Shown: in pieces, positions 1 to 64,000 of the stretch | How positions within the stretch are numbered: position 1 is the first letter of the stretch | How the letters are laid out: each line of letters opens with the position of its first letter | Virus record (IMG/VR): IMGVR_UViG_3300032288_003949 | Span: 1 to 64,000 of that record | Source of the DNA: a virus | DNA length: 64,000 nt | Reading direction: 5' to 3' (one strand) | Position numbers and translations under genes: made by a program | The notes under the pieces: model-generated | The model's database searches: none | Told to the model about the DNA's origin: nothing | Seen by the model: only the letters and a program-made list of their open reading frames with translations

Positions 1-30
1 CCTCCGGCCCGTTCTGCAGATACTGCCCTG

Positions 31-423
31 TTACTCAGCGTCGGTTGCTTCTGCCTCAGCCTTCTCGTCAGCCTTCTTCGACTTCTTGGCCTTCTTTTCG
101 GGCTTGGGAGCAGCCGGTGCCTTACCGAGATCCTCGGCGGCGACAACATCCTTGACAGCGCGGCCATTCTCGTCCTCGTAAACGAAGACGACATGGTCGC
201 CACGGAGCGTTGCGGAGAGAATCTCCGACTCCACTCCGGCAGCCTTCGCCACTGCACCGAGATCCACATCTACATCCTCGGCCTGCTGAAGCTGCGCCTG
301 TCCCAGATCCCCCTGATAGCGGGATCGGGTGCTCTTAATCAGAGCATCAGCGTTGCCTGAGCCACTGCCGATCTGGTCAGCCAGTTCAGCAGCGGCGGCA
401 CTTGCGTCATTTCCTGCGGGCAT
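31..423 (-). CDS. hypothetical protein downstream of the major capsid gene (probable head-associated)
   Basis: 130-aa ORF with strong SD (AGGAGGTG) immediately after MCP; Lys-rich C-terminus. Confidence 0.6.
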   Translation of the reverse strand: MPAGNDASAAAAELADQIGSGSGNADALIKSTRSRYQGDLGQAQLQQAEDVDVDLGAVAKAAGVESEILSATLRGDHVVFVYEDENGRAVKDVVAAEDLGKAPAAPKPEKKAKKSKKADEKAEAEATDAE

Positions 424-450
424 GAATCATCACCTCCTGAGTGCTCGCCC

Positions 451-1512
451 CTAGGCGACAACACTCCTGTAGACAGCACGGGGATCGACGACGGCAACTC
501 CGAAGTCCAGACGGACCTTGAAGTCGACGGAATCGAGTTCCCAAGTATAGGGATCGTCCCCGCTACCAGCTGCTGCACGAGCCTCTGGGTTCTTGAGGAA
601 CACGCTCGGCTCCTCGCGACCGTTGAGGAAGCCAACAGCGAATCCAGTCACATCGCTGGGGTCGGCGAACAGGTACCAGTCGTTCGCGTCGCTCCAGTAC
701 GGATCCCTGACGACCGCGTCGTTCGGCAGGATTCCAACGAGGGGGTTCATGTTCCCCTTGTCGAACACCGAAGAAGCGGAGTCGTTAATGGTGGTTCCGG
801 TCTGCTGCGAGCGGATGATCCGGTTCGCAATCAGCTCCAGAGTCACATTCTTGACAGCCAGCGTGCGCGGGCGGACAACAATGCGACGACCGTCATCGTC
901 AGTCTGGCTCTCCAGGGTGCTGATCGCCGTTGCCAGCGAAGCCTCCGAGAGTGCGGTGGTGACAGTGTTGCTTCGCGATGAGTGGAAGGTCGCCACTCCG
1001 TCAGGAGCGGTCGGGTTCGACTCAATGAACGCGATGATGGTTTCGGTGACGAACACTGCAGCGGAGTAGCCCATCTCAGACGGGTTGTCCCTGAGCAAGG
1101 CACCAGAGTCATCGTTCACGATGGCCTGACGGGTGATGCTGTAAGTCCCGCCGTAGGTATCGATGATGAGCTCTGCGTTGTCCCGCTCACTGCGGTTCAT
1201 CTCCGGATACTCGCCGCCGTCACCGACATATCCAATGCCAGTTACGCCGTTGAGACCCCTGATGCGACGAGCGCGGAAGTCGTTAACCGACTCAACGCGT
1301 CCGTAGCGCCTGTACTGGGGCTCCACCTTGGTGTAGCCGTTGTAGACGCTGGTGCTGACGGGGCCGTAGAGGAAGGACGGGAAATCCGCCTTCGTCTTGG
1401 CCTCGGCCAGATCCATCTCGCCTGACTCGGCCTTCTGCATGAGGTCGTCGCGGTAATCCATGTATGCCTCATACAGGAGTACTGGGCGACCGATTGTTCC
1501 GAACTTGGACAT
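451..1512 (-). CDS. major capsid protein (Mu gpT-like, HK97 fold)
   Basis: 353 aa; motifs LAEAKTKADF, TYGGTYSITRQAIVNDD, FLNGREEP, KVRLDFGVAVVDPRA typical of Mu-like head subunits; follows protease and decoration genes. Confidence 0.9.
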   Translation of the reverse strand: MSKFGTIGRPVLLYEAYMDYRDDLMQKAESGEMDLAEAKTKADFPSFLYGPVSTSVYNGYTKVEPQYRRYGRVESVNDFRARRIRGLNGVTGIGYVGDGGEYPEMNRSERDNAELIIDTYGGTYSITRQAIVNDDSGALLRDNPSEMGYSAAVFVTETIIAFIESNPTAPDGVATFHSSRSNTVTTALSEASLATAISTLESQTDDDGRRIVVRPRTLAVKNVTLELIANRIIRSQQTGTTINDSASSVFDKGNMNPLVGILPNDAVVRDPYWSDANDWYLFADPSDVTGFAVGFLNGREEPSVFLKNPEARAAAGSGDDPYTWELDSVDFKVRLDFGVAVVDPRAVYRSVVA

Positions 1513-1532
1513 GATTCAGTCCTCTCCGAGCC

Positions 1533-1910
1533 TTACGGCTTCAGATCGAGGTCAATCCGAACCTGATTGGTCGGGGTGCCTCGTTCGTTTTCGATTTCCA
1601 CAACTCGACCGAAGGCGGTGTTACCCGCAGAAGTCTCGGTCAGGGCGTTCGCGCTGGTGATGTAGATGGCCTCGCCTACGGCGAATCCAGCTACCTCTGC
1701 TACCTGCACGATTCCCTTTGTGATGAGGAAGTAATCCTCATCGTCTTCAATGGTGCTCGCATCAGCAATCGTGCTGTCGAATCCTGGCGAGACCTGCTTG
1801 ACGGCGATTCCCACGAAGTTGCCCTCCTTTACCGGCTTGCCATGATCGATGGCTGCCGAGGCGGTCGTGTTCGTGACATAAACGCCGCGTCCTGGCCTGT
1901 TATAGGGCAT
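1533..1910 (-). CDS. capsid cement/decoration protein (DUF2190-like)
   Basis: 125 aa between scaffold and MCP; GNFVGIA..., AVGEAIY...GNTAFGRVV pattern. Confidence 0.75.
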   Translation of the reverse strand: MPYNRPGRGVYVTNTTASAAIDHGKPVKEGNFVGIAVKQVSPGFDSTIADASTIEDDEDYFLITKGIVQVAEVAGFAVGEAIYITSANALTETSAGNTAFGRVVEIENERGTPTNQVRIDLDLKP

Positions 1911-3115
1911 TAGACGCTCTCCTTCTCGTTGTTTCCGTATGCCTGCTCTGGGTCAATCCCAGCCTCCTCCAAGAACTCTTGGAAGAAGGGCTTCTCCACT
2001 GGAGCCGGAGCAGCTTCGCCGTCTGTGTCAGACGGACCCTGATCCTCAACTCTGGTGGGCATGACCTCCGCGAGAAGCTCCTTCGCCTCGCGGATATCGC
2101 CTTCCACGCTCTCACGGAGAGCGTCAACGGCAACCTTTTCCTCGGTGTCCTGCTGGTCAAGCTTTGCAGTCGGCTCATCGCCTTCCAGCTGATACTCAGC
2201 CTTCAGCTTCGCCTCTGCCTTGCTCGGCAACGCGGCCTCCGAGATGATGGTGTGAGCCTCGTCGCGCAGGTCACGGAGCTGAATCAGACGCTTCGCGGAC
2301 TCAGCAACCTTGGTTGCCTCCTCCAGCGCGTCCTTCCGTGCCTCCTCGCGAGCCTCGGCGCGGGCCTCCTCCAGCTGCTGCTGGTGGCGCTCGGCCTGCT
2401 TCTTGATCGCAGCCTGAGTTCTCTCAGCTACGATCTCGTTGACAGCCCTAGACGCGCCGCTATTCGGGTCACGCAGGGCCTCCTCTAGCTGCTTCACGAT
2501 GTCGCCTCCTTCGGCGTTGTCGTCGGTTTTCTCGTCGCCTTCAGCTACGAGACCCTCAATGAGATCTGCGACGCGGCCACCTGCTCCGCCTTCGCTGACC
2601 CAATCCACAGAGCCAGGGGGGTTCTGCCTGATCCCCTCGACTACCCAGACCTGCTCTCCGCCCTCATCGGTCGGATGAACCTCGGTTGCCTTTGCTCTGA
2701 TGGAAGCTTCAAGTAGTTCGGGATCCTCTTCGATCAGCTTCTTGACCTGACCGACAGGCTTCACCTTGGCGACTACTGCGCCCTGTCCGAAGCGACCCTC
2801 TGCTGGCACGGAGTCATCCCACCAGCTCTCCAGGATCCTGCCGCCGAGATCGCGGATGCTTCGGGGCAAGCCGCCAGCGGCCTTCTTCGCTTCGGGGCTC
2901 TGGTGGTCGATATACATCTTCCAGCCAGTAAAAACATCGGCGTTCTCCCGCAGCATGTCCGGCGTGTACTTGTGCCTGCCGAGTCCCTGCCCAATCGTGG
3001 GACGAATTACATGGATCAGAACCGTCCCGTCGCCTTGGAGCGCAGTTGGGCGGGAAGCGAGCGCTTCCTGCAGCTCAAGAGCGGCGGTGTCGTGTACTTC
3101 GGTAGTTGTGGCCAC
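1910..3115 (-). CDS. prohead protease-scaffold fusion
   Basis: N-terminal protease-like region (YIDH, SIRDLGG, ASIRA, SVDWV..GGAGG) followed by an acidic coiled coil; position upstream of MCP. Confidence 0.85.
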   Translation of the reverse strand: MATTTEVHDTAALELQEALASRPTALQGDGTVLIHVIRPTIGQGLGRHKYTPDMLRENADVFTGWKMYIDHQSPEAKKAAGGLPRSIRDLGGRILESWWDDSVPAEGRFGQGAVVAKVKPVGQVKKLIEEDPELLEASIRAKATEVHPTDEGGEQVWVVEGIRQNPPGSVDWVSEGGAGGRVADLIEGLVAEGDEKTDDNAEGGDIVKQLEEALRDPNSGASRAVNEIVAERTQAAIKKQAERHQQQLEEARAEAREEARKDALEEATKVAESAKRLIQLRDLRDEAHTIISEAALPSKAEAKLKAEYQLEGDEPTAKLDQQDTEEKVAVDALRESVEGDIREAKELLAEVMPTRVEDQGPSDTDGEAAPAPVEKPFFQEFLEEAGIDPEQAYGNNEKESV

Positions 3116-3209
3116 AAGGAAAGCCTAAGAACGATCTGTAGCTCCGCCACAATCGGACTTTTGCGACGCTCTATAGCGTTTCAGGCTAATTGTCGTGGCG
3201 CACGACAGT

Positions 3210-3704
3210 TTAGTTGTCGTGGCCCGCCTGATTCATGGCGAGTTGAAGTGCGTCGGAGAATGGACCTGCCCGTGCCGCGCTTTTCTCCCATTTCACGATC
3301 TCTGGATGCTCACCACTGCGGTCGATATCGGTTACCCATAGCTCTTGCCGTCCCGCTTCGCAGACCTGGACCATGAGTATTTCCTTGCGATCTGGGTGTT
3401 CTCTTGGCAGCGGGCCGTCTTTCGCCTGCGCTGGGTCGAGTGTCCATGCCATCTGGATCCGCGCCACGATGTTGGCGTTCATTTCTATCAGCGCGGCGAT
3501 GATCGTCGGCAAACCTTCTTGCTCCATAAGGCTCCTGTCGCCCGTGTCGGGATCGACAAGTGGCAGCAGGCAGAAACCTGCAGGCGCGTCGATGAGCAGA
3601 ATCGGCAGCCAGTCATGTTCTGGTGGCAGGTTCTCGCCTGCCGCTTCCGCTCGCTCCAGCGCTGCGTCACGGAAGTCTTCGAATGTCGGCGGCTGCTCAG
3701 GCAT
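3210..3704 (-). CDS. hypothetical protein
   Basis: 164-aa ORF overlapping the ligase stop. Confidence 0.6.
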   Translation of the reverse strand: MPEQPPTFEDFRDAALERAEAAGENLPPEHDWLPILLIDAPAGFCLLPLVDPDTGDRSLMEQEGLPTIIAALIEMNANIVARIQMAWTLDPAQAKDGPLPREHPDRKEILMVQVCEAGRQELWVTDIDRSGEHPEIVKWEKSAARAGPFSDALQLAMNQAGHDN

Positions 3705-4647
3705 CGATTACGCACTCGGCTGCAGGCTTGTCATCGCGGAGCTTGGCGAATTGCGGGTGCCGGAATCCGCCTGTGGGCATGATGCCCATGTGCTTTATTT
3801 CGATGACCTTGCCGAGCCATGCGTCGGGGTTGTCGGTCATGTGCTGGCGGGTCGTCATGTCCATGCCGCTGCACCGTCCCGTTTCGATCAGGTTGCCCTG
3901 CTGGTCGTATTGGCTGAAGATCACCGCTCCGACCATTCCGGCGAAGCCGTTCTCGCCAGGTTTGAAGCCTGTGACCACCACATCGATGTTGTCTTGCGGC
4001 TTAATCTTTGTCCAGCCGCCCCCGCGCTGCCCGCTTGCGTATCTCGCGGTCGTGTCCTTTATGACCATGCCTTCGAATCCTTGGGCGAGCAGGGCTTGCA
4101 CCGACTCGTCGTTTACTTCGACCTGCGGCACTAGCTGGATGCGATTCAGGCTGATCTTGTCGAAGAGCCGCTCCAGCAGGTCGCGCCGCTTTGTGTATGG
4201 CAGGCTTCTTGCGTCGATGCCGCCGTGTGCGATCAGGTCGAAGACCATGTAGGTGATTTTCTCGGACTTCGCGGCTGCCTTCGCCGTGCTGGATCCCAAG
4301 ACGCTCTGGACGGTTCCCCAATCGTGGGTCACTTGGCCGTCTTCGATGGTCAGGGCAACGGCTTCGCCGTCCAGCCATGTCCCTGTTGGCAGGTGTTCGC
4401 CAAGCTCGGCTTCGATCATGGGCAGGCTGCCGTCGTGTGACTTCGCGCTCCGCGTGTAGAGGTGGACTCCGTCGTCGGCGATGTGGGTCAGGAGTCGCCA
4501 GCCGTCAAGCTTCGGCTCGCCCACATATCGCGGGTCGGAGAAGTTGTCGGGACTCATGCCCTTCTTGAGCGCCTCGGCGTTCTGTGCCAGCTTCTCTGGG
4601 CTGGTCGGTGCTGCGTATTTCTGGGGTGCTGCGGTCGTGGTAGCCAT
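3697..4647 (-). CDS. lig: ATP-dependent DNA ligase
   Basis: EPKLDGWR (KxDG), LDGE, YMVFDL, EGMVIK, WTKIKP and OB-fold FRHPQF; start moved to ATG 4647 behind the SD AAGGAGA. Confidence 0.93.
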   Translation of the reverse strand: MATTTAAPQKYAAPTSPEKLAQNAEALKKGMSPDNFSDPRYVGEPKLDGWRLLTHIADDGVHLYTRSAKSHDGSLPMIEAELGEHLPTGTWLDGEAVALTIEDGQVTHDWGTVQSVLGSSTAKAAAKSEKITYMVFDLIAHGGIDARSLPYTKRRDLLERLFDKISLNRIQLVPQVEVNDESVQALLAQGFEGMVIKDTTARYASGQRGGGWTKIKPQDNIDVVVTGFKPGENGFAGMVGAVIFSQYDQQGNLIETGRCSGMDMTTRQHMTDNPDAWLGKVIEIKHMGIMPTGGFRHPQFAKLRDDKPAAECVIDA

Positions 4648-4806
4648 GTCTCTCCTTGGTCGGTTGCGCGATAGAACATAGCACATCTGGCGTATGCTAA
4701 AACTGGTGCGGTTTGGCGGCGGCGATTCATTTCTCAGTCTCCGACACTTCTGCCGCCGGATCTGCTACGATGTATCGCACAGTGCAATCCGATCAAGGAG
4801 GAAGTC

Positions 4807-5634
4807 ATGAGGGGAACCCATAGCAATCTAGTCGTCACCACAGTGACGGACGAGGCCACTGGCGAGGAGCGCCCGCTGTTCGCCTTTCCTGTCCAGATCT
4901 GCAAGGCTGTCGACAACAAGGAGGTCAGGTTCGACCGCCGTGCGCCTTCGGGCGGCGAGGTTGAGCAGCTTTACCGTGACTCGGTCACGGGCGAGATGCT
5001 CAAGAGCGGCGATCTCATTCGGGGCATCGCGACTGGGGATTCGTTCCAGCAGATTCCCGATGAGCAGATCAAGGCCATCGACGAGGCTCTCGCTTCCAAG
5101 GAGATCTGCGTTGAGCGCACGGTCGACTTGGACGATGTGCCGTTTGAGCGTGTGACGGGGTGCTACTTCGTGCAGGTTCCCGCCAAGGGCGGGGCGCACA
5201 AGTCCTACCGTCTGCTCTACGAGGCCCTTCAGGGGTCGGATGGTCAGTCGGCAAGGGCGCTGCGGGTCAAGTATGTCCCGCGCTCCCGTCAAAAGCTGGC
5301 TGTCATCTACGCCGACACCAAGCTGCAGTGCCTGATGCTGGTCACTCTTGACTACGCAGCGGCAGTGCGCGAGCCGGACGAGCAGGTGCTGTCGCATCTG
5401 CAGGCCGATGTGTCGCCGGAGATGGTCGGCAAGGCGCGGGCTGTCGTGGACGCGCTGGACTCGGAGGATCGTGGCGGCTGGGATGCGCCCATCGACGAGA
5501 CCATCGTTCGCCGTCAGGAGTTGGTCGAGGCCGCTCTCGCTGGCGAGGGCATCGAGGTTCCGGACGCCGCTCCGGCGCTGGATGCCAACACCGAGGTTGA
5601 GAACATGCTGGAGGCTTCTCTCGCTTCCCTGTAG
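4807..5634 (+). CDS. ku: Ku-like DNA end-binding protein (NHEJ)
   Basis: FPVQICKA..EVRF, D..TGE...DLIRG, YRLLYEAL, RSRQKLAVI, LMLVTLDY...VRE align by eye with the prokaryotic Ku core; SD AAGGAGG. Confidence 0.85.
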   Translation: MRGTHSNLVVTTVTDEATGEERPLFAFPVQICKAVDNKEVRFDRRAPSGGEVEQLYRDSVTGEMLKSGDLIRGIATGDSFQQIPDEQIKAIDEALASKEICVERTVDLDDVPFERVTGCYFVQVPAKGGAHKSYRLLYEALQGSDGQSARALRVKYVPRSRQKLAVIYADTKLQCLMLVTLDYAAAVREPDEQVLSHLQADVSPEMVGKARAVVDALDSEDRGGWDAPIDETIVRRQELVEAALAGEGIEVPDAAPALDANTEVENMLEASLASL

Positions 5635-5655
5635 TTTCGGGTTCTCCTCCCCGAA

Positions 5656-5690
5656 GACGAAGCCCCGCCATGTGCGGGGCTTTCGTCGTT
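5656..5690. terminator. bidirectional intrinsic terminator hairpin between convergent ku and ssb
   Basis: gacgaagccccgc-catgt-gcggggctttcgtc inverted repeat. Confidence 0.75.
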
Positions 5691-5704
5691 CTGGGGGGTC
5701 TTGC

Positions 5705-6115
5705 TCAGAAGGGAATGTCGTCTGTGGATCCCGACGGTGCGGCTGGTGCCGACACGGGGATATCCGAGGTGTTTCCGTTCTGTGACGCGCCTTCCTTGCC
5801 GCCCATGAATGCGACATTGTCGGCGACGATCTCTACCGCCTGCCGCTTGCCGTCATCTGACTCCCACTCGCGCCAGCGGAGCTTGCCTGTGATGGCAACC
5901 TTGCGGCCCTTGCTCATGTATTGGGCCACATTCTCGCCCTGTGATCCCCAGATGGTCACATCGAAGTAATTCGGTGCGTCCACCCACTGATCGCCCTGTT
6001 TCCTGCGGGCGTTGTTGGCGATCCTGAGCTTGCAAACCGACCCGCCTTGGGTCTGCTTGAGCTCTGGGTCGCGTGTCAGGTTGCCTGTGATGGCAACCGT
6101 GTTTATATCCTGCAT
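5705..6115 (-). CDS. ssb: single-stranded DNA-binding protein
   Basis: INTVAITGNLTRDPEL, KGRKVAITGKL, C-terminal DDIPF. Confidence 0.97.
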   Translation of the reverse strand: MQDINTVAITGNLTRDPELKQTQGGSVCKLRIANNARRKQGDQWVDAPNYFDVTIWGSQGENVAQYMSKGRKVAITGKLRWREWESDDGKRQAVEIVADNVAFMGGKEGASQNGNTSDIPVSAPAAPSGSTDDIPF

Positions 6116-6167
6116 GGGGCCTCCTTCTGGCCGGTGTTTTCGGGCAGGTTACTACGCGGGGCGGTCG

Positions 6168-6899
6168 CTAGAGCGACTCAATCACATCTATTGCGAGATA
6201 TCCTGTGCTCGGATAGGTCTGGATCACGCCGCTGTCGGTGATCGTGATCTCTGCGTCGTAGATACCTGGAGTGTCAAGGTCGCCTGATGTCCACGGGACT
6301 CGGATGAGCCCTTCGTCGGCATCTACCAGCGAGATTGCTCTCGTCACGCTCTTGCGCGTCGTGTTGGTCGTGGTGATGGCGATGGCTGGGCTGCTGCCGC
6401 CTGTCAGGGAGCTGGTTGCGGTCAGGGTAGGCACATCGGTTCCGGTGAGTGTTCCGCCGAAGGTGATCACCCAAGGCCCGCCAGCGGATCCAGTCACGGT
6501 CAGGTCGCCATAACCGATGGTTCCGAGTTCTTCAAGCTCGTTCTTGACGGTCGTCGCGCTCGCGTTTTTTGCGATGGCATCGGTAGTGTCGTCAAGGAAG
6601 GTAAGCGTGAAGGTTCCGCCTGTCGGGGATCCGCTGATCGTTATGGTCTGCTGCTCATCTTCGCCTTCGCGCTGAATCATGGAGAAGGTTCCGGTCGCGC
6701 CCGTCAGGTCGACGGGGTTAGAGCCCTCGCGCAATTGCAAGTCCAGCGGTTTGTTGTCTCCTGTCTTTACCTGATACATCTGCGTGTCCTTAGTCTCTTG
6801 GAAGATTGCTACAGCGGCCTGCAAGGTGATTGTCGCATGAGTTCGGTCTGGCTCCACGATGTTTGCGGGCTGATTCTCTGGAATGGCGTAGAGCGTCAT
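6168..6899 (-). CDS. virion structural protein, BppU_N-like beta domain with an inserted TGGTFTLTF module
   Basis: VKTGD..PVDLTGAT...GLIRVPW..GDLDTPGIYDAE..TYP flanking an ~100-aa insert. Confidence 0.6.
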   Translation of the reverse strand: MTLYAIPENQPANIVEPDRTHATITLQAAVAIFQETKDTQMYQVKTGDNKPLDLQLREGSNPVDLTGATGTFSMIQREGEDEQQTITISGSPTGGTFTLTFLDDTTDAIAKNASATTVKNELEELGTIGYGDLTVTGSAGGPWVITFGGTLTGTDVPTLTATSSLTGGSSPAIAITTTNTTRKSVTRAISLVDADEGLIRVPWTSGDLDTPGIYDAEITITDSGVIQTYPSTGYLAIDVIESL

Positions 6900-7147
6900 T
6901 CGTCACTGCCGTTCCTTCTCATGATTATCCAGCCGCGTCCGAGAATGGCTCCGACTGCTGCGAGCATGACTCCGTGGATCTCGGCGGGTGCCGAGTAGGT
7001 CGTGCTGAAACTGTCTACGGTCACCGAGATCGCCCAGACGATGGTGACGACACCAGCAATGAACATCGCGAGCGGCCCGTGATGCTCGGCATCAGTGCGT
7101 CGTCTGTCTGCGATCCGGCGTTGCGGCTTCTTAGGCGGTTTCGGCAT
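6896..7147 (-). CDS. small membrane protein with two TM helices (holin-like candidate)
   Basis: two hydrophobic stretches, basic N-terminus. Confidence 0.55.
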   Translation of the reverse strand: MPKPPKKPQRRIADRRRTDAEHHGPLAMFIAGVVTIVWAISVTVDSFSTTYSAPAEIHGVMLAAVGAILGRGWIIMRRNGSDE

Positions 7148-7306
7148 TCATGCCGACCTTCCGCCTGTGACCACACCGAGAATTACTCCGGCGACCAATC
7201 CGATGGCGCTCGCTACGATGTCAATGGTGTTCGGAGCCGCGACGATCACAATCGCGACGGCGGTCAAGATGAGCAGCAAGCCCGCTTTCCCTTCAATGGT
7301 CTGCAT
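7148..7306 (-). CDS. 52-aa membrane protein with two TM helices (not in ORF track)
   Basis: MQTIEGKAGLLLILTAVAIVIVAAPNTIDIVASAIGLVAGVILGVVTGGRSA; TAATG overlap with the giant gene stop, abuts the next start. Confidence 0.7.
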   Translation of the reverse strand: MQTIEGKAGLLLILTAVAIVIVAAPNTIDIVASAIGLVAGVILGVVTGGRSA

Positions 7307-10300
7307 TACTGACCTTGCTTTGCCCTGAGTCGGTCGATGAGTTCTTGCCTTGACAGTTCGGTGTTCGGCGAAACGCCAAGTGCGTAGATGAGTTCGGAGG
7401 TGCTCATCTGATCGTAGGCCCCTTCATCCGCCTTGGCCATCGCCTCTTCTTCGGCTGCGCTCATTTCAGGCTGAACCTGTCCCATGCCGTCAAGCGGGCC
7501 GCCCATTGGAGATGCCATGGATTCGCTGTCACCTCTGAAGGCTGGGTTATTCTCCAGCTCAACACCGATCTCGCGGTATGCAGCATCAAGGTTCTGCCTT
7601 GCCCGAGTGATATTCTCTACGGGTGCGGCGTTGCTCACTTCGTAGTCACGGAGTTCGTCCCAAGCTGCACGGAGGTTGGCCTTAATCGCTGTCTTGGATG
7701 CCTCTGACCACCTAGGGTTGTCATCAAGGGCCTTGGAAGTCTCGTCCATTCTTGCCTTAATTGCATCTGCGTTAATGAACTGGCCGTCGTTCTCTAGTGC
7801 CGTGTCAAGGGTAAGCGCTGCTGTGTAGAGCGGGATGCGGTAGCTGTCACCGGCGAAGGTTTCGATTCCACCCGCCGTAAAGATGGATGCGGGATCGACG
7901 CTCTTGTTGAATCCGCTGTATCCGCCGTCGTACACTGGACCTTCGCCGTCGCCGATCTCTCCGGCGGGTGATGCCATCGGCTCCGCGCCTGTTGCCTTGA
8001 GCACTGCGGCAACGGTCTGCGGCGACTCGTTTTCGACATCGATGTCCACGCCCTTCTGTGCCAAGTCTCCGAGTGCAGCGATTACCTGAGCGCCATCCCA
8101 ACCGCCGCCAAGCTCCGATGCCACATTTGCGGCAGACTGTTCGAATGCCACTTCACCTGCTGCAATGGCAGCATCTTCTGGGGACATTCCTTCATCCACG
8201 GCAGGCACGGGCGCAGGTTCAGGCGTAGTCTCCGGCGTAGGTGCATCTTCGGTTCCGATGTTGCCCTTAATCGCGTCGTAGATGCCCTTTTCGCTCTCTG
8301 GCAGGTCAGCTACTGGTGGAGCTACTGGTGCGGCTCCAGGCTGGTATTGCGGCATGTCGACTTCTGGCAGGTTTATGCCACGCGACTCGGCTACTTCGGT
8401 GATCTTGGCCCATGCATCTGGGTCGGCTGCTGCGAAGGTCTGTCCTTCGTAGTTTGTGTCCGTCATCTGGTTAATCAGACCGAGCAGCTTGTCGTTGTTC
8501 ATCGCCTTAATGTTGCGGATGTTGCCCTTCGGAGACCTGGCGGGACTCGCGGTAGTGCCGTCCTGCGCCCAGTTTGCCACGGCCTTCTTGTTGGGCTTAG
8601 CGACCTTCTCCTTTGGAGTCGGCGCGGCTGGTGCTGCGGCTGGTGCTTCTGGTGCTGCGGCTGGTGCCTGTGATGGCAGATACTTCGGGTCAGACTCTGG
8701 CAGCGCGGAGCGTCGACCGTATTCCTGATTGACACGCTCCCATCCGTCTGGATCGATGGTGGCAAAGTCCTGCATTTCTTCGTAGAGCGGCAGGAACTTC
8801 TCGTTCTTCATCGCCTTGACATTCCGGATGTTGCCCTTGGCGGAGCGGATGGGCGAGCCAGCAGCGTAGGCGTCAAGGCCTAGCTTCACGCCTTCGACGG
8901 CCTGCTGGGTTGCGTCGTTGGGCTCTACACCAGCTGCTTCAAGCTCGGCTGCCTTCTCGTCGGTGTTCGGGACGAAGGTCGCGTCGACTTCTTCAGCGTA
9001 GTCGGGGTGCATGCCGCCAGTGCTGCGCGGAGCAAATCTCCAGTGAAGTATTCGCTTTGTTGGGCTGTGCGGCTTGCCAACCTCGGCATCGGGGTGCGGA
9101 TCGTCCTGAATAATATTTCCATCCGCATCAACAGGTTTAGCGATGTACCACTTGCCTTCTTTGTTGGTCGCTCGGTGAAGAACATAGGTGTAGCCGCCTA
9201 CATCGGCAAACAGCGTTCCGGCTGGCATCTGGTGCATCTCAACGGCATCGAGGTTGTCGGAGTAGTTGGCGGGGAGATCGACTGTCGACGCTGCGACCGG
9301 CGATGCCATGCCCTGCTCGTATCCGGCGAGTTCGTCGGGCCGGACTGCGGTCAGGTCGGCGAGCGAGAAGACATCCTTGTCATTGACAAAGCCCGCGAAG
9401 ACTTCTTCTGTGTAGTTAGTGCCAAGGAACTCTGGATCCTGTGAAGCGAGCGAGTCCAGCGCGTCTGCTACTTGGACGGTCACTGCGGCTGCGCGGTCAG
9501 GCGAAAGGCTCTCGGCTGCTACGGGGCCTTCGGAGTAGCCGTGCGCGATGGTCGGTTGACCTTCACCCGACTTAATCACGGTTCCGTGCGGCATGTAGAC
9601 ATTCCGACCCTCTGCAACCTGCTTCACTCGCGCCTTGTGTTCGATGGCAGCAGGCGACTTCATGCCGACTGGCACTGGCTGGTTGACTCTTACGCCGTCA
9701 AGCTGTCCATTCTCTACGCGCTTCAGGTCTTCTGCTGTAAGCGGACGAATCGTGTTCTTCGTCGTATGAACGGTCGGAATGCTTCGATGCAGGTAGCTGC
9801 GTGGAAGCTCGGTGTATGTGGTGCCGTTGGACAGCAGGATTTCTTGCGATGGGAAGGCCCGCTCTGGCATGTTGGGCGAGTCGACAGGCGTAATATCTTC
9901 AAGTGCAGCGCCCTCGTTCCCAGGTTGCATCGTGGCAGGATCCGCCGGTCGTGCGCGGTCGCGCTCGGCTGCGATGACATAGTCGAACGGGCTTTCCATG
10001 CCCTTCGGCTTCCATTCTTCCACCGTGAAGGTGCCGCCCGCTTCAGCGTCGCCTGCCTGTCCGTAGCCAATGGAGCGCCAGACAGGATTTGCCGCTGGAT
10101 CGTTGTCGCCTCCAAAGTCAATGTCAACATCGCCGTAGGTGTCGCCAGTAGCCGAAGGGGTGAGATTGCCCAAGGCCGCCTGTAGAGCATCAAAGCGAGC
10201 CAAGTCGCTAGTCCAACCTTCGTCTATGTTTTCTATCTCTACATCGATTTTGAAGGCTTTTCCGCCCGCCGTAATAATCATAGGCGTGTCGTCAAATTCG

Positions 10301-13300
10301 TCTTGGGGGCCGTCAAGAAGTTGAATCCCTAGACTCTCTGCCACATCGCTGTCGGCGTTCAACACCTGCCCTTGGATATCCTTCGTTGAGACAGGCAGGA
10401 TCGCGGGCGATGCCATGCCCGTGCCTGTTACTGCCCAATGCGGCAGGTCCTGTTCGCCCGTCGGGGTATCGACTACAACGCGCTTACTGGTCGCGGGCTG
10501 CTCGTATCCGATGACATCTTGGCGAAGGTCGCCCCCGCTGGTATCTGGGTCAACTGGTTGGTCGTAGTAGCGTTTAATCGTGCCTGTGGACCCATCGGGA
10601 AGCAGCACCGTTGAGCCAATTGGCCGCTCTGGTGTCGCGGGCGATGCCATGCCCCGAGCTTCTCCCTGCGACTGCAGCAGGTCTTCTCTGACTTCGATGA
10701 TCTGACCAGTTCCGGTGAGCTGGATGTCGTAGTAGTCGATGGGCCGTGAGCCGTCCATCTCGCGGCGGCTGCTGAGCACGATGCCGTCGTTCCCGCTCCA
10801 CGAGACTGCTTCGCCTTCTGCGTAGACCTTCGCCATGGAGATAGGCGACTGCATTCCGTCACCGCTCAGGACGCTTGCCGCCCGTTCAAGCAGGTCTGCC
10901 GCAGTCTCGCTCCGAGCGGTGTCAAGGACAACTCCCCTTTGCAGCTTCTGTCCAATGTCAAGAGCTTCGTTAGGGTTATCAGGGTCAATCTGTTCAAGCA
11001 TGTTGAGAATGACGGTTCCTACCACTTCCCGTCCGTTGCGATCAAGGTTGCCCTGCCGCAGTGCCTGTGCGTATGGGATCTGATTGGGCGACTGCATCGC
11101 ATTGGGAGAAGCCATGCCTGCGGGCTCTGCACCCTGCTCGGTGACCAGTTGGTAAAGGGCGTTGCCTACTACTTCGCTCTTTTCCAGATACTTGTCGTCC
11201 ATCTCTGGCAGGTCTTGGCGACGCTGTATTTCCTGAACGATGGCGGTTACGCCGTCTTGGTCAATCTGCTGTGCGTTGGCCTGTTGCATGGCTACTGCTA
11301 CCAGCTTCTCATTGTTCATGGCACCGAGATTCCGGACTCGGCCTGAGCCAGAGCGGATCGGTGAGACGCCTACTAGATCCTGTCTCTGCGCCCATGCTGG
11401 TGACTGCATGCCGCTGAGTCCCTGCGAGACGGCCTTGTTTCGCTTGCCTGCGGTGCGCCTAAGTGCTCGGTCTGAAATCGGCTTAAATGCAATCTGTTTT
11501 GCTTCAAAGTAAAGCTTGGCGGCGAGCTGTCGATCCTTGGCATTGAGCTGCTCTTGGTTCTTAAGTGCTCTTGCAATTCGCAGGATCTCGTTCTCGTCGC
11601 CCGTGAGTCCTTCCTTGCGGCGCACATTGTCGATCAGTATTCCTGAGCTCTTGTTTGCCAAGCCGCCGAAGCCCTTGGCATATTCGTCGGCATCTCGCTT
11701 GATGATTGCCGCTTTTGTGCGGCCACCGCCTGCGGGCGATGCCATTCCGGTCGGAATATCACCCGCAAGGACTTCATCTATTGCAGCCGTCATCTCGGAA
11801 ACGAGGCGTTGCACCTTTTCTTCGGTGATATCTGGATCTGTCTTCAGCGCCTCAAGATCGGAAAGGATGCCAAGGAATCGTTCTCCCCCTGTCTGGGAGA
11901 CCATCAGGACATTCTTGAGCGGGATAATTTCCGCATCAAGTTCGTCCTTGGCCTGCGCCACGCTTTCAGCTGACGGCTCTAGGCTATTGAGGGTGTTGCG
12001 GGCTCGGTATATGCCCTGAAGGGACTTGTATTCGCGTGGCGGAGCGCCCCATCCTGCGGGCGATGCCATGCCGCCGCTAATGCTCTGGAATTGAACTGAG
12101 CCACCAAAGTCTCCCTTTAGTGCCTTCTCTGCTTCGGTTTGAACCTGCATCGGCTCGTCCCTGAGCGCGATGTTGGAGAAGGCCACGACATACCCTTCAT
12201 CGTCCCTAACTTCTGCGCCGCCGTCGGGATATACGCTGACATAGCCTCCGTCAATTTTCTTCGTCGCGGAGTAGTTACTGCCAGGGGTGTCACGACCGAT
12301 ATCCCATCCGGTTCCGGCCCAAACCTCCAGAGCCCGACCAGCTTCTGGGCTATCCCCGCCAAACTTCTCCGCCATGGCCTCAACCTTTGTCGGGCCGCCT
12401 GCGGGCGATTCCATCATCGGCTCGTCGTCGTAGAGATCGTCCTCTTCGTAGAGATCGTAGTCGTCGTCTTCGTCGGTTTCGATGGTGATGTTGCCGATGC
12501 GGACCTGCCCTGAGTCGTCGTCGAATTCGACGGAGAAGGAGTTATCGAAGGTGACTCGCTGCATGCCACGCGGTGTGGGCTGGCCCTCTCCGGCTGGGAC
12601 CACACCGAGTAGTCCTGCGTCGACCGAGTAGCTCTTGCCGTCTGAGCCTGTGTAGGTGCCATCTCCGTATGCGGTGCCGCTCGCGGTGAACGCTGGGCCT
12701 TGCATGATCTTTGCGCCGTAGTTCAGCTCGTCGAAGCCTTCTGATGAGTCAAGCGCTTCTGTCCATGCGTCGCCATCGAAGGCGTAAGCTGGATCACCGA
12801 CGAAGTAGTCTCCTGCTGGCAGAAGGTCGGATGTCCGGCGCTCAACGATTCGCCGTTGCTCAGGCGTGAGATCGGCGGGCGATGCCATACCTCCCCTCCA
12901 GTTCCGGTCGAACCAGTCATCGACTTGTCGCGGCGAAATCACGCCTTGAGCCTCTGCGTATTCCAGGGCTGCTGCGACAACATGGTTCCACCATTGGTCG
13001 TTGACCATTGCTTCGGCTTGTTGCTCAAAGCTACCTGGGAAGTCGCCGCCATCATCCAGGCCGTAGCCTTCTACAACCGCATCGTCATACAGGATGTTCA
13101 GCACCTCATCCGTACTGCCGAACTCCGGAAGCTCGTCGATCTTCTTCATGACGAAGTCGGCTGTGGAAGAATCGAGCCCGATCATATCGAAGGCTGCTGC
13201 AAACGGGCTTCCCTCAGCTCCGACCGACCGCAACATTTCAGCTGCTTTTTCGGGATTGCGGCCTCGCTTGCCCCATCCATCGTTCAAGACGCTTACAGCG

Positions 13301-16300
13301 GGCGATGCCATGCCACCCTTTAGAGCGTTGTTATCGACTGCCCACTTGTAGACGCGCTCGCCGACTTCTGTATCAGTCGCTGCGCTGTCTGGGTAGCGGG
13401 CTTTAATGTCCTCAAGTAGCGGATCGATCTCATCTTCGCTGATTCCACCCTGCTTTTCAGCAGCTTGTCGGAGCGCTGCTCCAAGATACTTATTGGCTTC
13501 ATCCGCGTCCTTCCCTAGGAGCGCAAAGTCGTCCGAGTCATACGGCACTGGCTGTGCAGGGGTAGGAGTAGCCTTCATCGCTGCGGCTGATGCCGCTGCC
13601 TTTGCGCGACGAGCTTCTTCTTCGTCGCTTGGAAGTATCGCTGTTTTCTCGTAATCTACGAGATCGAGTTTGCCCGTGCCAAGTGCATAGTCATATGCCT
13701 GATCTCGCACCACCGTGTCGCTGGACTCGCTGAACGGTAGGGCCTCCAGGCCAGTCTCTAGCTCATCAGATGTAGTGTTGGGCGGCAGGTCGTCGATGAA
13801 TTTCTTGACCGCCATGTCGCCCTCGGCTGAGAACATGCCGAACTGTCCTCGGAACTCATCACCCTCGCCGCCGTAGATTCCCTCGGTAGCCTTTGCCAGC
13901 TCAGCCGTATAGTTATCGACATTGTCGGTGGGGATTGCAACTCGTGATTTCCAGGTTTCCTGTGCGTCTGCAATTCGCTCGCCGTAGGCGTAGCGGCGGA
14001 GCTCATCAGTTCCAGCAGCCTCATCGATGGCAGATCGTGTCGCGTCGTCGAGCCCATCGTACTTGGCTTTCAACTGGGCGCGGTTCTGCTGGTTGAAGCC
14101 GTATACGGGCGATGCCATGCCGGATGCTGCGAATCTCTCTTGGCGCTTAACCGCATCGTCCATCTGCCGCTCGCGGAGACCCTGATCTCCACCCACACCT
14201 GGAGTTTCGAACTTGAGCTCGTCGACCTGACTGTCAAACTCGGCCTGCGAGAGCCTTCCGGCTTGGCGATCCAATATCAGCGAGAAGACTTGTTCTTCGA
14301 AGTCTGCGAGCGCCTGTGCTTCCTTCTCAGCTACGATTCGATCTTCTTCATCAAAGGAGCTTGGGCCTACTGGCGATGCCATGTTGGATGGATCCTGCTG
14401 ATACCAGAAGTCAGCCAGGGTGTCTTTTGCAAATGCGCGCAGGTCATCGACCGGCGTATCCTTGACCAGAACACCATCGGAGAACTCGTCGTTCGGCTCT
14501 AGGCCATCAAACCGCTGAAGCCAGTCTCGGAGCTTTGCTTCATCAGCGGTGTCTATGCCCTTGTTACCACCAATGGCCTTCCATGCTCGCTCGTAGGTGC
14601 TTCCAGGCTCCACGCCTGTAGGTGACGCAGGCGATGCCATACCGGTAGGGCCCTCTGGATCATCGGGGTCTGCGACATCAAGGGTCATGAAGATTTCTTT
14701 TCGCAAGTCTGGAATCGCGCCCTCATAGTTTGCGTCCATCGCATTGGGATCGAGCGCATCCAGAATCTTGACCATTTCGTCAGGCGTATAGGAGGTGGTG
14801 TTGCGCTTCAAGCTTGGATCCCTTGGCTTCCAGCGTGGGCTCGGAGATCGAGTGGTTCCGAGTGCGTCGAATCCTGGCACTGCATCGCGCAAGATTTCAA
14901 GGTCAGCGTCGGTCCAGGTCCATGAGTTGTTGCGGCTCAGAGAGTCTGCGATTGCGGCCTTGACGGATTCTGCAGATTCATAGTCGCTGGGCGATGCCAT
15001 GCCGCTCTGCATACCGAAGCCGCGATACAGGTCCTGAAGCTCCGCGACAGCGTTCCGTCGCTGCTCAGGTGTCATGTCTTTCGTGACATCGCCAATTTTT
15101 TCGCGTAGCGCGAAGGCATCAGCAGGGGGGAGCTTCGCTAGTGCTGCGTTAGCCGCATCCATGTCGCCGTATTGAATGCCCCGCGCAGCTTCCTTGGCAT
15201 TGTTCTGAGCCGCGTCGATGGCAGCCTGTGCATCGGATTGCGTAGCGCCCTTGTCTACGAGTCTCTTGACAGCATCTGAGTAAGGGGAATCGCCTGCTGG
15301 CGATGCCATGCCCTCGGCCTGTGCCTCCAGGCGGGCCACAAGCTGATCGCGTAGGCGCTCCTCGGCATCGTCACGATACTTCTGTTTTTCAGCGTCCGAC
15401 AGCTTGTCGTAGTCCTTGCCGTCGTCATAGGCCAAGTCGTATGCGTCGTCCTCAACCTCTTTCGCGTATCGCTCGTCATTCATCTTCTCAAGTTCGTCGG
15501 GACTCGGATTCATGAATTGCGAAGCGTCTGGTTCATCAGCGACTCGCATCGCATCGATTTCTTGCTGCGTGTTCGGCGATGCCATGCCCTTTTCGTCGGT
15601 GTAGAGTTCGTATTCCGCGCCGATGCGGTCGGCCATTGCCTTCATTGTTCTCGCTGCGAATTCGTTGTTGTTAACTCCAAAGATGAGAGCGTCTTCCACA
15701 GGCTTTGCTACGCCCTTCACGCCCCGAAGCTCTAGGCCCGTGACCTTGCCGTCTTCGACGGTAATTGAACCCTCTGGTGTGTAATCTGCGCCGAGATACT
15801 TGACCTTCAGGTCATCTGGAAGTTCTGTGACGGCAGCGGGCGATGCCATGCCGGAAGCCTTCTTGTAGGCATCTGGCATCGCATCGATTTGTTCCTGCGT
15901 CATCTGCCTGCCGGTTGAGAACCGCTTGGAGAATTCATCGCGAGACATGCTCTTGGAGACGGTCGGCTCAAACGGACCAGCGGTCTGGGCTGGAGCGGTT
16001 CTACTTCCAGGCCGCAGATCGGCATCGTCCTGTCTGTCCTTGCCATCAGTCCACTGGGTGTTCGGCGATGCCATACCGATGCCGCGCTCAAACTCGCTGG
16101 ACTTGGATCCTGGAGCCTCCATGTCGCGCTCATCCTGCTCCATCTTGGCGAGCTTGGCCGCGTCGGAAGCGGTTCCCTGTGCGCCTCTGTTGAGCGTCAG
16201 CTTCCGCCCGTTAGCCAGCCTAATGCTCTTGCCGTCAGGTTCAATCTTCCCGCGTGTGCCTGCAAGGTCGACGCTATCTCCAGGCCGCAGCACCCGCCCG

Positions 16301-18666
16301 CGCCCCTTGGGTGCGAAGGTGCCGTCAGCAAGCCTCTTAATGGATGCGATCCGCGATGCGCTCCAGCCACCACGGTTCCCGCCGATGCTGCGGAGCCCGC
16401 TCATAGCCGCGCCACGGAGACGATTGTCGATGCTCGCCTCCTGCAGTTCTATATTCGGATACCGCTTCTTGACAGCGGCTCGCACCTTAGACTTTTCTTC
16501 GGGTGTGCCGAACTGAGCTACGCGAGCAAGGGCGTTACGGGCATGCGCCTCGTCATGGATTGGGTACTTCCGCTCAGACGGGAAGACGAATGCGCTTTCG
16601 GGGAGAGCCTTCTTTTCCTTGTAGGAGAGCTTGGCCTCTTCCATCTCCGGCGGCTCTATCAGTGCGATGATGGGGTTGTTGGGTGAGCCGCATTCGGGGC
16701 AGTACTTCTCGTCACCCTCTAGCTCAGCGCCGCATGAGCACTTCTCGCCCTCGCTCCAGCCACAGTTCGGGCAGTAGGCATGGTCGCCCTTGCCACAGTC
16801 GCAGGTTTCTTTGCCTTCCTGCTCGTAGCCTTCCTTCTCGTAATCTCCCTTGCCGCCCTTCTCAATCTTCACCTCGACTTCGACCTTCATGCCCTCTTGC
16901 ATGTCGGACATTTCGGACTCCCAGTCATCGCAGAGCATGTTGGGGCCTACGGAGTGATCACCGTGCTTCGTGCATTTCCCGTTCTCGTAGTACTCGCAGG
17001 TTTCACAGCGCATGTCTCCAGCGCGGGCCTCGCGTAGGTTCGGCGGACCCTCTGGTGCAGCGACTGCATTGCCGTCTGTTGCGGCCTCTGCGTCGCCTGC
17101 GTCAGACATGGCATCTTCCCGCAGGTTCTCCCAGTCAGGCACGAAGGCTTCGCGCATGTTGAGCGGGCGGCCAGCAGGACGCTTGGCTCGGTCTAGCAGG
17201 AAGTTCATGTCTTTCTTAGTCATCTCTCCCACCGGCTTGCCCATCTTGTCTTGCATCGCGGCTGCGGTTTGTGCGCCGACAATGCCGTCCACCTGCAGAT
17301 TGTTCATCTGCTGGAACTGTCTTACGGCGGCCTCGGTTGCAGAGTCGAACTTGCCGGAAGCATTTTGCATTCCCAGATCCTTCTGGACACCGCGAACCGC
17401 TGCGCCCTTTGAGCCAACGGTTATCCACCTTCCGCCGCGTCCTCTTGGGTGCTTCTTCTCAAACTCAGGGTCTTCCACCTGTCCACGGGGATTGCCCTGC
17501 TTATCGTAGGCAATCTTGCCACCTGGCCCCATGCGAGCGTTGCGCCACTTGGCGTAGGAGCTCAGCGCTGGGGATCCGCCAGCGGATTCTTCCAGCTGGT
17601 CGTTGGAAACCTTGCCGTTGAGCTTCTTCTGGGTCTTAGGTCCGGCTACGCCGTCTGCCTTGAGTCCGATGCGGCGCTGGATTGCCTTGAGTGCTCGCTC
17701 AGTATGGATCCCGAAGACGCCATCTACGCCCGCATCGCCGACGCTTGCCTCCATGATCCAGAGCTGGGCCTGAAGCTTGGCAACGGCTTCTCCCTCCGCC
17801 CCACGCTGGAGCGACTCCTGCATCTGCGCTGCGGCCATGTTGTCGACAAGGTTCGGATACTTGCGCCCTGCCTTCTTCGCCCGTGCCTTCGCAGCGGCCT
17901 TCTGCTTATCGGTCAGCTTCTTGCCCTTCTTGCCCTTCGGGTTCTTCTTCTCCCACGGCGGCGTGTCTTCTGCCATGTCGCCTTCGCTGAGCTGTCCGAA
18001 GGACTCTGCAAGTGCGCGAAGCTCGTCGACTTCGTCAGCGAGCAGGTCGGCAACCTTCTTCATATCGCGGGGCTCTGCTGCGGGGCCACCAAGCCGTCCG
18101 ATCTTGACTGACTCCGACAGGTCTGCCTCCATGAGCTCAATCGCCTTCTTGACGATCTCCTGCTTACCGACTGTCTTCGGCTCGCGGAGCAGCGGGAGCA
18201 TGCCTTCGGCGACGATGAGCCGCTTCTTGACGAGTTGTCCGATCTCCTTGGCGACCTTGTCATCGCAGTGCATCTCCATGAGATCGTCGGCTGCGGTCAG
18301 ATCAAAGGCCTCTTGGAGTTCTGCTGTTTCCTTCAGAGACTTGGCTGCGGTCTTCGCCTTGGACTTGGCTCGCTTGGCCTCCCAAGATGCGACAGCGGCA
18401 CAAGCCTTGGCGCGGGTCGTGGGCTTCAGGTCACCGCCGTTCCAGTTCTTTCCGGTTGAGCACCAGCGCTTTGTCGTGGCGACGGCGGAAGCGATGGCCT
18501 GACCGATGGGCCGCCCGCGCTCGTAGTGCATGTGCTTTGCGATCCGTTCGATGTAGCTCGGAAGACCGCCCGTCTTGTCCACCCAGTTCTGCTTGCCAGG
18601 GACACGCTCCAGATCGGGATAGACCCGACTGCTTACTTCTTGGAGTTCGTTACGAGAAGGTGGCAC
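7306..18666 (-). CDS. giant 3786-aa modular virion-associated polyprotein (two PG-binding domains, Cys/Zn modules, then about 24 M-x-S-P-linked modules)
   Basis: uninterrupted ORF; PG_binding_1 motifs (DGVFG..T..A...Q...GL.ADGVAGPKT; FQQ..NL.VDGIVGAQT), CxxC clusters, HPRG.GGRW, repeated GMASP. Confidence 0.85.
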   Translation of the reverse strand: MPPSRNELQEVSSRVYPDLERVPGKQNWVDKTGGLPSYIERIAKHMHYERGRPIGQAIASAVATTKRWCSTGKNWNGGDLKPTTRAKACAAVASWEAKRAKSKAKTAAKSLKETAELQEAFDLTAADDLMEMHCDDKVAKEIGQLVKKRLIVAEGMLPLLREPKTVGKQEIVKKAIELMEADLSESVKIGRLGGPAAEPRDMKKVADLLADEVDELRALAESFGQLSEGDMAEDTPPWEKKNPKGKKGKKLTDKQKAAAKARAKKAGRKYPNLVDNMAAAQMQESLQRGAEGEAVAKLQAQLWIMEASVGDAGVDGVFGIHTERALKAIQRRIGLKADGVAGPKTQKKLNGKVSNDQLEESAGGSPALSSYAKWRNARMGPGGKIAYDKQGNPRGQVEDPEFEKKHPRGRGGRWITVGSKGAAVRGVQKDLGMQNASGKFDSATEAAVRQFQQMNNLQVDGIVGAQTAAAMQDKMGKPVGEMTKKDMNFLLDRAKRPAGRPLNMREAFVPDWENLREDAMSDAGDAEAATDGNAVAAPEGPPNLREARAGDMRCETCEYYENGKCTKHGDHSVGPNMLCDDWESEMSDMQEGMKVEVEVKIEKGGKGDYEKEGYEQEGKETCDCGKGDHAYCPNCGWSEGEKCSCGAELEGDEKYCPECGSPNNPIIALIEPPEMEEAKLSYKEKKALPESAFVFPSERKYPIHDEAHARNALARVAQFGTPEEKSKVRAAVKKRYPNIELQEASIDNRLRGAAMSGLRSIGGNRGGWSASRIASIKRLADGTFAPKGRGRVLRPGDSVDLAGTRGKIEPDGKSIRLANGRKLTLNRGAQGTASDAAKLAKMEQDERDMEAPGSKSSEFERGIGMASPNTQWTDGKDRQDDADLRPGSRTAPAQTAGPFEPTVSKSMSRDEFSKRFSTGRQMTQEQIDAMPDAYKKASGMASPAAVTELPDDLKVKYLGADYTPEGSITVEDGKVTGLELRGVKGVAKPVEDALIFGVNNNEFAARTMKAMADRIGAEYELYTDEKGMASPNTQQEIDAMRVADEPDASQFMNPSPDELEKMNDERYAKEVEDDAYDLAYDDGKDYDKLSDAEKQKYRDDAEERLRDQLVARLEAQAEGMASPAGDSPYSDAVKRLVDKGATQSDAQAAIDAAQNNAKEAARGIQYGDMDAANAALAKLPPADAFALREKIGDVTKDMTPEQRRNAVAELQDLYRGFGMQSGMASPSDYESAESVKAAIADSLSRNNSWTWTDADLEILRDAVPGFDALGTTRSPSPRWKPRDPSLKRNTTSYTPDEMVKILDALDPNAMDANYEGAIPDLRKEIFMTLDVADPDDPEGPTGMASPASPTGVEPGSTYERAWKAIGGNKGIDTADEAKLRDWLQRFDGLEPNDEFSDGVLVKDTPVDDLRAFAKDTLADFWYQQDPSNMASPVGPSSFDEEDRIVAEKEAQALADFEEQVFSLILDRQAGRLSQAEFDSQVDELKFETPGVGGDQGLRERQMDDAVKRQERFAASGMASPVYGFNQQNRAQLKAKYDGLDDATRSAIDEAAGTDELRRYAYGERIADAQETWKSRVAIPTDNVDNYTAELAKATEGIYGGEGDEFRGQFGMFSAEGDMAVKKFIDDLPPNTTSDELETGLEALPFSESSDTVVRDQAYDYALGTGKLDLVDYEKTAILPSDEEEARRAKAAASAAAMKATPTPAQPVPYDSDDFALLGKDADEANKYLGAALRQAAEKQGGISEDEIDPLLEDIKARYPDSAATDTEVGERVYKWAVDNNALKGGMASPAVSVLNDGWGKRGRNPEKAAEMLRSVGAEGSPFAAAFDMIGLDSSTADFVMKKIDELPEFGSTDEVLNILYDDAVVEGYGLDDGGDFPGSFEQQAEAMVNDQWWNHVVAAALEYAEAQGVISPRQVDDWFDRNWRGGMASPADLTPEQRRIVERRTSDLLPAGDYFVGDPAYAFDGDAWTEALDSSEGFDELNYGAKIMQGPAFTASGTAYGDGTYTGSDGKSYSVDAGLLGVVPAGEGQPTPRGMQRVTFDNSFSVEFDDDSGQVRIGNITIETDEDDDYDLYEEDDLYDDEPMMESPAGGPTKVEAMAEKFGGDSPEAGRALEVWAGTGWDIGRDTPGSNYSATKKIDGGYVSVYPDGGAEVRDDEGYVVAFSNIALRDEPMQVQTEAEKALKGDFGGSVQFQSISGGMASPAGWGAPPREYKSLQGIYRARNTLNSLEPSAESVAQAKDELDAEIIPLKNVLMVSQTGGERFLGILSDLEALKTDPDITEEKVQRLVSEMTAAIDEVLAGDIPTGMASPAGGGRTKAAIIKRDADEYAKGFGGLANKSSGILIDNVRRKEGLTGDENEILRIARALKNQEQLNAKDRQLAAKLYFEAKQIAFKPISDRALRRTAGKRNKAVSQGLSGMQSPAWAQRQDLVGVSPIRSGSGRVRNLGAMNNEKLVAVAMQQANAQQIDQDGVTAIVQEIQRRQDLPEMDDKYLEKSEVVGNALYQLVTEQGAEPAGMASPNAMQSPNQIPYAQALRQGNLDRNGREVVGTVILNMLEQIDPDNPNEALDIGQKLQRGVVLDTARSETAADLLERAASVLSGDGMQSPISMAKVYAEGEAVSWSGNDGIVLSSRREMDGSRPIDYYDIQLTGTGQIIEVREDLLQSQGEARGMASPATPERPIGSTVLLPDGSTGTIKRYYDQPVDPDTSGGDLRQDVIGYEQPATSKRVVVDTPTGEQDLPHWAVTGTGMASPAILPVSTKDIQGQVLNADSDVAESLGIQLLDGPQDEFDDTPMIITAGGKAFKIDVEIENIDEGWTSDLARFDALQAALGNLTPSATGDTYGDVDIDFGGDNDPAANPVWRSIGYGQAGDAEAGGTFTVEEWKPKGMESPFDYVIAAERDRARPADPATMQPGNEGAALEDITPVDSPNMPERAFPSQEILLSNGTTYTELPRSYLHRSIPTVHTTKNTIRPLTAEDLKRVENGQLDGVRVNQPVPVGMKSPAAIEHKARVKQVAEGRNVYMPHGTVIKSGEGQPTIAHGYSEGPVAAESLSPDRAAAVTVQVADALDSLASQDPEFLGTNYTEEVFAGFVNDKDVFSLADLTAVRPDELAGYEQGMASPVAASTVDLPANYSDNLDAVEMHQMPAGTLFADVGGYTYVLHRATNKEGKWYIAKPVDADGNIIQDDPHPDAEVGKPHSPTKRILHWRFAPRSTGGMHPDYAEEVDATFVPNTDEKAAELEAAGVEPNDATQQAVEGVKLGLDAYAAGSPIRSAKGNIRNVKAMKNEKFLPLYEEMQDFATIDPDGWERVNQEYGRRSALPESDPKYLPSQAPAAAPEAPAAAPAAPTPKEKVAKPNKKAVANWAQDGTTASPARSPKGNIRNIKAMNNDKLLGLINQMTDTNYEGQTFAAADPDAWAKITEVAESRGINLPEVDMPQYQPGAAPVAPPVADLPESEKGIYDAIKGNIGTEDAPTPETTPEPAPVPAVDEGMSPEDAAIAAGEVAFEQSAANVASELGGGWDGAQVIAALGDLAQKGVDIDVENESPQTVAAVLKATGAEPMASPAGEIGDGEGPVYDGGYSGFNKSVDPASIFTAGGIETFAGDSYRIPLYTAALTLDTALENDGQFINADAIKARMDETSKALDDNPRWSEASKTAIKANLRAAWDELRDYEVSNAAPVENITRARQNLDAAYREIGVELENNPAFRGDSESMASPMGGPLDGMGQVQPEMSAAEEEAMAKADEGAYDQMSTSELIYALGVSPNTELSRQELIDRLRAKQGQ
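7508..16074 (-). repeat. in-frame dispersed repeat ATGGCATCGCC (G-M-A-S-P linker); about 24 M-x-S-P copies, 15 identical at DNA level
   Basis: + strand ggcgatgccat at 9299, 10406, 10640, 11735, 12059, 12878, 13301, 14108, 14372, 14630, 14990, 15299, 15575, 15839, 16064, plus variants. Confidence 0.9.
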
Positions 18667-18712
18667 TGTGCGAATGCTAAAGGTTGTGGCTCAGGGTTCC
18701 CGAAAATGACTT

Positions 18713-18985
18713 TCAGCGTGTCGCCCTAGCTGCGAGCGCGTCGATGAAGCGTTCGATGTCGATCCGATTGCCCTGATCGTGGTAGCAATCGTCCCAGACC
18801 TTCTTCGTAGAGATTAGTGCGTCTTTCCATTCTTGGCGGCTCTGCTTATCGTGCGGCCAGCGGACTCGTTGAAGGGCGATTTTCCACGCATGCTCAAAAG
18901 AGATTTGCCGCCCCTTCATGGCGACAAGTTCCTGAAGCAACTGTTGTGGTGGTGTCGGCCTAGTCTTTCTCGCTGGTGTTGGCAT
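18713..18985 (-). CDS. hypothetical protein
   Basis: ORF with probable start MPTPARK. Confidence 0.5.
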   Translation of the reverse strand: MPTPARKTRPTPPQQLLQELVAMKGRQISFEHAWKIALQRVRWPHDKQSRQEWKDALISTKKVWDDCYHDQGNRIDIERFIDALAARATR

Positions 18986-19160
18986 CGGCCCCGCGCATCT
19001 GAACCTGCGCGTCGCCCCTGTAGGTTGCAATGGCTGCCATCATCAGTCGCAGTTCCCGTTCAATCGCAGCGAGGGAGCGATCCCGTTCGGCGGGATCCGC
19101 GAGAGATGCCTGCTGGACCTCGATGAAGTTTCGGAGAGCTGTTACTTCGGGCAGTGACAT
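18960..19160 (-). CDS. hypothetical protein
   Basis: 66-aa helical ORF. Confidence 0.5.
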   Translation of the reverse strand: MSLPEVTALRNFIEVQQASLADPAERDRSLAAIERELRLMMAAIATYRGDAQVQMRGADANTSEKD

Positions 19161-19175
19161 GGCTCGGAGTGTGAA

Positions 19176-19727
19176 TCAGCCTTCGGACGGAATGATCTGT
19201 TCGACGATCCGGCGGTCTTGCTCATGGGTGAGCAGCTTCATGGCTTCTGCGGGCTCCACCCAGCGAAGCTCGTCGACTTCTTCGTTGGGCTGAAAGGCAT
19301 CCATCTCGTTTGGCCGCATCAGGAAGTATCTGACGATCTTCTCGTCGTTGACCGACGGGTTGAGTTCTCTGGTCGGCTCGGCGCTGATGCCCGTTTCTTC
19401 CAGGACTTCCCGCACTGCGGTCTGCTCGGCTTCTTCGTCGGCTTCTGGTTTGCCCTTCGGCAGCGACCAGTCGTCCTGTTTCGTTCGATGGATGACGGCG
19501 ATCTTCGGCATGTCGCCTTCTTCGTCTAGGACTACGCCACCTGCGGATGTTTCGGAATCTACTCCCGTCGGGATGTCTGAGCGATACAAACTTCTAGTGG
19601 CCATCCAGATCGTGGCATCGTCACCACCAATCTCAGCCGCCGCACGAACAGCGGCGCGAGATGCCATATCCCATCTCGCTCGCTGTTCTGGCGTTGTCAC
19701 ATACTCGGGATAGCTTCGCTCCGGCAT
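19176..19727 (-). CDS. Nudix hydrolase
   Basis: WSLPKGKPEADEEAEQTAVREVLEETGI Nudix box; start set at ATG 19727, 7 nt after TAGTCT. Confidence 0.9.
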   Translation of the reverse strand: MPERSYPEYVTTPEQRARWDMASRAAVRAAAEIGGDDATIWMATRSLYRSDIPTGVDSETSAGGVVLDEEGDMPKIAVIHRTKQDDWSLPKGKPEADEEAEQTAVREVLEETGISAEPTRELNPSVNDEKIVRYFLMRPNEMDAFQPNEEVDELRWVEPAEAMKLLTHEQDRRIVEQIIPSEG

Positions 19728-19737
19728 GCCCTTCAGA

Positions 19738-20181
19738 CTACCGCCCTTCGCCGATGTTATCCAGCCAGTCCTCCAGCGCCCTTTCGTCGCTGAGTTCCCA
19801 TCGGTCGTCTTCACCTTCGCGGTGAATGTCCAGCAGTGTTGCCCAGACCTCGTGGTAGAGATCGGCCCGCTCGCGGTTGCGCTTGGCTACCGCGTTCTTG
19901 AAGTTGCCGTAGTCGATCTCGGTCATGAGTCGCAGGCTGAGTTCCATCCATGCCTGTCGCGGCACGATGAGCCGCCAGTGGTAATCAGCCTGTGGTGTAT
20001 GCACGATCTTGTCGGTGTCGAAGCCGTCGACGCTGGCCGACTTGTAGTCGCGCCTCACTGCATCGGCGAGTTCGCACAGGTTGACCAGATCATCGCGGGA
20101 TCTCGCCCGCACCATCAGGACCTGCAGGTCATCGTTGTGTTCAACCACGCTGTAGAAGCCGTATTTCGTTTGAAGCCACAT
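19738..20181 (-). CDS. conserved phage hypothetical protein
   Basis: MWLQTKYGFYSVV..VRAR..DL..ADY..R..IDYGNFK pattern; SD AAGGAGG. Confidence 0.75.
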   Translation of the reverse strand: MWLQTKYGFYSVVEHNDDLQVLMVRARSRDDLVNLCELADAVRRDYKSASVDGFDTDKIVHTPQADYHWRLIVPRQAWMELSLRLMTEIDYGNFKNAVAKRNRERADLYHEVWATLLDIHREGEDDRWELSDERALEDWLDNIGEGR

Positions 20182-20240
20182 GATTCCTCCTTGGGTAATG
20201 TCAGGGACGACAGGATACCCCTGCCGCCCCTAACAGTCAA

Positions 20241-21248
20241 CTAGGCTGCGAGGACCAGTTCCAGACCGCGCTGCTTCAGGTCATGGTCTTCGAAGCTCCG
20301 TGCCATCTGATCGGTTCGCACCGTGTAGCGGCGATACCAGTCGGCATACTCCGCTACCGCGTTGGCCGCGCACCACTTGGTTCCAGGGCTGTTGCCGCGT
20401 GTGTCTCCGTTCGGATTCAGTCCTTCGAAGATGCTCATCAGCATCTCGCGGGACTCCTCGCGGTTCTTGCGGGCCAGTTCGCCGAGGTCATCGATCTTGT
20501 CCAGTCCGAGCAGCGGGCTTACCACTCGCTCGTCGTAGGCATTCGGTGACATCGGGATCTGGGCGAGCTCATCGCCAAGCTTCTTGAAGGCCGCGTCCCA
20601 GTCAAGCGTGAGCTGCATGACCTTTCGTGCCTCGTTGAGCTTCGCGTCCAGATCGCCTGTGTGCCGGAACCTGTAGCTGCGGTTTGCGCTCCCGCGCATC
20701 GCCCAGCCGAGGGTGTTGGCGCAGACTACCCGCACATTGGTCGCTGCGGCGGTGACCGCCATGCTCCCGTCGTGCGAGTTGGCGCAGTAGACATAGCGCA
20801 TCACTTCGTCGCCGCCTACTTCCACCATCTCAGGGATGACCGCGAGCACCCAGACGCGCCTGCCGTTCTGCAGGCTGCCTGCGGTTTCGATCTGGACATC
20901 TGTTCCGAGGACCGCATCCAGCCATGCGAATGCGTCCCTGTTCGGCACGACCTTGTAGTCCTTGCCGACGATGCCGAGAACATGCCGCGTGTCCTGTCGG
21001 ATGTTCGCCATCCATCCATCCACCTGCGTGAGCGTGGACTCTGCTGCTGGCACATACATGCCCTTCTCGTTGTCAGTGACAGGCCCCATCGTGAAGAGTG
21101 GGTGCTGCTCCACTTCCCATGTGAGTCCTGAGAGTTCCAGCGCGTGGTCGATGTCGGACGGGTAGTCGTCCAGCACCGCGCCCAGGCCATGCCAAGGCAC
21201 CTTCCGCACTGAGAACATTGAATCGTGCTGCAGGATTTCGTGACTCAT
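20241..21248 (-). CDS. DUF932 / TIGR03299-type phage-plasmid protein
   Basis: PWHGLG, ETAGSL..GRRVW, NSHDGS, VRVVCANTL, RHT; start MSHEIL after SD AAGGAG. Confidence 0.9.
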   Translation of the reverse strand: MSHEILQHDSMFSVRKVPWHGLGAVLDDYPSDIDHALELSGLTWEVEQHPLFTMGPVTDNEKGMYVPAAESTLTQVDGWMANIRQDTRHVLGIVGKDYKVVPNRDAFAWLDAVLGTDVQIETAGSLQNGRRVWVLAVIPEMVEVGGDEVMRYVYCANSHDGSMAVTAAATNVRVVCANTLGWAMRGSANRSYRFRHTGDLDAKLNEARKVMQLTLDWDAAFKKLGDELAQIPMSPNAYDERVVSPLLGLDKIDDLGELARKNREESREMLMSIFEGLNPNGDTRGNSPGTKWCAANAVAEYADWYRRYTVRTDQMARSFEDHDLKQRGLELVLAA

Positions 21249-21500
21249 TTCCTGCTCCTTTCTGGTCGGTTGCACGACACACTGTATCACACATTTCTCG
21301 GAGTCAGAAATTGTCGTGGTGGACGACACTTAGTCCATCAGACCTGTAGTCGCGCTAGTAGTAGTCTGTGGCCACGCGCTTGCCGCGTTGCCCGCAGGTC
21401 GCGCAGGCGCTCTGTGCCTCGACCTTTGCCTTCGGGTTAGTCCCATCGATCTCCCAGCGCTTATTGCACTTCTGGCAGACCATCTGGAGCCAAGGCCGCT

Positions 21501-21698
21501 TTAGTCGACCCGCCATCCGCTCTCCCAGAGTTCGTGTTGGCTCTTAAACCTGGCGATGGGCCGTTTCGTGTCGTAGTCGAACACGGTCAGGCCAGCCTGC
21601 TCGCGCAAGTAGCCCAAGAGCATGCCATCTTTCTCTGCCTTCTTCATCGGCAGCATTGGGCGACACGGCCAGAGTGAGGGCTGGTCAATCAGTTCCAT
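21501..21698 (-). CDS. hypothetical protein
   Basis: short coupled ORF ending GWRVD. Confidence 0.5.
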   Translation of the reverse strand: MELIDQPSLWPCRPMLPMKKAEKDGMLLGYLREQAGLTVFDYDTKRPIARFKSQHELWESGWRVD

Positions 21699-21933
21699 CT
21701 GCGTCGGGATCCGGCAGCCCGTAGTAATCGTGGTGTGCAATTACGCTGGTATCGATCCTAAGCCCTGAGCTCAGTCGCTCTGCTTTCTCCCGCAGGGTGA
21801 TGCCGTCGCAAAACAGATTGGAGCATCCGATGGTCGGCTTGCCAGTCTCGTTGTTAATGATCAGCCACTTGCGCTGCGAGACTGGCTCGGCCTTCCCGCC
21901 GATCTTTCGTTGTGCTGTCTTTCGTTTACTCAA
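21685..21933 (-). CDS. hypothetical protein
   Basis: coupled ORF in minus-strand cluster. Confidence 0.55.
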   Translation of the reverse strand: MSKRKTAQRKIGGKAEPVSQRKWLIINNETGKPTIGCSNLFCDGITLREKAERLSSGLRIDTSVIAHHDYYGLPDPDADGTD

Positions 21934-22120
21934 GGTGATCAGGCTCTCTTTCGATCCACGCTACGGTTGCAATCGCATCGGACAGATCCTTCACTGGGAT
22001 CGCACCAACCTTTGGCTGGGTCGGGTGAATCACCCAGAGTTCCTTGCCGCCGCGATAGATGTAGCTCGCGCCAGACTTGGCTTCAAGGTGGATGCTGCTG
22101 ATCCCTTCCGGAAACTTCAA
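21926..22120 (-). CDS. hypothetical protein
   Basis: ATGA-type overlap with upstream ORF. Confidence 0.55.
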   Translation of the reverse strand: MKFPEGISSIHLEAKSGASYIYRGGKELWVIHPTQPKVGAIPVKDLSDAIATVAWIEREPDHLE

Positions 22121-22356
22121 TTCATTTCCAGACGAAACTCCATGCAGATGGGCAGGTCTTCCGGCATGTCCTTCGGCACTTCTTCAAGCTCATGCAGGTC
22201 GCCGTTCTGATCTCTGGCAGCGAGCCCATTGTTGGTCGGCACCGTAAAGGTGACCTTCTTGCGGCTGTCGGTCGCTTCCGAGTCCCGCATCTGCATCTGG
22301 GCCTTCAGCGGCTGTCCGTTCTTGTCGACGGTAATCACCGTCGGGCGCGTCATCAT
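22117..22356 (-). CDS. hypothetical protein
   Basis: preceded by leader GCAACCGACCGAAGGAGA. Confidence 0.65.
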   Translation of the reverse strand: MMTRPTVITVDKNGQPLKAQMQMRDSEATDSRKKVTFTVPTNNGLAARDQNGDLHELEEVPKDMPEDLPICMEFRLEMN

Positions 22357-22382
22357 GGTTTCTCCTTCGGTCGGTTGCTCAG

Positions 22383-22730
22383 TTAATCTACCACATTACT
22401 GCGGTCGAATCTCCTGATAATCAGAGCAAGGTGCTTGCGCTTCCGCTCTGGGAGGCGGGCAAGTGTCGTCTGATAGTTGAAGCCAAGCTGCCGCATGATT
22501 CGATGTGCTTTTGCCGGACCCACAGATCGGATGCACTCCAGAAGGGACCTGACTTCAATGCCTTCAAGGTCTTTCGGCGGGTCACATATGAGTTCGCCGA
22601 GCTCTCGGATTGTGATATCTCCGCAGCGTATCTCCTGCTTGACATGTGCGCGGTAGTAGCGGACCTTGTTCGCCCCCTTGAGTGCTTTCATTCGCTGCTT
22701 CAGTGCGGCATCCATCTTTACGGCGGTCAT
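22383..22730 (-). CDS. mihF: actinobacterial integration host factor (mIHF/sIHF)-like nucleoid protein
   Basis: ALKGANKVR..RA.VK...G...VRSLLECIRSVGPAKAHRIM..LG....TLARLPERKR matches the mIHF H2TH pattern. Confidence 0.8.
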   Translation of the reverse strand: MTAVKMDAALKQRMKALKGANKVRYYRAHVKQEIRCGDITIRELGELICDPPKDLEGIEVRSLLECIRSVGPAKAHRIMRQLGFNYQTTLARLPERKRKHLALIIRRFDRSNVVD

Positions 22731-22830
22731 TTGACTCCCTTCTCGGTGTTTGCGGGATCACCGTATCACGATTTCTGCGCCGATGTTTCATGCTAGGATG
22801 CCGTCCTGTGCAACCGACCAAGGAGGAACT

Positions 22831-23127
22831 ATGGATACGCGTCTTGCTTCAACCGCTGAGCTTCGCGTGGCGGCGGAACGCTCGCGGGCCGAAGGGTTCA
22901 ATCGTCAGGTGTCCGTGCGTCTGGCTGACCAGCTAGATGTCGACGGCACCCATCTGATCATCCCGCTGATGGTGCATGAGCATGTCGGCGGCGAACTCGC
23001 TGTGCCGCACTTGCGGTGCAAGGTCATGATGAAGCTCACTGGGCGCTCTGCTCCCTACAACGAAGTCGCTGACTTCCGTTGCGATGATGTGGAGTCGTTG
23101 CGGATCGTCCAACAGGACATCGCGTGA
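22831..23127 (+). CDS. hypothetical protein
   Basis: ATG after promoter-leader and SD AAGGAGG. Confidence 0.7.
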   Translation: MDTRLASTAELRVAAERSRAEGFNRQVSVRLADQLDVDGTHLIIPLMVHEHVGGELAVPHLRCKVMMKLTGRSAPYNEVADFRCDDVESLRIVQQDIA

Positions 23128-23462
23128 GCGCCGCGAAGACACGGGTCGTGTCTACCGATGAGTTGCGCGGTCTTGCGGGCTCCGCGAAGGCTTCCGGTTT
23201 CAAGACCACTGTCTCTCCACTGCTGAACCTGGATCCGAATGGCATCCACATTCTCCAGCAGGTCTTTGTCGCTGGCGATGTCGACGACGAGGACATTGAG
23301 GCGCGGATCCGTGCGATTGTTCTTGCCAAGATCTCTGGGAAGGACAAGGCGCATATGTGTCTGGTGGAGGTTCAGATGTCTGATTGGCTGCCACTTGAGA
23401 CGCTGGATCAGTTTGAGGCTCGTAAGGATGCGGCTTCCATGAAGTGGCTGGCCCGTCAGTAA
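23124..23462 (+). CDS. hypothetical protein (distant paralog of the preceding ORF)
   Basis: GTGA overlap; STDELR.LA..AKASGF..VS..L.LDPNGIH resembles STAELR.AA..SRAEGF..VS..QLDVDGTH. Confidence 0.65.
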   Translation: MSAAKTRVVSTDELRGLAGSAKASGFKTTVSPLLNLDPNGIHILQQVFVAGDVDDEDIEARIRAIVLAKISGKDKAHMCLVEVQMSDWLPLETLDQFEARKDAASMKWLARQ

Positions 23463-23477
23463 TTCCGCTCGCTGTTG

Positions 23478-23511
23478 TGCTACACTGTGTAGCGCAATCC
23501 GACGAAGGAGG
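23478..23511 (+). promoter_or_regulatory. extended -10 promoter with GCTA-N7-TAGC palindrome and conserved leader/SD (type example)
   Basis: TGCTACACTGTGTAGCGCAATCCGACGAAGGAGG; related copies at 4763, 22791, 38578, 40579, 43977, 45297, 47048, 50816, 58103, 63325 (+) and 4683, 21289, 63296 (-). Confidence 0.8.
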
Positions 23512-23515
23512 AATG

Positions 23516-23968
23516 ATGTTCGAAGTCAAGGAAGTTGAGAAGCGCAAGCGGACTGACTACCGCAGCTGGCGGGAGTACACCGCGAAGCCTCGGGCGTATG
23601 TGTTCCTCGATGAGGAGACCATCGCTCAGAACTTCGGGGCTCGGTTCAACCGTCCCTACAAGCTCTACCGCCCGCTGGTGCTGAAGGCGCTGGAGGATCT
23701 CGGCATCGAAGGTGCCAAGATCAGTTGGCGGCAGAAGGCTGGCTGCACTTGTGGCTGCTCGCCAGGTTTCGTGATCGATCTGCCTGATGGGATTGAAGAG
23801 GCAAGCGAGTGCTTCGATCTCTACATCAGCGTGTCCGGCCCGCCGACCGAGATCGATGAGGCGGGTGCTTTCCGGCTCGCTCAGCTTATCGGCCCCGAAG
23901 AGGCGCTGAAGGTTCAGCGTGAGACGGAGCGGGCGCTCATCCGCGAGCTTGAGGAGGTGGGGGTCTGA
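23516..23968 (+). CDS. hypothetical protein with GCTCGCSPGF motif
   Basis: own promoter and SD; Cys motif. Confidence 0.7.
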   Translation: MFEVKEVEKRKRTDYRSWREYTAKPRAYVFLDEETIAQNFGARFNRPYKLYRPLVLKALEDLGIEGAKISWRQKAGCTCGCSPGFVIDLPDGIEEASECFDLYISVSGPPTEIDEAGAFRLAQLIGPEEALKVQRETERALIRELEEVGV

Positions 23969-24402
23969 TGGGTCAGTATCACTTCGTTTGCAACATCGAC
24001 AAGAAGGAGTATCTGGATCCGCATCGGATGGGTGACGGGCTGAAACTGCTGGAGTTCGGCTGTTCTGGCTCCGGCACGATGCTCGGCTTGGCGATTCTTC
24101 TCGCCGAGCAGAACGGTCGCGGCGGTGGGGATCTGCGCGGCAAGCATGGAGTCATTGGTAGCTGGGCTGGTGACAGGATCACGCTGATCGGCGACTATTT
24201 CGATGCCGATGATCCTGTCGCGGGCGCTCTGCCGGAGACTCCTTGGCAGCAGGACTCTGGTGAGGGGCCTTGGCGCGAGATCTCTGGCGAGGTTCGTGAG
24301 GCACTTCAGGGCGATCAGTATGTCGCCGAGGAGTTGCGGCCTGATATCAAGGCCAAGTACGATGCCATGCTGTCCAGCCGAGAAACGCAGGATCAGTCGT
24401 GA
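23968..24402 (+). CDS. conserved phage hypothetical protein
   Basis: MGQY...NIDKKEYL.P...GLKL.E...GSWAGDRI..IGDY pattern; TGATG overlap. Confidence 0.75.
   Translation: MGQYHFVCNIDKKEYLDPHRMGDGLKLLEFGCSGSGTMLGLAILLAEQNGRGGGDLRGKHGVIGSWAGDRITLIGDYFDADDPVAGALPETPWQQDSGEGPWREISGEVREALQGDQYVAEELRPDIKAKYDAMLSSRETQDQS
24317..24352 (+). repeat. 36-bp direct repeat, copy 1 (copy 2 at 40939..40974)
   Basis: agtatgtcgc[c/t]gaggagttgcggcctgatatcaagg, one mismatch. Confidence 0.85.
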
Positions 24403-24710
24403 CCACGCTTCAGACAGACACCTTGCGGGCCATTTCCGCCGATTCCTACGAATGGGATTCGGAGGCGGAGGGGAATGTTGGCGCGTCGAAGGGTCGCGGT
24501 TTCATCATTGTGCGGCGGGATGCTCCTGTTAAGGACATCCTGCTCGCCAATGGCCGTCCAGGAGCCGGATCTCCTGTTCTTGCGGAGGTCTGGCTGGAGG
24601 CTCGCGGCGCGATGCGGATCAACTTCACCGTGACGGAAGATCTGGAGGGCATTGACCCGATTGAGTTCTCTGGCCTGCTGGAGCGGGCCGAGAACGAACT
24701 CTGTTCCTAG
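24399..24710 (+). CDS. hypothetical protein
   Basis: GTGA overlap; converges on the giant gene. Confidence 0.6.
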   Translation: MTTLQTDTLRAISADSYEWDSEAEGNVGASKGRGFIIVRRDAPVKDILLANGRPGAGSPVLAEVWLEARGAMRINFTVTEDLEGIDPIEFSGLLERAENELCS

Positions 24711-27700
24711 ACTGCGCGGACCCGTCCGTTTGCTTTGACCAGACCCAGCTCGCTGGCGGATCCGTGCAGCTTCCAGACGAGTACCCAGCCGCCCGTCATG
24801 CTTTTGACCTTGACCCACTTGCTCTTGTCGCCCTTCACCGTGAAGTCTGCTCCGTCCGGAAGGTCGCCCACCTTTTCATGCTTATACTTTCCGCCGGATC
24901 CGTAGGCTGACTTGTAGAAGTTCAGCTCAATCTTGGGTGCTGCGGCTACTTCTTCGGCTGTGAAGTTCGGGCCAAGTCCAGGTGTTGTCACTGCTTCCGA
25001 GGTGGCGGTTGGCGGAGGCTCTGAGAACTCTCTGGCCACGCCGTCCAGCGTCAGGTCATCTGTCAGCGGAATGTTCTTCGTTTCGCCTGTGGTCATGTCT
25101 TTTAGGTAGATCTGTTGGCCTGTGTTGTTCTTCTGGCCTATAGCAATTACGGAGAAGGTTTTTCCACCTGCTTCAAACTCCACTTCTGCATAGCCTGTCT
25201 GAGTGCTGTCCACTACATTCTTCAGCAGTTCTCCGCCGCTGGGCTCGGTTTCGCTTGCGGTCGGTTCTTCCAGCACTTCGTTTTCCACAAAGACGCTATC
25301 TGGAACAGTTTCCCACGAGTGCCATGTACTGAAGGAAGTGTCGAATGGGACCATTTCTCCATCGGGTTCAACAAGGTAGCGCCTGAGCTCGCCTTCATAG
25401 TCTGCGTCACCGATCATGAATAGCTCGCCCTTGTAGATGTAATAGGCGTTCGATTCCAAGTTTGTCTTGTCGGCGATGTCGGTCACGGTCATGCCTTGGT
25501 TCGGGGTCATGCTGTCCATGATCATCGAGGTGGGGGTTTCTGGCACCACTTCCTTCTGCTCCTGATATGGGTGCGGAACGGGCTCTGGTGCGGGCGGGGG
25601 GTTCAGCAGTGCGAATGCGTCGACCGGCGCATCTTGGATTAGCCCTTCGTTGAGGCGTTTACCACGGAGGTCGCCGTTCACCGCATAGTTGCTCACGCCG
25701 TCTGTGATGACCGCGTTTGCTCCACTCACTTGGACCGACCACAGTTTGCCGGTCTTGTCTTGGAAGATCGTTCCGACAGTCATCTCGCCGATCTTGTCGT
25801 GCTTATACTTTCCGCCTGACCCATAGGCCGACTTGTATGGCTCAATCTCAGCTTGTGGCAGATCGCTGATCTCGTCGGCGACCGTCACCTTCTCTTGAGC
25901 GACTTCGTTCTCGTCTAAGAGGTCGTAGATTATGAGTCCTGTAGGCGGAGGGTTTGCGCCGAATAGCTTTTCGGTTTCTCCAAGCGTGATTTCGGTAATT
26001 GGCGCTGCTTCTGGCGCTTCTGAGACGAGGATCCGAACCTGGCCTTCGTTATTTTCCTGCACCTTGTAAAACTGCTTTGCGGAGTCGTCGTAGAACACAA
26101 CGCCCACCTTTAGGTTCTTGGCTGGTGCGTTTGCCATGATTCCAGCCGCTGCTTTCGCTTCCTCGTTGGTCAGCGTGGGAACTTGGGTCGTCACTGCTTC
26201 CGGCTGTTTCCACGCTGTCGCTGCCAACTTCGTGTCGTAAAAGAACACCTTGTCTTGTTCAGCGAGCTCTTGAAAGGCATTGTCTACGGTCTTGCCTGTG
26301 AGCAGATCTCCGAGTGTCTCGTTCTTCGTCAGTTTGAATTCGTCGACCACCATAGCGTTTTCAGGACTCACGCTACCCTTTCCGACGGGGCCAGATCCTG
26401 TGTAGTCTTCTACTGAGACCTGTTCGATTATCGCTTCGTCAGGGTCTACGGTTTTCACCTGATACAGCACAACCATGCCGTCGGATGCTCGCTTGTGCTG
26501 TATCACCGTTCCTTCTTTGAGCTCAGCTGCTGGAACCTTTAGGAGCACATCTCCCACTTGCTCCGCTACTTCTTGGGAGATCAGTTTGCCTGCGGTTTCC
26601 GCTTTGGTAACCGGCATGTCGCTCGGCGGAGGCGGCTCTGTGTTTACTGGCGCTCCTGATTTATGGTCTGCTTCTCCAGGAGTTCCGCCCTGCGGTTTCA
26701 GAACGGCTACCTTCTTGGTCTTCGGCGAGCTTCCCTTCTTGCCGTTGTCCATATTCTGCCATTCGATCTTGTTGCCGTCCTTGCCAATCACCTTGTAGGG
26801 GCGGACGGTCTTGCCGGATCCGCCGTGGAACATCTCGCCGATGCTCAGGTTCTGCAGCGTAGTTTCCCCGCTCGGCAGCCACGCTGAGGGGTCGAACAGG
26901 TCTTTCAGCGCTGGGTCATCCGGCGCGAGCTGGACAACGGTGCCGCCTGCGGGCTTGACAGAGACGATTCCATCCTTCTTCACGCTGGTAATCGTGTGCT
27001 TCTTGCCTTGGTAGGCGAGCGTCATCCCCTTTGCGGGCTGCAGGGTTTGACCTGCCACATAGCCCGTAGCTGGGACCAGTCGCGTGGTGGCGAAGTCAGC
27101 ATTTATCGTGCCTTGGATGCCTGTTTCCAGATCGCGAACCGTAAGCCTGTCATCAGAGATGCTCATGCTCGCTGGGACTTGGCTAAGTTCGTATGGTGTT
27201 CCATCGACCTTGAACTTGTCGCCGACTTGCATGTTTCTGATCAGGATCGGATCCTCTGCCGCGAACTGCCAAGCTGCTGGATCCCAGTCTGTCTCATCCT
27301 TTAGCGGCTTGACATTTCCCTTCAGGAAGTAGTAGGTGTTGGCCCCGTCGCCTTCGAAGGCATAGCTGTCGCCGTCGAACATGAGCTTGCCGTCGCTGCC
27401 CTTGACGATCTTGTGGTAGCGCAGGCCAAAGTTGTTGGTCTTATCTGGCCCGATCCAGTAGAGAGTTCCCTTCATTCCAATCATGAAGTCTCCCGCCTTG
27501 ACACCGGCTTCGGCAGCGACTCGCGGTTCTGGTCGACCCTTTTCGTCTACATGTTTGAACGGAAGGTCACCGTGTTTCGCTTTCAGTTGCTCCGGCGTGT
27601 ATGGCTCTCCCTTAATCTCAGGAATGTCTTTGTAGTCGGCGAAGGCTTCAAGGGCTGCCGGTGGCGGCGGCTTCAGGCTCTTTTGAGACATGATGATCTC

Positions 27701-30052
27701 TGGCGGGATAACGATTGGCAGGTCTGCGCCCTTGTCGATGTGTTCGCGCAGTCGTTCTAGCCATGCGCCAGCGCGGGGCTGCTTACTCTCCACCTGCAAG
27801 AACTTTCGTGCCTTTATGCTGAGCTCTGGGAACCGAAAGACCATCGACCGCTTGGGATCGACCTTTACCTGCGGAACGATGGCGATCTCCCTTTCCGACC
27901 CGAACATCCCAAGCCAGTTATTGACCGTCGTTGCCAGAACGATGTGGCGAATTGACAGGGCTGTCGCCACGATGGTGTTTCCGAAGCCGAGAGAAGCATC
28001 GATGTTGAACGACTGGCTAAGGCCGGAGAAGAGCCATCGATCCTTGAACAGCTTTTTCCACCACGCCACATTGTCGTTCGATCCGTGGAAGACCGTCAAG
28101 CTCGGCGAGCGGGTGCGGTTGTAAAGATCCCATGCGTAGAGATCTCGGAGCCGTCCTTGGAGATCCATGCCTTTAGAGCGTTGCTCAAGTGCGCTCTTGC
28201 CACTCTCCCCCGTGCCGGAGAAGCTCGCAAGGGAAAGGGTTCCACCCGATGAGCCCCCGTATTGGCTGTTGTGGGCTTGCTTAACCATGTTGACGATCTC
28301 GCTGTCGAAGTCAGCTTCGATTTCCTTGACCATCTGCTTTATCGGCGCTCCACTCTTCCACTTCCCGAAGCGCTGCATCACATCGATGTAGTGCATCTGC
28401 TCAATGAGCCCGAACTGTTCCCATTGGTCTTCGCTTAGATTGGAGTCCTTGGGCAGCGCCAGCGTGGGATCGTGGGTGCTGGATTCGACATAGGGCTCCA
28501 CCATGCGGACATTGCTCGTTTCGTGCATGGTCTGCTTCCCGCCTGCGACGAGCTTCTTGGGCTTTGCGGGTTTCACGCCGCCAAGTTCGGTCGGTTTGCC
28601 AGGGGTGTCTTTCGGGTCGATTACTCGGACTTCGACCTTCTTCTTGTCGCCGCTTGCTTCGTCCAGCACGACTTTGCCCTGCAGGATGTGAGCTACTTCC
28701 CATTCCTGTCCATCAAGTGTGAGCAGGTCGCCGACCCTTACTTTCTGCCCCGCTTTGCCCGTCATGGTGCTGGGGTAGATCGGGTGCTCTGCGTCTTCGG
28801 TAGCTGTCCAGCCGCCAGCAGGCGACGCCATTCCGGATGGCATGTCCTCCAGCTCAATCGTGCCAATCTGTTGCTCTAACTTATCGATGAATAGAGGCAG
28901 GATCGATTCGATGCCTTCGTTATGTGTAACTGGGATATTGAAGCTCATGAGCTTTCCCCAGTCCCGCCATCTGCTTACGGGATTTTGAAAGTAGTCACGA
29001 ATTTCTTCAGCCGTTGCTTTCAGTGTTATCGATTTAGCGGCTGGACTTGTCTGGAGGAACTCGCGCTCCTTGGCAATCAGTTTCAGAAGCGATTGCCTTA
29101 GACCCTCCGGACCGTCGTAACCCTCCGCTTCTATGTACTGCATAAGAACTGGAAACTTTTGGGCTTCCGTAAAATCTAGGCTCTCCACGAGCTTCATCGT
29201 GGCTGTCGCGGTAGCGGCTTCATCAACATAGAGCTCCAGTTCAAGATCGCGCCGCTCTAGTGTGCCGGTAGCCACCTGAGAGTCTTTATGAAACCAGACT
29301 TCCTCCTCGTTTTGCCGATCTGTTTGCGTAATTAGCGTTAGGGGCTTTCCATAGCCATCTGAGTCCACTCCAATTTCAACAAAGCTCAGGGCGACTATGG
29401 GGCTCTCGCTCCAGCTACGAATCGTTTCTGCGTCTGGTGGCGGCGTTCCGACGGGTTGCCCGCGAAACAAAGTCGGGCTGGGTGCTTTTTGCCGCTGAAG
29501 TTCGAAGTAGAGAGCGGCGGCTGTGCTGTGGGGGTCAAGGCTAGGGTCTATGGCCTCGCCCGCCCTTGCCGTTCCAAAGAAGAAGTGTTCTCCCTCATCC
29601 GCAAGCACCCAGTGCGCCAAGCCAGCTATGACACGAGCTTCATGTAGCTCGTCGGGCGTATAGGCTTTTGCCGCTGGTGATGCCATTGCCTTTTGCATTT
29701 CTTGGCGTATGGTCGTCCGTCTAGAGTTGCGACGGGCGGCATCTTCCTTCGTCATGGCGGGGGTTGCCACACTTCTGGGTAGGCCGCTGGGTGAAGCCAT
29801 AGGCCCAAGCGGAGCTGGGGATGCCATGCCGCGTGGTCTGTCTGGGGTTTCGATGAACCTGCCGCGTCGGTTGCGCGGGTGCAGCATGGGATCGAAGTCG
29901 GCGGTGAACAGGCTCCTGATCACCCGTCCAGCGCGGTTCAGAACGCGACCTTCTTGCAGGTCTATTTCTTCTTGCTCAGTAGCGAGCAGACCAGTAGGGT
30001 CATCTGGTCGCAGGTCTTCCGGCGGCGTAGTGGGTTCTAGACGGATCGGCAC
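24707..30052 (-). CDS. 1781-aa modular protein with ADP-ribosyltransferase-like domains and MASP linkers
   Basis: HPRNRRGRF; four MASP; LFRG..SWSES..A..F; VFHG..SQSF..A..FG..SEREI; repeated small beta modules. Confidence 0.8.
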   Translation of the reverse strand: MPIRLEPTTPPEDLRPDDPTGLLATEQEEIDLQEGRVLNRAGRVIRSLFTADFDPMLHPRNRRGRFIETPDRPRGMASPAPLGPMASPSGLPRSVATPAMTKEDAARRNSRRTTIRQEMQKAMASPAAKAYTPDELHEARVIAGLAHWVLADEGEHFFFGTARAGEAIDPSLDPHSTAAALYFELQRQKAPSPTLFRGQPVGTPPPDAETIRSWSESPIVALSFVEIGVDSDGYGKPLTLITQTDRQNEEEVWFHKDSQVATGTLERRDLELELYVDEAATATATMKLVESLDFTEAQKFPVLMQYIEAEGYDGPEGLRQSLLKLIAKEREFLQTSPAAKSITLKATAEEIRDYFQNPVSRWRDWGKLMSFNIPVTHNEGIESILPLFIDKLEQQIGTIELEDMPSGMASPAGGWTATEDAEHPIYPSTMTGKAGQKVRVGDLLTLDGQEWEVAHILQGKVVLDEASGDKKKVEVRVIDPKDTPGKPTELGGVKPAKPKKLVAGGKQTMHETSNVRMVEPYVESSTHDPTLALPKDSNLSEDQWEQFGLIEQMHYIDVMQRFGKWKSGAPIKQMVKEIEADFDSEIVNMVKQAHNSQYGGSSGGTLSLASFSGTGESGKSALEQRSKGMDLQGRLRDLYAWDLYNRTRSPSLTVFHGSNDNVAWWKKLFKDRWLFSGLSQSFNIDASLGFGNTIVATALSIRHIVLATTVNNWLGMFGSEREIAIVPQVKVDPKRSMVFRFPELSIKARKFLQVESKQPRAGAWLERLREHIDKGADLPIVIPPEIIMSQKSLKPPPPAALEAFADYKDIPEIKGEPYTPEQLKAKHGDLPFKHVDEKGRPEPRVAAEAGVKAGDFMIGMKGTLYWIGPDKTNNFGLRYHKIVKGSDGKLMFDGDSYAFEGDGANTYYFLKGNVKPLKDETDWDPAAWQFAAEDPILIRNMQVGDKFKVDGTPYELSQVPASMSISDDRLTVRDLETGIQGTINADFATTRLVPATGYVAGQTLQPAKGMTLAYQGKKHTITSVKKDGIVSVKPAGGTVVQLAPDDPALKDLFDPSAWLPSGETTLQNLSIGEMFHGGSGKTVRPYKVIGKDGNKIEWQNMDNGKKGSSPKTKKVAVLKPQGGTPGEADHKSGAPVNTEPPPPSDMPVTKAETAGKLISQEVAEQVGDVLLKVPAAELKEGTVIQHKRASDGMVVLYQVKTVDPDEAIIEQVSVEDYTGSGPVGKGSVSPENAMVVDEFKLTKNETLGDLLTGKTVDNAFQELAEQDKVFFYDTKLAATAWKQPEAVTTQVPTLTNEEAKAAAGIMANAPAKNLKVGVVFYDDSAKQFYKVQENNEGQVRILVSEAPEAAPITEITLGETEKLFGANPPPTGLIIYDLLDENEVAQEKVTVADEISDLPQAEIEPYKSAYGSGGKYKHDKIGEMTVGTIFQDKTGKLWSVQVSGANAVITDGVSNYAVNGDLRGKRLNEGLIQDAPVDAFALLNPPPAPEPVPHPYQEQKEVVPETPTSMIMDSMTPNQGMTVTDIADKTNLESNAYYIYKGELFMIGDADYEGELRRYLVEPDGEMVPFDTSFSTWHSWETVPDSVFVENEVLEEPTASETEPSGGELLKNVVDSTQTGYAEVEFEAGGKTFSVIAIGQKNNTGQQIYLKDMTTGETKNIPLTDDLTLDGVAREFSEPPPTATSEAVTTPGLGPNFTAEEVAAAPKIELNFYKSAYGSGGKYKHEKVGDLPDGADFTVKGDKSKWVKVKSMTGGWVLVWKLHGSASELGLVKANGRVRAV

Positions 30053-30064
30053 AGATCCATTGTA
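30053..30064 (-). promoter_or_regulatory. leaderless-mRNA -10 box (type example)
   Basis: TACAAT 6 nt before GTG with no SD; same layout before starts at 3115, 18666, 19727, 38522, 50004, 50756, 62929. Confidence 0.7.
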
Positions 30065-30072
30065 ATGCCGGT

Positions 30073-30297
30073 TCAGCGCATCGTTCGAAGGAAGTGAGCG
30101 TGTGCCAATTCGTTAGCTGGCACCCTTCCGCAGACTCCCTTGAAGGCCTTCTCTAGCTCGCTGCGCGTGTTAGCGCCCTGTCGCTGCTGGTGCTGGTAAT
30201 AGCGCTTCCACTTCCCGCGCACCACGATATGGCGGGTTGCCCGCTTCTGCTGGTGCTTTGTCAGCGCCCGCTGCCCGCGCTTGCGTAGGATGCTCAC
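30073..30297 (-). CDS. small basic hypothetical protein
   Basis: GTGA overlap with upstream ORF. Confidence 0.5.
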   Translation of the reverse strand: MSILRKRGQRALTKHQQKRATRHIVVRGKWKRYYQHQQRQGANTRSELEKAFKGVCGRVPANELAHAHFLRTMR

Positions 30298-30533
30298 TCT
30301 GGACCGTCCATCAGGCCAGCGTAGAGACTGTCAAACCAAGCTCGCTGCCATTGCAGGATCATCTTGTCGGCCAGCCGCTCTCCGAACTCCTGTGCCAGAT
30401 AGTCATGAAACTGGGCTGCCATCATCGCCCACTGTTTCAGCGATTCTGCGTGTGCGTCGAACCTGCTCTGCGAGAACGCAAGCTCGTCGGCGAGATCGTC
30501 TGGGAGCTTCGGCGGTTCGGGCATCTCGTCCAT
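30294..30533 (-). CDS. hypothetical protein
   Basis: 79-aa ORF after the MuF gene. Confidence 0.6.
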   Translation of the reverse strand: MDEMPEPPKLPDDLADELAFSQSRFDAHAESLKQWAMMAAQFHDYLAQEFGERLADKMILQWQRAWFDSLYAGLMDGPE

Positions 30534-30542
30534 ACAGAAAGA

Positions 30543-33500
30543 CTAGCGCGGGACGGAGACGGCTTGGAGTATGACCGCTCCGTTTTCCTGCAGCACAGCT
30601 TGTATCTGGAGTTTCGTGTTTCGCCCCATCAGCAGAGCACCATCTGGCGCGTCCAAGCCTTCGGCTGCAGGCATCACCACGCTGGATCCAGCTGGTATCT
30701 GGACCTTGACCGCCACAACTCCTGGAGTCGGGGCGAAGTCGGTTTGCAGCGGCAGGTAGGACTTATCGGCCATCCACTCGCCTTCCAAGTCTTCGGGATT
30801 CTCTAGCGGTTCTGGCAGGACTGCCCATGCCGTCATGTCTTCGTCGGTCTTCGACATGGGACTACGGAAAAGCTCGTCTAGCGTTGCGATGGTGTCAGCT
30901 ATTTCTTCTGTTGCTTCTTCTTTCGGGGCTCCTGAGCGGAGATGATCGTCGATTGCCGTTCGGTCGTCTCCTAGGTAGGCTTCCATAGCAAGGTCTTCTT
31001 CCGGTAGTGATGGGAACTCACGCTGTTCGAAGTAGTCGGTGATCTCGTCGCCCTGCAGCGGTTCTGGTATGCCTTCTTCGCCACGCGAGAAGCGCTCTAG
31101 CCATGCCACACGCTCTTTCAGGCTGGTGCGGATCCGCTCGCGCATCGCTTCGTCCTTGAATGGCGCTGCGTCCACGAGTTCGTCAATTCGTTCTGGCGTA
31201 AGGCGTAGTGCCGCGTCTTTTGCTCCGGCTTGCATGCCAGCTTCGGTGATTTCCATGCGGCCATTGGCCTGACCGCGCCCGCTTTGCATCGTCCAGAGCT
31301 CTGTCGGGACCGATCCGAAGCTCTTGCGCTCGCCTTGGGCGCGGAACTCCAGGGTTCCGCCTTGGTCTAGGCGGACAGGCTGGTCGCCGTTCCACAGGAT
31401 GTTGTCTTGTGTCAGACCGATGACATCCCAGTTAGCCAGCAGCGCATCTGCCACGAATCCTTCTGCCAGATCTGCGTTGGGTTCGCTCCAGCGCCTTTGT
31501 TCACCGTCTACCAGCGGGTAGGTGACGGCGATCTGGTCGCCATATGTCGGATGGCGGCTGATTCCTACTCCTGCGTTAGAGACTGTGACTCCCAGATCCC
31601 TATAGATGGCGTTTGCCAACAGTTCGGTTGCTACGCGGTCTGAGTCGCCGCGATATGCCTTGACGAGCCACTTGTTGCCGTCAGGATCCTCTGCGATCCG
31701 TGCGTCGTTGGATCCACCTGCGCCCTTTATGTCCTGAAGTTCGACATCCGTGTATTCGGGTATGCCTTCGACTGGCTCTGGTGGAGCTTCCAGCATTGAG
31801 CGACCTAGGTCGTCTTCTTTGCCCTTGTTGCCCTTGAGCAGGTTGAAGATGTTAGGCGAAGCCATAGGCGAAGCCATCTCTACTGGCGAAGCCATGCTGC
31901 CAGTTCCGAGCAGCCTTTGTGCTCGTTGCACCATTTCATCGACCCGCTGATTCCAGACTTCGCGGGAGGGGCTATCTACTGGGATGATGTTTTTGAGTTC
32001 GTCATGGAAATCTGTATCTGTCGCGATGCGAGTTACCGCTTCTCGTTGACTATCGCTGAGGGTGGCAGGAAGCGACTGCACAAGGGTCGCTCCCGTTCCG
32101 TCTGTGTAACCAAGCTCGCGCTCGCGGATTTTTTCGTATCTTTCGCCTGAACCAAAGCTTAGATCGTGATCGATGGCGTAGAAAACGGTATTGGGAATAG
32201 TTTCGTACTGTTTGTGCACGAGCAGGTTACCCATGTGCCGATCTGTATTGCCAATGATGTCGTCAAGAATAGCGAGATTTTGGAACGCTGGCGAGTTCCG
32301 TGTTTCGTCTTCTTGCAAGTCAAGCACTCCGCTGCCCGCCACGGTTGGCAGTCTTTCCCCGTTTACCTTCAGTTCTTGTTGGATTAGTTCTGGGATCCGC
32401 ACTTGGTCAAGCGATATTTCCCGCTCTTGCTGCCCCTCCAGGCTTCTGAAGGTGGCAAGGTTGTTGTCCCAGTCAATTTCCTGTAGGTAGCCGCGCTCGC
32501 CACCCACATCTACCACCACATTGCGAGTTCTTGGGTTCGTCGGGTTATCTGCCAACCGCTGCTGATTGCCTTCATCTACCTTCTTTAGTGCCGCAAGTGA
32601 CTCTTCGTTGCCGACGAGACGGGTTGCGACACTTGCCACTGGCACTCCAAGGATATCTGCGACCTTTTCGGCGGCTAGGTTGGGGGCTTCATCATGGCCG
32701 TCAACTGTAATTTTCGCGTTAGGTGATCCCCAGTCGCGGTTGTTGTAGAAGGGTCTAACCAAGACATCCGTGTCACCAACTTTCGCTGCTGTGACGGAAG
32801 CGACATCGTAAAAACTTCCCGACTGATATTGCACGGCGATGTCGACGACTCGGTCGGTCAGTTCTTGCTCTGAAATGTTCATCTTTGGCGTTTGGTTCGG
32901 TGACTTCATGCTTTCGACCGCTTGCTTAAACTTCGTGCGCTCTCGCCGGTAGACCGGCGAAGCCATCGCCTGCTCAAACCTTGCCTTATCAGCTGCTAGG
33001 ACATCGTCCATCACGCCTGCTTCTTCTTGGATCTTTCGAATCATGCGGTCGCGATAGCCAGGTTTTCCGCGTTCCTCGGCGGACACTTCGATGACGATGC
33101 GCTGCTCATCGATTGAGTCGGGGCTAAGGATGATTTCTTTTTCCATCAAAGCAATGCTGCGGGTGGTGGGGTTCATCGGTGACTTCTCTTTGTCCATCGC
33201 TTCCACGCGCTTGGCCACATCTATCCCCTTGCCGTTCTGTGTCACATAGACCGTGACCGTAGCGGATCCGTCTGAGTAACCGTGCGTTCCAAAGTGCAGC
33301 CCTTGACCTGGATCTGCCGACCATCCGCGATATCCAGACTCACTTGGCGCTGGCAAGAAGCGGCTCTGGCCCCTGAAAAGAACCTGTCCATCAAAGCTCT
33401 CTCCGTTATTTTCGATCTCCCATGCGAGCGCATCAAGTGCGTCCTGATACTCCGGCTTGGCCTTGGCGCTGCCTACCCAAGCCTGAATACCCGTGTCGAC

Positions 33501-36500
33501 CAGCTCATCGTGTTTCTGCGCGGGTTGGTAGGTGGCGGGCGACCGCATCGCGTCGCCGAGTTCTGCCCTTGCCCGCTCGGTCTGAAGTTCCCGATCTGTC
33601 GGTCTTCCGATGCCCGTTGGTAGTTCGCCGGTTCTCCATCCCCACCTTGGGCTGGTGCGCCGCAGGGTTTCGGCCACGCGGGGGTATCGTTCTACGAGAA
33701 GCTCTGGGAGAAGCACATGAACAGCGAAGTCGACGCGCCTGCTCAGGCCGCAGGGAGAGACTCCGCGCCCGCCGACAACCAGTCTGCTGATCGGGGCGTG
33801 TTCAGCGTCGTCGGCGTGGCTTGTGAGCTTATCCATGTCGATGTCATAGGGGTCTATGCCAATTCCGTTGAGTGCGCCTCTCAGGAAGTTTTCTACCGGC
33901 CCTTGTCCGTCCTTGAGCGCGTCCAGCGACATGCCGCTTGCCACTTCACTCAGCATGGCTTCGTCGCTTCGCAGCCTTGGGCCAACGGGCGATGCCATCG
34001 CACCCTCTGGGCTCTCGTAGAAGTTCTGCAGCGGCTGTGCTGCTACCGCCTGTGCCATGCTCTTGCCGAAGCCGCGATTCGCTTTTTCGACCAGCTCCAT
34101 CCGTTTGTCAAGGGCGTTCTGACGCATCTTCTTGGCAGCAGCGATCAGTTCTTGTGGCCAGCCGAGTTTCCCAGCGGCTTCGTCGATGTCCGGCAGGTCT
34201 TTTTCCAGTGTCCCGCTGAAGGCGCTTCCGAAGGTCGTTTCATCGAAGCGGTATGCCATGTGCTGCCCTAGCTGGGCGAAAAGGTCACCTTCATAGGCCC
34301 GCTTTGGTTCGATGACGGCTGGGCTGGCCATGCCTGTTGCTACCAGCGCCGTTTCAGTGTCTTTCGTGTCCGGCTTGCCGAAGTAGTCGTCCATTGACTC
34401 CGAGAGCACATCGATGGCGCGTTGAAGCGCCTCTCGCATGTTCAGGGTTTCGTCTCCTGCTGGACCTTCGCCAGCCTTAGCGCGTATTTCCTGCAGCTTG
34501 GACAGGGTCTGCTCCATGTCTTCACGACTCGCGTTCTTAATGGCTTTGAGGGGCCCGACGCCGCCGCCGTAATAGTTGTTCCAGGCATGGGATGCGAACC
34601 CGTCAAATTCCGTGTTGTTGGGATCGTCCTGTTGTAACACCGCTGCGATGACTGCAGTGGGCCTCATGAGTCCTTCGGAGTCGTAAAGGGTGTCTTCGTC
34701 TGGATCTGCTGGCACGAAATCTTGGTCAAGCGATGATGCCAGCGTGTCTTGTTCCAGGGTCAGCTGTTCGTCCGACACCTTTTGCTCAGGCTTGTAGCCG
34801 CCGTCTTCTAGGGCTTCTCGGACCTTTGCTCGCAGCCATGTCTCTGCGTTGTCTTCATACTTAACTCCGTCCTTGGTCGGGATCGGACCTTCATCGCCTG
34901 TAGCCAGCAAGATGTCGATGCGCCGATATCCTTCTAGCGAGCCGCCGTCCATAATGAACTCGGCTTCATCCTCGTATTCGTTGACGACTGGATCTGCAAG
35001 CGAGTAGTCTCCCGTTGCCGATGCCCGCGCTTCCATCTCGGTGCGTATCCAGCGACGCTCAGCGGTATTGTAAGCGCCATCTAGATCAGCGTTAGTGTCG
35101 TGGAGTATTTCTTCGACTGCTCCCATCCCATCGGCTTGGAACATTTGCACGAGAGCATCCGCGATCTCCTTGGCGCGGCTGGAGCCAGACTGAGCAGACA
35201 ATATCCAATCCTCTCGTTCTGGGCCCTCTGGCGGGACTTCGATACCGAGTCGTTCCGCCAAGTAAACAATCTCAAAGTCATCAAGATCCGGAAGAGAAAC
35301 ATCGTATCCCTTGGGCGAGGTGATGAATTCCCGAATGATTTCTGCCTGATTTTCATTCCCTATCTTGGATCGCATTTCTTCGTAGCCAGCTTCCCTCGCC
35401 ATCTCTGCCTGTTCAAGCAGATCCTTTATCTCAACGCCCTTGCCGCCCGTGATCTCGTAGAGGCTGATTATCGCCTTGTCTCCAGGGTCCAGGCCGTCCA
35501 CCGCTCCAGCCACGCTAGTTTTTCTTATTCCCGTGCCATCGCGTTTTCTTACTTCGGGGCCGCTGCGGGCAAACTCAAGGGCTGTTTCAAGGCGCTCGCT
35601 CCAGCCACGGATTCGGTTGCCCTTGGGTTCATCGTGCTGGACGGCTTGGCCTCGCCAAAGCAGCCCTTCTTCTGTCTTGTAGGTATCGATCTTCCCGTTA
35701 TTGACTTCCCAGAGCAGGGCATTGACTTCTTCTTCGCTTGAGTTCTTAAGCGCCATGTCTGGGTTTTCCTGCCATCTCTGGACTATCGCTGCCGCCCGTC
35801 GAAGGTGCTCTGGGTCATCTCTGCTCCCTTCGTAGGATGCAGGCGATGCCATTGCCTTGAATTCGTCCAAGGCTGCGTCCGAGGCGAGCTGCCTTGCCAA
35901 GCTCTTTCGATCCTTTGGATCGCCGTCCATTGGGCTTGCCATGCTGCGCGGCCCAACGCGCTGTTCTATGCCTGCGCTTTCAGCATTAGCCAGCCTGTTC
36001 GGTGTGGCATACCGCTTACGAGTTCCATCTGGGCGCTCAATCAGGGCGCTGCCCTTGTCGCCCCTGAACACGACGGATCCGTCGGCGAGTTCCAGCTCAT
36101 TTCCAGGCTGCAGGGCTTGAACCTTCCGGATCAGGGCTCGCTTGGGGTCTGAGTAGCGCCTTGGGTCGTATCCGAGCGGCCCAGATACCTTTTTCGGCGT
36201 AACGCGGTCTTCGCCGCCTAGGATTTTCTCAGTTGTTGTCTTTGGGGCCTTGCGGCTGCGGGTATCGGCCTTTGCCCGCCTGATGTCTGTTACCGCAGAG
36301 TCCTGCCAGCGCTTGACTTGGCCCGTTTGCATGCGAACATCGGCGCTGAAGCCGTTATTGTCGACCGCCACGACCTTTTCCAGAGTGCCGACTTGGATGT
36401 CGCCGTTCTTGGCCTTTATCCGCACCTTGTCGCCTTCGCGGAGCCTGCCGGTGACCTTCTTGCCCCGCAGCGTCTTCTTTCGGGCGCTTCCGACCTTCTT

Positions 36501-38522
36501 AACATCTGCCATGTTCGGGTATCGGATGCTGCGGTCTACGACATTTCCGTTCGCGTCCTTTATCGGCGCTTCGACTGCGATCTGGACTTCTCCCGCTTCG
36601 TCATAGCCCACATCGATGACCTTGCCTGAGAAGGGTTCGGTTCTGCCCCCGACTCTGACTGCATCGCCCTTGCTCCATTCCATCTCTGGAAGCTCAATCT
36701 CAGGTGTGATCACCGCAGCGCCAGGACCACCTGGGTTTACCATGAAGTCAGTTTCCATTTCCCCCTTTGGGCCGCTGCCAAGCTGCTGCAGCATGCCGCG
36801 CACAATGTCTTGGGCTCTCGTTTGGCTTATGCCTTCGGCTTTGGCGACATATTTCGCAAGCTCAGCGATTCGATCTTCAGTTTTCGTGTAGGACATTGAG
36901 AGCCTTTCAAGCAGCTCTTTCCGATCCTCCACAGGCACTTGACCTGTTTCCAGCACTCGCAGGAGTGCGGCTCTCTGCGGCCTGTATGTGCCTTGAATCC
37001 ACTGATCGTCTGGGTTCGCGGCTACATGCCGCAGCAGGTCATAGTCGCCGTCAAGGGCTGCCTGCTCAATCGTGACCATGTGCGCGATTTCTTCTGTGAG
37101 CGCCTCTTCTAGTGCGAACGCAGTCCTATTAGTGGGATCGTTGTATTCCGCCATGCTGATTGAGCTCACAGCGTGGGTCATTTCGTGGTTAATCGTTCGC
37201 AGCGCGTTGTAGTAGTCCGACAGTTCGTTCGGTGTCGGTTCCTGTCCGGCTGCCCGCAGGTCACGCACTCGTTCGATGCTGGCTTGCTCCCATTCCCCGA
37301 TGAAGATGAGCGACGCGCCGTCTTCGCCTAGGTGTTCGCCACCAACACTTGGCAGGTTTGGTTTCTTCTTGTCCCTTTTCTTCGTTCCCCACACGACTGG
37401 CGTAATTTCGCCGCCATACTGCTTCGCAAGCTCAGTCAGTCTGCTTTGAGCGCGTTCCACGGCGGCTGGTGCGCCCCCGTATTGTGCGGCGGCTGTTGCC
37501 ATCTTCGCGAGCGGCCCCTTTCCAGCAGGACTTTTCATCCCATCCTCTAGGTCGGGTGCTGTGATCGTTCTCTGGTTGCCGCGTCCCACCACATTCGGTG
37601 CGTCTGCACCCATGAGCCGTCGCAGGATCTCGGCGAGGCTGACGCGGGGGGCGAAGCCACCACGCTTAGGCATGAACCTTCCGCCCCAAATCGTTCCCTT
37701 CGGGTAGCGTCGGTTCCATTGGAGTTCCATAAGATCTGTCTCGTCGTAGACCTTGGCTTCTGTCAGGTTGTATCTCGCTCGGATCTCTTGAGCACGGGCT
37801 TCGGCATCGGTTGTGTCTGGCAGGGCGGCACCCATGTATCCCATACCGATGGCTTCGTCCCTCGTGAGCAGGTCACATCTGCATCCCGTATGCACGGGCG
37901 GATGTGTCACATCCAGAACGCTCCACGGCCACCATCCGACGGCTGCCATCGCTACGCAGTCCGGCGTGTGCTCCTTGACATTCGGGCTCATGATCCAGTA
38001 GGCCCCATCTGGGCTGAGTTCGCGGACCAGTTCCCTGCGGAGCGTGGCTTGGACGCGGGCAGCCACAGCGTCGTCGTGCTGTGCCATGTATCGTTCTTCA
38101 CGGTCGAAGACTGCATCTACGGCAGCGAGCGGTAGTGGCTTCTGCAGGGCTTCGGGGATGTCGCGCAGGAGTCGCTCGCGCATCTTGTCGATGAAGGCCG
38201 CTTCCCTATCGGCTTCTTTCGCTGCTTCTTCAGCAATCCGCTGATCTGTGACTTCTTCTTCGGTGAACTCTGGTCTTACCACCTGTTCGATCCATCCCGT
38301 GCCGCGCCGGAATGCGACAACGGCAGCCATCAGCGCAGCTATGAGCGATGCGGTTCTGGCCGACTCAGCGCCCGCTTGCGCCAACTGAGCTTCGCCGGTT
38401 GTCTGACCCTTGTCCTTGCGGTTTGCCAGATTTCCGGCGGCTGCTGCCGCGAGTATGGCTTCTGTGTCGTCCTTGGCGCGGTCAATGGCCTTGCGGCTTC
38501 TCTTACTTGCGGACGATGGCAT
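30543..38522 (-). CDS. MuF (SPP1 gp7-like) minor head protein fused to zincin, ART-like, two kinase-like and degenerate VIP2-like domains
   Basis: HTPDC..HPPVHTGCRC (MuF); NHEMTH..LEEALTE; WRGQ/FRGQ..GWS..ExE; GNTDRHMGN..AIDH; GGSN..WLVK..NWDVIG..DN..RLDQGG; 11 M-x-S-P; downstream of portal. Confidence 0.88.
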   Translation of the reverse strand: MPSSASKRSRKAIDRAKDDTEAILAAAAAGNLANRKDKGQTTGEAQLAQAGAESARTASLIAALMAAVVAFRRGTGWIEQVVRPEFTEEEVTDQRIAEEAAKEADREAAFIDKMRERLLRDIPEALQKPLPLAAVDAVFDREERYMAQHDDAVAARVQATLRRELVRELSPDGAYWIMSPNVKEHTPDCVAMAAVGWWPWSVLDVTHPPVHTGCRCDLLTRDEAIGMGYMGAALPDTTDAEARAQEIRARYNLTEAKVYDETDLMELQWNRRYPKGTIWGGRFMPKRGGFAPRVSLAEILRRLMGADAPNVVGRGNQRTITAPDLEDGMKSPAGKGPLAKMATAAAQYGGAPAAVERAQSRLTELAKQYGGEITPVVWGTKKRDKKKPNLPSVGGEHLGEDGASLIFIGEWEQASIERVRDLRAAGQEPTPNELSDYYNALRTINHEMTHAVSSISMAEYNDPTNRTAFALEEALTEEIAHMVTIEQAALDGDYDLLRHVAANPDDQWIQGTYRPQRAALLRVLETGQVPVEDRKELLERLSMSYTKTEDRIAELAKYVAKAEGISQTRAQDIVRGMLQQLGSGPKGEMETDFMVNPGGPGAAVITPEIELPEMEWSKGDAVRVGGRTEPFSGKVIDVGYDEAGEVQIAVEAPIKDANGNVVDRSIRYPNMADVKKVGSARKKTLRGKKVTGRLREGDKVRIKAKNGDIQVGTLEKVVAVDNNGFSADVRMQTGQVKRWQDSAVTDIRRAKADTRSRKAPKTTTEKILGGEDRVTPKKVSGPLGYDPRRYSDPKRALIRKVQALQPGNELELADGSVVFRGDKGSALIERPDGTRKRYATPNRLANAESAGIEQRVGPRSMASPMDGDPKDRKSLARQLASDAALDEFKAMASPASYEGSRDDPEHLRRAAAIVQRWQENPDMALKNSSEEEVNALLWEVNNGKIDTYKTEEGLLWRGQAVQHDEPKGNRIRGWSERLETALEFARSGPEVRKRDGTGIRKTSVAGAVDGLDPGDKAIISLYEITGGKGVEIKDLLEQAEMAREAGYEEMRSKIGNENQAEIIREFITSPKGYDVSLPDLDDFEIVYLAERLGIEVPPEGPEREDWILSAQSGSSRAKEIADALVQMFQADGMGAVEEILHDTNADLDGAYNTAERRWIRTEMEARASATGDYSLADPVVNEYEDEAEFIMDGGSLEGYRRIDILLATGDEGPIPTKDGVKYEDNAETWLRAKVREALEDGGYKPEQKVSDEQLTLEQDTLASSLDQDFVPADPDEDTLYDSEGLMRPTAVIAAVLQQDDPNNTEFDGFASHAWNNYYGGGVGPLKAIKNASREDMEQTLSKLQEIRAKAGEGPAGDETLNMREALQRAIDVLSESMDDYFGKPDTKDTETALVATGMASPAVIEPKRAYEGDLFAQLGQHMAYRFDETTFGSAFSGTLEKDLPDIDEAAGKLGWPQELIAAAKKMRQNALDKRMELVEKANRGFGKSMAQAVAAQPLQNFYESPEGAMASPVGPRLRSDEAMLSEVASGMSLDALKDGQGPVENFLRGALNGIGIDPYDIDMDKLTSHADDAEHAPISRLVVGGRGVSPCGLSRRVDFAVHVLLPELLVERYPRVAETLRRTSPRWGWRTGELPTGIGRPTDRELQTERARAELGDAMRSPATYQPAQKHDELVDTGIQAWVGSAKAKPEYQDALDALAWEIENNGESFDGQVLFRGQSRFLPAPSESGYRGWSADPGQGLHFGTHGYSDGSATVTVYVTQNGKGIDVAKRVEAMDKEKSPMNPTTRSIALMEKEIILSPDSIDEQRIVIEVSAEERGKPGYRDRMIRKIQEEAGVMDDVLAADKARFEQAMASPVYRRERTKFKQAVESMKSPNQTPKMNISEQELTDRVVDIAVQYQSGSFYDVASVTAAKVGDTDVLVRPFYNNRDWGSPNAKITVDGHDEAPNLAAEKVADILGVPVASVATRLVGNEESLAALKKVDEGNQQRLADNPTNPRTRNVVVDVGGERGYLQEIDWDNNLATFRSLEGQQEREISLDQVRIPELIQQELKVNGERLPTVAGSGVLDLQEDETRNSPAFQNLAILDDIIGNTDRHMGNLLVHKQYETIPNTVFYAIDHDLSFGSGERYEKIRERELGYTDGTGATLVQSLPATLSDSQREAVTRIATDTDFHDELKNIIPVDSPSREVWNQRVDEMVQRAQRLLGTGSMASPVEMASPMASPNIFNLLKGNKGKEDDLGRSMLEAPPEPVEGIPEYTDVELQDIKGAGGSNDARIAEDPDGNKWLVKAYRGDSDRVATELLANAIYRDLGVTVSNAGVGISRHPTYGDQIAVTYPLVDGEQRRWSEPNADLAEGFVADALLANWDVIGLTQDNILWNGDQPVRLDQGGTLEFRAQGERKSFGSVPTELWTMQSGRGQANGRMEITEAGMQAGAKDAALRLTPERIDELVDAAPFKDEAMRERIRTSLKERVAWLERFSRGEEGIPEPLQGDEITDYFEQREFPSLPEEDLAMEAYLGDDRTAIDDHLRSGAPKEEATEEIADTIATLDELFRSPMSKTDEDMTAWAVLPEPLENPEDLEGEWMADKSYLPLQTDFAPTPGVVAVKVQIPAGSSVVMPAAEGLDAPDGALLMGRNTKLQIQAVLQENGAVILQAVSVPR

Positions 38523-38616
38523 CTCTGCCTATGGTAATGCCGAATACAGCGGCTCCCTTGAACCTGTCTGCCGGTGCTGCTACTATGTGTCGCACAGTAA
38601 TCGTAAGGAGGAAATC

Positions 38617-38766
38617 ATGGGACCAGATTGGTATTTCGATGCGTCTGAGAGGGCAGTGGAGAACCACGACCCCGACAACTACGACGGGCGCGAGTGGGAA
38701 GAGCTGACGGACGAGGAGAAGGACGAGGCCACGATGGACCGAATCACGGATCTCGCCGATGCCTGA
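38617..38766 (+). CDS. small acidic hypothetical protein
   Basis: promoter and SD AAGGAGG. Confidence 0.65.
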   Translation: MGPDWYFDASERAVENHDPDNYDGREWEELTDEEKDEATMDRITDLADA

Positions 38767-38944
38767 TCACACCTTGCTCGTCAAGCTCGGCCCAGATTCC
38801 TACGGCGTGTATGCCGTAGGGCATCCCTTTGCTCAGGGGCCTTATGGCACTCCGCTGCTGTTTCGCGGCACCTTTCTTGAGTGCCAAACCTTCCAGCGCA
38901 CCTACCGCAAGCCGGAAGATCCCAGCGAGCAGGCGGCTGCCTGA
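38759..38944 (+). CDS. hypothetical protein
   Basis: coupled ORF. Confidence 0.55.
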   Translation: MPDHTLLVKLGPDSYGVYAVGHPFAQGPYGTPLLFRGTFLECQTFQRTYRKPEDPSEQAAA

Positions 38945-39147
38945 TGGGTGATCTGCTAATCGTCGCGTTTCTGTTCGTGCTGGGTGCTGCCATCGGGTAT
39001 GTAACCATCGGCGCTGCGCTGTTCGTGGTGGCCCTGCCGACCCTTCTGTTCGCCGACGCTGGCGATGTGTGGTATTGGACTTCCAACATCGGCGGCGTGT
39101 GTGGCGCGTTGGTCGCGGTCGCCTTCACTTGGGACATGTGGTGGTAA
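38944..39147 (+). CDS. small membrane protein
   Basis: hydrophobic; TGATG overlap. Confidence 0.6.
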   Translation: MGDLLIVAFLFVLGAAIGYVTIGAALFVVALPTLLFADAGDVWYWTSNIGGVCGALVAVAFTWDMWW

Positions 39148-39407
39148 TGGCCAATCCCGTGACATTCGCTCATCCGACCTTCCGCAACCTGCGGCCCGAT
39201 TCGGATCCGCCCGCTCAGGTGGCCGAATGCTCCTGCCTGCGCGATGAGATGCTCGCGGATCCTTGGATCGACCGTGTCACGACGCAGCTTCCCAAGCGGG
39301 GCGGGGCTGCTGTTGTGGTGGGCTGGCAGAAGGAGGGTTCGCGGAATGTTCCTGTGTCTGGCCCGTATTTCGTCACCGAAGACGGTCAGCGTCAGGTGGT
39401 CAAATAG
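39147..39407 (+). CDS. hypothetical protein
   Basis: TAATG overlap, MANPVTF. Confidence 0.55.
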   Translation: MANPVTFAHPTFRNLRPDSDPPAQVAECSCLRDEMLADPWIDRVTTQLPKRGGAAVVVGWQKEGSRNVPVSGPYFVTEDGQRQVVK

Positions 39408-39453
39408 TCCGATGTGTGCTGCTGTTACGCTTCGGCGATGCGAAGGAGGAAAC

Positions 39454-39534
39454 ATGGTAATTGTTGATTCACTCATTGTCGTGGGGCTGCTCGCTGCGTA
39501 TGCCCTATTTCTCGTTGGAATGGGAGGTCGCTGA
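39454..39534 (+). CDS. single-TM micropeptide (26 aa)
   Basis: SD AAGGAGG then MVIVDSLIVVGLLAAYALFLVGMGGR. Confidence 0.55.
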   Translation: MVIVDSLIVVGLLAAYALFLVGMGGR

Positions 39535-39827
39535 TGAATGCTGTCACGGATCTGGCTTGGGCGAGTGATGTTGAAGGCCCGTTCGTCGTGTTGTTGAAGA
39601 ACGGGAAGCAGCAGGTGATTGAGTCCATCGATGGCGGAGGCATGATGCTCGGCGATGAGCCAGATGCTTCTTACGAGGTTCATGCAACCGATGCCGACGG
39701 CGATCCGATCACGATCCTGCAAGCCATGATTGCGGCTGTGATCCAGCAGTCGTCGGGCGAGCAGGTGGAGTTTGGGAATCCGCTAATGGCCACTCATGTT
39801 GGTCATCCGCGAGGGACTCGTGGATAG
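39534..39827 (+). CDS. hypothetical protein
   Basis: TGATG overlap. Confidence 0.6.
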   Translation: MNAVTDLAWASDVEGPFVVLLKNGKQQVIESIDGGGMMLGDEPDASYEVHATDADGDPITILQAMIAAVIQQSSGEQVEFGNPLMATHVGHPRGTRG

Positions 39828-40083
39828 CATCCGCCGAAAGCTCTCTGCGGATTCGCGGCGGATCCTTCGTCGGTTCAGCGCGGATCCGTTGGAGCGGAAT
39901 CTGCGCACCCAGGACGAGCTTTCCGATGCTGTCGCTCTGTCTGCATTCTGGCCTGCGCTCAACACCCTGATGAGTCTCAATCTCGTCCAGTCTGTCAAGA
40001 ATGGGTATGCGCTCACCACCAAGGGCTACGAGGCTTTGGAGGACTTGTCGCGGGAGCGCACCGACCTGCCTTGGGGTCGCTAA
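39796..40083 (+). CDS. probable winged-helix protein
   Basis: ALNTL..LNLV....GYALTTKG wing motif; start uncertain. Confidence 0.55.
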   Translation: MLVIREGLVDSIRRKLSADSRRILRRFSADPLERNLRTQDELSDAVALSAFWPALNTLMSLNLVQSVKNGYALTTKGYEALEDLSRERTDLPWGR

Positions 40084-40134
40084 GAGAGAAGCCGCCATTC
40101 GGCGACTCTCCCTGTTCTAGGTCGACCCTTCGCT

Positions 40135-40506
40135 TTAGTCGGCCTGAAACATCTTCTTGAGGACGGACACCGAAGCCTTTTCGGTTTCGGCTTCCTGCAT
40201 GTCCTCGTTCGGCTCCTCGGGCTTGGGCGGAGCTGCTACGCCGCCTGTCGCCACCTGACCCTTCTGGTCACGGTCGATCAGACCGTAGGTGCCAGGACAG
40301 GTGCGAATGAACACCTCTCCGTTCTTCGCAGCCACGCTGAGCTGCGCCTGCATTGTGGCTGCCGGAGTCTTTCCGGTTGCCTTGATGATCCCCCTGCTGA
40401 GGGCTGCTGCTGTGATGTCGGAGGCCCGCATCGGCCCGCCATTCTCGGCGAGTATCCGCTCGGCTGCCTTCTTCATCGTCATTGGCTTTTCGATTGTCGC
40501 TTCCAT
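40135..40506 (-). CDS. HARE-HTH (RpoE-delta N-terminal-like) DNA-binding protein
   Basis: MTMKKAAERILAE.GGPM...I......II...GKTPAATM.AQL...F....GTYGL. Confidence 0.8.
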   Translation of the reverse strand: MEATIEKPMTMKKAAERILAENGGPMRASDITAAALSRGIIKATGKTPAATMQAQLSVAAKNGEVFIRTCPGTYGLIDRDQKGQVATGGVAAPPKPEEPNEDMQEAETEKASVSVLKKMFQAD

Positions 40507-40620
40507 GACACCCCCTTTCGGTCACGACTGTCGCTACACCGTTGCACACCCATGCTCCCAATGTCAAGCGGCTCTATCTGCTATGCTTCGTAGCGCAAGC
40601 AATCTGACCAAGGAGAAACT

Positions 40621-40701
40621 ATGGGTGGCGTAATCGAAGCTGTTCTGATGGTGATTGGGGTTCTGCTCGGCCTGCTTTGGGCGGTTTGGAGCCGAGCATG
40701 A
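40621..40701 (+). CDS. single-TM micropeptide (26 aa)
   Basis: promoter and SD AAGGAG; MGGVIEAVLMVIGVLLGLLWAVWSRA. Confidence 0.55.
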   Translation: MGGVIEAVLMVIGVLLGLLWAVWSRA

Positions 40702-40985
40702 GTTCGGCGGGCAAAACAATCTGGCTCTGCGTTGTCACGGAGGAATCCTTCAAGGACGGCGAGCAGTGGGTGCAGCTACTCGGCGAGTATTACGGCAAGG
40801 ATGCTTACGACGCGATGCGCTGGGCTGTCAAGGGGCTGGAGCAGGATCTGATCGACCCTGTTGACGGTCGCGAGATCGTGTTCAAGACCCGCGAAGAGCC
40901 TGCCGGTTATCTCGGAATCGGTGTCAGGGAAGTCGCAGAGTATGTCGCTGAGGAGTTGCGGCCTGATATCAAGGACGAGGACTAG
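40698..40985 (+). CDS. hypothetical protein
   Basis: ATGA overlap, MSSAGK. Confidence 0.6.
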   Translation: MSSAGKTIWLCVVTEESFKDGEQWVQLLGEYYGKDAYDAMRWAVKGLEQDLIDPVDGREIVFKTREEPAGYLGIGVREVAEYVAEELRPDIKDED

Positions 40986-43027
40986 GAGTAGTCGTCGCGG
41001 ATTGGGTCGGCTGCGTCGCGGAGGGCCTTCTTTGCCTTCTTGCGGCGCTTGCGTAGCTGCTCTCTCGCCTCTGGTGACAACCGCTTGGCGGCTCCTGTCT
41101 CTTGCGGCAGGTCAGCGCGGGTTGCCGCTTCCATAGCCTGCTCAGGTGGCGGGGATCCCGTCGGTGCCGCTTCTGCTTCTCCTGTCGGGATCGGTGCGGG
41201 CGGCACGGGCGGGTTCTCAGGCGGCGGGGCTTCTTCTCCCATTCCCATCCCACCCTGCTGGGCCTGCAGTGCCGCCATCGCCGGATCTTCATAACCTGGC
41301 GGGTAGACCTTCTCAACAACCTGTGCGGGGTCTTCCATTTCCAGTCCTTCGCCCAGTGCTACGGCCAGAAGTGTGCGGCTGAGCTCTAGGTTCGTGCCGT
41401 TCGGGTCGAAGGTTCTAGCGATTGTGGAGACAGAGTTCACGAGGTCGCTCATCATTCGCCTGAGCGGGTTCGGAAGGCCGAAGTCGTAGCTCAGATCGCG
41501 CTTCCGTTCTTCTAGCTCGGCTTCTTCAGACTTCGGGGCTTCGGGCGCTCCGAGTTCTGTGGCAGCGTCCATCTCGGCTTCTTGGACAGGTGTCAGCGGG
41601 GTTCCGCCGACCGATTCCATGCCTGTAGCCTCTGGCGGTGCCTCTGAGGTTCCTTCCTTTTCCATCTCCTTCTGCTTCTCGGCCCATTCTTCGTCGTCTA
41701 GCACTTCGCCGATGCGCCCTGCCTTGACCGCTTCTTCGATTACGCGGTCGATGAACCATCTGAATAGCTGTTCGAAGACTTCCTGTCTGCTTTCGACGGC
41801 CTTGAGCACGGGAAGCTCCATGCTGGTCGCGGTAGCGAGGTTCGCTGATCCGATGTCTCCGAGATAGTGCTGCGGGAAGTGAGTTGCGGCGCTGATCTGA
41901 CTCCGAATCATCTGGCCGTCGACATTCGCTCCGGCGGATCCCGAGTCCAGCTTGAAGGATTCGTGTTCTACGCCTTCATTCTCGGTGATGACCGATGCGC
42001 TGCGCGGGCCGATCAGATAGTCCTCGCCCGATGTGTCGACGGTGCGGCCTAGCTCTCCCCGCTTGGACAACACCTGTGTGGCGAGTTTCCGCACCTGATT
42101 CGGCGTTCCCTTAATCTTCCGTTTCATGACAAACGCTGCCGCTGCCTTGGCCGCGTCGACCCGCGACTCCATCAGCGAATTGAATGCATTGGACCAGCGT
42201 AGGACTCGGTGCATGGTCGGGTGGCCGAATGCCATCTCGCCAGTCTTGTTAATGGCGATGTGGTAGACCCGACCCTTGCCCATCTTGTTGGCGGGCGGCT
42301 TCATACCGCGTCCATTGGGCTCGTTGCTCCAGTGCTGGTAGTAGAGGATCCGCTCGCCGCGAAGTCTGTCCAGATCTGCGTCGTAGGCTGGGACATCGTT
42401 CTGGTAGTCCCACTTAATGTGTTTCCGGCGGCTCACATAGTAGATGATCCTGCGCCGGTTCTCTGGGTCGCGCACCACATTCTCCACGGAGTCGTGGTCA
42501 AGCATGCCGAGCTTTACGCGCCCGTCTTGCCCTGTGAACATGAGCACGAAGAGGTTGCTCTGGAGCGATAGGTCGGTTCCGAGTGCCATCTGCGCTGGGT
42601 AGCTGGTCAGAATCAGCTGATTGTCTTCGTCATTCCACGCTTCGTCGATGATCTCCTGAACCTTGGGATCCCTAGCCTTCGGCGATGGCACTCCGCGACC
42701 GAGGGTGAAGTCGTTCATGAGATCGACGGCTGCTCCTAGCTGCGGATCCTGCTGCCATGCGACGCGGGACTGCTGCACGAGCTTCCGGCGCTGCACGGCC
42801 TGCATGTCCTGCTCGTTTCCGCCGAGGTAGTCAAGGCTCTGCCACGCCAGCAGGTCAAGCTCCTTGCGGAGCGTCCGGCGTTCTATAGCTTCGGCTTCAA
42901 GCAGGTCAAGCTTCTCGTCTTCGACTACCCTCGCGCCCGAGCGCGTTGCCGCTGCTTCGGCTATCCGACGGAAGATGCCGCCGCTCTCAGAGCTTTCGGC
43001 TCCTAGATCTGTCGGATCATCTGACAA
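40982..43027 (-). CDS. portal protein
   Basis: 681 aa between TerL and MuF; DFTLGRG, PQHYLGD..SANLATA.SME.P..K....Q pattern. Confidence 0.88.
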   Translation of the reverse strand: MSDDPTDLGAESSESGGIFRRIAEAAATRSGARVVEDEKLDLLEAEAIERRTLRKELDLLAWQSLDYLGGNEQDMQAVQRRKLVQQSRVAWQQDPQLGAAVDLMNDFTLGRGVPSPKARDPKVQEIIDEAWNDEDNQLILTSYPAQMALGTDLSLQSNLFVLMFTGQDGRVKLGMLDHDSVENVVRDPENRRRIIYYVSRRKHIKWDYQNDVPAYDADLDRLRGERILYYQHWSNEPNGRGMKPPANKMGKGRVYHIAINKTGEMAFGHPTMHRVLRWSNAFNSLMESRVDAAKAAAAFVMKRKIKGTPNQVRKLATQVLSKRGELGRTVDTSGEDYLIGPRSASVITENEGVEHESFKLDSGSAGANVDGQMIRSQISAATHFPQHYLGDIGSANLATATSMELPVLKAVESRQEVFEQLFRWFIDRVIEEAVKAGRIGEVLDDEEWAEKQKEMEKEGTSEAPPEATGMESVGGTPLTPVQEAEMDAATELGAPEAPKSEEAELEERKRDLSYDFGLPNPLRRMMSDLVNSVSTIARTFDPNGTNLELSRTLLAVALGEGLEMEDPAQVVEKVYPPGYEDPAMAALQAQQGGMGMGEEAPPPENPPVPPAPIPTGEAEAAPTGSPPPEQAMEAATRADLPQETGAAKRLSPEAREQLRKRRKKAKKALRDAADPIRDDYS

Positions 43028-43355
43028 TGTCTTCTCCTACCTCTGCCGCGTCGCGCAGGATGGCACTTGCTTCCCGATAAGCGCCGCAGGCCCTTTCGCT
43101 GTTCGGAATCTTCTCGGTCTTGGCACATACTCTGTCCAGCAGGTCGGCGCTGGTGTGTAGGAGCATCGTGCGGGGCTGAAAGTCGGCGTTCTCTTGGCGC
43201 TCTTGGGCTCGTCCTTCTTCAAGACCGCGCTCGTAGTTCCGGCGCACGAGTTCCCGCACCATTCTGGTCTGCTCCTTGTCGGTGATGCCGGTTTCGCGAG
43301 CTATCCGGCGGGCATCTGCTGCTACTCTGCGATTATTTGTCGTCATGGTCGACAT
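43017..43355 (-). CDS. hypothetical protein
   Basis: overlaps the portal start. Confidence 0.55.
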   Translation of the reverse strand: MSTMTTNNRRVAADARRIARETGITDKEQTRMVRELVRRNYERGLEEGRAQERQENADFQPRTMLLHTSADLLDRVCAKTEKIPNSERACGAYREASAILRDAAEVGEDIVR

Positions 43356-43530
43356 TTTCCGGCGTTACCACCTTGTAGCCGAGCAGGTCTGCGTCGCCCA
43401 TCTCCAGTTCTTCCCCGTTGCGGACATTCTCCACGAGCACCGAGTCCCTGCTGGTGCGTTCGATCACCCATAGAAGCCTGCGCCCATCCGTGAGGTAGGT
43501 TCCAGGCAGATGGCTGGGTATTTCTTGCAA
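43333..43530 (-). CDS. hypothetical protein
   Basis: 65-aa beta-rich ORF. Confidence 0.5.
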   Translation of the reverse strand: MQEIPSHLPGTYLTDGRRLLWVIERTSRDSVLVENVRNGEELEMGDADLLGYKVVTPENVDHDDK

Positions 43531-43850
43531 TCGGTATCACCTTGGTCTTGCTTCCGTCGGACTCGTTGCCTTTATCTCGTCGTGGAGTTCTCTTGCTTTG
43601 CGTTCTGCGATTGCCCGCTTTTCCCTTCGCCATATCGGACATCCGATGTATTTTCCGGCGCAGAAGGATTTCAGGCTTCTGGAGTTTTCTGATGCTGTGA
43701 TTGTCTCGCGGGTTATGCGGCACCTGCAGGCCGGACCTTGGATCGTTTCCTGCACAAGCTCTCCCGCTGGGCAGCGAATGATGTTCGGGTCAAGATTCAC
43801 TTGGTCAAGTGTAATCCCTGAAACGGCGGAGTCGGGGTCTAGGGTTTGGG

Positions 43851-43923
43851 TGCGGCGTGGGGAAGTTGGTATCCCGCTAGTCTCATCGGCTAGAGATCGC
43901 AGGTTCGAGTCCTGTCGCCGCCA
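43851..43923 (+). tRNA. tRNA with CAU anticodon, initiator-like (atypical); CCA not encoded
   Basis: cloverleaf: GCGGCG/CGCCGC acceptor with U1:C72 mismatch, GGGA/TCCC D stem, CTAGT-CTCATCG-GCTAG, GCAGG-TTCGAGT-CCTGT; TAGGGT -10 at 43840-43845. Confidence 0.88.
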
Positions 43924-44016
43924 TTTCGCTCTACTGTGCGGTTTCCTTCTCCGTGCTACATTCCATCGCAGGTATGTGCTACTGTGTGTAGCGCAATCCA
44001 CGAAGAGGAGGATCGT

Positions 44017-44544
44017 ATGAAGATCTCTGTCAAGAACTACAAGGTCGTCGCCGAGCTGTCCGAAGAGACAGAGTGCTACACGGCGACCATCTACATGGAT
44101 GGGAAGCGCATCGGCAAGGCTTCCAATCGCGGCTCCGGCGGGCCGGACGAGTACCTGTTCGACTCCCGCGAGTTGTCGGACGCGTTCTACGAGTATGCGA
44201 AGGAGTGGGCTGCCAGCGATGCTGTGCAGAGCAACCCGCTCTACCGCTACGAGTTCGATGGTGAGTCTCGCTGCAGCGCCGACGCGGAAACTCTGGTGCA
44301 GGAAGCTTGCGCCAACTTCCGCCGTGTGCGGGATGCCAAGAAGGTCATCAAGAAGGGATATGCCGGTGTCGTGCGGTTGGAGGCGCAGGAAGGCTGGCAG
44401 CTTCTCATCCGCGAGTTCCATCTGCCGGAGGGGTTCGATCCTGCGGAGTGCATCGCTGCCGAGGCTTCGCCGGAGGATGCGGTGTTCGTCTACACGCCGG
44501 AGAACGGCCTTGAGAACAGGAGCGCATGGGAGGTGGTCGCATGA
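44017..44544 (+). CDS. conserved phage hypothetical protein
   Basis: SEET.CYTA.IY.DGK......N.GSGG pattern; promoter and SD. Confidence 0.75.
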   Translation: MKISVKNYKVVAELSEETECYTATIYMDGKRIGKASNRGSGGPDEYLFDSRELSDAFYEYAKEWAASDAVQSNPLYRYEFDGESRCSADAETLVQEACANFRRVRDAKKVIKKGYAGVVRLEAQEGWQLLIREFHLPEGFDPAECIAAEASPEDAVFVYTPENGLENRSAWEVVA

Positions 44545-44798
44545 GGGGCTGGGAAGGCGCTCAGTTCGCCGTTGCCGATGAAACGCTCCGTGTCGGAGAC
44601 ATGGTTCTGTGGCGCGGATCGTGGGGTCAGGGGATTGAGCAGGAAGCTCGCGTGACCCACATCGACTCCACGCAGAACGGGGAGAAGTATGGGATCCCTG
44701 TCGACGATGTGCGTTGGGGCGAGGAGTTCGTCGTCATTCTTGACAACGGACATTGGGCCTACTCGTATCAGGTGGCCCCTGCCGAGGTGGAATCATGA
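44541..44798 (+). CDS. hypothetical SH3-like protein
   Basis: LRVGD.V.WRGSWG...LDNGHWAY. Confidence 0.65.
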   Translation: MRGWEGAQFAVADETLRVGDMVLWRGSWGQGIEQEARVTHIDSTQNGEKYGIPVDDVRWGEEFVVILDNGHWAYSYQVAPAEVES

Positions 44799-45025
44799 TC
44801 CGCGACAAGACGCAGCTTCTTGAAGATTGCGCGGGCAATCGTTCGGCGGCTGCCCTTCGCATGGCGGCTCAGTTGGTCGAACAGGGCTTCCGGCCCCTTG
44901 AGGCATCGTATGTCGCTGCCGAGGTGTTCGACATCGACTCGTTCGCTGAGCGGCGGCGGCTGGATCGTGCTGTCCAGAGCTTCTCTGAGATGGAGCACCG
45001 CCAGGTTGTAGGTGCTGGGCTATGA
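44795..45025 (+). CDS. hypothetical protein
   Basis: ATGA overlap. Confidence 0.55.
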   Translation: MIRDKTQLLEDCAGNRSAAALRMAAQLVEQGFRPLEASYVAAEVFDIDSFAERRRLDRAVQSFSEMEHRQVVGAGL

Positions 45026-45291
45026 GGCGCGTCGCTCCCAAACCAATCGATCCGTGCATTGAGTGCGGCGAAACCACCGTCGCATTTATCGGCACCAAAT
45101 ATGTCGGCATCGATCGCACTCCTGCCAACGGTGGTTGGCTCTGCGGGGCCTGTGGTGGCTACGAGTGTGACGAGTGCGGCAAGCCCATCGGTGTGGACGA
45201 GGAGGTTCGGGTCGGCGTTGAGCGCCCAACGAATTTCCACGACACTTGCCACGATCCAGAAAAGCATGGCAAGGCCGAATATGGCGCTTGA
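45022..45291 (+). CDS. Cys-rich zinc-finger protein
   Basis: CIEC, CGAC, CDEC, HDTC. Confidence 0.65.
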   Translation: MRRVAPKPIDPCIECGETTVAFIGTKYVGIDRTPANGGWLCGACGGYECDECGKPIGVDEEVRVGVERPTNFHDTCHDPEKHGKAEYGA

Positions 45292-45332
45292 GTTTCTGCT
45301 AGTGTGTTGCGACCCGACCAAGGAGGAAGTTC

Positions 45333-45932
45333 ATGCCTAACCATTGTGAGAACATTCTGACCATCGCTGGCCCTGTTGAGGCACAGCGTGTGTTTCAGGA
45401 GGCCGTGCGCGATGTCGATCCGCCTCGGGAAGAAGACCTGCTTGGCGAAGTGAGCAACAATGAGGAGCTCTGCTTCTCGCTTGAGCGGCTGGTGCCGACT
45501 CCGCCCTTCATGAACGACCATGATCTTGCCAAGCGGCTGGGTCAAAAGCTTGGCGCTGTGAAGCGTGGCCCCGAGATGCTGCCGTCGTGGTATGTCTGGC
45601 GAGTCAACAACTGGGGAACCAAGTGGGACGCTTGGAACGCTTCGTGGCGGGCCGACGACTTCGGGCTGGAGTATCGGTTCACTACGGCGTGGTCGCCACC
45701 GCGTCCTTGGCTCCACACTGTGGCTCAGATCTTTCCCGATCTCAGCTTCGCCATCCGCTACATGGACGAGGGCTACTGCTGTCATGGCTGGGGTGTCTTC
45801 AAGGGCGAGGAGTGGCGCTGTGAAGAGGTGCCGCTTGAGTTCCCCGACAACGCGGAGGACGATGACGCTTACTGGCCGACGATTGGCGACATCTCTGTCC
45901 CGTTCTCGGCCTTCAGCGAGATCGGTGCATAG
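45333..45932 (+). CDS. DUF1281/YubB ferredoxin-like protein
   Basis: MPNHCEN.L.I, WY.WR..NWGTKW, FTTAWSPP. Confidence 0.85.
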   Translation: MPNHCENILTIAGPVEAQRVFQEAVRDVDPPREEDLLGEVSNNEELCFSLERLVPTPPFMNDHDLAKRLGQKLGAVKRGPEMLPSWYVWRVNNWGTKWDAWNASWRADDFGLEYRFTTAWSPPRPWLHTVAQIFPDLSFAIRYMDEGYCCHGWGVFKGEEWRCEEVPLEFPDNAEDDDAYWPTIGDISVPFSAFSEIGA

Positions 45933-46061
45933 GCCCCCCCCGCGCCGCCAGCGGGAAACGAGGTCTGCACACGCCTGCCGATCCGAAACCGTGCCGCGAC
46001 CCTGTGAAGTGGTGGTGGTTCGGTGCAGATTCACCCTATCCACACCCTGAAAGGAGCTGTT

Positions 46062-46829
46062 ATGCCGAAGATCTCTGAGCACGATGTCGATACTGCCTAC
46101 TCCCTGCGGAAGCGGGGCTACTCATGGGAGTTCATCTCTCAGGTGCTGGGGCATTCGCGTGGCGCTCTACACGAAAGGGCGCTGCTGAAGTACCGTCCTG
46201 ATGTGCGGGCCGATGCAGAAGCAGCTTGGGAGAGGATAAGGGAGGCATATGTGGCTGGGGAGCCCAGGGAGCGTCTTCATGAGATTCTGGGTGGTTCTTT
46301 GCATGCCCTACGGGTAGCCATGAGCATGGCGGATCCTGCTTCTCGGAACAGTCGACATGTGATTACGCGGCATCGGGGCAATGACTTCACCGACGAGGCG
46401 ATTCTTGCGGCTGTCAGGGCGTGTGCGAAGGATATTGGCGAGACTCCCAGCGGATCTCAGTATGAGGCTTGGCGGGCCGCTGATCCTGAGCGGCTGAAGG
46501 CGACTCCTGGAGTTGCCACCACAACTCACCGCTTCGAAACCTGGCGGGAGGCGTGTCTCGGTGCTGGGCTCGTTCCCAAGGAGCGCTTCGATGGGGCTGG
46601 TCGGGAGCGATACTGGACATCTGAGCGTGTTGAGGCTGCCCTGCGGGATCTGGCCGAGCGGGAGGGCGGCGAGCTTCCGCCACTTCCCCGCTATCTGAGC
46701 ATCTCTCAGGGGCGCGACGACCTTCCATCTGTTCGGACCATCGTCATGCGCGTCGGAAACTGGGGGCCTGTCCGTTACGCAATCAACAACGGGCTGCCGC
46801 TCAGCGATGTCCGAGTCCCGAAGGGCTAA
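46062..46829 (+). CDS. HTH plus homing-endonuclease-associated-repeat DNA-binding protein
   Basis: N-terminal GYSWEFISQVLG HTH; two repeats FTDEAIL..PS..Y..P...RF.TW..AGL and WTSE..AL..PS..I..R.G.W. Confidence 0.7.
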   Translation: MPKISEHDVDTAYSLRKRGYSWEFISQVLGHSRGALHERALLKYRPDVRADAEAAWERIREAYVAGEPRERLHEILGGSLHALRVAMSMADPASRNSRHVITRHRGNDFTDEAILAAVRACAKDIGETPSGSQYEAWRAADPERLKATPGVATTTHRFETWREACLGAGLVPKERFDGAGRERYWTSERVEAALRDLAEREGGELPPLPRYLSISQGRDDLPSVRTIVMRVGNWGPVRYAINNGLPLSDVRVPKG

Positions 46830-47156
46830 CTTCGCTGGATATCGGGTCGCTGGGGAGTCTCGGTGGCTTTGTGTTGACTGCGCCGAGTCAGAGCACGGTG
46901 CCACAGCCGTCTGGAGCGCTCTACACGGGCTTCCAACCGATACAGGTCTAATCAGTCGTAGTGTCGGTCACATCCTGCGAGAAGCGCCCCTAGAGCGTTG
47001 CCTTCATTGTGATCGGATGTTGTGGGATCTCATCTGATCTCTGGATGTGCTATAATGCGTAGCGCAATCAGTTCGGTCTAAATCAGATCGAAATCGGATG
47101 TCAGGTTTTGGTCGACCCAAGCGACTACCTACTAATCCGATTGAGAGGAGGATCAC

Positions 47157-47504
47157 ATGAAGGTGAAAGTACGGCAGTCCGATGGTCAGGTGGTCGATGT
47201 GGATGTCGATTCCCTGCCCGTCGTCAATCCCATTCCCGACTCGGAGCTTGACACTTTTGAGCTCCAGCTTCTTCGGATGTGGGAGCGACACCTTGTGGGA
47301 AGGGTGCGGTTTGTGGAGCGCCCGAAGGAGTTGAAGACGGGTTACTCGGCGAAGGTGGTCTGCGACGACCCCGACACCGAGCTTTTCCTGCCCGCTGTAT
47401 TCCATGCGCGGATTGACGAGCGCACCAAGCGGATCCGTCTGCGGATGCGGCATGCCTGCCGGATCTCTGGCGACGAGGGCGTGTTCGGAGGCACCAATGG
47501 CTAG
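47157..47504 (+). CDS. hypothetical protein
   Basis: SD GAGGAGG. Confidence 0.65.
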   Translation: MKVKVRQSDGQVVDVDVDSLPVVNPIPDSELDTFELQLLRMWERHLVGRVRFVERPKELKTGYSAKVVCDDPDTELFLPAVFHARIDERTKRIRLRMRHACRISGDEGVFGGTNG

Positions 47505-48237
47505 TCCTAAGACTCGCTGGGAGTGTCCGAACGGCTGCGGCGCGGTCATGGGGCCGCGTCGCCCCCGCAAGGATGATGTGCGGCGCTACTGCCTGCCCTG
47601 CTCTGAGGAGTCCGGTAGGCTGGTGCAGCGCGTCGCCCCTGTGGTGGAGAAGGAGCGCGAGGCGGCTGCGGAGCGGGCTGCCAAGAAGCGGGCTGCGCGG
47701 GCTGCGCGGATCCGCGAGCGGAAGAACAAGTACACGGCGAGTGGCCCTAGCCCTGTCATGGTGTTTCCGGATGCCGCTGGCGTTGAGCACTCCGTCAACA
47801 TCCCCAAGGAGGTGCTGCGTGTTGCCAAGCGCATGAAGATCCACAAGCGGCTTGGCAGCGTTCAGGTCATTCGGCGCACTCGCGGTCGGGGGCCCAACGG
47901 TATCGGCGGTCTGTGCTACCCGCATGGCGCTCCGAACGGGCCTGCGGGCTGGCATGTCGGCGAGGGCCGCGCTCACATCACCATCTCGGTGTATCGAGGA
48001 GCGAGCTACGAGCGGTTGTGCGCCCTGATTGCCCACGAGGTCGCGCACATCCGGCAGTGCCACCACAAGAAGGCGTTCCGGATAGAGATGGCGCGGACGA
48101 TCTCTGCGGCATATCCAGGCCGCTGCGGTCGGTTGCCTGTCACGACTTCGTCGAGTGCCATGCAGACGGAGGCAGAAGAGCGGATGCGGGCTTGGGCTGT
48201 TGCTCAGGTCGCTGATCAAATCGAACAGGAGGTGTGA
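47497..48237 (+). CDS. Zn-ribbon plus zincin-like metallopeptidase (HExxH)
   Basis: CPNGC..YCLPC; IAHEVAH..HKKAF; SD GGAGG; starts MASPK. Confidence 0.7.
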   Translation: MASPKTRWECPNGCGAVMGPRRPRKDDVRRYCLPCSEESGRLVQRVAPVVEKEREAAAERAAKKRAARAARIRERKNKYTASGPSPVMVFPDAAGVEHSVNIPKEVLRVAKRMKIHKRLGSVQVIRRTRGRGPNGIGGLCYPHGAPNGPAGWHVGEGRAHITISVYRGASYERLCALIAHEVAHIRQCHHKKAFRIEMARTISAAYPGRCGRLPVTTSSSAMQTEAEERMRAWAVAQVADQIEQEV

Positions 48238-48238
48238 G

Positions 48239-48418
48239 ATGAACAAGATGGTCGATCACATGGAGGCATGTCTGGCGCATACCTACGAGGTGAAGCTCAG
48301 GGAGCTTCGCGCTCAGCGGTCGAAGGCAGCAACGGCTGCCGAGCGCACCCGTATCGACAAGAGCATCCGCGAGTTTGAGCGGCGGCTCGGCTCCGGCCCT
48401 TCAAGGGGTCGGCGCTAG
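48239..48418 (+). CDS. hypothetical protein
   Basis: SD AGGAGG. Confidence 0.55.
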   Translation: MNKMVDHMEACLAHTYEVKLRELRAQRSKAATAAERTRIDKSIREFERRLGSGPSRGRR

Positions 48419-49167
48419 TTGGAGCAGCGTTGCGAGGAGTTGGCTGTCTTGGCGGTGCCGTCGTCGTAGGTGAAGGTGCCGCTATACAGCCATCTCTTTG
48501 TGGCGCACCTTGCCTTGGCGTAGCTCTGCAGCTTCCCCTTGGCCTTCCATGTCCGGAAGACCTTCGTGCGGAACTCTATGATCGCGCTGCCCAGCGGTAG
48601 GGCTGGGATCGTCACATCCAGCACCTTGCCGTAGCCGCGTCGATTGGCGGGCTTTATTTCTCCCACCAGCGTTGTGCCAAGCGCGACGGCGTTCGTCCAT
48701 GAGTGGAGGACCAGCACGGGGTGTCCGTTGCGTGGCGGCGCGTTGAAGGCGGTGATGCTCGCGTCGAGGATCGTGTCGGTGAAGCCCGCCAGCGCGACCT
48801 TTGCATCTCCTGTCCCTACGATGCTGGTGGGGCAGGCCGCTCTTGCCATCTCTGCGGTGATGCTGTTCAGGTTTGCCCTGCAGACGGGCAGGCCGACGGT
48901 CGTGAACACGAAGTCGTTGTCGAAGAAGACCTGTGCTCTGGTCGCGGCTGCGATCCGTTCTCCTGGAGTCTCGGCTCCTGTGGTGGTCAACACTTCGATG
49001 GCGGTCTTGGTCGCCACCTTCTGCGGGTGTTTCGTCGGGCTTGCGGTTCCCCGAATGGTCTGGGTGTTGGCTAGGGCGCTGGCGGCTGCCATTAGGCCGA
49101 TGATCGCCGCGTAGACGAGCGCCATGCAGCCTACGACCAGCAGCTTGTGCTTAGTTACTTCTCTCAT
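48415..49167 (-). CDS. secreted/exported protein, host-like, with signal peptide
   Basis: signal peptide ending ASALA; PVC..ACP..S.VGTG..FN..LDV.IP..C..C. Confidence 0.7.
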   Translation of the reverse strand: MREVTKHKLLVVGCMALVYAAIIGLMAAASALANTQTIRGTASPTKHPQKVATKTAIEVLTTTGAETPGERIAAATRAQVFFDNDFVFTTVGLPVCRANLNSITAEMARAACPTSIVGTGDAKVALAGFTDTILDASITAFNAPPRNGHPVLVLHSWTNAVALGTTLVGEIKPANRRGYGKVLDVTIPALPLGSAIIEFRTKVFRTWKAKGKLQSYAKARCATKRWLYSGTFTYDDGTAKTANSSQRCSN

Positions 49168-49294
49168 TGTCCCGCTCCCTTCTGTCTTGCTCCATCTGCT
49201 CGGCCCATCCGAGCTTGTGGATGAGCACGATGATCCCAAGGGCATAGAAGACGCCGCCGCTGAACCCGATCATGAAGGGCTCGGCAGCTTCCAT
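49151..49294 (-). CDS. single-TM small protein
   Basis: TAATG overlap; MEAAEPFMIGFSGGVFYALGIIVLI. Confidence 0.5.
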   Translation of the reverse strand: MEAAEPFMIGFSGGVFYALGIIVLIHKLGWAEQMEQDRRERDNERSN

Positions 49295-50004
49295 TATTCG
49301 TCGTCCCTGACGACGGTTGCGAGCTGTTCGGCGGTCGGTTTCCCACCTGCGGCCCTTGCGACTTCCATTACGGAGCGCAGCAGCGCGGGCAGGTCTTCCC
49401 TTCCCTTGTAGGTCATGTCGTCGATGCTCTCGTCCCATGACGGATCCCATTCGATTCCGGCGATGTAGTAGGCCAGCGAGTCGACATCGCCCTTCTCGGC
49501 CAGCATCCCGATCTCGTCTAGGTATCCCGCCAGCATCCCTTCGTCGATGTCGGGCGTTCGGTCGTAGGCTTCGCTCATCTTCTTGTTGTCCAGCACTTCC
49601 TTGCGTTTCCGCGCCTTCGCAGCGATGGCCTGTGCCGCTTCCCTTGTCTTGGGGACGGGTTCGCCCCATGCGTTTGCCATGAGCGCGAGTCTGGTCGGTT
49701 CGCCCTTGTCGTCGACCATCGGCCCCTTCGGGTTGGAGTAGAAGCGCGTTGCCCAGCTGATCCAGCGGCGCTTGTCTCGGTCGCTCGCTTCGCTGTAGTT
49801 CTTGACTCCAGGCCGGATGTTCTGGCCTTGGGCCTTCAGCGATCTGCGACCCGCAGCGTTCAGGCCGCCCTTCGGGTTCTTGCCCTTCTTGGTAGTCCAG
49901 GCTTCGGCTTCTTGCAGGATCTGCTCTAGCTCGGTCGGCGCAGGCTCTCTCTCGGTTACTCCGAGCCTGTCGATCAGCGCGTCGTATGCCGTTGCCTTGT
50001 CCAT
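49294..50004 (-). CDS. probable head-associated protein (DUF6321-like GKNPKGGLN module)
   Basis: AWTTKKGKNPKGGLNAAGRRS; LQEA and MSEA motifs; leaderless -10 box. Confidence 0.65.
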   Translation of the reverse strand: MDKATAYDALIDRLGVTEREPAPTELEQILQEAEAWTTKKGKNPKGGLNAAGRRSLKAQGQNIRPGVKNYSEASDRDKRRWISWATRFYSNPKGPMVDDKGEPTRLALMANAWGEPVPKTREAAQAIAAKARKRKEVLDNKKMSEAYDRTPDIDEGMLAGYLDEIGMLAEKGDVDSLAYYIAGIEWDPSWDESIDDMTYKGREDLPALLRSVMEVARAAGGKPTAEQLATVVRDDE

Positions 50005-50066
50005 GTCTCTAGGCTAGGCAGGCTTCGGGCAGTCCGGCGTTCGGACTGCTTAAGGTTTCCTAAGCG

Positions 50067-50756
50067 CTAGGGCTTGAGGTCGAGGTCGACTCGGCAGTAG
50101 CCTGAGCGGACGCCGCGATCTGGCTCGGTGCTGGAGGTCTCTACGACCGTTCCGAGGACGACTCCTGTGCTGGTGCCGCCGCCTGTGGTGGTGGTGACGA
50201 CTGCGGTGCCTGCTCCGCCTGTCAGCGATCCTGCGTTGGTCGTGAGCTGCGCGACATTGGTATCGGCCAGCGCTCCGCCGAAGGTGATCGTCCAGTTGCC
50301 CGCGCTCGGCTTGGCTACGGCGACATCTCCTGCGCCGATGTTGCTCAGCGCTTCCAGCGCAGTGTCTAGGGTCGCGGCGCTTGCGTCCCATGCGATTGCC
50401 GAGGTGGTCTGGCCGCTGAAGGTGAGGGTGAAGGTGCCGCCGGTTGCGTCGACCACGAGGGCCTGCACTTCGTCGGTGACATTGTCGCTCTGCAGGGCTC
50501 CTGTGGTGCTGTTGACAAACAGCGCGGTGCCGACCGAGAAGCCGCCTGCTACTTCGGCGACGCCTGTGTTCTGGAGGTAGAAGTCTTCGCCGTCGGCGAT
50601 CACATCTTGGTCGGCGATGAGCGAGTCGAAGCCGACGCCTTCCTGCTTCACGGCTATTCCGGCGACATTTTCTTCGATCACGGCGGTGCCGTGAGTGTAA
50701 TCTCCGCCGGAGGAGTTGTCCGTGTAGATGCCTTTGCCTTGTGTTCCGTAGGGCAT
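50067..50756 (-). CDS. second capsid decoration paralog with inserted TGGTFTLTF module
   Basis: shares MPY..G.G.Y, GIAVKQ, DxEDxxL and the C-terminal R.DLDLKP with 1533..1910. Confidence 0.8.
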   Translation of the reverse strand: MPYGTQGKGIYTDNSSGGDYTHGTAVIEENVAGIAVKQEGVGFDSLIADQDVIADGEDFYLQNTGVAEVAGGFSVGTALFVNSTTGALQSDNVTDEVQALVVDATGGTFTLTFSGQTTSAIAWDASAATLDTALEALSNIGAGDVAVAKPSAGNWTITFGGALADTNVAQLTTNAGSLTGGAGTAVVTTTTGGGTSTGVVLGTVVETSSTEPDRGVRSGYCRVDLDLKP

Positions 50757-50854
50757 GCGGCAATCCTACGCTTCTTTTTTGCGACCCTTCGATTCGGACT
50801 TTCCGCGTCCGTATGTGCTACACTGTGTAGCGCAATTCGACCTAGGAGGTTCGT

Positions 50855-51076
50855 ATGAGCACGAATGAGAAGCTCGTCGTCTACATGACGCCGGACAGTC
50901 AGGAGTTTGCTCTGCAGCTTGCCCGCAAGCAGTTGGAGAGCGTGACCGCGAGGGCGGAGATGCAGAAGCGCTGCCTGCCGACCATGACGGAAGAGGGGCA
51001 TCGGCTCGCTGCCGAGGCTTCCGATCTGGCGTTCCTGATCAAGGACCTGGAGTCGGCTTCTGGGGAGGTGGTCTGA
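50855..51076 (+). CDS. hypothetical protein
   Basis: promoter and SD AGGAGG. Confidence 0.65.
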   Translation: MSTNEKLVVYMTPDSQEFALQLARKQLESVTARAEMQKRCLPTMTEEGHRLAAEASDLAFLIKDLESASGEVV

Positions 51077-51421
51077 ATGTCCGAGGGCGTTCTGTTCACT
51101 CCACGCATCTCCGTGCATGCCAAGGGCAAGTTCGCTGGTCTGCAGATCCGCGAGATCGACGACAAGCGCATCGTGCGGGTCAACATGGAGATCAGCAAGG
51201 CCGACCGTGCCGCGCATGGCGCTCTCTCCGAGGGCGAGTCCTGCGATGTGACCGATATCCCGACGGGTATCGTGGTGCGGGTCAGGCCCGCAGCCTGTGG
51301 GCTGGATTGCTTCTGCGATGCGGAGATCACTCGCGTCGTCGACAATCCGTTCGCGGTTGTTCAGGAGGCCAAGGCTGACCACGCTCTCGCTCGTCGCAGC
51401 GCGGAGTTGGCTGCTCGCTGA
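51077..51421 (+). CDS. hypothetical protein with CGLDCFCDA motif
   Basis: abuts the upstream stop. Confidence 0.65.
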   Translation: MSEGVLFTPRISVHAKGKFAGLQIREIDDKRIVRVNMEISKADRAAHGALSEGESCDVTDIPTGIVVRVRPAACGLDCFCDAEITRVVDNPFAVVQEAKADHALARRSAELAAR

Positions 51422-51479
51422 GCTGCTTTCTGCTACCCTACGCAGGCTGCAAGTTGCGGGGGTGATGAGCAGCACGATT

Positions 51480-51503
51480 GCCCGCTTCGGCGGGCTTTCG
51501 TTT
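51480..51503 (+). terminator. intrinsic terminator
   Basis: gcccgc-ttcg-gcgggc followed by tttcgttt. Confidence 0.75.
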
Positions 51504-51659
51504 GCCTTCGGCCTGTGCTACACTTCTTCGCAGACGACTAGCCCGCCTGAGCCTTGTGTTCGGCGGGCAGTCGCCGTTCTGGGCAGATTCTTTCCATCTC
51601 CCTGTCAGGTTTCGGCCTTCTGGTGCGACTCATGTGTGTCAACTACCTAGGAGGTTCTC

Positions 51660-51920
51660 ATGACGGGATGGTGGGATGTGCGGTATCAGGGCGGCGGTCG
51701 GATCTGGGAGGAGTCGCGGGTGCAGGAGTGTGCCGCTCTCGTCCAGCAGCTGTCCGATGCCTTCGGCGAGCTTGGCTGGGAGATGCCTAACGATCTCGCG
51801 GCTGTGCTCGATGGCGGTTCTGTCCATGACAAGATGGAGGCGCGGAATGCCCTTGTGGAGTTGGTCGGGGCGGTTGCCCGCTACCGCTCTCGCATGGATG
51901 TCGCCTATCGGGGTCGCTAG
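51660..51920 (+). CDS. hypothetical protein
   Basis: SD AGGAGG. Confidence 0.6.
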   Translation: MTGWWDVRYQGGGRIWEESRVQECAALVQQLSDAFGELGWEMPNDLAAVLDGGSVHDKMEARNALVELVGAVARYRSRMDVAYRGR

Positions 51921-52162
51921 AAGCGCTTGACAAGTCGGGGCTCGGTGATGCTTTTGAGCTCCGGCCTGTCGATGTGCCTTGGCCAGCGGTTCTCCATCGC
52001 GCCGAACACGGCCCCTAGCAGCAGCAGGGCTTCGTTCAGGTGTTGCATGGCTCCGCTTTCCAGCACTCCGGCGGCTATCGTCGGGTCGCTTTCCATCAGA
52101 TCCACTAGCTCGGCAGCGTCGGCTAGGTCTTGGCTCGGCTTCGGTTCTTTCATCCTGTCCAT
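51917..52162 (-). CDS. hypothetical protein
   Basis: SD AAAGGAG. Confidence 0.6.
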   Translation of the reverse strand: MDRMKEPKPSQDLADAAELVDLMESDPTIAAGVLESGAMQHLNEALLLLGAVFGAMENRWPRHIDRPELKSITEPRLVKRF

Positions 52163-52249
52163 CGGTTGCTCCTTTCTACCTTCATAGAAGGTCGCTTGCG
52201 CTGGATTGTGTCACCTTCGGTTTCTCGGTGTCGCGCTACACTTCGTCGC

Positions 52250-52642
52250 CGGTCTATGCTAAGATGCCTTTCAGAGTCGCGGACAGGGTTTCACGCAGAG
52301 CGACAGATGGCGAGAGGGTTTAATCACTTGTCCGGCCTTTCGTCCCCCACCATGTTGGGGTATTCACGCGGCGCAACCGCATGGGGTTAGTGCGTCGGGG
52401 TTCGGTGCCACCCACGGAAGGCATCGGGACTAGGTGGCCAACCACCTTCGCCCGACCTGTCGGTAACGCAGATGGGTCTTGGCTGGGGCGGGTCGCTTAC
52501 TTCTCTCGGCGGCCCGCCCTTTTCGTTGCGCTTGTCGCAACCGATGTGTTCGTCACCACGCCGGAGGTTGCGGCGCGGGGCCACATCGCCTGATCCGCTT
52601 CATCGCGCTTCGCATCTAGGCCCGCTTCGGCGGGTCTTTTTG
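52250..52642 (+). ncRNA. candidate structured non-coding RNA(s)
   Basis: no credible ORF; TACACT at 52237 and TGCTAAGAT at 52257 upstream; hairpin-plus-U terminators at ~52485-52523 and ~52619-52642. Confidence 0.35.
52619..52642 (+). terminator. intrinsic terminator facing the TerL 3' end
   Basis: ggcccgc-ttcg-gcgggtc followed by ttttt. Confidence 0.75.
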
Positions 52643-52650
52643 CGTCTGCG

Positions 52651-54375
52651 CTAGTAGTCCAGCGGGTCGCGGCTAAAGCCAGGGTCGTAGGTTTCGACGA
52701 AGCTCGCGTCTGCGGTCAGGTTCACCACATCTAGCTGGCTCGGCTCCCAGTCGTAGCGGTCTTGGAAATCGTATGTCTCGCCTTCCAGCGCGGTGTCGAC
52801 GCTCTGCTGGAATAGCCAGCACTGCAGGGCCAGCGTGTCGTAGGCTTCGGCGAAGGCATAGTCGTCTGCCCTGACGCTCTGGTATTCGACGGTATGCCCG
52901 AATGCCGTTTCGACGGTCACGCGGCTCATCGCTTGTAGCTGGTCGGTGTAGCCCTTCGGCTTCTCTGTTGGCAGCAGGTTGCGCTGTTGCCTTATCGCGT
53001 CGAATGTGGCATCTAGGATCGCGGTGCGCTTCACGCCTGCGGTTCTCATGTCTGGCTTCGGGTCGAATACCGTCTGGCTGCGGCTGGTGATGAAGTGGGC
53101 GAGGTAGACGCGGCCAGGGAATCGTTCAGCGAATGCTCGGCTCAGGCGTTCTTCGGGGGCGTGGTCGATGCATGCCATGTTCACGCCATACCGCTGCATT
53201 AGCTCTACGAGCATCCCGAAATCGTCCACTTCGCCGATCCACAGGGCCCGCTTGCGGGGTAGCCCTTCGGTCGGCAGGGTGTAGGCGCTTATGCGGACAT
53301 TCAGGGCCCTTACGCTTGCGACATCCACGCCCATCGTCACCAGATCGCACTGCGGCACTTCCATGGCTTCCAGCGGTATGTCGTCGCGGCTGGCTGCGGC
53401 GATGGCTTCATCGCTTAGGCGGTTATCGTCCGGCGCATAGGCTTCCGCGAGGTCTTTGTTGTAGTGGACGGTGATCTCGTTCGGGTTCGTCTTGTTGTGG
53501 GCTTCGATGATCGGTCGCAGGTCTAGGTTCGGGACCACTAGGCGTGGGATGTGGTAGCCCCGTATGTCTCGGTCGGTGTGTTCGGCTACCCATTCGCCCT
53601 TCGCGGGGTTCAGCACCTTGTGGCACTTGGCGCAGACCAGCTCGGCGGTGTCGGTGTCGACATTGGCGGTGTAGGACAGCGTCTGGTGGTCGCCGCAGCC
53701 TTCGCATTTCACCATCCATTGGCGCTGGTCGCTTCGCTCATACAGCGCGTCAATACCGAATCCTGGAATGCTGGGGACGCCTACCCGTCGGATGAGCCCG
53801 TTCTGCGAGCCCGATATTCGGCGTTCAGCGTCGGGGATATTCTCCTGCCGCAGCGTGTCATATTCGTCGAGGCATAGGACATCCGCGTCGACCGCGTCCA
53901 GATCGTCTTTCGATTCGCTTCCACGGGCGTAAAGCCAGCCGAGCCCGATCTGTTTCAGGCCTTTGTTGTTCACATAGCCCTGCGGGATCCGCTCACGGAG
54001 GTAGGGCGAGCCCATGATGGCGGCCTTTATCCGTGCGTCGGCGAAGTCATACATCTGCTGGCGCTTCGGGAAGATATACAAGGCGTTCTTCCTGCCCGTG
54101 TCAGCGTGGTAGAGGGCCCATCTCAGGAGGTAGGTGCTCACGCCTACCTGCGTCGCCTTCTTTATCACGATCTCGCGGTCATCGGCCCCTGATTGGTCGT
54201 ATAGCTCGCGCTGGAAAGGGAATCGGTCGAAGTCCAGGGTTCCGGCCTTCGGCTCCGGCACCTGTAGGGCCCAATCGTGGAAGCTCTGCTTCTGGCCGGT
54301 CAGCTCCGCATATTTCTGCCGTAGCAGCTCGCCAAATGCGTCTGCCGGTGCCATGTTCGCTGTCGGGTCTTCCAT
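52651..54375 (-). CDS. terL: terminase large subunit (lambda GpA-like)
   Basis: KATQVGVS Walker A variant, LCLDEYD Walker B, CxxC..CxxC, MGVDV nuclease motif. Confidence 0.92.
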   Translation of the reverse strand: MEDPTANMAPADAFGELLRQKYAELTGQKQSFHDWALQVPEPKAGTLDFDRFPFQRELYDQSGADDREIVIKKATQVGVSTYLLRWALYHADTGRKNALYIFPKRQQMYDFADARIKAAIMGSPYLRERIPQGYVNNKGLKQIGLGWLYARGSESKDDLDAVDADVLCLDEYDTLRQENIPDAERRISGSQNGLIRRVGVPSIPGFGIDALYERSDQRQWMVKCEGCGDHQTLSYTANVDTDTAELVCAKCHKVLNPAKGEWVAEHTDRDIRGYHIPRLVVPNLDLRPIIEAHNKTNPNEITVHYNKDLAEAYAPDDNRLSDEAIAAASRDDIPLEAMEVPQCDLVTMGVDVASVRALNVRISAYTLPTEGLPRKRALWIGEVDDFGMLVELMQRYGVNMACIDHAPEERLSRAFAERFPGRVYLAHFITSRSQTVFDPKPDMRTAGVKRTAILDATFDAIRQQRNLLPTEKPKGYTDQLQAMSRVTVETAFGHTVEYQSVRADDYAFAEAYDTLALQCWLFQQSVDTALEGETYDFQDRYDWEPSQLDVVNLTADASFVETYDPGFSRDPLDY

Positions 54376-54610
54376 CTCTACCTACCGTATCGGTCAAGCG
54401 CTCGGCGAAGGGCGTTAACAGGTGCCACTACGGGGCTCTCAGCGGCGTTCTGGCGGCCTTCGGTGGCCGTTCTGCTATGGACACGCCTAGCGTTCCTGAC
54501 GGGCGCGGTTTCGCGGTATGTGGCGACGCGCTTCTGGCGCTGTCGGCGGGCTCTGATCCGGCGCAACATGTCGTCATCGTAGCGGCGGTTCCCAGGATAT
54601 CGGGAGGATA

Positions 54611-55198
54611 TCAGCGAGGATATCCACGCCTACGGGCCGACATAGCTGCGATAAGACCACGACATAGTCGGCGAAGGGCCCGCATGAGTCTTCTCCCAGG
54701 GCTCGGTTCAGCGGGCTCATAGCCGATAGCCGCAGCGGTCACGCCTGTGTTCCATGATTGCACCTTCGGCATATCGGGCAAGAGTCGGCGGTAGAGCGCG
54801 TCATAGTCTTTATTGGGCTCGGCCAAGCGCTCGTCATTCTCCTGCCAGAGCCGGTCAAGAGTCTCACGATCTTCCCGTTCTTCACGCCTGTCGGGGTCAT
54901 TTGCCTTGTGCCAGCTGTCAAACAGGTCGCCAAGAGCTTCCAGCTTCCGTTCAAGGCGGTGCCAAGAGTCGTCATAGTCGGCTGTTAGGGCGGTGATAGA
55001 GCTGGCGCAAGCGATACGGATCCGCCCTTTCAGCACATCTTCGTCGGGCTCTACGACAATCCCACGATAGTCGGGCCAGTCTAGGCGTGAATGGTCGGCA
55101 GGGTTCAGCAGGATAGCGGTGGGCTCGTCACCACAGAGCTGTTCGTGCCGGTCAAGAGCTCGCTGGATAGCTTCAAGATAGGACGCTTCTGTGCTCAT
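54611..55198 (-). CDS. hypothetical protein
   Basis: ATGA overlap with upstream ORF. Confidence 0.55.
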   Translation of the reverse strand: MSTEASYLEAIQRALDRHEQLCGDEPTAILLNPADHSRLDWPDYRGIVVEPDEDVLKGRIRIACASSITALTADYDDSWHRLERKLEALGDLFDSWHKANDPDRREEREDRETLDRLWQENDERLAEPNKDYDALYRRLLPDMPKVQSWNTGVTAAAIGYEPAEPSPGRRLMRALRRLCRGLIAAMSARRRGYPR

Positions 55199-55383
55199 AT
55201 CTTTTCTAGTTTCACGCCTAGACCGGCGGCATTGGGCTGATCAAGGGGCCCAGATAGCCGGTAGCTGCCGTTCTCAGTGCTCACGATGAGCTCCCAGGAG
55301 TCTTCGGTGAGTGCAGCGCGGGTGATCACGCCCGAGCTCAGCTCTTTCCAGTGCTGCAGCAGCGCCTTTCCCTGGGACTTCAT
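55195..55383 (-). CDS. hypothetical protein
   Basis: 62-aa ORF. Confidence 0.5.
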   Translation of the reverse strand: MKSQGKALLQHWKELSSGVITRAALTEDSWELIVSTENGSYRLSGPLDQPNAAGLGVKLEKI

Positions 55384-55514
55384 CGCAACACCTGGCGCAA
55401 ACCTGGGACAACCTGGCTCAACCGGCTCAAACTCTTCATACCGGCGTGATAAACGGCGATACCCTGTCGATACCAGCTCTTACCCTGTCGATAACTGTCG
55501 TCCGGCACGACCAT

Positions 55515-55961
55515 TTAGGGCTTACGGGCCTGACATAGCGGGTTATTCTTGTTCCGGATCTCAGCTGCCGCAGCTTCTTGCTCAAAGGGGCTCTCGTCGT
55601 AGCCGTCAGGCTTGCGGGTTTCACGCCTAGAGGTGCTCAGGCTTTCGCTCAGCGACGCTTCATAGGCATCGCAGAACAGGGCCCCAGACCTGTAGCGTTC
55701 CCGCTGGAGAGCGTGGGTCAGCTCATGCCACAGCGTCTTACCCGCGTCTTCCGTGCTCAGGTAGGTGCTCATGGATATCTGATGGGCGCGAGTTGGGCTG
55801 CGGCGCTGGAAGCACAGGCCCAGATACTGGCCACTGGTGCGCTTCTGTGCGGTGATGCGGATCTTCACGGGGTGTTTTAGCCCCATGGCCTTACATGCGC
55901 GTGACAGGGCTTCACGGTCGATGTCCCATGCCCGCTTGTGTTTCTTCTTAGGCCCCGTCAT
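55515..55961 (-). CDS. zincin-like metallopeptidase (HExxH)
   Basis: TLWHELTHALQ...Y..SPFEQEA. Confidence 0.75.
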   Translation of the reverse strand: MTGPKKKHKRAWDIDREALSRACKAMGLKHPVKIRITAQKRTSGQYLGLCFQRRSPTRAHQISMSTYLSTEDAGKTLWHELTHALQRERYRSGALFCDAYEASLSESLSTSRRETRKPDGYDESPFEQEAAAAEIRNKNNPLCQARKP

Positions 55962-56235
55962 GGTCGTGACCACGCGAGCGGTAGTAGTTTTTGTTCCAGA
56001 GATACGGGGTTTCCCACGGCGACCGGCTGTCACGCCGGTAGCGCACGACCGTGCCGGTCAGCAGGCGCTCATGGCCGCAGCGACAGATCGCATGAGCGTC
56101 GCCCAGCTCCGTGATGGACAGCTTCCATTCGTGCCGGTGCGCGTCAGTGGTCAAACCGCTTCCCCCCCAAAAAGGGACGGGACACAAGCATACCACATTG
56201 AGCGACAGAATGTAGCGCGGCCTGCATGTTCCCGT

Positions 56236-56913
56236 TCACTCCCCTTCCCGACCGAGATCGACCGCGTCGCGGTCTTCCACGACTTCGGCTTCCACCACTT
56301 CTCCGGCGGGGAGTTCTTCGGCGGTGCCTGCCAGCACCTTGTCGGCCTGCCCTGCCGCCGCTGCCAGCACTCTGATGAGTTCGGGGGTCAGCATGTTCTC
56401 CCGCTCTAGGGCTTCGTAGATCTGGCGGCTCAGGTTCTGTTGGCTCACATGGACATTGAGCTCTTGCGCTTCTTGGGGCAGCACTCCTGCCTGCTGTAGC
56501 CACTTGCCCTTCTGTATCAGCGCGTTTATGCGACCGAGCACTGCCGAGACTCGGACGCTTCCCTTCTCCCTTGCGGCGACGGCTGCGATCTCGGAGATGC
56601 CAGCGTCGATCTGGGCAGCGATGTCTTCGATGACTTCGACGGGATCCAGCTCGCTGATGCGGGTGCCTTGGTCACGCATGCCCTTGACGATGCGGGTGAC
56701 GGTGTCGGGGGTCAGGCCGTAGGTCTGGGCTAGGTCGTAGCGGTCGATGCCCCGCAGGTGCGCTCGGTAGATTTCGATGTCCCGCTGGACATGCTCGTAT
56801 CTGTCTCCGCCCTTCGCGCCCTTGTCGCTCGGCCCCAGGTCTGCGATTACATCGGCGGTGTCCTTCTCCCGCTGTGCCTTCGTTCTCGGCTTCCCTGTCG
56901 GCGGCTTTTCCAT
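56236..56913 (-). CDS. HTH protein, candidate terminase small subunit
   Basis: RDIEIY..HLRG....LA..YGL...TV.RI HTH plus helical body; upstream of TerL. Confidence 0.6.
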   Translation of the reverse strand: MEKPPTGKPRTKAQREKDTADVIADLGPSDKGAKGGDRYEHVQRDIEIYRAHLRGIDRYDLAQTYGLTPDTVTRIVKGMRDQGTRISELDPVEVIEDIAAQIDAGISEIAAVAAREKGSVRVSAVLGRINALIQKGKWLQQAGVLPQEAQELNVHVSQQNLSRQIYEALERENMLTPELIRVLAAAAGQADKVLAGTAEELPAGEVVEAEVVEDRDAVDLGREGE

Positions 56914-56950
56914 GCCATCAGTCTGACATCGGTTCCGGCGTTTCGGCGTT

Positions 56951-57376
56951 CTAGTTTTTCTCCCTGACCGTCCAGTGGCTCCCGTCGGCTATCCGCCCGA
57001 TGGTGCGCGGTGAGACATTGAACACTTCCGCCACCTTTCGCTTGCTCATTCCCTTTGCGATGGCTCTCTGAGCGCGTTTGCCCATCATCGGTGTCAGTCG
57101 GCTGTGGCCGTTCAGGTAGCTCTGCTCGGCTCGGTCGACTGGTCGGTGGTGTCTCGGTCGGACGCACAGTTGGGTGCCGCAGTCCTTGTGGAGTATCTGC
57201 CCTTCTGGGACCTTGCCGTTCTCCTGCTCCCACGCATACCGTGCGGCGGTGGTGTTGCTCGTAGCGGTTCGTCGAATGGGGACTCCGTTTCCATCAGTGT
57301 GGCCTGTCCAGATCCAGCAGCCGCAGGCTTCGGCGTTGTAGCCGTCCTGCTCGGTTGTGGCTGGTCGGTGTGGCAT
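56951..57376 (-). CDS. HNH-endonuclease-like protein (degenerate) with C-terminal HTH
   Basis: GCWIWTG, ILHKDCGTQLCVRPRH; the usual terminal Asn is not evident. Confidence 0.7.
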   Translation of the reverse strand: MPHRPATTEQDGYNAEACGCWIWTGHTDGNGVPIRRTATSNTTAARYAWEQENGKVPEGQILHKDCGTQLCVRPRHHRPVDRAEQSYLNGHSRLTPMMGKRAQRAIAKGMSKRKVAEVFNVSPRTIGRIADGSHWTVREKN

Positions 57377-57708
57377 GTGGGGCGTATGGTAGCCTGCGTG
57401 TCGCCTTCCCTGTTGTTTCTCCTTGGAGTGGGAAGGTGGATTGCCGACTTATGGCTCCGTTCCCCTTTTCTTTCGGCTTGGGGTTCGGGGCCATTTGTCG
57501 TCCATGAGGTTGCTCGGCGGTTTTGGTCGACAGTTTCCATGCGGTTCTGTCCCTTGTTCGGGGTAGCGTTCATGGTCGATGGACGCTGTTCGATCTCATG
57601 TCTTCATGTCGGCTTCGGCGGCGCTCGGTGTGCTGGAGCGGGTGCTGCGCTCGGCGAGCGCTCCCGATCTGGCTATGCGGGTTGCGTGGATGCAGCAGGA
57701 GCTTCGGG

Positions 57709-57996
57709 CTATTCAGGCCGAGCTCGGTTCCCCTTCGCGTAATCTTTCCAGCGACCAGCAGTAGCGGCGTTCTTTCGGGCGGTGCTGGTGTCCACGCCTA
57801 GCTGATCTCCCCACTTGGCAGCGAGGCTGAACACGGCTTCGATGGCTTCCATCTCGGCAGCGAGCCGTGCCATGTGCCTGCGGCGGCGGTAGCCGAGCCG
57901 TGCGCGGTCGGCCTTCCACAGTGTCTTCGTGACTCGGAGGCTGAGGCGCGTGGCGCATCCGGTCAGTCGGGCGTAGTGGGCGTATGTGATTTCCAT
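57709..57996 (-). CDS. hypothetical protein
   Basis: SD AAGGAG. Confidence 0.55.
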   Translation of the reverse strand: MEITYAHYARLTGCATRLSLRVTKTLWKADRARLGYRRRRHMARLAAEMEAIEAVFSLAAKWGDQLGVDTSTARKNAATAGRWKDYAKGNRARPE

Positions 57997-58141
57997 GTGA
58001 TTGCTCCTTCTCGGTCGGGTTTCTGTCGCTCTGTCCTATTAAGAAGGTCGCTTGTGGTCGACTTTGTCACCTTCGATTTCGGTGGCTTTTGTCGGCTGGA
58101 TCTGCTACGCTTGTTAGCGCAATCCGACGAGGAGGTATCTG

Positions 58142-58513
58142 ATGGCTACTGTTCAGGAGAGGCACAACCGCGAGACTGGCTCGCTGGTCACGGTGGAGCG
58201 GGTATCGGCTGGCTCGGACCAGCGTCCCTTCTACACCTGCACCTGCGAGCACGACCACGGCGCTCGCCACTGCGACACGCTGGCCGAGGCTCGGTTCATG
58301 GCGGCTCGCCCGTCCCAGTGGTGTGCCGACTGCGAGGCCGAGGTTCGCCACGCGGTTGAGATGGCGCTGTGGAACGAGTTCGATCTCACGCCCGACGACC
58401 CGTCTGGCCGGATGTTCGGCGGCAGGCCGCTCGGCGATCTCAATCTCTGGGATCTGGAGCGGTCGCTCCGTGCGGCTCGCGCTCGGCGTGAGCGTGACCG
58501 CGTGGCTGCCTGA
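58142..58513 (+). CDS. hypothetical Zn-binding protein
   Basis: C..H..P.QWC..C; promoter and SD GGAGG. Confidence 0.65.
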   Translation: MATVQERHNRETGSLVTVERVSAGSDQRPFYTCTCEHDHGARHCDTLAEARFMAARPSQWCADCEAEVRHAVEMALWNEFDLTPDDPSGRMFGGRPLGDLNLWDLERSLRAARARRERDRVAA

Positions 58514-58609
58514 GCTTCGCTTGCATCTCTGTTTCGGCGGCGCGTCCTTCGGGGCGCGTTTGTCGTTTGCAGGGTTTTTCCGTCCGGCGGGCGGTTCAGG
58601 CTTCCATCT

Positions 58610-59857
58610 GTGGCTGGCAAACCGAAGTACGACTATCCAGACCGTGACGAGCTTGTGCGCCTTCTGCGCGAGCTTGGCGGTCAGTATCAGGTCGCTCAGG
58701 CTCTTGGGATCCCGCGTCCCACGCTGCAGCACCACCTGACGAAGCTCGGCATCCAGCGCGACGAGTATCTGCCTGCCAAGACTCTGGTCGCCAAGGTGCC
58801 TGATGGTGCCAGCGGCGATGCCGAGGTTTCGCGTGAGGAGATCCTGGAGCAGCGCGTCAAGGAGCTGGAGTCGCAGGTTCGGCGCGACCGCAAGGTCGAG
58901 GTCATGGACGAGCGTATTGCTCAGGCGATTGAGGCTTCGGCGGCTGTTTCCCTGCCGGTCTACAATGCAGCGCGGCCTACTCGTCGGGCGGCGACCAAGC
59001 GGTCGAAGGCTGCCGAGCATGAGTTTGTCTTGCTCTGGTCGGACACGCATGCTGGCGAGGTCGTCAGCGCGGAGGAGACCAATGGCCTGAACCGCTACAA
59101 CTGGGACATCATGTGGAAGCGGCAGGAGCGGATGCGCGAGGCGGTGCTGTCTTACCGCGAGAACCGTCCGTATCAGGTCGACCGTCTTCATGTTCTCGCG
59201 CTCGGTGACATGCTGTCTGGCAACATCCACGACGAGCTTGAGGCGACCAACGAGATGCCGTTCGCTCAGGCGACCATCGACTTCGCTGTGGAGGGCGCGT
59301 CTTGGCTGGCCAGCTTCGGCGAGTCTTTCGACTCCATCCGCTTCTCCGGCGTTGTCGGCAACCATCCACGCGCCCATCGTAAGCCACGCGCCAAGCACTC
59401 GTTCGACAACGGCGACTGGCTGGTCTACTCGGCGATGAAGCAGCTTCTCGCGGGCAACGATCAGGTGGTGTTCGATGTGCCTAAGTCTTCGCAGCACCTT
59501 GTGGAGGTCTGCGGTCGGCAGATTCTCCTGTTCCACGGCGACTCGGTGCGTTCCAGCATGCCAGGAGTCCCTTGGGGCGGCGTGATGCGGCGGGTGAACT
59601 CGCTGAATGCGACCTATGGTGCCGATGGCCGTCCTATCGACATGTTCACTTGTGGCCACTTCCATTCGGCTGCGTTCGTGCAGTCCGATGCGGGCCAGAT
59701 CGTGATGAATGGCTCGGTGAAGGGCGTTGACGAGTATTCGCTGAAGGCGTTCGGCGGCGGGCGACCGCCCCAGCAGCTTCTTCTCACCTTCCATCCACGC
59801 TATGGTCTGACCGATATGTCGCTCCTTGACCTTGACGACCCTGCCGACTCCGCATGA
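58610..59857 (+). CDS. HTH plus calcineurin-like metallophosphoesterase
   Basis: SDTHAGE, LGDM, GNH, FHGD, GHFH motifs. Confidence 0.88.
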   Translation: MAGKPKYDYPDRDELVRLLRELGGQYQVAQALGIPRPTLQHHLTKLGIQRDEYLPAKTLVAKVPDGASGDAEVSREEILEQRVKELESQVRRDRKVEVMDERIAQAIEASAAVSLPVYNAARPTRRAATKRSKAAEHEFVLLWSDTHAGEVVSAEETNGLNRYNWDIMWKRQERMREAVLSYRENRPYQVDRLHVLALGDMLSGNIHDELEATNEMPFAQATIDFAVEGASWLASFGESFDSIRFSGVVGNHPRAHRKPRAKHSFDNGDWLVYSAMKQLLAGNDQVVFDVPKSSQHLVEVCGRQILLFHGDSVRSSMPGVPWGGVMRRVNSLNATYGADGRPIDMFTCGHFHSAAFVQSDAGQIVMNGSVKGVDEYSLKAFGGGRPPQQLLLTFHPRYGLTDMSLLDLDDPADSA

Positions 59858-60276
59858 CTCAGCGCAACCGCGACTGGGAGGGCCAGTTTCTCGATCACGC
59901 TGCGCGAGCTGCGGGGCTGTCCGGCGCTCCAGCGGAGCAGTTTCGCGAGCGCGTCTGGGCTCGGATGGACAAGGGGGCGGCTGATGACGGCTCCGACGAC
60001 GGTTTCTGGCGGCGCGGCTTTGAGCGCGTGGTCGATGAGGGTCGGGTTGAGGCTGAGGACATCGCTGCCTACTGTCTCGGTGCGGCTCAGGTCATCGCTG
60101 CTGCCGATGTGGACGACGAGGTGATTCACACGATTCGGCTCCACTTGCAGGAGGCTGTCTCCGCTTCGCTTCGCGCATGGTCGCATCTGGATGTGGCAGT
60201 GGGGCTGTTCGAAGACTCCCGCGCTGGTCGGCGTGTGGCTATCCCGCGACCGAGGGCGATCTCCGATGGTGCCTAA
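59854..60276 (+). CDS. hypothetical protein, possibly all-alpha NTP pyrophosphatase-like
   Basis: RMDKGA..DG...E..EAEDIAAY pattern; ATGA overlap. Confidence 0.45.
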   Translation: MTQRNRDWEGQFLDHAARAAGLSGAPAEQFRERVWARMDKGAADDGSDDGFWRRGFERVVDEGRVEAEDIAAYCLGAAQVIAAADVDDEVIHTIRLHLQEAVSASLRAWSHLDVAVGLFEDSRAGRRVAIPRPRAISDGA

Positions 60277-60487
60277 GCCAGCGTCGGCTGTCGATCAGGG
60301 CATGCGCGATGTGGCTATCTCGGCTGGTATCGCCATCGACCACGCGGCTGTGGCGCTTCAGTATGCGGAGGAAACTTGGCGTGACAACCAGCGCGAGGCC
60401 GCGTTGGAGAAGGCCATGGCGCTCCTTGAGCAGGCGTTGGCCGATCTGCGTGAAGCCCGCGACGCGCTAGACGCGGCGCTCAGGTAG
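60266..60487 (+). CDS. hypothetical helical protein
   Basis: coupled ORF. Confidence 0.5.
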   Translation: MVPKPASAVDQGMRDVAISAGIAIDHAAVALQYAEETWRDNQREAALEKAMALLEQALADLREARDALDAALR

Positions 60488-60694
60488 CTTCATCCATCCG
60501 CGTTCCACGGCGGCAGCGATGGCTGTCTCCAGCCGTGACATCGGCCATCCGAGGTCGGCTGCGACGGCGGCTCGGTTGGATGGGCGGTTGCGGTGCTGTG
60601 CTACCAGCGTGGCAGCGAGCAAGCGGCGGATGTCCGGCTCGCTTTCGTCGTGCCTGAGTTCTTCCAGCTTGGCGAGCTTCTCGTCGTCGGTCAT
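60467..60694 (-). CDS. small HTH-like protein
   Basis: PSNRAAVAADLGWPMSRL..GW. Confidence 0.5.
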   Translation of the reverse strand: MTDDEKLAKLEELRHDESEPDIRRLLAATLVAQHRNRPSNRAAVAADLGWPMSRLETAIAAAVERGWMKLPERRV

Positions 60695-61311
60695 GCGTCG
60701 TGGACCGCTTCGAATATCCGTTGCGCTTGGTCTTCTTCGTCTTCGCTCTTTAGTAGCTCACGGATCCGCAGCGCCTGTTGCGGGGTAGCGACCACGGTGA
60801 TCGGGACACCTTGCTCTTTGGGCTCTGGCGGTGTGGTATCGACCTTCGGCGCTGGTGGCTCTAGGAAGTCTCCGAGGTCTAGGTAGTCGCGTAGCTCGCT
60901 GGCATCCATGCTCAGGCGCTTGCTCATCTCTTTGCGGTCGACGCGCTGCGCGAGGTCGGCAAGCAGGTGCGCGAGCTTTATCGGGACGAATTGCCCACGG
61001 AGCCGGTTCATCGTAATCATGCGAATCTGCGCGTCGGTTTCGCCCGAGTCGTCGATCACGCATGGCACGGTTTCGGCTCCGAGTTCGCCGAGCGTGAGCC
61101 AGCGGTGTTCTCCGTCGATGATCCTGTAGCGGATGGCGGGCCGGTCTTCTGTCTCGGCGACTGGCCGGACGAGTATCGGCTGGACGAAGCCCCGTTTCGT
61201 GATGTCTTCGCGCAGCGCTCCGAGGGTGCGGTCGTCCATTTCGTTCGGGTTCTCTGGATCCGGCTCTATGTGGTGAATCGGTATGTCGGTGACTTGTATC
61301 TTGGCTTTCAC
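60691..61311 (-). CDS. ParB/Srx N-terminal domain protein
   Basis: NPN, GFVQPILVR, YRIIDGEHRW, MNRLRG; GTGA overlap with the MTase stop. Confidence 0.88.
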   Translation of the reverse strand: MKAKIQVTDIPIHHIEPDPENPNEMDDRTLGALREDITKRGFVQPILVRPVAETEDRPAIRYRIIDGEHRWLTLGELGAETVPCVIDDSGETDAQIRMITMNRLRGQFVPIKLAHLLADLAQRVDRKEMSKRLSMDASELRDYLDLGDFLEPPAPKVDTTPPEPKEQGVPITVVATPQQALRIRELLKSEDEEDQAQRIFEAVHDA

Positions 61312-62294
61312 TTCGCTCCCATTAGCAGCAGTTCGTCGCCATCGGGGTCGTGTTCGGTCTTCAGGGCGCTCAGGTGTTTGTGGTCTAGCGACTTCCAAGC
61401 GGGTTCGCGTCCTGCGTCGCGCATCATATCGCTGATCGCTTCGGGGTCGGCTCCGCGTCCCATGCTGATGACCACCAGCGGTATGTTGTCGGCGGCGGTG
61501 AAGGCATCCTGCAGCAGCTTCCATCCATCTTCGGCTGACCAGTCGCTGGGCTCGGCGGGGTATTCGGGGTCTAGCAGGTGATTCACGCCCGCGTAGACCT
61601 GCTCGTAGGCCAAGGTGCCAGGGTATGGCGGGTCTAGGTAGGCGATGTCAGCGTCGACATTGGCGAGAAATTCGACCGCGTCGCCCTGATACATGCGGTT
61701 GTCGAGTCCGTTGTCGAATACTCCGGCGTTCAGCGTGTCGGCTGCCTTGACTGCCATCGCCAGCGGCTTGCCTGTTCGCAGCAGTTGCGTTGCCTGCCCA
61801 GGAGTTAGCTCGTCCCACTCCCGTCGTCCGGCTGCCATCGTCGGTATTCCCCAAGAGGACATGCTCAGCGCGAGCCGTGCGATCCACGCTCGGAGGAGCC
61901 AGCGAGTCATTTCCTGCGCTTCCCTTTCGGCGGCGACTATGGTGGCCAGCACCTGTCGGCATTCGGTCGGGATGCTCAGTTCTTTTTCGTCGGGCATGTC
62001 TTCGATGGGTTCATGCTCCAGCGCGGTGGTGATCTGTGCGGCACTCAGCGTGATTCGCTTGTTTTCGATCAGCGCCTTGCCTGTGGCGACCGAGATCGGC
62101 CCCATGTCGTTGCCTATCACTCGGTATCCCAGCGCCTTGCCTGCCATGCTTACGGCTGCTCCGCCCATGAAGGCATCGGCGAGCGTGGCTCCTGGAGCTA
62201 CTCCGTAGTCGTCGGCTATCACGCGCATTATCTGGCGGGCGATCTGCCGCTTGCCGCCGAGGTATGGCGGGACTGCTCCGAGGTATCGCTTCAC
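61308..62294 (-). CDS. DNA N6-adenine methyltransferase (Dam/D12 class)
   Basis: PYLGGK, DAFMGGAAVS, YLDPPY. Confidence 0.9.
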   Translation of the reverse strand: MKRYLGAVPPYLGGKRQIARQIMRVIADDYGVAPGATLADAFMGGAAVSMAGKALGYRVIGNDMGPISVATGKALIENKRITLSAAQITTALEHEPIEDMPDEKELSIPTECRQVLATIVAAEREAQEMTRWLLRAWIARLALSMSSWGIPTMAAGRREWDELTPGQATQLLRTGKPLAMAVKAADTLNAGVFDNGLDNRMYQGDAVEFLANVDADIAYLDPPYPGTLAYEQVYAGVNHLLDPEYPAEPSDWSAEDGWKLLQDAFTAADNIPLVVISMGRGADPEAISDMMRDAGREPAWKSLDHKHLSALKTEHDPDGDELLLMGAK

Positions 62295-62929
62295 TCAGCT
62301 TGCTCCAGCAGGCTGATAATGGCAAGCGCTCGGCTCTCGGCTCCGGCTTCGATCTGGGTCTGGATTGCCTGTTCGACCATCTCCGCTTCGCCTGCGGTGA
62401 ATTTCCATGTCAACACTTCGGGCGCGTTCTGGGCTTCGTGCATCATCGATGCGGCGAGCCGTTCGTCGACATCTTCGCCAGCGTTTTCGACGGCTCTGGC
62501 GCTCTCGTATTCAGCTTCGTCCATACCGAGCCGTTCTCTGAGCTCGGTTTCGTCCATCTGCTCAGCGAGCTTGGCCAGCACCTTGGCGAGCCTGACTGGG
62601 ACGAATTCGCCGCGCAGTCGGTTCATCGTCAGGAGTCGCAGGCGGGCATCGTCTTCTCCTGCGTCGTCAATCACGCATGGGACGGTTTCTGCATCCGCGT
62701 CGCGCAGCACCTTCCATCGGTGTTCGCCATCGATGATTCGGTAGCGGCCTTCATGTGGTCGCACCAGCACGGGCTGAACAAAGCCACGCTGCAGGATGTC
62801 GGCTCGGAGCGCGTCCAGCAATTCGTCGTTGACGGTGTTCGGGTTCGCTGGATCCGGCTCGATGTCTTTCGTCGGCAGGTCGACCACTTCGACCGACGAT
62901 CTCCGCATGGATTCGATGCTCTCCGACAT
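62291..62929 (-). CDS. ParB/Srx N-terminal domain protein (paralog)
   Basis: same motifs as 60691..61311; start ATG 62929, 7 nt after TAACAT. Confidence 0.88.
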   Translation of the reverse strand: MSESIESMRRSSVEVVDLPTKDIEPDPANPNTVNDELLDALRADILQRGFVQPVLVRPHEGRYRIIDGEHRWKVLRDADAETVPCVIDDAGEDDARLRLLTMNRLRGEFVPVRLAKVLAKLAEQMDETELRERLGMDEAEYESARAVENAGEDVDERLAASMMHEAQNAPEVLTWKFTAGEAEMVEQAIQTQIEAGAESRALAIISLLEQAE

Positions 62930-63003
62930 TCTCTGGATGTTAGCGCGTCGTCTTTCGGCAAAAGCGAAGGGCGCTTTCGCGCCCGTCGCGGGTGCTGCTG
63001 CGG

Positions 63004-63255
63004 CTAGATGGTTTCTAGCTGCTGGGCGGCTGCGAGGTATTCGGCTTCCCACATTCCGATGCCGAGGCCGCTCCACTGGATCTCGTTGCGCTCCAGTCCG
63101 TCGATGCTCTCGTCCAGCCTGACCGACACGAGGCCGTAGTCGGTGTCGTGGTCGACAACCGTGCCTTCGGCTCCGGCTGGCGCGTCTGCCACATCGCGCT
63201 GCACTTCTTCTGTGAGCCTGACGCGGGTGCCTACTGTGATTTCGCTCATTTCCAT
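63004..63255 (-). CDS. hypothetical SH3-like protein
   Basis: VGTRVRL..G.EGTVV..V.LDE; SD AAGGAG. Confidence 0.6.
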   Translation of the reverse strand: MEMSEITVGTRVRLTEEVQRDVADAPAGAEGTVVDHDTDYGLVSVRLDESIDGLERNEIQWSGLGIGMWEAEYLAAAQQLETI

Positions 63256-63360
63256 GGTGTTCTCCTTCTCTCTTGGGTTGCTCCAAGAGCATACCACATC
63301 GCGCTACATTTCGTCGCTCGTCTATGCTACAGTGGTTGAGCAATCAACGAGAGGAGAATC

Positions 63361-63570
63361 ATGAGGGACGATGGTGGATTCAACCGCGACGAGGTGATCA
63401 GCACCAACCTGCGGCTCACCCAAGCGCAGGCCGAGGTCTTGGTCACGGCGCTCCGCCGCCACGAGCACACTTGCCGCGAGCTTTACACGGCGGACGGCGA
63501 TGACGAGGCTGAGGTGGCTGGCGGGATTCTGGCCTTCGTGTATGCCGCTCGCGAGGGCTACGGCTGCTAG
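63361..63570 (+). CDS. hypothetical protein
   Basis: promoter and SD GAGGAG. Confidence 0.6.
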   Translation: MRDDGGFNRDEVISTNLRLTQAQAEVLVTALRRHEHTCRELYTADGDDEAEVAGGILAFVYAAREGYGC

Positions 63571-63704
63571 GTAGCCACCTTTTCGCTTCACTTTCGGGTC
63601 GCCTTCGGGCGGCCCGTTTGCGTTGGAGGAAAGAAGCCCGCGCCAAGTGAAGGGAGTCTCGGCACGGGCTTCTGTCTGGTCGACTCTAACAGGCCGTCAG
63701 GCGG

Positions 63705-64000
63705 TCAGCCGCTGCATCCCCATCCCCAGCCGACGCTGTTCCACAGGTTCTGGGCCACGCGCATCTGCTCGCGCCACGGCGCATCTCCTGCGTTGTCGTG
63801 CTTTGAGATGTAGCGACCGTTTGCCTTGCGGCGGAATGCATCCCAGCTCGTCGTGTAGAAACCGAGGCCACCTTCGTAGGTCGGGCCTTGGACTCGCCAA
63901 TTGACTCCGCCGTAGCCGCTTCCAGGCTGCTCGCATCGGCCTACCCGAAGCCACACATCGTGGTTCGGGGGCAGGAGCATGCGGTGCGCCTTCTTCCACT
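63705..64000 (-). CDS. Rpf-like (resuscitation-promoting factor) lytic transglycosylase, 5' end beyond the window
   Basis: W.RVGRCE..G.NW...YEGGLGF...W...A....EQM.VA......GW..C; frame stays open to the window edge. Confidence 0.75.
   Translation of the reverse strand, partial: WKKAHRMLLPPNHDVWLRVGRCEQPGSGYGGVNWRVQGPTYEGGLGFYTTSWDAFRRKANGRYISKHDNAGDAPWREQMRVAQNLWNSVGWGWGCSG

Follow-up and report, generated by a model that had tools for sequence, protein, structure and literature searches.

The three giant ORFs in the head block of this uncultured phage share a peptide word, M-x-S-P, which is highly enriched in them, almost confined to them, placed at the boundaries of their modules and spelled differently, with codons that vary, in related phage lineages. 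We regard it as about an even chance that the words are protease sites at which capsid-loaded polyproteins are split. The analysed window comprises 64,000 nucleotides of an 80,925-bp viral contig, and the features discussed here are listed in Table 1.

A hand count in the original prediction had given 24 occurrences of M-x-S-P in the 3786-aa ORF A, 4 in the 1781-aa ORF B and 11 in the 2659-aa ORF C, and a recount matched it exactly. Composition predicts 0.38, 0.18 and 0.20 occurrences, respectively, and the maximum reached in 2000 shuffles of the three proteins was 3. M.SP was enriched 55- to 63-fold and MASP more than 250-fold; when all 4-mers were scanned without bias, MASP ranked first for enrichment in each of A, B and C (255- to 372-fold). 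Outside these proteins, M.SP occurred in only two ORFs of at least 80 aa on the whole 80,925-bp contig, once in each: TerL (AAIMGSPYLR) and a plus-strand ORF at 47404-48237. The same ORF scan did not find it in the major capsid protein (MCP), the portal protein or the 401-aa ORF beside the MCP gene. The comparison with the rest of the proteome thus showed the word to be real and all but confined to the giants. Its reported absence from portal, MCP and TerL held for the first two but not for TerL, whose one match is at chance level. A preceding glycine, described as usual, is the rule in A (19/24) but not in B (2/4) or C (2/11). A literature search for GMASP returned unrelated matches only.

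The 39 sites divide the proteins into 42 pieces, close to the 'about 40 small units' envisaged, but eight of these have a length of only 4-38 aa, leaving about 34 modules of at least 68 aa. 'Empty' tandem words also occur in the family, namely MASPVEMASPMASP (C residues 2210-2223), MASPNAMQSP and GQHSPGQASP. In A, the words follow an N-terminal part (residues 1-864) with a lysozyme-like region, two PG_binding_1 domains and small modules, and delimit about 22 modules of 68-444 aa, mostly orphan. In B, they are followed by an uninterrupted 1374-aa body that is conserved in a 111-kb relative. C consists of a conserved core (residues 1-1057), variable middle modules and a conserved last module. 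C had been described as a MuF protein, a likeness which turned out to be one of gene position only (one gene after the portal gene): the Phage_Mu_F model (PF04233) had no match at E<=1 in genomes G000, G001 and G002, and none by hmmscan of C.

Table 1. Head-block features and positions of the M-x-S-P words (window coordinates)
Feature	Position	Strand	Remarks
Major capsid protein gene	451..1512	-	End of head block; without linker word
Giant ORF A, 3786 aa	7306..18666	-	24 M-x-S-P words, residues 865 (first) to 3717 (last)
A N-terminal cell-wall-directed part, residues ~44-520	17107..18537	-	Endolysin-like PHROG matches and two PG_binding_1 domains
Array of A's 24 words	7507..16074	-	DNA near-uniform, GGC ATG GCA TCG CCC
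A M-x-S-P codons, part 1	16063-16074, 15838-15849, 15574-15585, 15298-15309, 14989-15000, 14629-14640	-	
A M-x-S-P codons, part 2	14371-14382, 14107-14118, 13300-13311, 12877-12888, 12403-12414, 12058-12069	-	
A M-x-S-P codons, part 3	11734-11745, 11398-11409, 11104-11115, 11086-11097, 10843-10854, 10639-10650	-	
A M-x-S-P codons, part 4	10405-10416, 9988-9999, 9652-9663, 9298-9309, 7966-7977, 7507-7518	-	
Module A10, A residues 1927-2084	12415..12888	-	Flanked by GMASP and M-MESP; phrog_20074 equivalent
Giant ORF B, 1781 aa	24707..30052	-	4 MASP words, all within first 411 aa
B MASP codons	29816-29827, 29789-29800, 29675-29686, 28820-28831	-	
Giant ORF C, 2659 aa	30543..38522	-	11 M-x-S-P words; one gene downstream of portal gene
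C M-x-S-P codons, part 1	37527-37538, 35931-35942, 35841-35852, 34320-34331, 33987-33998, 33537-33548	-	
C M-x-S-P codons, part 2	32955-32966, 32898-32909, 31884-31895, 31866-31877, 31854-31865	-	
Predicted gluzincin-fold metallopeptidase domain, C residues ~344-609	36696..37493	-	HEMTH 446-450 (37173-37187) and downstream EEALTEEIAH
C last module, residues 2220-2659	30546..31865	-	Kinase-like half and ADP-ribosyltransferase-like half
Portal gene	40982..43027	-	Start of head block holding C, B and A

Placement of the word at module boundaries

Four lines of evidence agree with the claim that the word falls at boundaries between unrelated segments. Of 158 homology blocks (HSPs) between family members, 54 started no more than 15 aa from a word, versus 15.5 expected. 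Module A10 corresponds to a family of ~120-170 aa (phrog_20074) that is widespread as a stand-alone protein, and the Pfam GNAT, ART and Zeta-toxin domains of relatives each lay wholly inside one module. An AlphaFold model of a region of C (pLDDT 70) had the three words tested (residues 329, 861 and 891) in coil with pLDDT<50 between folded domains, as had been proposed for disordered domain boundaries; the word is absent from further interdomain coils within module C01. For A residues 1786-2750, a weak single-sequence AlphaFold prediction (mean pLDDT 38) had 9/9 internal words in coil. Stretches up to 10 aa from the words did not differ from the rest of the proteins in TOP-IDP score, hydropathy or Gly/Pro fraction.

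One word per phage, respelled between lineages

The suggested search for related phages with similar linkers recovered a family in which the word occupies orthologous joints in lineage-specific spelling. Five other relatives use GMASP, a relative whose TerL is 77% identical uses M-A-T-P-T, both giants of the collinear 111-kb phage use G-Q-x-S-P-G, and more distant members use GEKG[DG] and APQSPG. Each phage keeps to one spelling, which differs between related phages: this phage has 39 M.SP and no M.TP, relative G001 no M.SP and nine M.TP, and the giants of relative G002 have 19 GQ.SP and one M.SP. At individual joints, the C words at residues 329, 891 and 2220 (M[KA]SP) align with M[SA]TP in G001, and GMASP at A 3120 aligns with GQASP in G002. 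Eight relatives share the last module of C at 53-60% identity, and in seven of them their lineage's own word stands directly before it (MASP, MATP, MKSP, QASP or MNSP) in an otherwise unalignable stretch; in the Q-lineage member P0166 the word lies ~20 residues further upstream. A tree of the core mixes M and Q lineages in one clade and nests the T lineage among S lineages, which indicates repeated concerted respelling, on at least two and more likely on three or more occasions.

The codons used at the words vary. The nine M.TP words of G001 use three Ala, four Thr and three Pro codons with no bias beyond background, the words of C draw Ser codons from both families, the Gly codons vary in L154, and in G002 the middle codon varies so that no long identical DNA results. 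Because most lineages use synonymous codons freely at the words, selection acts on the peptide itself, as originally proposed, which would be read by a trans-acting factor. Such behaviour, uniformity within a virus and respelling between viruses, is shown by viral polyprotein cleavage sites co-evolving with the protease of the same virus.

These patterns bear on readings in which nothing cuts the word. It might serve as a short linear motif for binding or modification, through proline-directed Ser/Thr phosphorylation, O-glycosylation or as a docking tag for a capsid-interior, scaffold or chaperone reader that loads or organises the giant chains. What stays invariant is a hydroxyl residue with Pro after it, S and T interchanging between lineages, and this strict conservation could likewise fit a modification site; kinase-like modules are present in C and relatives, and concerted respelling suits any co-evolving reader, protease or other. 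We nevertheless consider modification and docking, taken together, unlikely: GEKG[DG] of the distant lineages lacks Ser/Thr-Pro, the kinase-like module C08 is missing from most word-carrying relatives, modification would leave the precise placement at module boundaries unexplained, and many unrelated enzymes per chain together with an on-board peptidase favour release of the parts.

A passive flexible linker without a reader, kept by descent or by codon or composition bias, would account for the Gly and Pro in the word and for its location in coil. Such linkers drift, whereas here one exact word stands at 39 joints with unconserved flanks, entire lineages show Q for M or T for S at all joints of two separate genes, and composition predicts fewer than one occurrence, which makes this explanation very improbable. 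Hardly credible is the use of the word's ATG as an internal translation start giving nested shorter proteins. Every word in this phage has the Met, and MASP looks like a native N-terminus, but no Shine-Dalgarno-like or other conserved sequence precedes the words, and in two related lineages Gln (CAG/CAA) replaces the Met at every joint, ruling out such starts for the family.

Other searches added little to the family. Megablast of C against cultured phages gave no match, and tblastn matched the ART-like part only, with Actinomycetia phage DSL-LC01 as the best match; this phage has a 3289-aa giant without an enriched word. Related-locus searches with the portal and with B as query found no relatives. 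The cluster members of A, B and C are all near-identical and thus carry no evolutionary information, and the family profile matched only Zeta toxin and ART among PDB sequences. A kinase-like module tracking the S/T switch was also considered and rejected, C08 being absent in most relatives and the last module showing no informative difference.

A candidate protease and comparison with known systems

The sole recognisable protease appears to be a conserved domain with a predicted gluzincin fold in the portal-proximal giant C, directly following the first word (residue 329). The modelled residues 348-582 matched the gluzincin catalytic domains of tricorn F3 (Z 10.3, rmsd 3.5, 188 aligned residues), LTA4 hydrolase (Z 9.2) and thermolysin (Z 6.6). 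This fold was recovered with VIA-align wide only; Foldseek against the PDB matched only Tudor/KOW-like barrels of the C model. The Pfam MPTase and polyvalent-protein models had no match to these giants. Three zincins had been predicted, but HEMTH at C 446 is the single HExxH across the three proteins. HExxH and EEALTEE.AH are kept in 8/9 other family members checked, the exception being P0167 with HEAVGH.

The association between zincin and word is loose, which weakens our preferred reading. P0169 has the zincin and no enriched word; P0167, with HEAVGH at the N-terminal site and a second HEAAH at 2464, has the most GMASP words; and in a distant lineage the zincin is of the same family but the word, GEKG[DG], is unrelated. 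The original prediction had also named the prohead protease as a possible cutter. This was not borne out: searches covering the S78, ClpP and S49 families had no match in the contig (~68% complete) or in an 89%-complete relative, the control for an S77 search being silent, and the 401-aa ORF, which like MCP and portal lacks the word, had no family match and no useful PDB match. Since the contig is only ~68% complete, a conventional protease could lie outside it.

On the protease-site reading, A, B and C would be polyvalent proteins that serve as cargo or for ejection, each a chain of modules folding on their own, with G-M-x-S-P (core across lineages [M/Q]-x-[S/T]-P) as a short recognition word in exposed coil at the joints. 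The word would be read by a trans-acting protein that co-evolves with it, most likely a phage-encoded endopeptidase, for which the HExxH domain of C is the best candidate. Cutting, either in the capsid or once the chains have been ejected, would yield about 34 separate proteins. For the scissile bond our guess is G|M, which would put Met or Gln into the S1' pocket in the manner typical of thermolysin-type zincins. That the chains are cut, that this enzyme does so, and that they are packed into heads and reach the host are inferences.

Iyer, Burroughs, Anand, de Souza and Aravind (2017, PMC5512222) proposed that polyvalent proteins are processed autoproteolytically by their zincin. Like those proteins, which include MuF-type giants with zincin-like MPTase domains beside the portal gene, the present family has portal-adjacent giants in which a metallopeptidase is joined to ADP-ribosyltransferase, kinase-like, GNAT, Zeta-toxin and peptidoglycan-directed modules. 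A and C carry many unrelated effector-type domains (lysozyme-like, PG_binding, phrog_20074, zincin, kinase-like and ART-like), with a zincin-like hub domain defined by HEMTH/EEALTEEIAH and a gluzincin fold (Z 8-10.3). No junction peptide common to several proteins is described there ('linker' is absent from the text of PMC5512222), whereas here a fixed pentapeptide, respelled between lineages, stands at the joints of three proteins. In phi24B, mass spectrometry of purified virions detected gp47, a polyvalent protein of 2811 aa that has a MuF-C metallopeptidase and was proposed to be an ejection protein (bioRxiv 10.64898/2026.04.10.717836). It resembles C as a giant polyvalent protein carrying a metallopeptidase, but its sequence is not detectably related to A, B or C, and no junction word or module processing was reported for it.

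The proposed cutting would resemble that by prohead proteases, which act on capsid-internal proteins at short phage-specific consensus motifs, sometimes several per protein. T4 gp21 cuts at L/I-x-E, and phiKZ gp175 and SPN3US gp245 cut at S/A/G-x-E (PMC5694885, PMC7411985). In these phages one assemblin-fold protease also cuts capsid and scaffold proteins, whereas here MCP, portal and the 401-aa ORF are free of the word, and the 24 sites in the single chain of A are far above their site numbers. The polyproteins of picornaviruses (3C) and potyviruses (NIa) share with the giants a protease encoded within the set, here the zincin domain of C, and one word per genome that differs between relatives. 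They differ in that theirs are RNA viruses with chymotrypsin-like cysteine/serine proteases and proven cleavage, while ours is a dsDNA tailed phage with a candidate zincin and presumed cleavage.

More tentatively, and at less than even chances, we suggest that a family of actinophage-like tailed phages packs its capsids with polyproteins that carry a private junction code, in which an on-board zincin releases about 34 small proteins, each lineage has an orthogonal protease/site pair and the joints serve as in-frame slots where cassettes are rapidly exchanged. The released proteins, mostly without detectable relatives, would possibly be pre-made anti-defence or takeover factors. Such a code would explain how tens of early effectors pass through the narrow portal and tail, and why such effector arsenals turn over fast. 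To our knowledge no cleavage code has been described for polyvalent phage proteins, though processing has been proposed. The lineage-respelled word offers a direct, testable handle that predicts the start and end of each cargo protein, and it delimits about 34 candidate injected proteins, mostly orphans, for functional screening. GMASP, MATPT, GQxSPG and GEKGD may belong to naturally orthogonal protease/site pairs, potential tools.

Linker DNA of gene A

The original prediction was partly supported in that the word is real, giant-restricted, peptide-selected and boundary-placed. Its statement that the codons vary holds across genes and lineages but not within gene A, where the DNA of the words is nearly uniform. 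Gene A contains ten exact copies of GGCATGGCATCGCC, and its words use GCA in 17/18 cases (background 0.35, p=3e-7), TCG in 19/24 (background 0.14, p=8e-13) and CCC also far over background (p=2e-4). An exact scan of IMG/VR for GGCATGGCATCGCC gave single scattered matches only, with no array in any other phage. A homologue search with A residues 865-3130 among near lengths found A itself only, and one with residues 865-1926 among shorter lengths had no match, so that this word-limited search detected no relatives of modules A01-A09.

These repeats would suit a function in the DNA, with the ~15-nt linker as an in-frame recombination joint for module cassettes and the peptide as a by-product. The tandem 'empty' words and the breaking of homology blocks at words fit such joints, as do the middle modules of A, which have no detectable similarity to those of the G002 counterpart despite 55-70% identity of the core genes. 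Even so, we think this explanation improbable. Codons are free in G001, come from both Ser families in C and vary in G002 and L154; DNA conservation ends at the word, with unconserved immediate flanks; and the copies of ATGGCATCGCC are all in frame and on the coding strand (17/17). Given this codon freedom outside A and the in-frame copies, DNA homogenisation looks like an extra layer specific to A and not the cause of the word. The linker DNA of gene A is homogenised beyond the needs of peptide selection, so that something else also acts there; the pattern suggests recent gain or loss of cassettes, or gene conversion, at the joints, which would form a second layer, in this gene only, on top of the proposed protease recognition.

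Three giant proteins punctuated by a shared word

The M-x-S-P peptide that serves as junction word in the giant proteins A (3786 aa), B (1781 aa) and C (2659 aa) occurs 24, 4, and 11 times, respectively, exactly as counted by hand in the original prediction, against 0.38, 0.18, and 0.20 copies expected from composition and never more than three in 2000 shuffles. An unbiased scan of 4-mers with one wildcard returned MASP as the top word in A, B, and C alike. Outside the giants, among the ORFs of at least 80 aa on the whole contig, M.SP was found in two only, with a single copy in TerL and another in an ORF on the plus strand (47404-48237); it was not found in the MCP, the portal, or the 401-aa ORF adjoining the MCP gene, and M.TP is absent from A, B, and C together. 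The conserved stretch is G-M-A-S-P-(A/N/V) only, with flanks unconserved at both the protein and the DNA level. The preceding glycine, described as usual, holds for A (19 of 24 words) but not as a general rule, since it is typical of A alone. The observation as a whole was confirmed.

The window covers the first 64 kb of a contig of 80,925 bp (68% estimated completeness in IMG/VR), whose minus strand carries nearly all genes. The order is TerL, portal, a 313-aa ORF, C, B, small ORFs, a DUF932 protein, a NUDIX protein, A, an Ig-like protein, a DNA ligase, a 401-aa ORF without a family match, and MCP, which places A, B, and C within the portal-to-capsid block. Ligase, NUDIX, and DUF932 genes interleaved with the giant genes are unusual for a head module, and the arrangement is kept in the collinear relative G002 (IMGVR_UViG_3300015371_000006). 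The 401-aa ORF lies immediately upstream of the MCP region and shares 63% identity with its G002 counterpart; it has no PHROG, Pfam, or PDB family match and may be a scaffold or an unrecognized protease.

Coordinates of the features discussed (window positions unless stated otherwise)
Feature	Position	Strand	Remarks
MCP	451-1512	minus	
401-aa ORF	1910-3115		
ATP-dependent DNA ligase	3697-4686		between portal and capsid genes
Giant A	7306-18666	minus	
Module A10	12415-12888	minus	A residues 1927-2084; phrog_20074
[LM]-x-E-[AS] region	16430-18666		A residues 1-750
NUDIX hydrolase	19176-19814		between portal and capsid genes
DUF932 protein	20241-21329		between portal and capsid genes
Giant B	24707-30052	minus	
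HPRNRRGRF	29850-29900		B residues 58-70
HPRGRGGRW			A residue 406
GGRF.PRRGGF-like stretch			C residues ~290-310; C family consensus
Giant C	30543-38522	minus	
313-aa ORF			single ORF between portal gene and giant C
Portal	40982-43027	minus	
TerL	52651-54375		lambda gpA type
G002 1389-aa ORF	17002-21171 of G002	minus	beyond head block
L154 giant open frame	6698-20452 of L154		at least 4585 aa; same zincin family as C; second HExxH at residue 4236

We class the giants as polyvalent phage proteins, which were defined by Iyer et al. (PMC5512222) together with a proposal that they are processed by a zincin; unlike for A, B, and C, a junction word is not described there, and a literature search on GMASP and related terms returned nothing relevant. 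Virions of phi24B contain a 2811-aa polyvalent protein with a MuF-C metallopeptidase (2026 preprint, bioRxiv 10.64898/2026.04.10.717836), supporting capsid packaging for this class. The assignment of C itself to the MuF proteins found no support.

Module boundaries and conservation of the peptide

The segments between words are mostly mutually unrelated. In the paralogous modules B03, C03, and C06 similarity begins at segment residue 1, that is, at the word. Across 13 family proteins, 54 of 158 BLAST homology blocks begin no more than 15 aa from a word (15.5 expected; at most 28 in 2000 randomizations), and 28 of 157 end within that distance of one (15.3 expected). These figures are supportive but carry no formal probability, given that the HSPs lack independence. 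With A 885-2084 as query, an exhaustive phmmer search produced 1508 hits; all of the top 150 fell on A 1940-2083, most of them being whole proteins of 120-170 aa. The region corresponds to module A10, flanked by words at 1927 and 2085. The A10 family is very large, with 271 cluster representatives at E ≤ 1e-10, and consists of small proteins that stand alone; one of them carries a fused ChlI/Lon-like domain. The GNAT, ART, and Zeta-toxin Pfam domains of relatives are each contained in a single module, for example the ART domain of the C relative P0167 (1310-1473, inside module 1303-1497).

An AlphaFold model of C 300-1000 (10-sequence alignment, mean pLDDT 70) places the words at 329, 861, and 891 in coil of pLDDT below 50 separating confidently folded domains. 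Two further interdomain coils, within module C01, carry no word, so one module can comprise several domains. The model of A 1786-2750, built from a single sequence, is poor (pLDDT 38); each of its nine internal words falls in predicted coil, a weak indication given the bias of Gly and Pro toward coil. The composition of the word-flanking residues is not disorder-like.

At the DNA level the words of gene A are nearly uniform, with ten exact copies of GGCATGGCATCGCC. Its Ala codon is GCA in 17 of 18 cases (background 0.35, p = 3e-7), Ser is TCG in 19 of 24 (background 0.14, p = 8e-13), and Pro is CCC in 13 of 24 (background 0.20, p = 2e-4). The words of C use both Ser codon families (TCG 7, AGC 2, AGT 1, TCA 1) and varied Ala and Pro codons, those of the 35-kb relative G001 show no codon bias above background, and those of G002 a mild one. 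Gly codons also vary in the GEKG[DG] and APQSPG words of distant members. The varied codons in C and G001 make the peptide the conserved unit across genes and lineages, and gene A shows DNA-level homogenization on top of this conservation. If the word were a DNA recombination joint, this homogenization, the tandem 'empty' words, and the full turnover of middle modules between this phage and G002 would all be accounted for, but the explanation fails in lineages with freely varying codons; we regard recombination as a second layer and not as the cause.

Respelling of the word in relatives

A TerL search identified G001 (TerL identity 77%), whose homologue of C, a 2858-aa open frame, lacks M.SP. 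Its top word is MATP (8 copies), and M.TP occurs nine times, mostly as MATPT; in pairwise alignment GMKSP at C 329 and MASP at 891 and 2220 face MSTP, MATP, and MATP. Searching with the C core (residues 1-1060) yielded nine further giant relatives, in which the top word is (G)MASP in five (13 GMASP in P0167), MATP in two, and (G)QASP without any M.SP in two; P0169 has no enriched word. One of the Q-lineage proteins is encoded on G002 (111,596 bp, 89% complete), which is collinear with this phage at 40-70% protein identity. GQxSP occurs there seven times in the C homologue and GQxSP(G) 12 times in an A-like giant (2561 aa), in which GQASP aligns with GMASP at A 3120. Beyond the head block of G002, a 1389-aa ORF contains one full GQASPG (AAGQASPGAG), and the junction word may also be present in a tail-region protein of this relative.

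In the core ML tree, P0166 (Q), P0167 (M), and P0168 (Q) share one clade, and the T lineage is nested among S lineages of the other, a topology implying at least two respellings of the word, and more likely three or more, each of which affected every joint. That Q lineages replace the Met excludes the word's Met as an internal start codon. A passive linker is disfavored, leaving unexplained the fixed word, the unconserved flanks, and the concerted respelling. More distant members of the zincin-bearing family carry different words, APQSPG in one and GEKG[DG] in another (L154, IMGVR_UViG_3300047409_000574, a 126-kb contig), where it occurs nine times, spaced 150-470 aa, in a giant protein. It is possible that the word is a bound or modified Ser/Thr-Pro motif that is not cleaved; the GEKGD lineage and the placement at boundaries speak against this. 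On comparative grounds, a polyprotein with a cleavage code is the best-supported reading, to which we give about an even chance.

A candidate reader and further short motifs

In such a polyprotein the word would be the cleavage site, and the putative cutter the on-board zincin of C. Three zincins had been proposed, a number that did not hold up, as A, B, and C together contain a single HExxH (C 446). The modeled domain around it (C 348-582), followed by KOW/Tudor-like barrels, aligns with gluzincin catalytic domains, with Z scores of 10.3 for tricorn factor F3 (188 residues), 9.2 for LTA4 hydrolase, 8-9 for aminopeptidases N/A, and 6.6 for thermolysin. Eight of nine further family members examined keep HExxH and EEALTEE.AH; P0167 instead has HEAVGH at the N-terminal site, with a second HEAAH at 2464. 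A prohead protease, the other cutter put forward, lacks support: S78, ClpP, and S49 searches gave no match in this contig or G002 (for S77, the control itself was silent), and the word is absent from MCP and portal. This leaves the zincin as the sole candidate reader, and its position directly behind the first word of C fits a self-releasing enzyme. The link between zincin and word is, however, not tight: P0169 has the zincin without the word, P0167 has HEAVGH, and the GEKGD lineage shares the zincin family.

The first 864 aa of A contain 11 copies of another short word, [LM]-x-E-[AS] (1.3 expected; at most 7 in 5000 shuffles), and the remaining 2922 aa contain three (3.9 expected); the N-terminal part of A seems to be punctuated by this separate, T4 gp21-like word. 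B and C also carry a basic HPR..GR[FW] motif a short distance ahead of their first linker word, and this motif is present again in the G002 homologue of B.

Follow-up and report, generated by a model that had tools for sequence, protein, structure and literature searches.

Prohead proteases recognise short motifs, namely L/I-x-E in the internal proteins of T4 and A/S/G-x-E in the ejection proteins of SPN3US and phiKZ. Polymorphic toxin loci and MuF-fused toxin loci exchange a single C-terminal toxin tip, for which orphan cassettes downstream are often the source, and among polyproteins those of nematodes consist of repeats of one protein and those of RNA viruses have a fixed gene content. The giant multi-domain proteins called polyvalent proteins occur in phages and conjugative elements (Iyer, Burroughs, Anand, de Souza and Aravind, 2017; PMC5512222); 2-15 domains have been described for them, and many of their phage genes lie close to the head genes for portal and MuF. 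Packaging and delivery along with the DNA are assumed for them, processing by embedded peptidases has been proposed, and recombinational cassette variability has been raised as a possibility; the same text mentions polymorphic toxin loci and MuF-fused phage toxins, and the word 'linker' is absent from it (PMC5512222).

The window analysed here, 64,000 nucleotides of the IMG/VR record IMGVR_UViG_3300032288_003949, derives from an uncultured phage, probably an actinophage. It contains three giant genes, G1, G2 and G3, bracketed by the portal and capsid genes within the head-morphogenesis region (Table 1). With a probability of about 0.6, G1 can be read as encoding a head-region polyprotein of the polyvalent-protein kind, in which a short linker would serve as a processing signal and the uniformity of the linker DNA would be a trace of module accretion or conversion. 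The product runs from an N-terminal backbone through 24 linker-delimited modules to a C-terminal backbone. The N-terminal part, m00, contains a GKQNWVDKTGGLPSYIERIAKH domain, a Lys-rich segment, two peptidoglycan-binding domains and Cys-rich segments, and it holds the only Pfam matches of G1, PG_binding_1 (two copies, 1.2e-23) and a sub-threshold DUF6582. It is about 50-57% identical to P0003, P0004 and P0005, and its N-terminal domain is found in many phages within proteins of 100-1500 aa that have no arrays. The C-terminal m22, with repeated SP(I/V)RS..GN(I/V)RN.KAM.N.K motifs, is 46% identical to module a13 of P0003 and present too in the array-less orthologues of L013 and L014. Since these more distant orthologues keep the m00 and m22 backbone and have neither linkers nor modules, the array is an insertion zone.

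Table 1. Features of the window, with residues given for modules of the G1 protein and linkers named by the position of their ATG
Feature	Position	Strand	Description
Major capsid protein	451-1512	minus	
Head decoration protein	1533-1910	minus	
Scaffold-like protein, 401 aa	1910-3115	minus	downstream head gene
ATP-dependent DNA ligase	3697-4686	minus	Pfam DNA_ligase_A_M 3.4e-27
Ku	4807-5634	plus	Pfam Ku 2e-15
SSB	5705-6115	minus	Pfam SSB 2.3e-29
G1	7306..18666	minus	3786-aa giant ORF, GTG start
Module m22, residues 3120-3563	7978..9309	minus	conserved C-terminal backbone
Module m10, residues 1927-2084	12415..12888	minus	embedded full-length copy from a widespread stand-alone small-protein family
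Module m00, residues 1-864	16075..18666	minus	conserved N-terminal backbone, no MxSP linker
15 exact ATGGCATCGCC linkers	9299..16074	minus	portion of G1 array; ATGs at 16074, 15849, 15585, 15309, 15000, 14640, 14382, 14118, 13311, 12888, 12069, 11745, 10650, 10416, 9309
Nine deviant G1 linkers	7516..12414	minus	following nine rows
Deviant linker	12414	minus	MESP (ATG GAA TCG CCC)
Deviant linker	11409	minus	MQSP
Deviant linker	11115	minus	MASP (GCT TCT)
Deviant linker	11097	minus	MQSP
Deviant linker	10854	minus	MQSP
Deviant linker	9999	minus	MESP (GAA AGC)
Deviant linker	9663	minus	MKSP
Deviant linker	7977	minus	MASP (GCA TCA)
Deviant linker	7518	minus	MASP (GCA TCT)
G2	24707..30052	minus	1781-aa giant ORF
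G3	30543..38522	minus	2659-aa giant ORF
Portal protein	40982..43027	minus	phrog_10963 at 4e-32
Phage tRNA(CAU)	43851-43923		
Large terminase	52651-54375		

The G1 frame holds 24 M-x-S-P sites, 18 of them MASP. The initial annotation had drawn attention to the uniform DNA of the latter, and a codon count bears it out: 15 of the 18 read exactly ATG GCA TCG CC (ATGGCATCGCC) and 17 use GCA, with the outermost exact copies at 9299 and 16074, the limits it had given. Exact 11-mers occur 17 times in the window, all on the minus strand (15 in G1 and two in G3), where shuffled windows give an expectation of 0.06 and no shuffle reaches 17. The 17-mer GGCATGGCATCGCCCGC occurs five times, and the conserved DNA extends only from -3 to +13 around the linker ATG, with no similarity between the flanks. 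The suspicion that GCA-TCG is unexpected from codon use was correct as well. Outside the linkers of G1, GCA makes up 36% of Ala codons and TCG 14% of Ser codons, giving P=1.3e-17 for at least 15 of 18; genome-wide, GCA accounts for 47% of Ala after an internal ATG and TCG for 28% of Ser before Pro, and the context-adjusted P is 3.4e-11. At the MASP sites of G2 and G3, GCA-TCG is used in 2/12, matching the 13% expected from context (G1 versus G2 and G3, Fisher's test, P=5e-4). No codon or codon-pair bias, gene-wide usage included, accounts for the degree to which the linker DNA of G1 is homogenised, and the uniformity is specific to G1 alone. A search of IMG/VR for the exact 17-mer returned no array elsewhere and six single, chance-like matches.

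In m01-m13, a block found in this phage only, 12 of the 13 linkers carry the exact 11-mer, and deviant linkers start m14, m20 and m21, three of the four modules with orthologues in a sister clade. The canonical linker is found in one of these four old shared modules and in 14 of the 20 others, a weak association with an estimated P of about 0.1. The uniformity might be a historical accident, m01-m13 having been imported recently as one piece from a donor whose linkers had a single recent origin and not having drifted since. Uniform linkers in one gene of one phage only, a length of 3786 aa in all four records of the protein (contigs of about 80.9 kb and 35.8 kb) and a GC3 fairly even over the modules (0.57-0.78) would fit, but canonical linkers also stand outside the block, at m18, m19 and m22, and the donor itself would need a process giving unrelated modules identical linkers, so that the question is only moved; the accident is an unlikely explanation.

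The same linker recurs in the other giant genes with varied codons, in four M-A-S-P sites of G2 (GCA TCC, GCT TCA, GCA TCA, GCG TCG) and in 11 M-x-S-P sites of G3, only the two 11-mers counted above being exact. MxSP is thus present in all three giant genes of the phage and, with the whole 80.9-kb genome and the contigs of relatives checked, restricted to giant genes. In the sister clade the linker is M-A-T-P-T, both in P0003 and P0004, which are G1-type, and in P0164 and P0165, which are G3-type; P0003 and P0165 are taken as one genome on the basis of equal longest contigs (31680 nt for both) and shared sources, not of sequence. L010, with 16 M-A-T-P-type linkers, and L049, with nine, use mixed codons in them. 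Between the MASP phage and the MATPT clade, the linkers of orthologous giant genes have changed in step, with GMASPV versus WMATPT at m22 and MASPNIF versus MATPTFD at the last G3 module. Because G2, G3 and the sister clade keep the linker without fixing its codons, it is mainly a peptide-level signal and not a DNA site, and the occurrence of MATPT with free codons in both giant genes of the sister clade points to a reader that serves the whole phage and is most likely a processing protease.

The linker ATGs could instead be internal translation starts, perhaps served by the phage tRNA-Met, so that modules would be made separately. An invariant Met, the tRNA(CAU) gene and the conservation of the nucleotides right after the ATG in G1 are compatible with this, but those nucleotides are unconserved in G2, G3 and the relatives, no consistent Shine-Dalgarno sequence precedes the ATGs, and in 3786 codons no stop interrupts the frame between modules, which makes such starts very improbable.

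Module content changes between close relatives. The shared modules of P0003 and P0004 are 96-100% identical, and the two differ by three whole-module presences or absences and one replacement, all with edges inside linkers. Between P0164 and P0165, which are 97-100% identical, two modules have been replaced, and each replacement has its edges at a linker or within 13 residues of one. The L010 phage is 91% identical in the capsid protein, 82% in the scaffold-like protein and 74% in Ku, and it shares only m14, m20, m21 and m22 of the array, at 30-47% identity, or four of the 24 linker-bounded modules plus m00. Module content turns over very fast. Shared modules always keep their order among relatives, and no reordering was seen. 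The initial annotation had proposed that recombination at the 11-17-bp repeats inserts, deletes or reorders modules; its observation is confirmed and its interpretation partly supported, linker-bounded indels and replacements being found and reordering not. The comparison of homologous genes that it had suggested as a check thus had a positive outcome.

Taken further, this proposal would make the linker DNA a functional recombination site and MASP only its translation. The identical 11-mers with sharp edges and non-homologous flanks speak for such a site, as do the linker-bounded indels of the relatives and a contig in L011, which begins exactly at a linker ATG beside a replaced cassette. It fits poorly with the peptide being kept with free codons in G2, G3, L010 and L049 and co-varying across unlinked genes, with the fixed module order, with the 17-mer being nowhere reused as an array and with G1-type arrays sharing no module with G2- or G3-type arrays. 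Since cassettes turn over in precisely those relatives without homogenised linker DNA, identity over 11-17 bp is not required, and a dedicated DNA site is unlikely. Just downstream of G1 lie Ku, ligase and SSB (3697..6115). Adjacent Ku and ligase would suit a DNA site, but these genes are syntenic in relatives with and without arrays; they could possibly provide the end-joining enzymology for joins at microhomology.

The G1 modules had been described as unique, and all-against-all BLASTP agrees, the sole relation being that of m14 to two internal repeats of m22. Of two spacers thought to resemble stand-alone phage proteins, the LPAGDYFVGDP module (m10) does so, matching positions 4-135 of the 140-position profile phrog_20074 at 2.4e-23, and the search for relatives of the GMFSAEGD module (m08-m09) found nothing. 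A representative search gave 1519 matches at E<=0.001, and the 150 matches listed all fall on m10, mostly as proteins of 120-170 aa aligned nearly end to end. The AlphaFold model of m10 has a pLDDT of 82, with low confidence in the first 20 and last 18 residues, which adjoin the linkers, and a fold search gave no PDB match. The suggested capture of free-standing genes thus gains support from m10: at least one G1 module is a captured, or shared, free-standing protein.

If the linker is a cleavage site, its protease was not identified in family searches. G3 contains a zincin-like HEMTH motif, spotted by eye only, in a region without match in Pfam and PDB sequence searches, and Pfam detected no MuF domain in G3. 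MxSP is absent from the capsid, head decoration, scaffold-like and portal proteins, so a classical prohead protease that trims the capsid would need a second specificity; the scaffold-like protein has no family match, and its predicted model is unusable (pLDDT 35). The invariant Met counts against a protease too, being unusual for a protease site. The linker may instead be read and left uncut, as a mark for proline-directed Ser/Thr phosphorylation or glycosylation or as a packaging docking motif on one beads-on-a-string chain. The missing protease and the absence from capsid and scaffold-like proteins would agree with this, as would the Ser-to-Thr switch between the clades, which preserves the hydroxyl, and kinase-like modules in G3, one module alone scoring barely over the Pfam cut-off for PI3_PI4_kinase (27.6 vs 27.1); the G3 homologues P0166-P0169 match Zeta_toxin and 2'-5' RNA ligase in Pfam. 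An uncut mark is nevertheless distinctly unlikely: the motif lies always at module edges and never within a module, near-adjacent linkers in the G1 and G3 arrays are 4-9 residues apart (three form a near-contiguous run in G3, MASPVEMASPMASP), relatives of m10 work as free proteins of 120-170 aa, and there is no evident purpose for 24 unrelated domains in a 400-kDa chain left uncut.

Under the preferred reading of G1 as a processed polyprotein, an old backbone (m00 and m22) would have taken in, between its halves, an array of about 22 unrelated modules of 70-270 residues, each opening with a G-M-A-S-P linker. The linker would act at the protein level as the recognition site of a phage-wide factor, most likely a protease, which would cut the three giant proteins into separate small ones travelling in the capsid or acting early in infection, and its sequence would co-evolve with that factor, as MASP in this phage and MATPT in the sister clade. 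With modules self-contained between identical signals, their gain, loss or replacement would be harmless to the rest. The uniform linker DNA of G1 would be a by-product of recent module addition: joins or conversions at a linker would copy its DNA, leaving the canonical 11-mer in young modules and drifted linkers in old ones. In agreement with this, the one linker pair of L010 that is identical over 15 nt (ATGGCGACCCCGACC) flanks the variable cassette b04. The uniformity is thus best read as the trace of recent linker-mediated accretion or conversion.

Integron cassette arrays likewise have ordered unrelated units, a short repeat between them and unit-wise gain and loss, but 'integron-like', as the locus had been called, holds only as an analogy, since no integrase and no attC-like inverted-repeat structure were found among the scanned ORFs; the repeat here is translated and conserved as a peptide, the units are in-frame protein modules and not genes, and relatives turn over cassettes without DNA-identical repeats. 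Polymorphic and MuF-fused toxins likewise replace modules between genes that are otherwise almost identical, identity breaking off sharply at a conserved junction, whereas the swaps here affect many internal modules, every one enclosed by two identical peptide linkers, and orphan cassettes were not observed. In viral and nematode polyproteins (for example, nematode polyprotein allergens, PMC3079579), a long product is also split by a repeated short site; the units here, in contrast, are unrelated to one another and change between close relatives. The internal and ejection proteins cut by prohead proteases, for which a literature search returned PMC5694885 and PMC10052503, are comparable as small head-carried proteins that are released into the host and have a short phage-specific motif at which they are freed or trimmed. 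In T4, SPN3US and phiKZ, however, each has its own gene and capsid and scaffold proteins are cut at the motif too, whereas here about 24 units share one ORF and the motif is absent from the capsid, scaffold-like and portal proteins. Polyvalent proteins resemble the locus in joining many unrelated effector-type domains in giant phage proteins near head genes. G1 differs from them in having no hallmark domains by Pfam and up to 24 modules against 2-15 domains, in a linker that differs between sister clades and in placing a fixed linker of 4-5 residues, common to three genes, at every module edge.

The source IMG/VR record is linear, 80.9 kb long and estimated to be 68% complete, with the window forming its first 64 kb. 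It belongs to a tailed phage, as its terminase, portal and capsid genes indicate, and the minus strand holds nearly all of its genes. The three giant open reading frames, G1, G2 and G3, have the portal gene on one side and, on the other, the genes for the scaffold-like, decoration and capsid proteins (451-3115). The head region also contains, in the interval between G1 and G2, a NUDIX hydrolase gene (19176-19814) and a gene for a DUF932 protein (20241-21329). A 313-aa minus-strand ORF at 38781-39722, which is of low complexity, rich in Arg, His and Pro, and has no family matches, seems to be an open frame that arose by chance, not a gene. A single phage tRNA-Met, with anticodon CAT, is found at 43851-43923 (ARAGORN); a tie to the invariant Met codon of the linkers would be conjectural.

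Coordinates of the head genes, the giant genes and the genes adjoining G1
Feature	Coordinates	Strand	Length	Location
Capsid protein, Mu-gpT-like	451-1512			
Head decoration protein	1533-1910			
ATP-dependent DNA ligase	3697-4686	minus		head-gene region, just downstream of G1
Ku	4807-5634	plus		head-gene region, just downstream of G1
SSB	5705-6115	minus		head-gene region, just downstream of G1
G1	7306-18666	minus	3786 aa	
G2	24707-30052	minus	1781 aa	
G3	30543-38522	minus	2659 aa	
Portal	40982-43027			
Large terminase, gpA-type	52651-54375			

G1 contains 24 in-frame M-x-S-P sites, 18 of which read M-A-S-P, and these linkers delimit its modules, which follow the N-terminal m00 and include the C-terminal backbone m22. 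Direct counting confirmed the initial annotation in that the exact sequence ATGGCATCGCC is present at 15 of the 18 M-A-S-P sites and GCA at 17 of them, and the first and last exact copies in G1 lie where it had placed them. Across the window the exact 11-mer occurs 17 times, always on the minus strand, compared with 0.06 expected from shuffles. The conserved DNA spans only positions -3 to +13 around the ATG (GG[C] ATG GCA TCG CC[C GC]), with flanks that lack similarity; the linker core of G1 amounts to 14-17 nt, GGCATGGCATCGCC(CGC), and nothing is conserved beyond it. Outside the linkers, GCA accounts for 36% of Ala codons and TCG for 14% of Ser codons in G1, giving P=1.3e-17 for 15 of 18. Preferences for the ATG-GCA and TCG-CCN pairs are real, as this genome uses GCA for 47% of the Ala that follows an internal ATG and TCG for 28% of the Ser that precedes Pro, but they and plain codon bias are far too weak to explain the uniformity: even after adjustment for this context, P=3.4e-11 for 15 exact linkers out of 18, so GCA-TCG is not merely a preferred codon pair. 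Tandem duplication of a module with its linker is likewise ruled out, because the modules are unrelated and no DNA likeness reaches beyond -3 to +13. The spacers are indeed unique, BLASTP between G1 modules having detected a relationship only between m14 and two internal repeats of m22. As for a widespread mobile or recombination site, the 17-mer has just six single matches in IMG/VR that look like chance, located in ORFs of 46-213 aa with one MxSP site apiece. By composition, the linker flanks of the G1 array are not clearly more disorder-prone than the remainder. Near back-to-back linkers, 4-9 residues apart, are present in G3 (MASPVEMASPMASP, 31865-31906), G1 (MASPNAMQSP, 11097-11126) and G2 (MASPAPLGPMASP, 29800-29838); these could be remnants left where modules were lost, or copies made by slippage.

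M-x-S-P also marks module edges in G2 (n=4) and G3 (n=11), where it is written with mixed codons, including GCA TCC, GCT TCA, GCG TCG, GCA AGC, GCC AGC, GCT TCG and others. GCA-TCG is used at only 2 of the 12 MASP sites of G2 and G3 together, which matches the 13% expected from context and differs from its use in G1 (Fisher P=5e-4). Throughout the 80.9-kb genome, MxSP is confined to the three giant genes, save for single matches resembling chance, and the capsid, scaffold-like, decoration and portal proteins have no such site. Only three giant homologues of G1 emerged when 5.8 billion proteins were searched. Two of them, P0003 (2827 aa) and P0004 (2598 aa), carry M-A-T-P-T at all module edges, and the third, P0005 (2708 aa, encoded on an 18,091-nt Logan contig), carries (E)-M-A-S-P-(G/D) plus a few F-A-S-P. 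Homologues of G3 split likewise, with M-A-T-P-T in P0164 and P0165 and G-M-A-S-P in P0166-P0169. P0003 and P0165 probably belong to one phage genome, given that their longest contigs are of equal length (31,680 nt) and that they have the JGI source in common. In addition, the contig encoding P0164 (L049) and a contig with a P0004-type fragment (L011) derive from one sample. Individual edges can be followed between the clades: the m22 edge reads GMASPV in G1 versus WMATPT in the MATPT clade, the first linker of G3 reads GMKSPA versus DMSTPT, and its last reads MASPNIF versus MATPTFD. To judge from these sequences, orthologous linkers have changed in step across the giant genes. The DNA of the MATPT linkers is uniform neither in L010, the contig encoding P0004, nor in L049. 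A change at about 25 sites in two unlinked genes, with synonymous positions left free, is the outcome expected of selection by a trans-acting reader of the peptide, and not of DNA conversion. The linker serves chiefly as a peptide signal, and modules can turn over without identical linker DNA. When IMG/VR, the GTDB genomes and the phages of GenBank were searched for near relatives of G1, only the MATPT-clade contigs L010, L011 and L049 and distant orthologues that lack the array turned up.

Turnover itself is evident between closely related arrays. Compared module by module, P0003 and P0004 are 96-100% identical, with two modules of 49 and 67 aa present only in P0004, one of 101 aa only in P0003, and one replacement of 429 aa versus 187 aa; all 8 edges of these differences, which involve b02, b04, a04 and a06/b07, fall inside a linker. 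In the G3-type pair P0164 and P0165, which are 97-100% identical, one module is exchanged for a 40%-identical version and another for an unrelated one, and identity breaks at a linker, 3 residues after one, exactly at one, and 13 residues before one. Homologues therefore show the module indels at linkers that the initial annotation had proposed to look for. Cassettes are gained, lost and replaced as units, but the reordering that it also envisaged was not seen among the shared modules, as m14, m20, m21 and m22 (G1 versus P0003) and m05 and m10 (G1 versus P0005) are collinear. Modules common to G3 and its homologues also keep their order, and no exchange between G1-type and G2- or G3-type arrays was detected at E<1e-4. 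The contig L011 (IMGVR_UViG_3300044641_003558) starts, at 1-15, exactly at the ATG of a MATPT linker just downstream of the cassette replaced between P0003 and P0004, as would be expected if the assembly broke off at a variable junction where the population is mixed. In L010, the only linker pair identical over 15 nt (ATGGCGACCCCGACC) flanks b04, a variable cassette of P0004, a post hoc observation for which we estimate a chance of about 3 in 120. The four records of the G1 protein, from contigs of two sizes (about 80.9 kb and 35.8 kb), are all 3786 aa long and differ at no more than 3 internal residues, thus giving no direct sign of continuing instability. Residues 2721-2722 of G1 (10501-10506, in m18) are Tyr-Glu in the window and Ala-Thr in the other records, P0002, P0006 and P0007, an adjacent double substitution.

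More distant orthologues of G1 occur on contigs L013 and L014, in phages with a 64-66% identical capsid protein. These orthologues measure 1476-1507 aa and comprise m00 and an m22-like C-terminal part, with the linkers and other modules absent, which identifies the array as an insertion zone inside an older backbone. The phage of L010 is closer, with identities of 91% for the capsid protein, 82% for the scaffold-like protein, 80% for the ligase and 74% for Ku, and only four array modules, 30-47% identical, are common to it and G1. Measured by these identities, module turnover is fast against a 91%-identical capsid. Deviant linkers (MQSP, MESP, MKSP, with other codons) start 3/4 of the old shared modules of G1, while in the m01-m13 block, unique to the phage of G1, 12 of 13 linkers carry the exact 11-mer; this pattern fits recently added modules carrying freshly copied linker DNA, in a contrast between old and new that is weak (P about 0.1 by our own estimate). 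A motif of about 25 residues, SP(I/V)RS..GN(I/V)RN.KAM.N.K.L, occurs twice in m22 (7978-9309) and once in m14 (11116-11409), and as a conserved backbone element it recurs in P0003 and P0004 as well as in the L013 and L014 orthologues that lack an array. The N-terminal domain of G1 (NWVD..GGLP.YI..IA) is found mid-protein in the 1300-aa gp58 of the cultured Microbacterium phage Leaf (L050:6406-10308), which has no repeated linker and whose gene sits between those for a MuF-like protein and the major capsid protein.

Some spacers had been likened to stand-alone phage proteins. This resemblance holds for LPAGDYFVGDP, in module m10 (residues 1927-2084 of G1), but was not confirmed for GMFSAEGD, in m08, as a word-indexed search for short, stand-alone relatives of m08-m09 returned none. 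Module m10 matches phrog_20074 over nearly the whole 140-position profile, and the search of representative sequences gave 1519 matches at E<=0.001. All 150 matches listed fall on m10, and these relatives are mostly proteins of 120-170 aa matched from about residue 5 to the end. Its AlphaFold model, built from 61 sequences, has a confident core (pLDDT 82), with poor first 20 and last 18 residues, which adjoin the linkers. The module has no Pfam family, and its confident model has no match among solved structures in the PDB. At least one module, m10, was captured from, or is shared with, a free-standing protein, as had been suggested. The model of the initial annotation, in which linker DNA drives cassette shuffling inside one ORF, consequently survives in its linker-edged module turnover and its capture of m10, but not in treating the linker as a DNA element whose identity turnover requires.

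No protease family match was obtained with Pfam or PHROG in any ORF scanned. The 401-aa scaffold-like protein, whose gene lies upstream of that for the decoration protein, combines a conserved domain at its N-terminus with a coiled-coil tail; it has no family match, and the AlphaFold model of the N-terminal domain is unusable (pLDDT 35). Since MxSP is absent from the capsid and scaffold-like proteins, a prohead protease of the classical kind could cut the linkers only by means of a second specificity. The linker may instead be a mark that is read and not cleaved, such as a site of proline-directed Ser/Thr modification or a docking motif. Domain searches of G1 placed only PG_binding_1 above the Pfam cut-off, with a sub-threshold match to DUF6582. 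PI3_PI4_kinase lies just above the cut-off in G3 when its module is scanned alone, and G3 homologues contain Zeta_toxin and 2_5_RNA_ligase2 (Pfam). HEMTH, MuF-like Cys/His and ART-like motifs in G3 and G2 were recognized by eye only and are motif-level leads; Pfam and PDB sequence searches detected no MuF, zincin or ART domains. The G3 N-terminus and the HEMTH module (G3 residues 329-860), which together with the 401-aa protein is a candidate linker reader, have no Pfam matches, and in the PDB sequence search the former gave a non-significant best match (E=0.48) and the latter no match at all.

In the most likely mechanism, which we infer for the cleavage, packaging, delivery and joining of G1 modules, the three giant proteins would be polyproteins of the polyvalent-protein kind. 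A single factor serving the whole phage, most probably a protease, would read their MASP linker and free the modules as separate small proteins in the head or after entry. With two copies of the same signal around each module, its gain, loss or swap would be neutral for its neighbours, which would account for clean edges and fast turnover. The DNA identity peculiar to G1 would be a trace of recent module addition, in which joins or conversion tracts at short linker homology copy the linker DNA, and the phage Ku, ATP-dependent ligase and SSB could supply an end-joining route. These three genes are syntenic in L010, L011 and L013, and in L014 only Ku and the ligase are seen. Their occurrence in relatives without uniform linkers and in relatives without arrays leaves end joining as one possible route only, and Ku and ligase as a trait specific to the homogenized array are ruled out. 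A dual role for the linker, to which we give roughly one chance in five, is an improbable extension: the peptide would act as the processing signal, while the identical DNA would provide microhomology for in-frame joining of broken or foreign DNA by Ku, ligase and SSB or by the replication machinery, making an in-ORF capture system through which small genes that stand alone elsewhere, for example those of the m10 family, become parts of an injectable polyprotein. If this were true, captured modules would be expressed, packaged and released without signals of their own, as a protein-level counterpart of the integron for anti-host effectors.

Should the linker be a processing site, each stretch between two MASP (or MATPT) marks would represent one deliverable protein, so that the limits of dozens of unknown small phage proteins would come at no cost, and these proteins would be flagged as likely virion-borne or early-acting effectors, and thus as anti-defence candidates. 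The very fast turnover of modules against a 91%-identical capsid marks the array as an arms-race locus. Its design also shows a way for a phage to acquire effectors that need no promoter, start site or packaging signal of their own. A linker tolerating any neighbour, combined with a dedicated cutting factor, could serve in building multi-protein cargo, and the DNA uniformity of G1 offers a concrete case, open to experiment, of in-frame, exon-like shuffling guided by microhomology in a bacterial virus.

Among known systems, integrons have cassettes that are gained, lost and reordered as units; the arrays of the giant genes show unit-wise gain, loss and replacement, and their shared modules are collinear. 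The integron-like array of the initial annotation is only an analogy, because no integrase, attC-like site or reordering was found and the repeat is conserved as protein. None of the window ORFs scanned, a set covering part of the small ORFs, gave an integrase match; by inspection the linker core of G1 is not an inverted repeat of the attC type, and the junctions of its relatives have no conserved DNA. In its working, G1 would be akin to the internal and ejection proteins that a protease trims in T4 and phiKZ-like phages, but G1 is one chain, with a motif private to the giant genes. Prohead-protease substrates have their cleavage motif in capsid and scaffold proteins as well, where MxSP is absent in the phage of G1. 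The closest class is that of the polyvalent proteins (Iyer et al. 2017, PMC5512222). Like them, G1 joins many unrelated domains in one phage polypeptide (24 modules, unrelated save m14 and m22) and is encoded in the head-morphogenesis neighbourhood, but Pfam detects in it none of the hallmark domains of the class (such as MuF, zincin-like peptidase, ART, kinases or nucleases). PMC5512222 nowhere uses the word "linker" in its text, and we found no earlier description of such a code; an explicit linker code thus appears to be the addition that G1 makes to the polyvalent-protein class.

Follow-up and report, generated by a model that had tools for sequence, protein, structure and literature searches.

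A predicted phage polyvalent protein with a recurrent M-x-S-P word at its module boundaries

Head-packaged and multi-enzyme proteins of phages

In T4, Alt and the internal proteins, which include an R-S-E ADP-ribosyltransferase (ART), are packaged in the head, trimmed by gp21 at a short word and injected; they are separate gene products, each receiving a single cut near its N-terminus at L/I-x-E. Head proteases usually also trim the capsid and portal proteins. Phage polyvalent proteins carry 2-15 domains, with MuF, zincin, ART and kinase modules among them; Iyer, Burroughs, Anand, de Souza and Aravind (2017) predicted that zincins process these proteins, with no sites named in the portions of their account drawn on here, and the N4 virion RNA polymerase, which also bears a zincin, is packaged uncut (PMC5512222). 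In the MuF polymorphic toxins of temperate phages, whose genes lie near that of the portal, a MuF-type domain at the N-terminus is joined to activities that include ARTs and metallopeptidases; each has one C-terminal toxin and an immunity gene, and they have been proposed to be delivered with the DNA (Jamet et al. 2017, PMC5576092). phi24B gp47, a polyvalent protein of 2,811 aa with a metallopeptidase domain, is known from virion proteomics and has been proposed as ejection cargo (bioRxiv 10.64898/2026.04.10.717836).

The gene described here, ORF A, lies in a stretch of viral DNA of 64,000 nucleotides, called the window below.

30543..38522, minus strand: ORF A, whole; open frame with ATG start, 2,659 aa, predicted polyvalent head-cargo polyprotein

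Like the polyvalent proteins of the 2017 account, ORF A combines many unrelated enzyme domains in one chain, has a probable MuF-type head anchor, a zincin hub and ART and kinase modules, and is encoded among virion genes, with injection alongside the DNA predicted (PMC5512222). By the definition of Iyer et al. 2017 it ranks as a polyvalent protein rather than as a MuF toxin with an unusual load. An earlier sequence-only reading had measured ORF A against MuF fusions with one C-terminal enzyme, a benchmark that overlooks the described polyvalent proteins of 2-15 domains (PMC5512222). The multi-enzyme, co-injected arsenal that it proposed did hold in that several able-looking enzyme modules and a predicted dead ART share a head-module gene; the size of the arsenal is not unprecedented, because the polyvalent-protein class had already been described. 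Co-injection is a sensible reading because ORF A lies in the head module. We estimate a probability of about 0.55 that ORF A is a phage-type polyvalent protein working as a cargo polyprotein.

Against these likenesses stand several differences. The ARTs of ORF A have an invariant R, S and E-x-E, unlike the H-Y-D (Tox-ART-HYD2) ARTs of the 2017 account, a difference in one module type and not in class, and a cleavage-site word is proposed here where the portions of that account used here name none (PMC5512222). Whereas MuF polymorphic toxins have one C-terminal toxin and an immunity gene (PMC5576092), ORF A had about ten modules, a predicted dead C-terminus and no recognisable immunity gene. 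Unlike ORF A, phi24B gp47 has another domain set (LPD domains) with no linker word reported, and no sequence similarity between the two was found (bioRxiv 10.64898/2026.04.10.717836).

Genome context and modules of ORF A

The nearest structural gene upstream of ORF A on the same strand encoded the portal protein (40982..43027; phrog_10963, E 4e-32), with about 2.4 kb containing plus-strand ORFs between the two. The capsid protein (451..1512; PF25209, E 8e-38) and TerL (52651..54375) genes were also on this strand, placing ORF A among virion (head) genes, with the portal gene as its neighbour in the head module, as for MuF genes. ORFs A, B and C, the phage's three giant genes, comprised 8,226 codons, or ~30% of the 81-kb record. 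Hosts of such phages are probably actinobacterial.

Searches of 50,697 phage records by megablast and tblastn gave no match, nor did a search of genome contigs, a PDB sequence search with the whole protein, or a search for related loci using the ORF A protein as sole query. When the whole protein and its segments were compared with Pfam, PHROGs and NCBIfam, only PF00454, phrog_3162 and TIGR03843 matched, all at kinase 1, and none of the Pfam models for polyvalent-protein domains matched ORF A. Relatives of ORF A were 2,391-5,304 aa long and mosaic, sharing N- and C-terminal frameworks and differing in their middle modules, which included ART copies, ParB-like, Zeta toxin, 2H phosphoesterase and GNAT modules. 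The domain order of ORF A was MuF-like, zincin, SH3/KOW-like pair, ART1, ART2, kinase 1, kinase 2 and C3/VIP2-type ART, giving several unrelated catalytic domains on one polypeptide (the zincin, two ARTs, a PI3/4K-like kinase, a kinase-like module and the predicted dead ART domain). None of the assignments in the sequence-only reading was contradicted, and the motifs it picked out lay where it had put them: HPPVHTGCRC at aa 207-216, HEMTH at aa 446-450, WRGQ/GWSE/EAEF within aa 956-1188, FRGQ at aa 1716-1719, DRHMGN at aa 2094-2099 and GGSN..NWD..DN..DQGG within aa 2269-2390. The N-terminal part contained the following features.

37773..38342, minus strand: MuF-like domain, aa ~61-250; invariant H185, C189, H211, C214 and C216; AF2 pLDDT 76-89
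37635..37739, minus strand: basic peptide LMELQWNRRYPKGTIWGGRFMPKRGGFAPR, aa 262-296; columns invariant across 10 relatives, segment of predicted disorder
36708..37490, minus strand: gluzincin metallopeptidase domain, aa ~345-605; HEMTH and EEALTEE, AF2 fold
36267..36692, minus strand: two SH3/KOW/Sm-like beta-barrels, aa 611-681 and 683-752; VIA-align on the AF2 model
35961..36149, minus strand: small alpha/beta domain, YkuJ-like, aa 792-854; 2ffg_B Z 7.4, rmsd 1.6 A over 63 residues, pLDDT ~88-92

The assignment of the first domain to MuF is probable, judging from its signature motif, its position near the portal gene and a weak profile-profile match. Mu gp30 and SPP1 gp7 have a signature core of the form [RK]xxH ... 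PPxxxxC[R]C. Comparison with eight bona fide MuF proteins by hhalign gave P 0.0019 at a probability of only 14%, and the best local alignment set PPVHTGCRC exactly opposite PPNGWNCRC. The Pfam model PF04233 (Phage_Mu_F) had no match at E<=10 in the phage's own record and none by hmmscan, no PHROG matched, and a near-length search with the MuF part returned a single irrelevant match. Fold-search matches of the 800-residue N-terminal AF2 model were to zincin, barrel and helical structures. The segment aa 250-347 had pLDDT <50, and one relative (P0039) was excluded from the N-terminal alignment as it was non-homologous there.

Structure prediction bore out the zincin. The domain had HExxH with a Glu on the next helix and a thermolysin-like fold, as in gluzincins, and its AF2 model aligned by VIA-align with the M1 gluzincins tricorn factor F3 (Z 10.7) and LTA4 hydrolase (Z 9.6) and with thermolysin (Z 6.7); its best BFVD match was SprT-like. 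H446, E447, H450, E472, E473 and E477 were conserved in the relatives spanning this region. The SH3-like repeats noticed earlier were likewise recovered, matching the NusG KOW domain (Z 7.8, rmsd 1.6 A over 56 residues) and the Sm-like SmF (Z 6.6).

34761..35852, minus strand: ART module 1, aa 891-1254; R957, S975, E1185/E1187, ~150-aa insertion ahead of ExE
33999..34331, minus strand: module aa 1398-1508; MASP on both flanks
33549..33998, minus strand: conserved module aa 1509-1658; invariant H, C and H in the family alignment
32967..33548, minus strand: ART module 2, aa 1659-1852; R1717, S1735, E1794/E1796, AF2 pLDDT 83.6, pTM 0.78
28832..29686, minus strand: third ART-family module, ORF B aa 123-407; MASP on both flanks, FRGQ, RSWS and NEEE visible

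Both ART modules proposed from the letters, the first with its long insertion, were recovered, ART2 as a modelled ART fold and ART1 through a family profile made without window sequences (E 1.7e-36); their enzymatic activity is a prediction from fold and conserved R-S-ExE. When the ART2 model was compared by VIA with 48,161 chains, nearly all of the best 50 had the ART fold (ART2.2 Z 6.0, Vis 5.9, C3bot2 5.7, VIP2 5.7), and a Foldseek search against PDB gave no match better than E 0.025. Its best BFVD matches were phage ARTs, with a likeness to the T4-type ADP-ribosylases ModA and ModB. Residues R59, S77, E136 and E138 (ART2 numbering) were invariant in 12 diverse family members, and the predicted strands 57-61, 74-77 and 138-141 carried R59, S77 and the E138 region, in keeping with R-S-E ARTs, where Arg is on strand 1, Ser on strand 2 and ExE ahead of strand 5. 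A profile without window sequences also detected the ORF B module (hmmsearch E 1.6e-10). This R-S-ExE family is undescribed: only 17 representative matches were obtained among 1.84 billion proteins, a PDB sequence search with the ART profile gave no match, and the profile had no similarity to that of the C-terminal ART. This phage has three copies and one relative five or six, so that R-S-E ARTs do occur in polyvalent proteins. Of the two modules between ART1 and ART2, aa 1398-1508 had no family match in Pfam, PHROGs or NCBIfam and no counterpart in the relatives, and a PDB search with aa 1509-1658 gave no significant match.

31896..32909, minus strand: kinase 1, PI3/PI4-kinase-like, aa 1872-2209; DRHMGN and IDHD; PF00454, phrog_3162
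31038..31853, minus strand: kinase-like module 2, aa 2224-~2495; G-loop AGGSNG, Lys, Glu, NWD..DN and DQGG

The two kinases of the sequence-only reading fared less evenly. Kinase 1 scored 27.6 bits against PF00454 (cut-off 27.1, E 3.4e-6), a marginal match limited to the catalytic loop, which also had weak PDB matches to PI4K and FAM20; DRHMGN and IDHD were kept in three homologues. The motif residues of kinase 2 were nearly invariant across 20 homologues, and it is probably a HipA-like kinase, as suggested by weak, sub-threshold matches to HipA_2/HipA_C in 5 of the 20 members (best E 0.017) and by hhalign against E. coli HipA (P 0.04). A PDB sequence search with kinase 2 gave no match, and it had no similarity to kinase 1.

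A short word at the module boundaries

MASP occurred eight times in ORF A against 0.02 expected, and the looser pattern [MQ]x[ST]P 11 times against 1.0 in shuffles (maximum 5 in 200 shuffles). An M-x-S-P word was present at every module boundary of ORF A, and there were four further copies in ORF B (1,781 aa), 24 in ORF C and almost none elsewhere in the window.

37527..37538, minus strand: first linker word MKSP, aa 329-332; inside the low-confidence segment aa 250-347
35853..35945, minus strand: a pair of MASP words at aa 861 and 891, spaced by 30 residues; the same joints carry the word in relatives
31854..31895, minus strand: triple linker MASPVEMASPMASP, aa 2210-2223; linker-word copies between kinase 1 and kinase 2

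Words fell in segments of low pLDDT, that at aa 329 within aa 250-347 and another at residues 1-4 of the ART2 model. In relatives the word stood at corresponding joints, every protein keeping to a single dialect: M-x-S-P in P0005-8 and P0039, MATPT in P0003/4, and G-Q-A-S-P in L003, P0030 (23 copies) and P0038. In P0006 and P0007 the first word after MuF lacked its Pro. Codons of the ORF A words varied, Ser being AGC in some and TCG in others, so it is the peptide that is under selection, and a pure DNA repeat was rejected as their source. Internal start codons were also rejected as a reason for the invariant Met, as relatives carry Gln there. The side chains of M and Q are unbranched and similar in length, as would be expected of a residue in the specificity pocket of a protease.

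The most likely role of the M-x-S-P word is that of a protease site in a cargo polyprotein packaged in the head. Its occurrence at every module boundary, not mentioned in the sequence-only reading, makes ORF A a probable polyprotein in place of one giant enzyme. The MuF-like N-terminal domain would bring the chain into the procapsid, and the chain would be cut at G/x-M-x-S-P words at the module boundaries, most likely by ORF A's own gluzincin or alternatively by a head-maturation protease. Some ten pieces would be released and ejected with the DNA: two R-S-ExE ARTs, a PI3/4K-like kinase, a HipA-like kinase with the predicted dead C3/VIP2-type domain, SH3/KOW barrels and two further modules. 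Once in the host cell, the enzymes may act early, modifying its proteins or nucleic acids. More tentatively, and at a little under even odds, we postulate a dedicated phage protease, probably the MuF-linked gluzincin, that co-evolves with its cleavage code, G-[M/Q]-x-[S/T]-P; the three giant genes would then be polyproteins giving ~40 separate head-packaged proteins and enzymes, and each lineage would keep a dialect of its own. Like Alt and the internal proteins of T4, the products would be head-packaged enzymes including an R-S-E ART, with a short recognition word and predicted injection; unlike them, ORF A has many enzymes per chain and another word, M/Q-x-S/T-P, at every joint.

The only HExxH among the three giant proteins was that of the ORF A zincin; ORFs B and C carry the word without it, and the zincin would therefore need to act in trans. 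Cutting by a head-maturation protease or another phage or host protease, with the zincin itself an injected effector, would also suit the presence of the word in ORFs B and C, and gp21 trims Alt and the internal proteins in T4. Candidates in the window are a scaffold-like gene (1910..3115) adjoining the decoration and capsid genes, and two small zincins below threshold, one M48-like (47404..48237, plus strand) and one SprT-like (55515..56033, minus strand). We consider this explanation unlikely: gene 1910..3115 matched no protease family, the capsid and portal proteins had no M-x-SP word although head proteases usually trim both, and the zincin was the most conserved enzyme of the ORF A family and always came after MuF.

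Alternatively, the chain might be packaged and active uncut, the words serving as flexible spacers and as in-frame recombination joints for swapping modules among related phages. The mosaic relatives, with shared ends and differing middle modules, are consistent with this, as is the near-identity of the ORF C word in DNA, most copies sharing ATGGCATCGCC, and the N4 virion RNA polymerase is packaged unprocessed (PMC5512222). Such an explanation seems rather unlikely to us given the differing Ser codons of the ORF A words, and a spacer would need no invariant M/Q, S/T and P. Furthermore, the dialect changes at all sites of a protein together, M to Q requiring 2-3 base changes per site, and this simultaneous change indicates a single recognising partner. 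The words could nevertheless be both cleavage sites and recombination joints.

A short word, unmistakable by its statistics, marks the joints, keeps its positions and switches at all sites together from lineage to lineage, which makes the 2017 prediction that zincins process polyvalent proteins directly testable. If true, the cleavage code of the polyprotein reading would be a processing system absent from the published description of polyvalent proteins, in the portions used here (PMC5512222). Knowledge of the injected proteins is relevant to how such phages take over their hosts and counter host defences.

The C-terminal domain and the small downstream ORFs

30546..30965, minus strand: C-terminal ART domain of C3/VIP2 type, catalytic R, STS and E absent; family profile match to PDB ARTs
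30294..30533, minus strand: small acidic ORF, 79 aa, directly downstream of ORF A
30073..30297, minus strand: small basic ORF, 74 aa, downstream of ORF A

A VIP2-shaped C-terminal domain lacking the R-S-ExE residues had been recognised in the sequence-only reading, and homologue comparison agreed. The family profile matched C3stau2 (E 6e-7) as well as CdtA, iota toxin and Certhrax, a likeness to the C3/VIP2/iota-type ARTs of PF03496. Of 20 homologues, 8 matched that model, P0012 and P0014 scoring above its cut-off (33-34 bits against 23.4); the ORF A domain by itself did not match. Unlike in the C3/VIP2/iota ARTs, the catalytic Arg and the first Ser of STS were replaced in every member aligned, and ORF A, with P-D-G-A where relatives have QPE or GE, had also lost the catalytic Glu. 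The domain is a C3/VIP2-type ART that is predicted from these replacements to be catalytically dead; the sequence-only reading suggested that it may serve as a decoy or binder. VIP2 and iota toxins also bear a second, inactive ART-fold domain.

The two small ORFs had been proposed as immunity genes, which would make ORF A a MuF polymorphic toxin for competition between bacteria. Temperate phages are known to encode MuF toxins that end in an ART or a peptidase and have immunity genes alongside (PMC5576092), and two small ORFs do come after ORF A. They had no family match in any library searched, however, and sit between two giant cargo genes, behind a domain without catalytic residues, so that the pairing of an active C-terminal toxin with a cognate immunity gene was not found in ORF A. 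The proteins scanned included no integrase and no other product of a lysogeny gene. We regard the toxin-immunity explanation as very improbable, and the modules of ORF A that look active are internal, not C-terminal.

A polyvalent protein within the head module

The source record, from IMG/VR, is 80,925 bp long (68% complete by CheckV), its first 64 kb being the window, and an INPHARED search at DNA and protein level found no phage similar to this virus. ORF A (30543..38522, minus strand) started with ATG and ran through 2,659 codons in an uninterrupted frame. It was placed inside a minus-strand head module into which replication-type genes (DNA ligase, SSB, Nudix and DUF932) were mixed:

451..1512, minus strand, capsid protein (PF25209, E 8e-38)
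1533..1910, minus strand, decoration protein
40982..43027, minus strand, portal (phrog_10963, E 4e-32)
52651..54375, minus strand, large terminase (TerL)

Adjoining the decoration and capsid genes was a 401-aa gene (1910-3115, minus strand), whose product, an N-terminal domain of ~190 aa followed by a long acidic coiled-coil tail, looks scaffold-like; searches of Pfam, PHROGs and PDB linked it to neither a protease nor a scaffold family.

All motifs that the sequence-only reading had named in ORF A were found in place, and its domain inventory was largely right: the zincin, SH3-like, ADP-ribosyltransferase (ART) and dead ART assignments stood, whereas those of MuF and kinase 2 were weaker. The protein belongs with the phage-type polyvalent proteins, described by Iyer et al. 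(PMC5512222) as carrying 2-15 domains, among them MuF, ARTs, kinases and a zincin that acts as the hub. It differs from them in that its ARTs have R-S-ExE residues and hardly any Pfam model now available recognises its modules, and in possessing kinase 2 with a dead-ART tail and an explicit linker code. An arsenal of this size is unusually large, as had been claimed, relative to MuF polymorphic toxins, which have one C-terminal toxin and an immunity gene (PMC5576092), but not relative to polyvalent proteins. Two small downstream ORFs, encoding an acidic 79-aa protein (30294..30533, minus strand) and a very basic 74-aa protein (30073..30297, minus strand), had been noted as lying where immunity genes would be expected. 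Both come after a dead domain, family searches returned no match for either, and the MuF-toxin pattern does not fit ORF A; an immunity role for them is unsupported.

N-terminal region and relatives of ORF A

Residues 61-860 of ORF A were modelled with AF2 from a collinear 10-sequence alignment (mean pLDDT 72; domains confident, with confidence dropping over three stretches, aa 250-347, 583-613 and 759-770), and the model was compared structurally, without bias, with 48,161 PDB representatives. Residues 345-605 resembled gluzincin peptidases, led by tricorn factor F3 (Z 10.7, rmsd 4.1 A, 188 residues), with LTA4 hydrolase (Z 9.6) and thermolysin (Z 6.7) also matching; the HExxH and downstream EExxxE were kept in those relatives covering the zincin region. 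Residues 611-681 matched a KOW/SH3-type barrel (NusG, Z 7.8, rmsd 1.6 A, 56 residues), residues 683-752 an Sm barrel (Z 6.6) and residues 792-854 YkuJ (Z 7.4, rmsd 1.6 A). Together, these structural matches and the conserved HExxH/EExxxE confirm, at the level of the predicted model, the zincin and SH3-like pair that had been read from sequence.

The MuF domain proposed for the N terminus fared less evenly. PF04233 gave nothing against ORF A at E<=10, and for this part a PHROGs search returned no match. Eight established MuF proteins, Mu gp30 and SPP1 gp7 among them, were compared with it profile to profile, and the single best alignment coincided with the signature (PPVHTGCRC in ORF A, PPNGWNCRC in the MuF set; P 0.0019, low probability). 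Given this alignment and the position near the portal gene, we consider it quite likely that the domain is MuF-like. In the predicted-disordered segment between it and the first linker, the peptide LMELQWNRRYPKGTIWGGRFMPKRGGFAPR (37635-37739, minus strand), preceded by L-x-E, was invariant in ten relatives and may serve in docking or targeting.

A word-index search identified six modular relatives of 2,391-2,839 aa (39-47% identity over 24-40% of ORF A), and later searches added P0030 (5,304 aa), P0038 (3,065 aa), a partial JGI contig (L003) and IMG/VR locus L002, which encodes P0003. The N-terminal ~860 residues were common to all relatives and the C-terminal ~440 residues to most, while the middle varied, with extra ART copies, ParB-like domains, a Zeta-toxin kinase, a 2H phosphoesterase or GNAT. 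Conservation across six relatives also extended to a module of ~120 aa within 33549-33998 (minus strand), which contains a TSPRWG motif and three invariant residues (His, Cys and His) and had no Pfam, PHROG or PDB match.

ADP-ribosyltransferase and kinase modules

When the two ART-like segments of ORF A were aligned with the five modules of P0003, the residues W, R-G, S, G and E-x-E were invariant. Among 1.84 billion representative proteins, a full HMMER search with the ART profile found only 17, comprising the giant relatives and a few stand-alone proteins of 340-406 aa; none of the 17 carried a Pfam ART annotation and one had a weak Tpt1/KptA match. The AF2 model of ART2, built from 12 diverse sequences (pLDDT 83.6, pTM 0.78), had no Foldseek match in PDB below E 0.001; the top rows were ARTs (TreTu/TreX, KptA, CARDS, PltA, pertussis S1, ExoS and Vis). 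In an exhaustive VIA-wide comparison the best 50 chains were nearly all ART-fold with R-S-E enzymes leading: Listeria ART toxin 8za7 (Z 6.0), ART2.2 (6.0), Vis (5.9) and CPILE-a (5.8), then ExoS, C3bot2 and VIP2 (5.7). With Z values only middling, it is the near-purity of this list that argues for a predicted ART fold. The invariant R, S and ExE lay on predicted strands 1, 2 and 5, and the best BFVD matches came from phages, with T4-type ADP-ribosylases, ModA and ModB among them. A weak structural match of the ART2 model to PDB 9k3a_B (Z 3.2), a cyanophage A4 pre-ejectosome chain, hints that ejectosome proteins elsewhere may contain ART-like domains.

A second profile built from non-window sequences only recovered ART1 (aa 900-1254, E 1.7e-36) and ART2, together with a third copy at aa 123-245 (E 1.6e-10) of the neighbouring ORF B (24707-30052, minus strand, 1,781 aa). 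ART1 had the suspected long insertion, ~150 residues immediately before ExE.

28832-29686, minus strand, ORF B ART module (FRGQ, RSWS, NEEE; same R-S-ExE family)

Two kinases had been proposed to follow the ARTs. Kinase 1 (aa 1872-2209) just passed PF00454 (27.6 bits, cut-off 27.1), over the catalytic loop only, where a three-sequence profile also gave weak PI4K and FAM20 PDB matches; it matched TIGR03843 at E 3e-4. Kinase 2 (aa 2224-~2495) had 20 homologues, some stand-alone at 240-260 aa, with a near-invariant Gly-rich loop, Lys, Glu and NWD..DN and an invariant DQGG. Sub-threshold HipA_2 or HipA_C matches occurred in 5 of the 20; the one other family to recur among the homologues was PF03496, in the C-terminal domain. 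Comparison with E. coli HipA by hhalign gave P 0.04 on the alpha-C region, and a sequence search of PDB found no match. Judged from sequence, a kinase fold for kinase 2 is probable.

The C-terminal domain had been described as VIP2-shaped and lacking R-S-ExE, correctly. PF03496 matched 8 of 20 homologues, two of them passing (33.5 and 34.4 bits, cut-off 23.4), and the family profile matched C3stau2 (E 6e-7), Lmo0066, CdtA, Certhrax, C3larvin, iota Ia and ExoS. The catalytic Arg and first Ser of STS were replaced in every aligned member; QxE or E was retained in some relatives, where ORF A has P-D-G-A. This dead domain always accompanied kinase 2, stand-alone proteins included, and may plausibly act as a partner to the kinase, a reading that goes no further than inference. 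Among homologues P0011-P0023, kinase 2 alone spanned 240-260 aa and kinase 2 with the degenerate ART 460-670 aa; because the pair occurs as separate proteins, it forms a mobile unit of its own.

Linker word at module boundaries

Absent from the sequence-only reading was a word, M-x-S-P, marking the module boundaries of ORF A. It occurred 11 times, eight as MASP (0.02 expected), and every copy fell between domain-like segments; shuffled ORF A sequences gave 1.0 expected [MQ]x[ST]P and never more than 5. ORF B had four copies (MASP) and ORF C (7306-18666, minus strand, 3,786 aa) had 24, with only three more M-x-SP words, one in TerL, in the window's other reading frames. Since the codons of the word vary in ORF A (Ser is AGC/AGT or TCN), the constraint there acts on the peptide. 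The word sat at homologous joints in the relatives, with one dialect in each:

MxSP: P0005-8 and P0039
MATPT: P0003/4
GQASP: L003, P0030 (about 23 copies) and P0038

Gln in place of Met ruled out internal start codons as the reason for the Met. P0039 (2,052 aa), a G-M-x-S-P user, had no MuF-like N terminus and carried Peptidase_Mx, lethal-factor-like and GNAT domains.

If one co-evolving partner reads all the sites of a protein, its dialect is expected to change throughout; the simplest candidate for such a partner is a protease. The only HExxH among the three giant proteins was that of ORF A, ORF B having none; the zincin is the most conserved enzyme of the ORF A family, and Iyer et al. (PMC5512222) predicted that zincins process polyvalent proteins. 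The word is probably a polyprotein code, which is the interesting, testable part of the ORF A finding. Cutting by the zincin is putative; it counts against this reading that ORFs B and C would need the zincin in trans. Alternative candidate proteases are two small HExxH ORFs, at 47404-48237 (plus strand) and 55515-56033 (minus strand), with sub-threshold Pfam matches that were M48-like and SprT-like, respectively.

In ORF C, where the words mostly bound modules of 70-160 aa, most copies were the identical DNA string ATGGCATCGCC. Such near-identical DNA also counts against the protease reading, since a recombination joint would fit it as well; the protease-site and recombination-joint roles may both hold at once. 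ORF C also carried two PG_binding_1 domains near aa 430-510.
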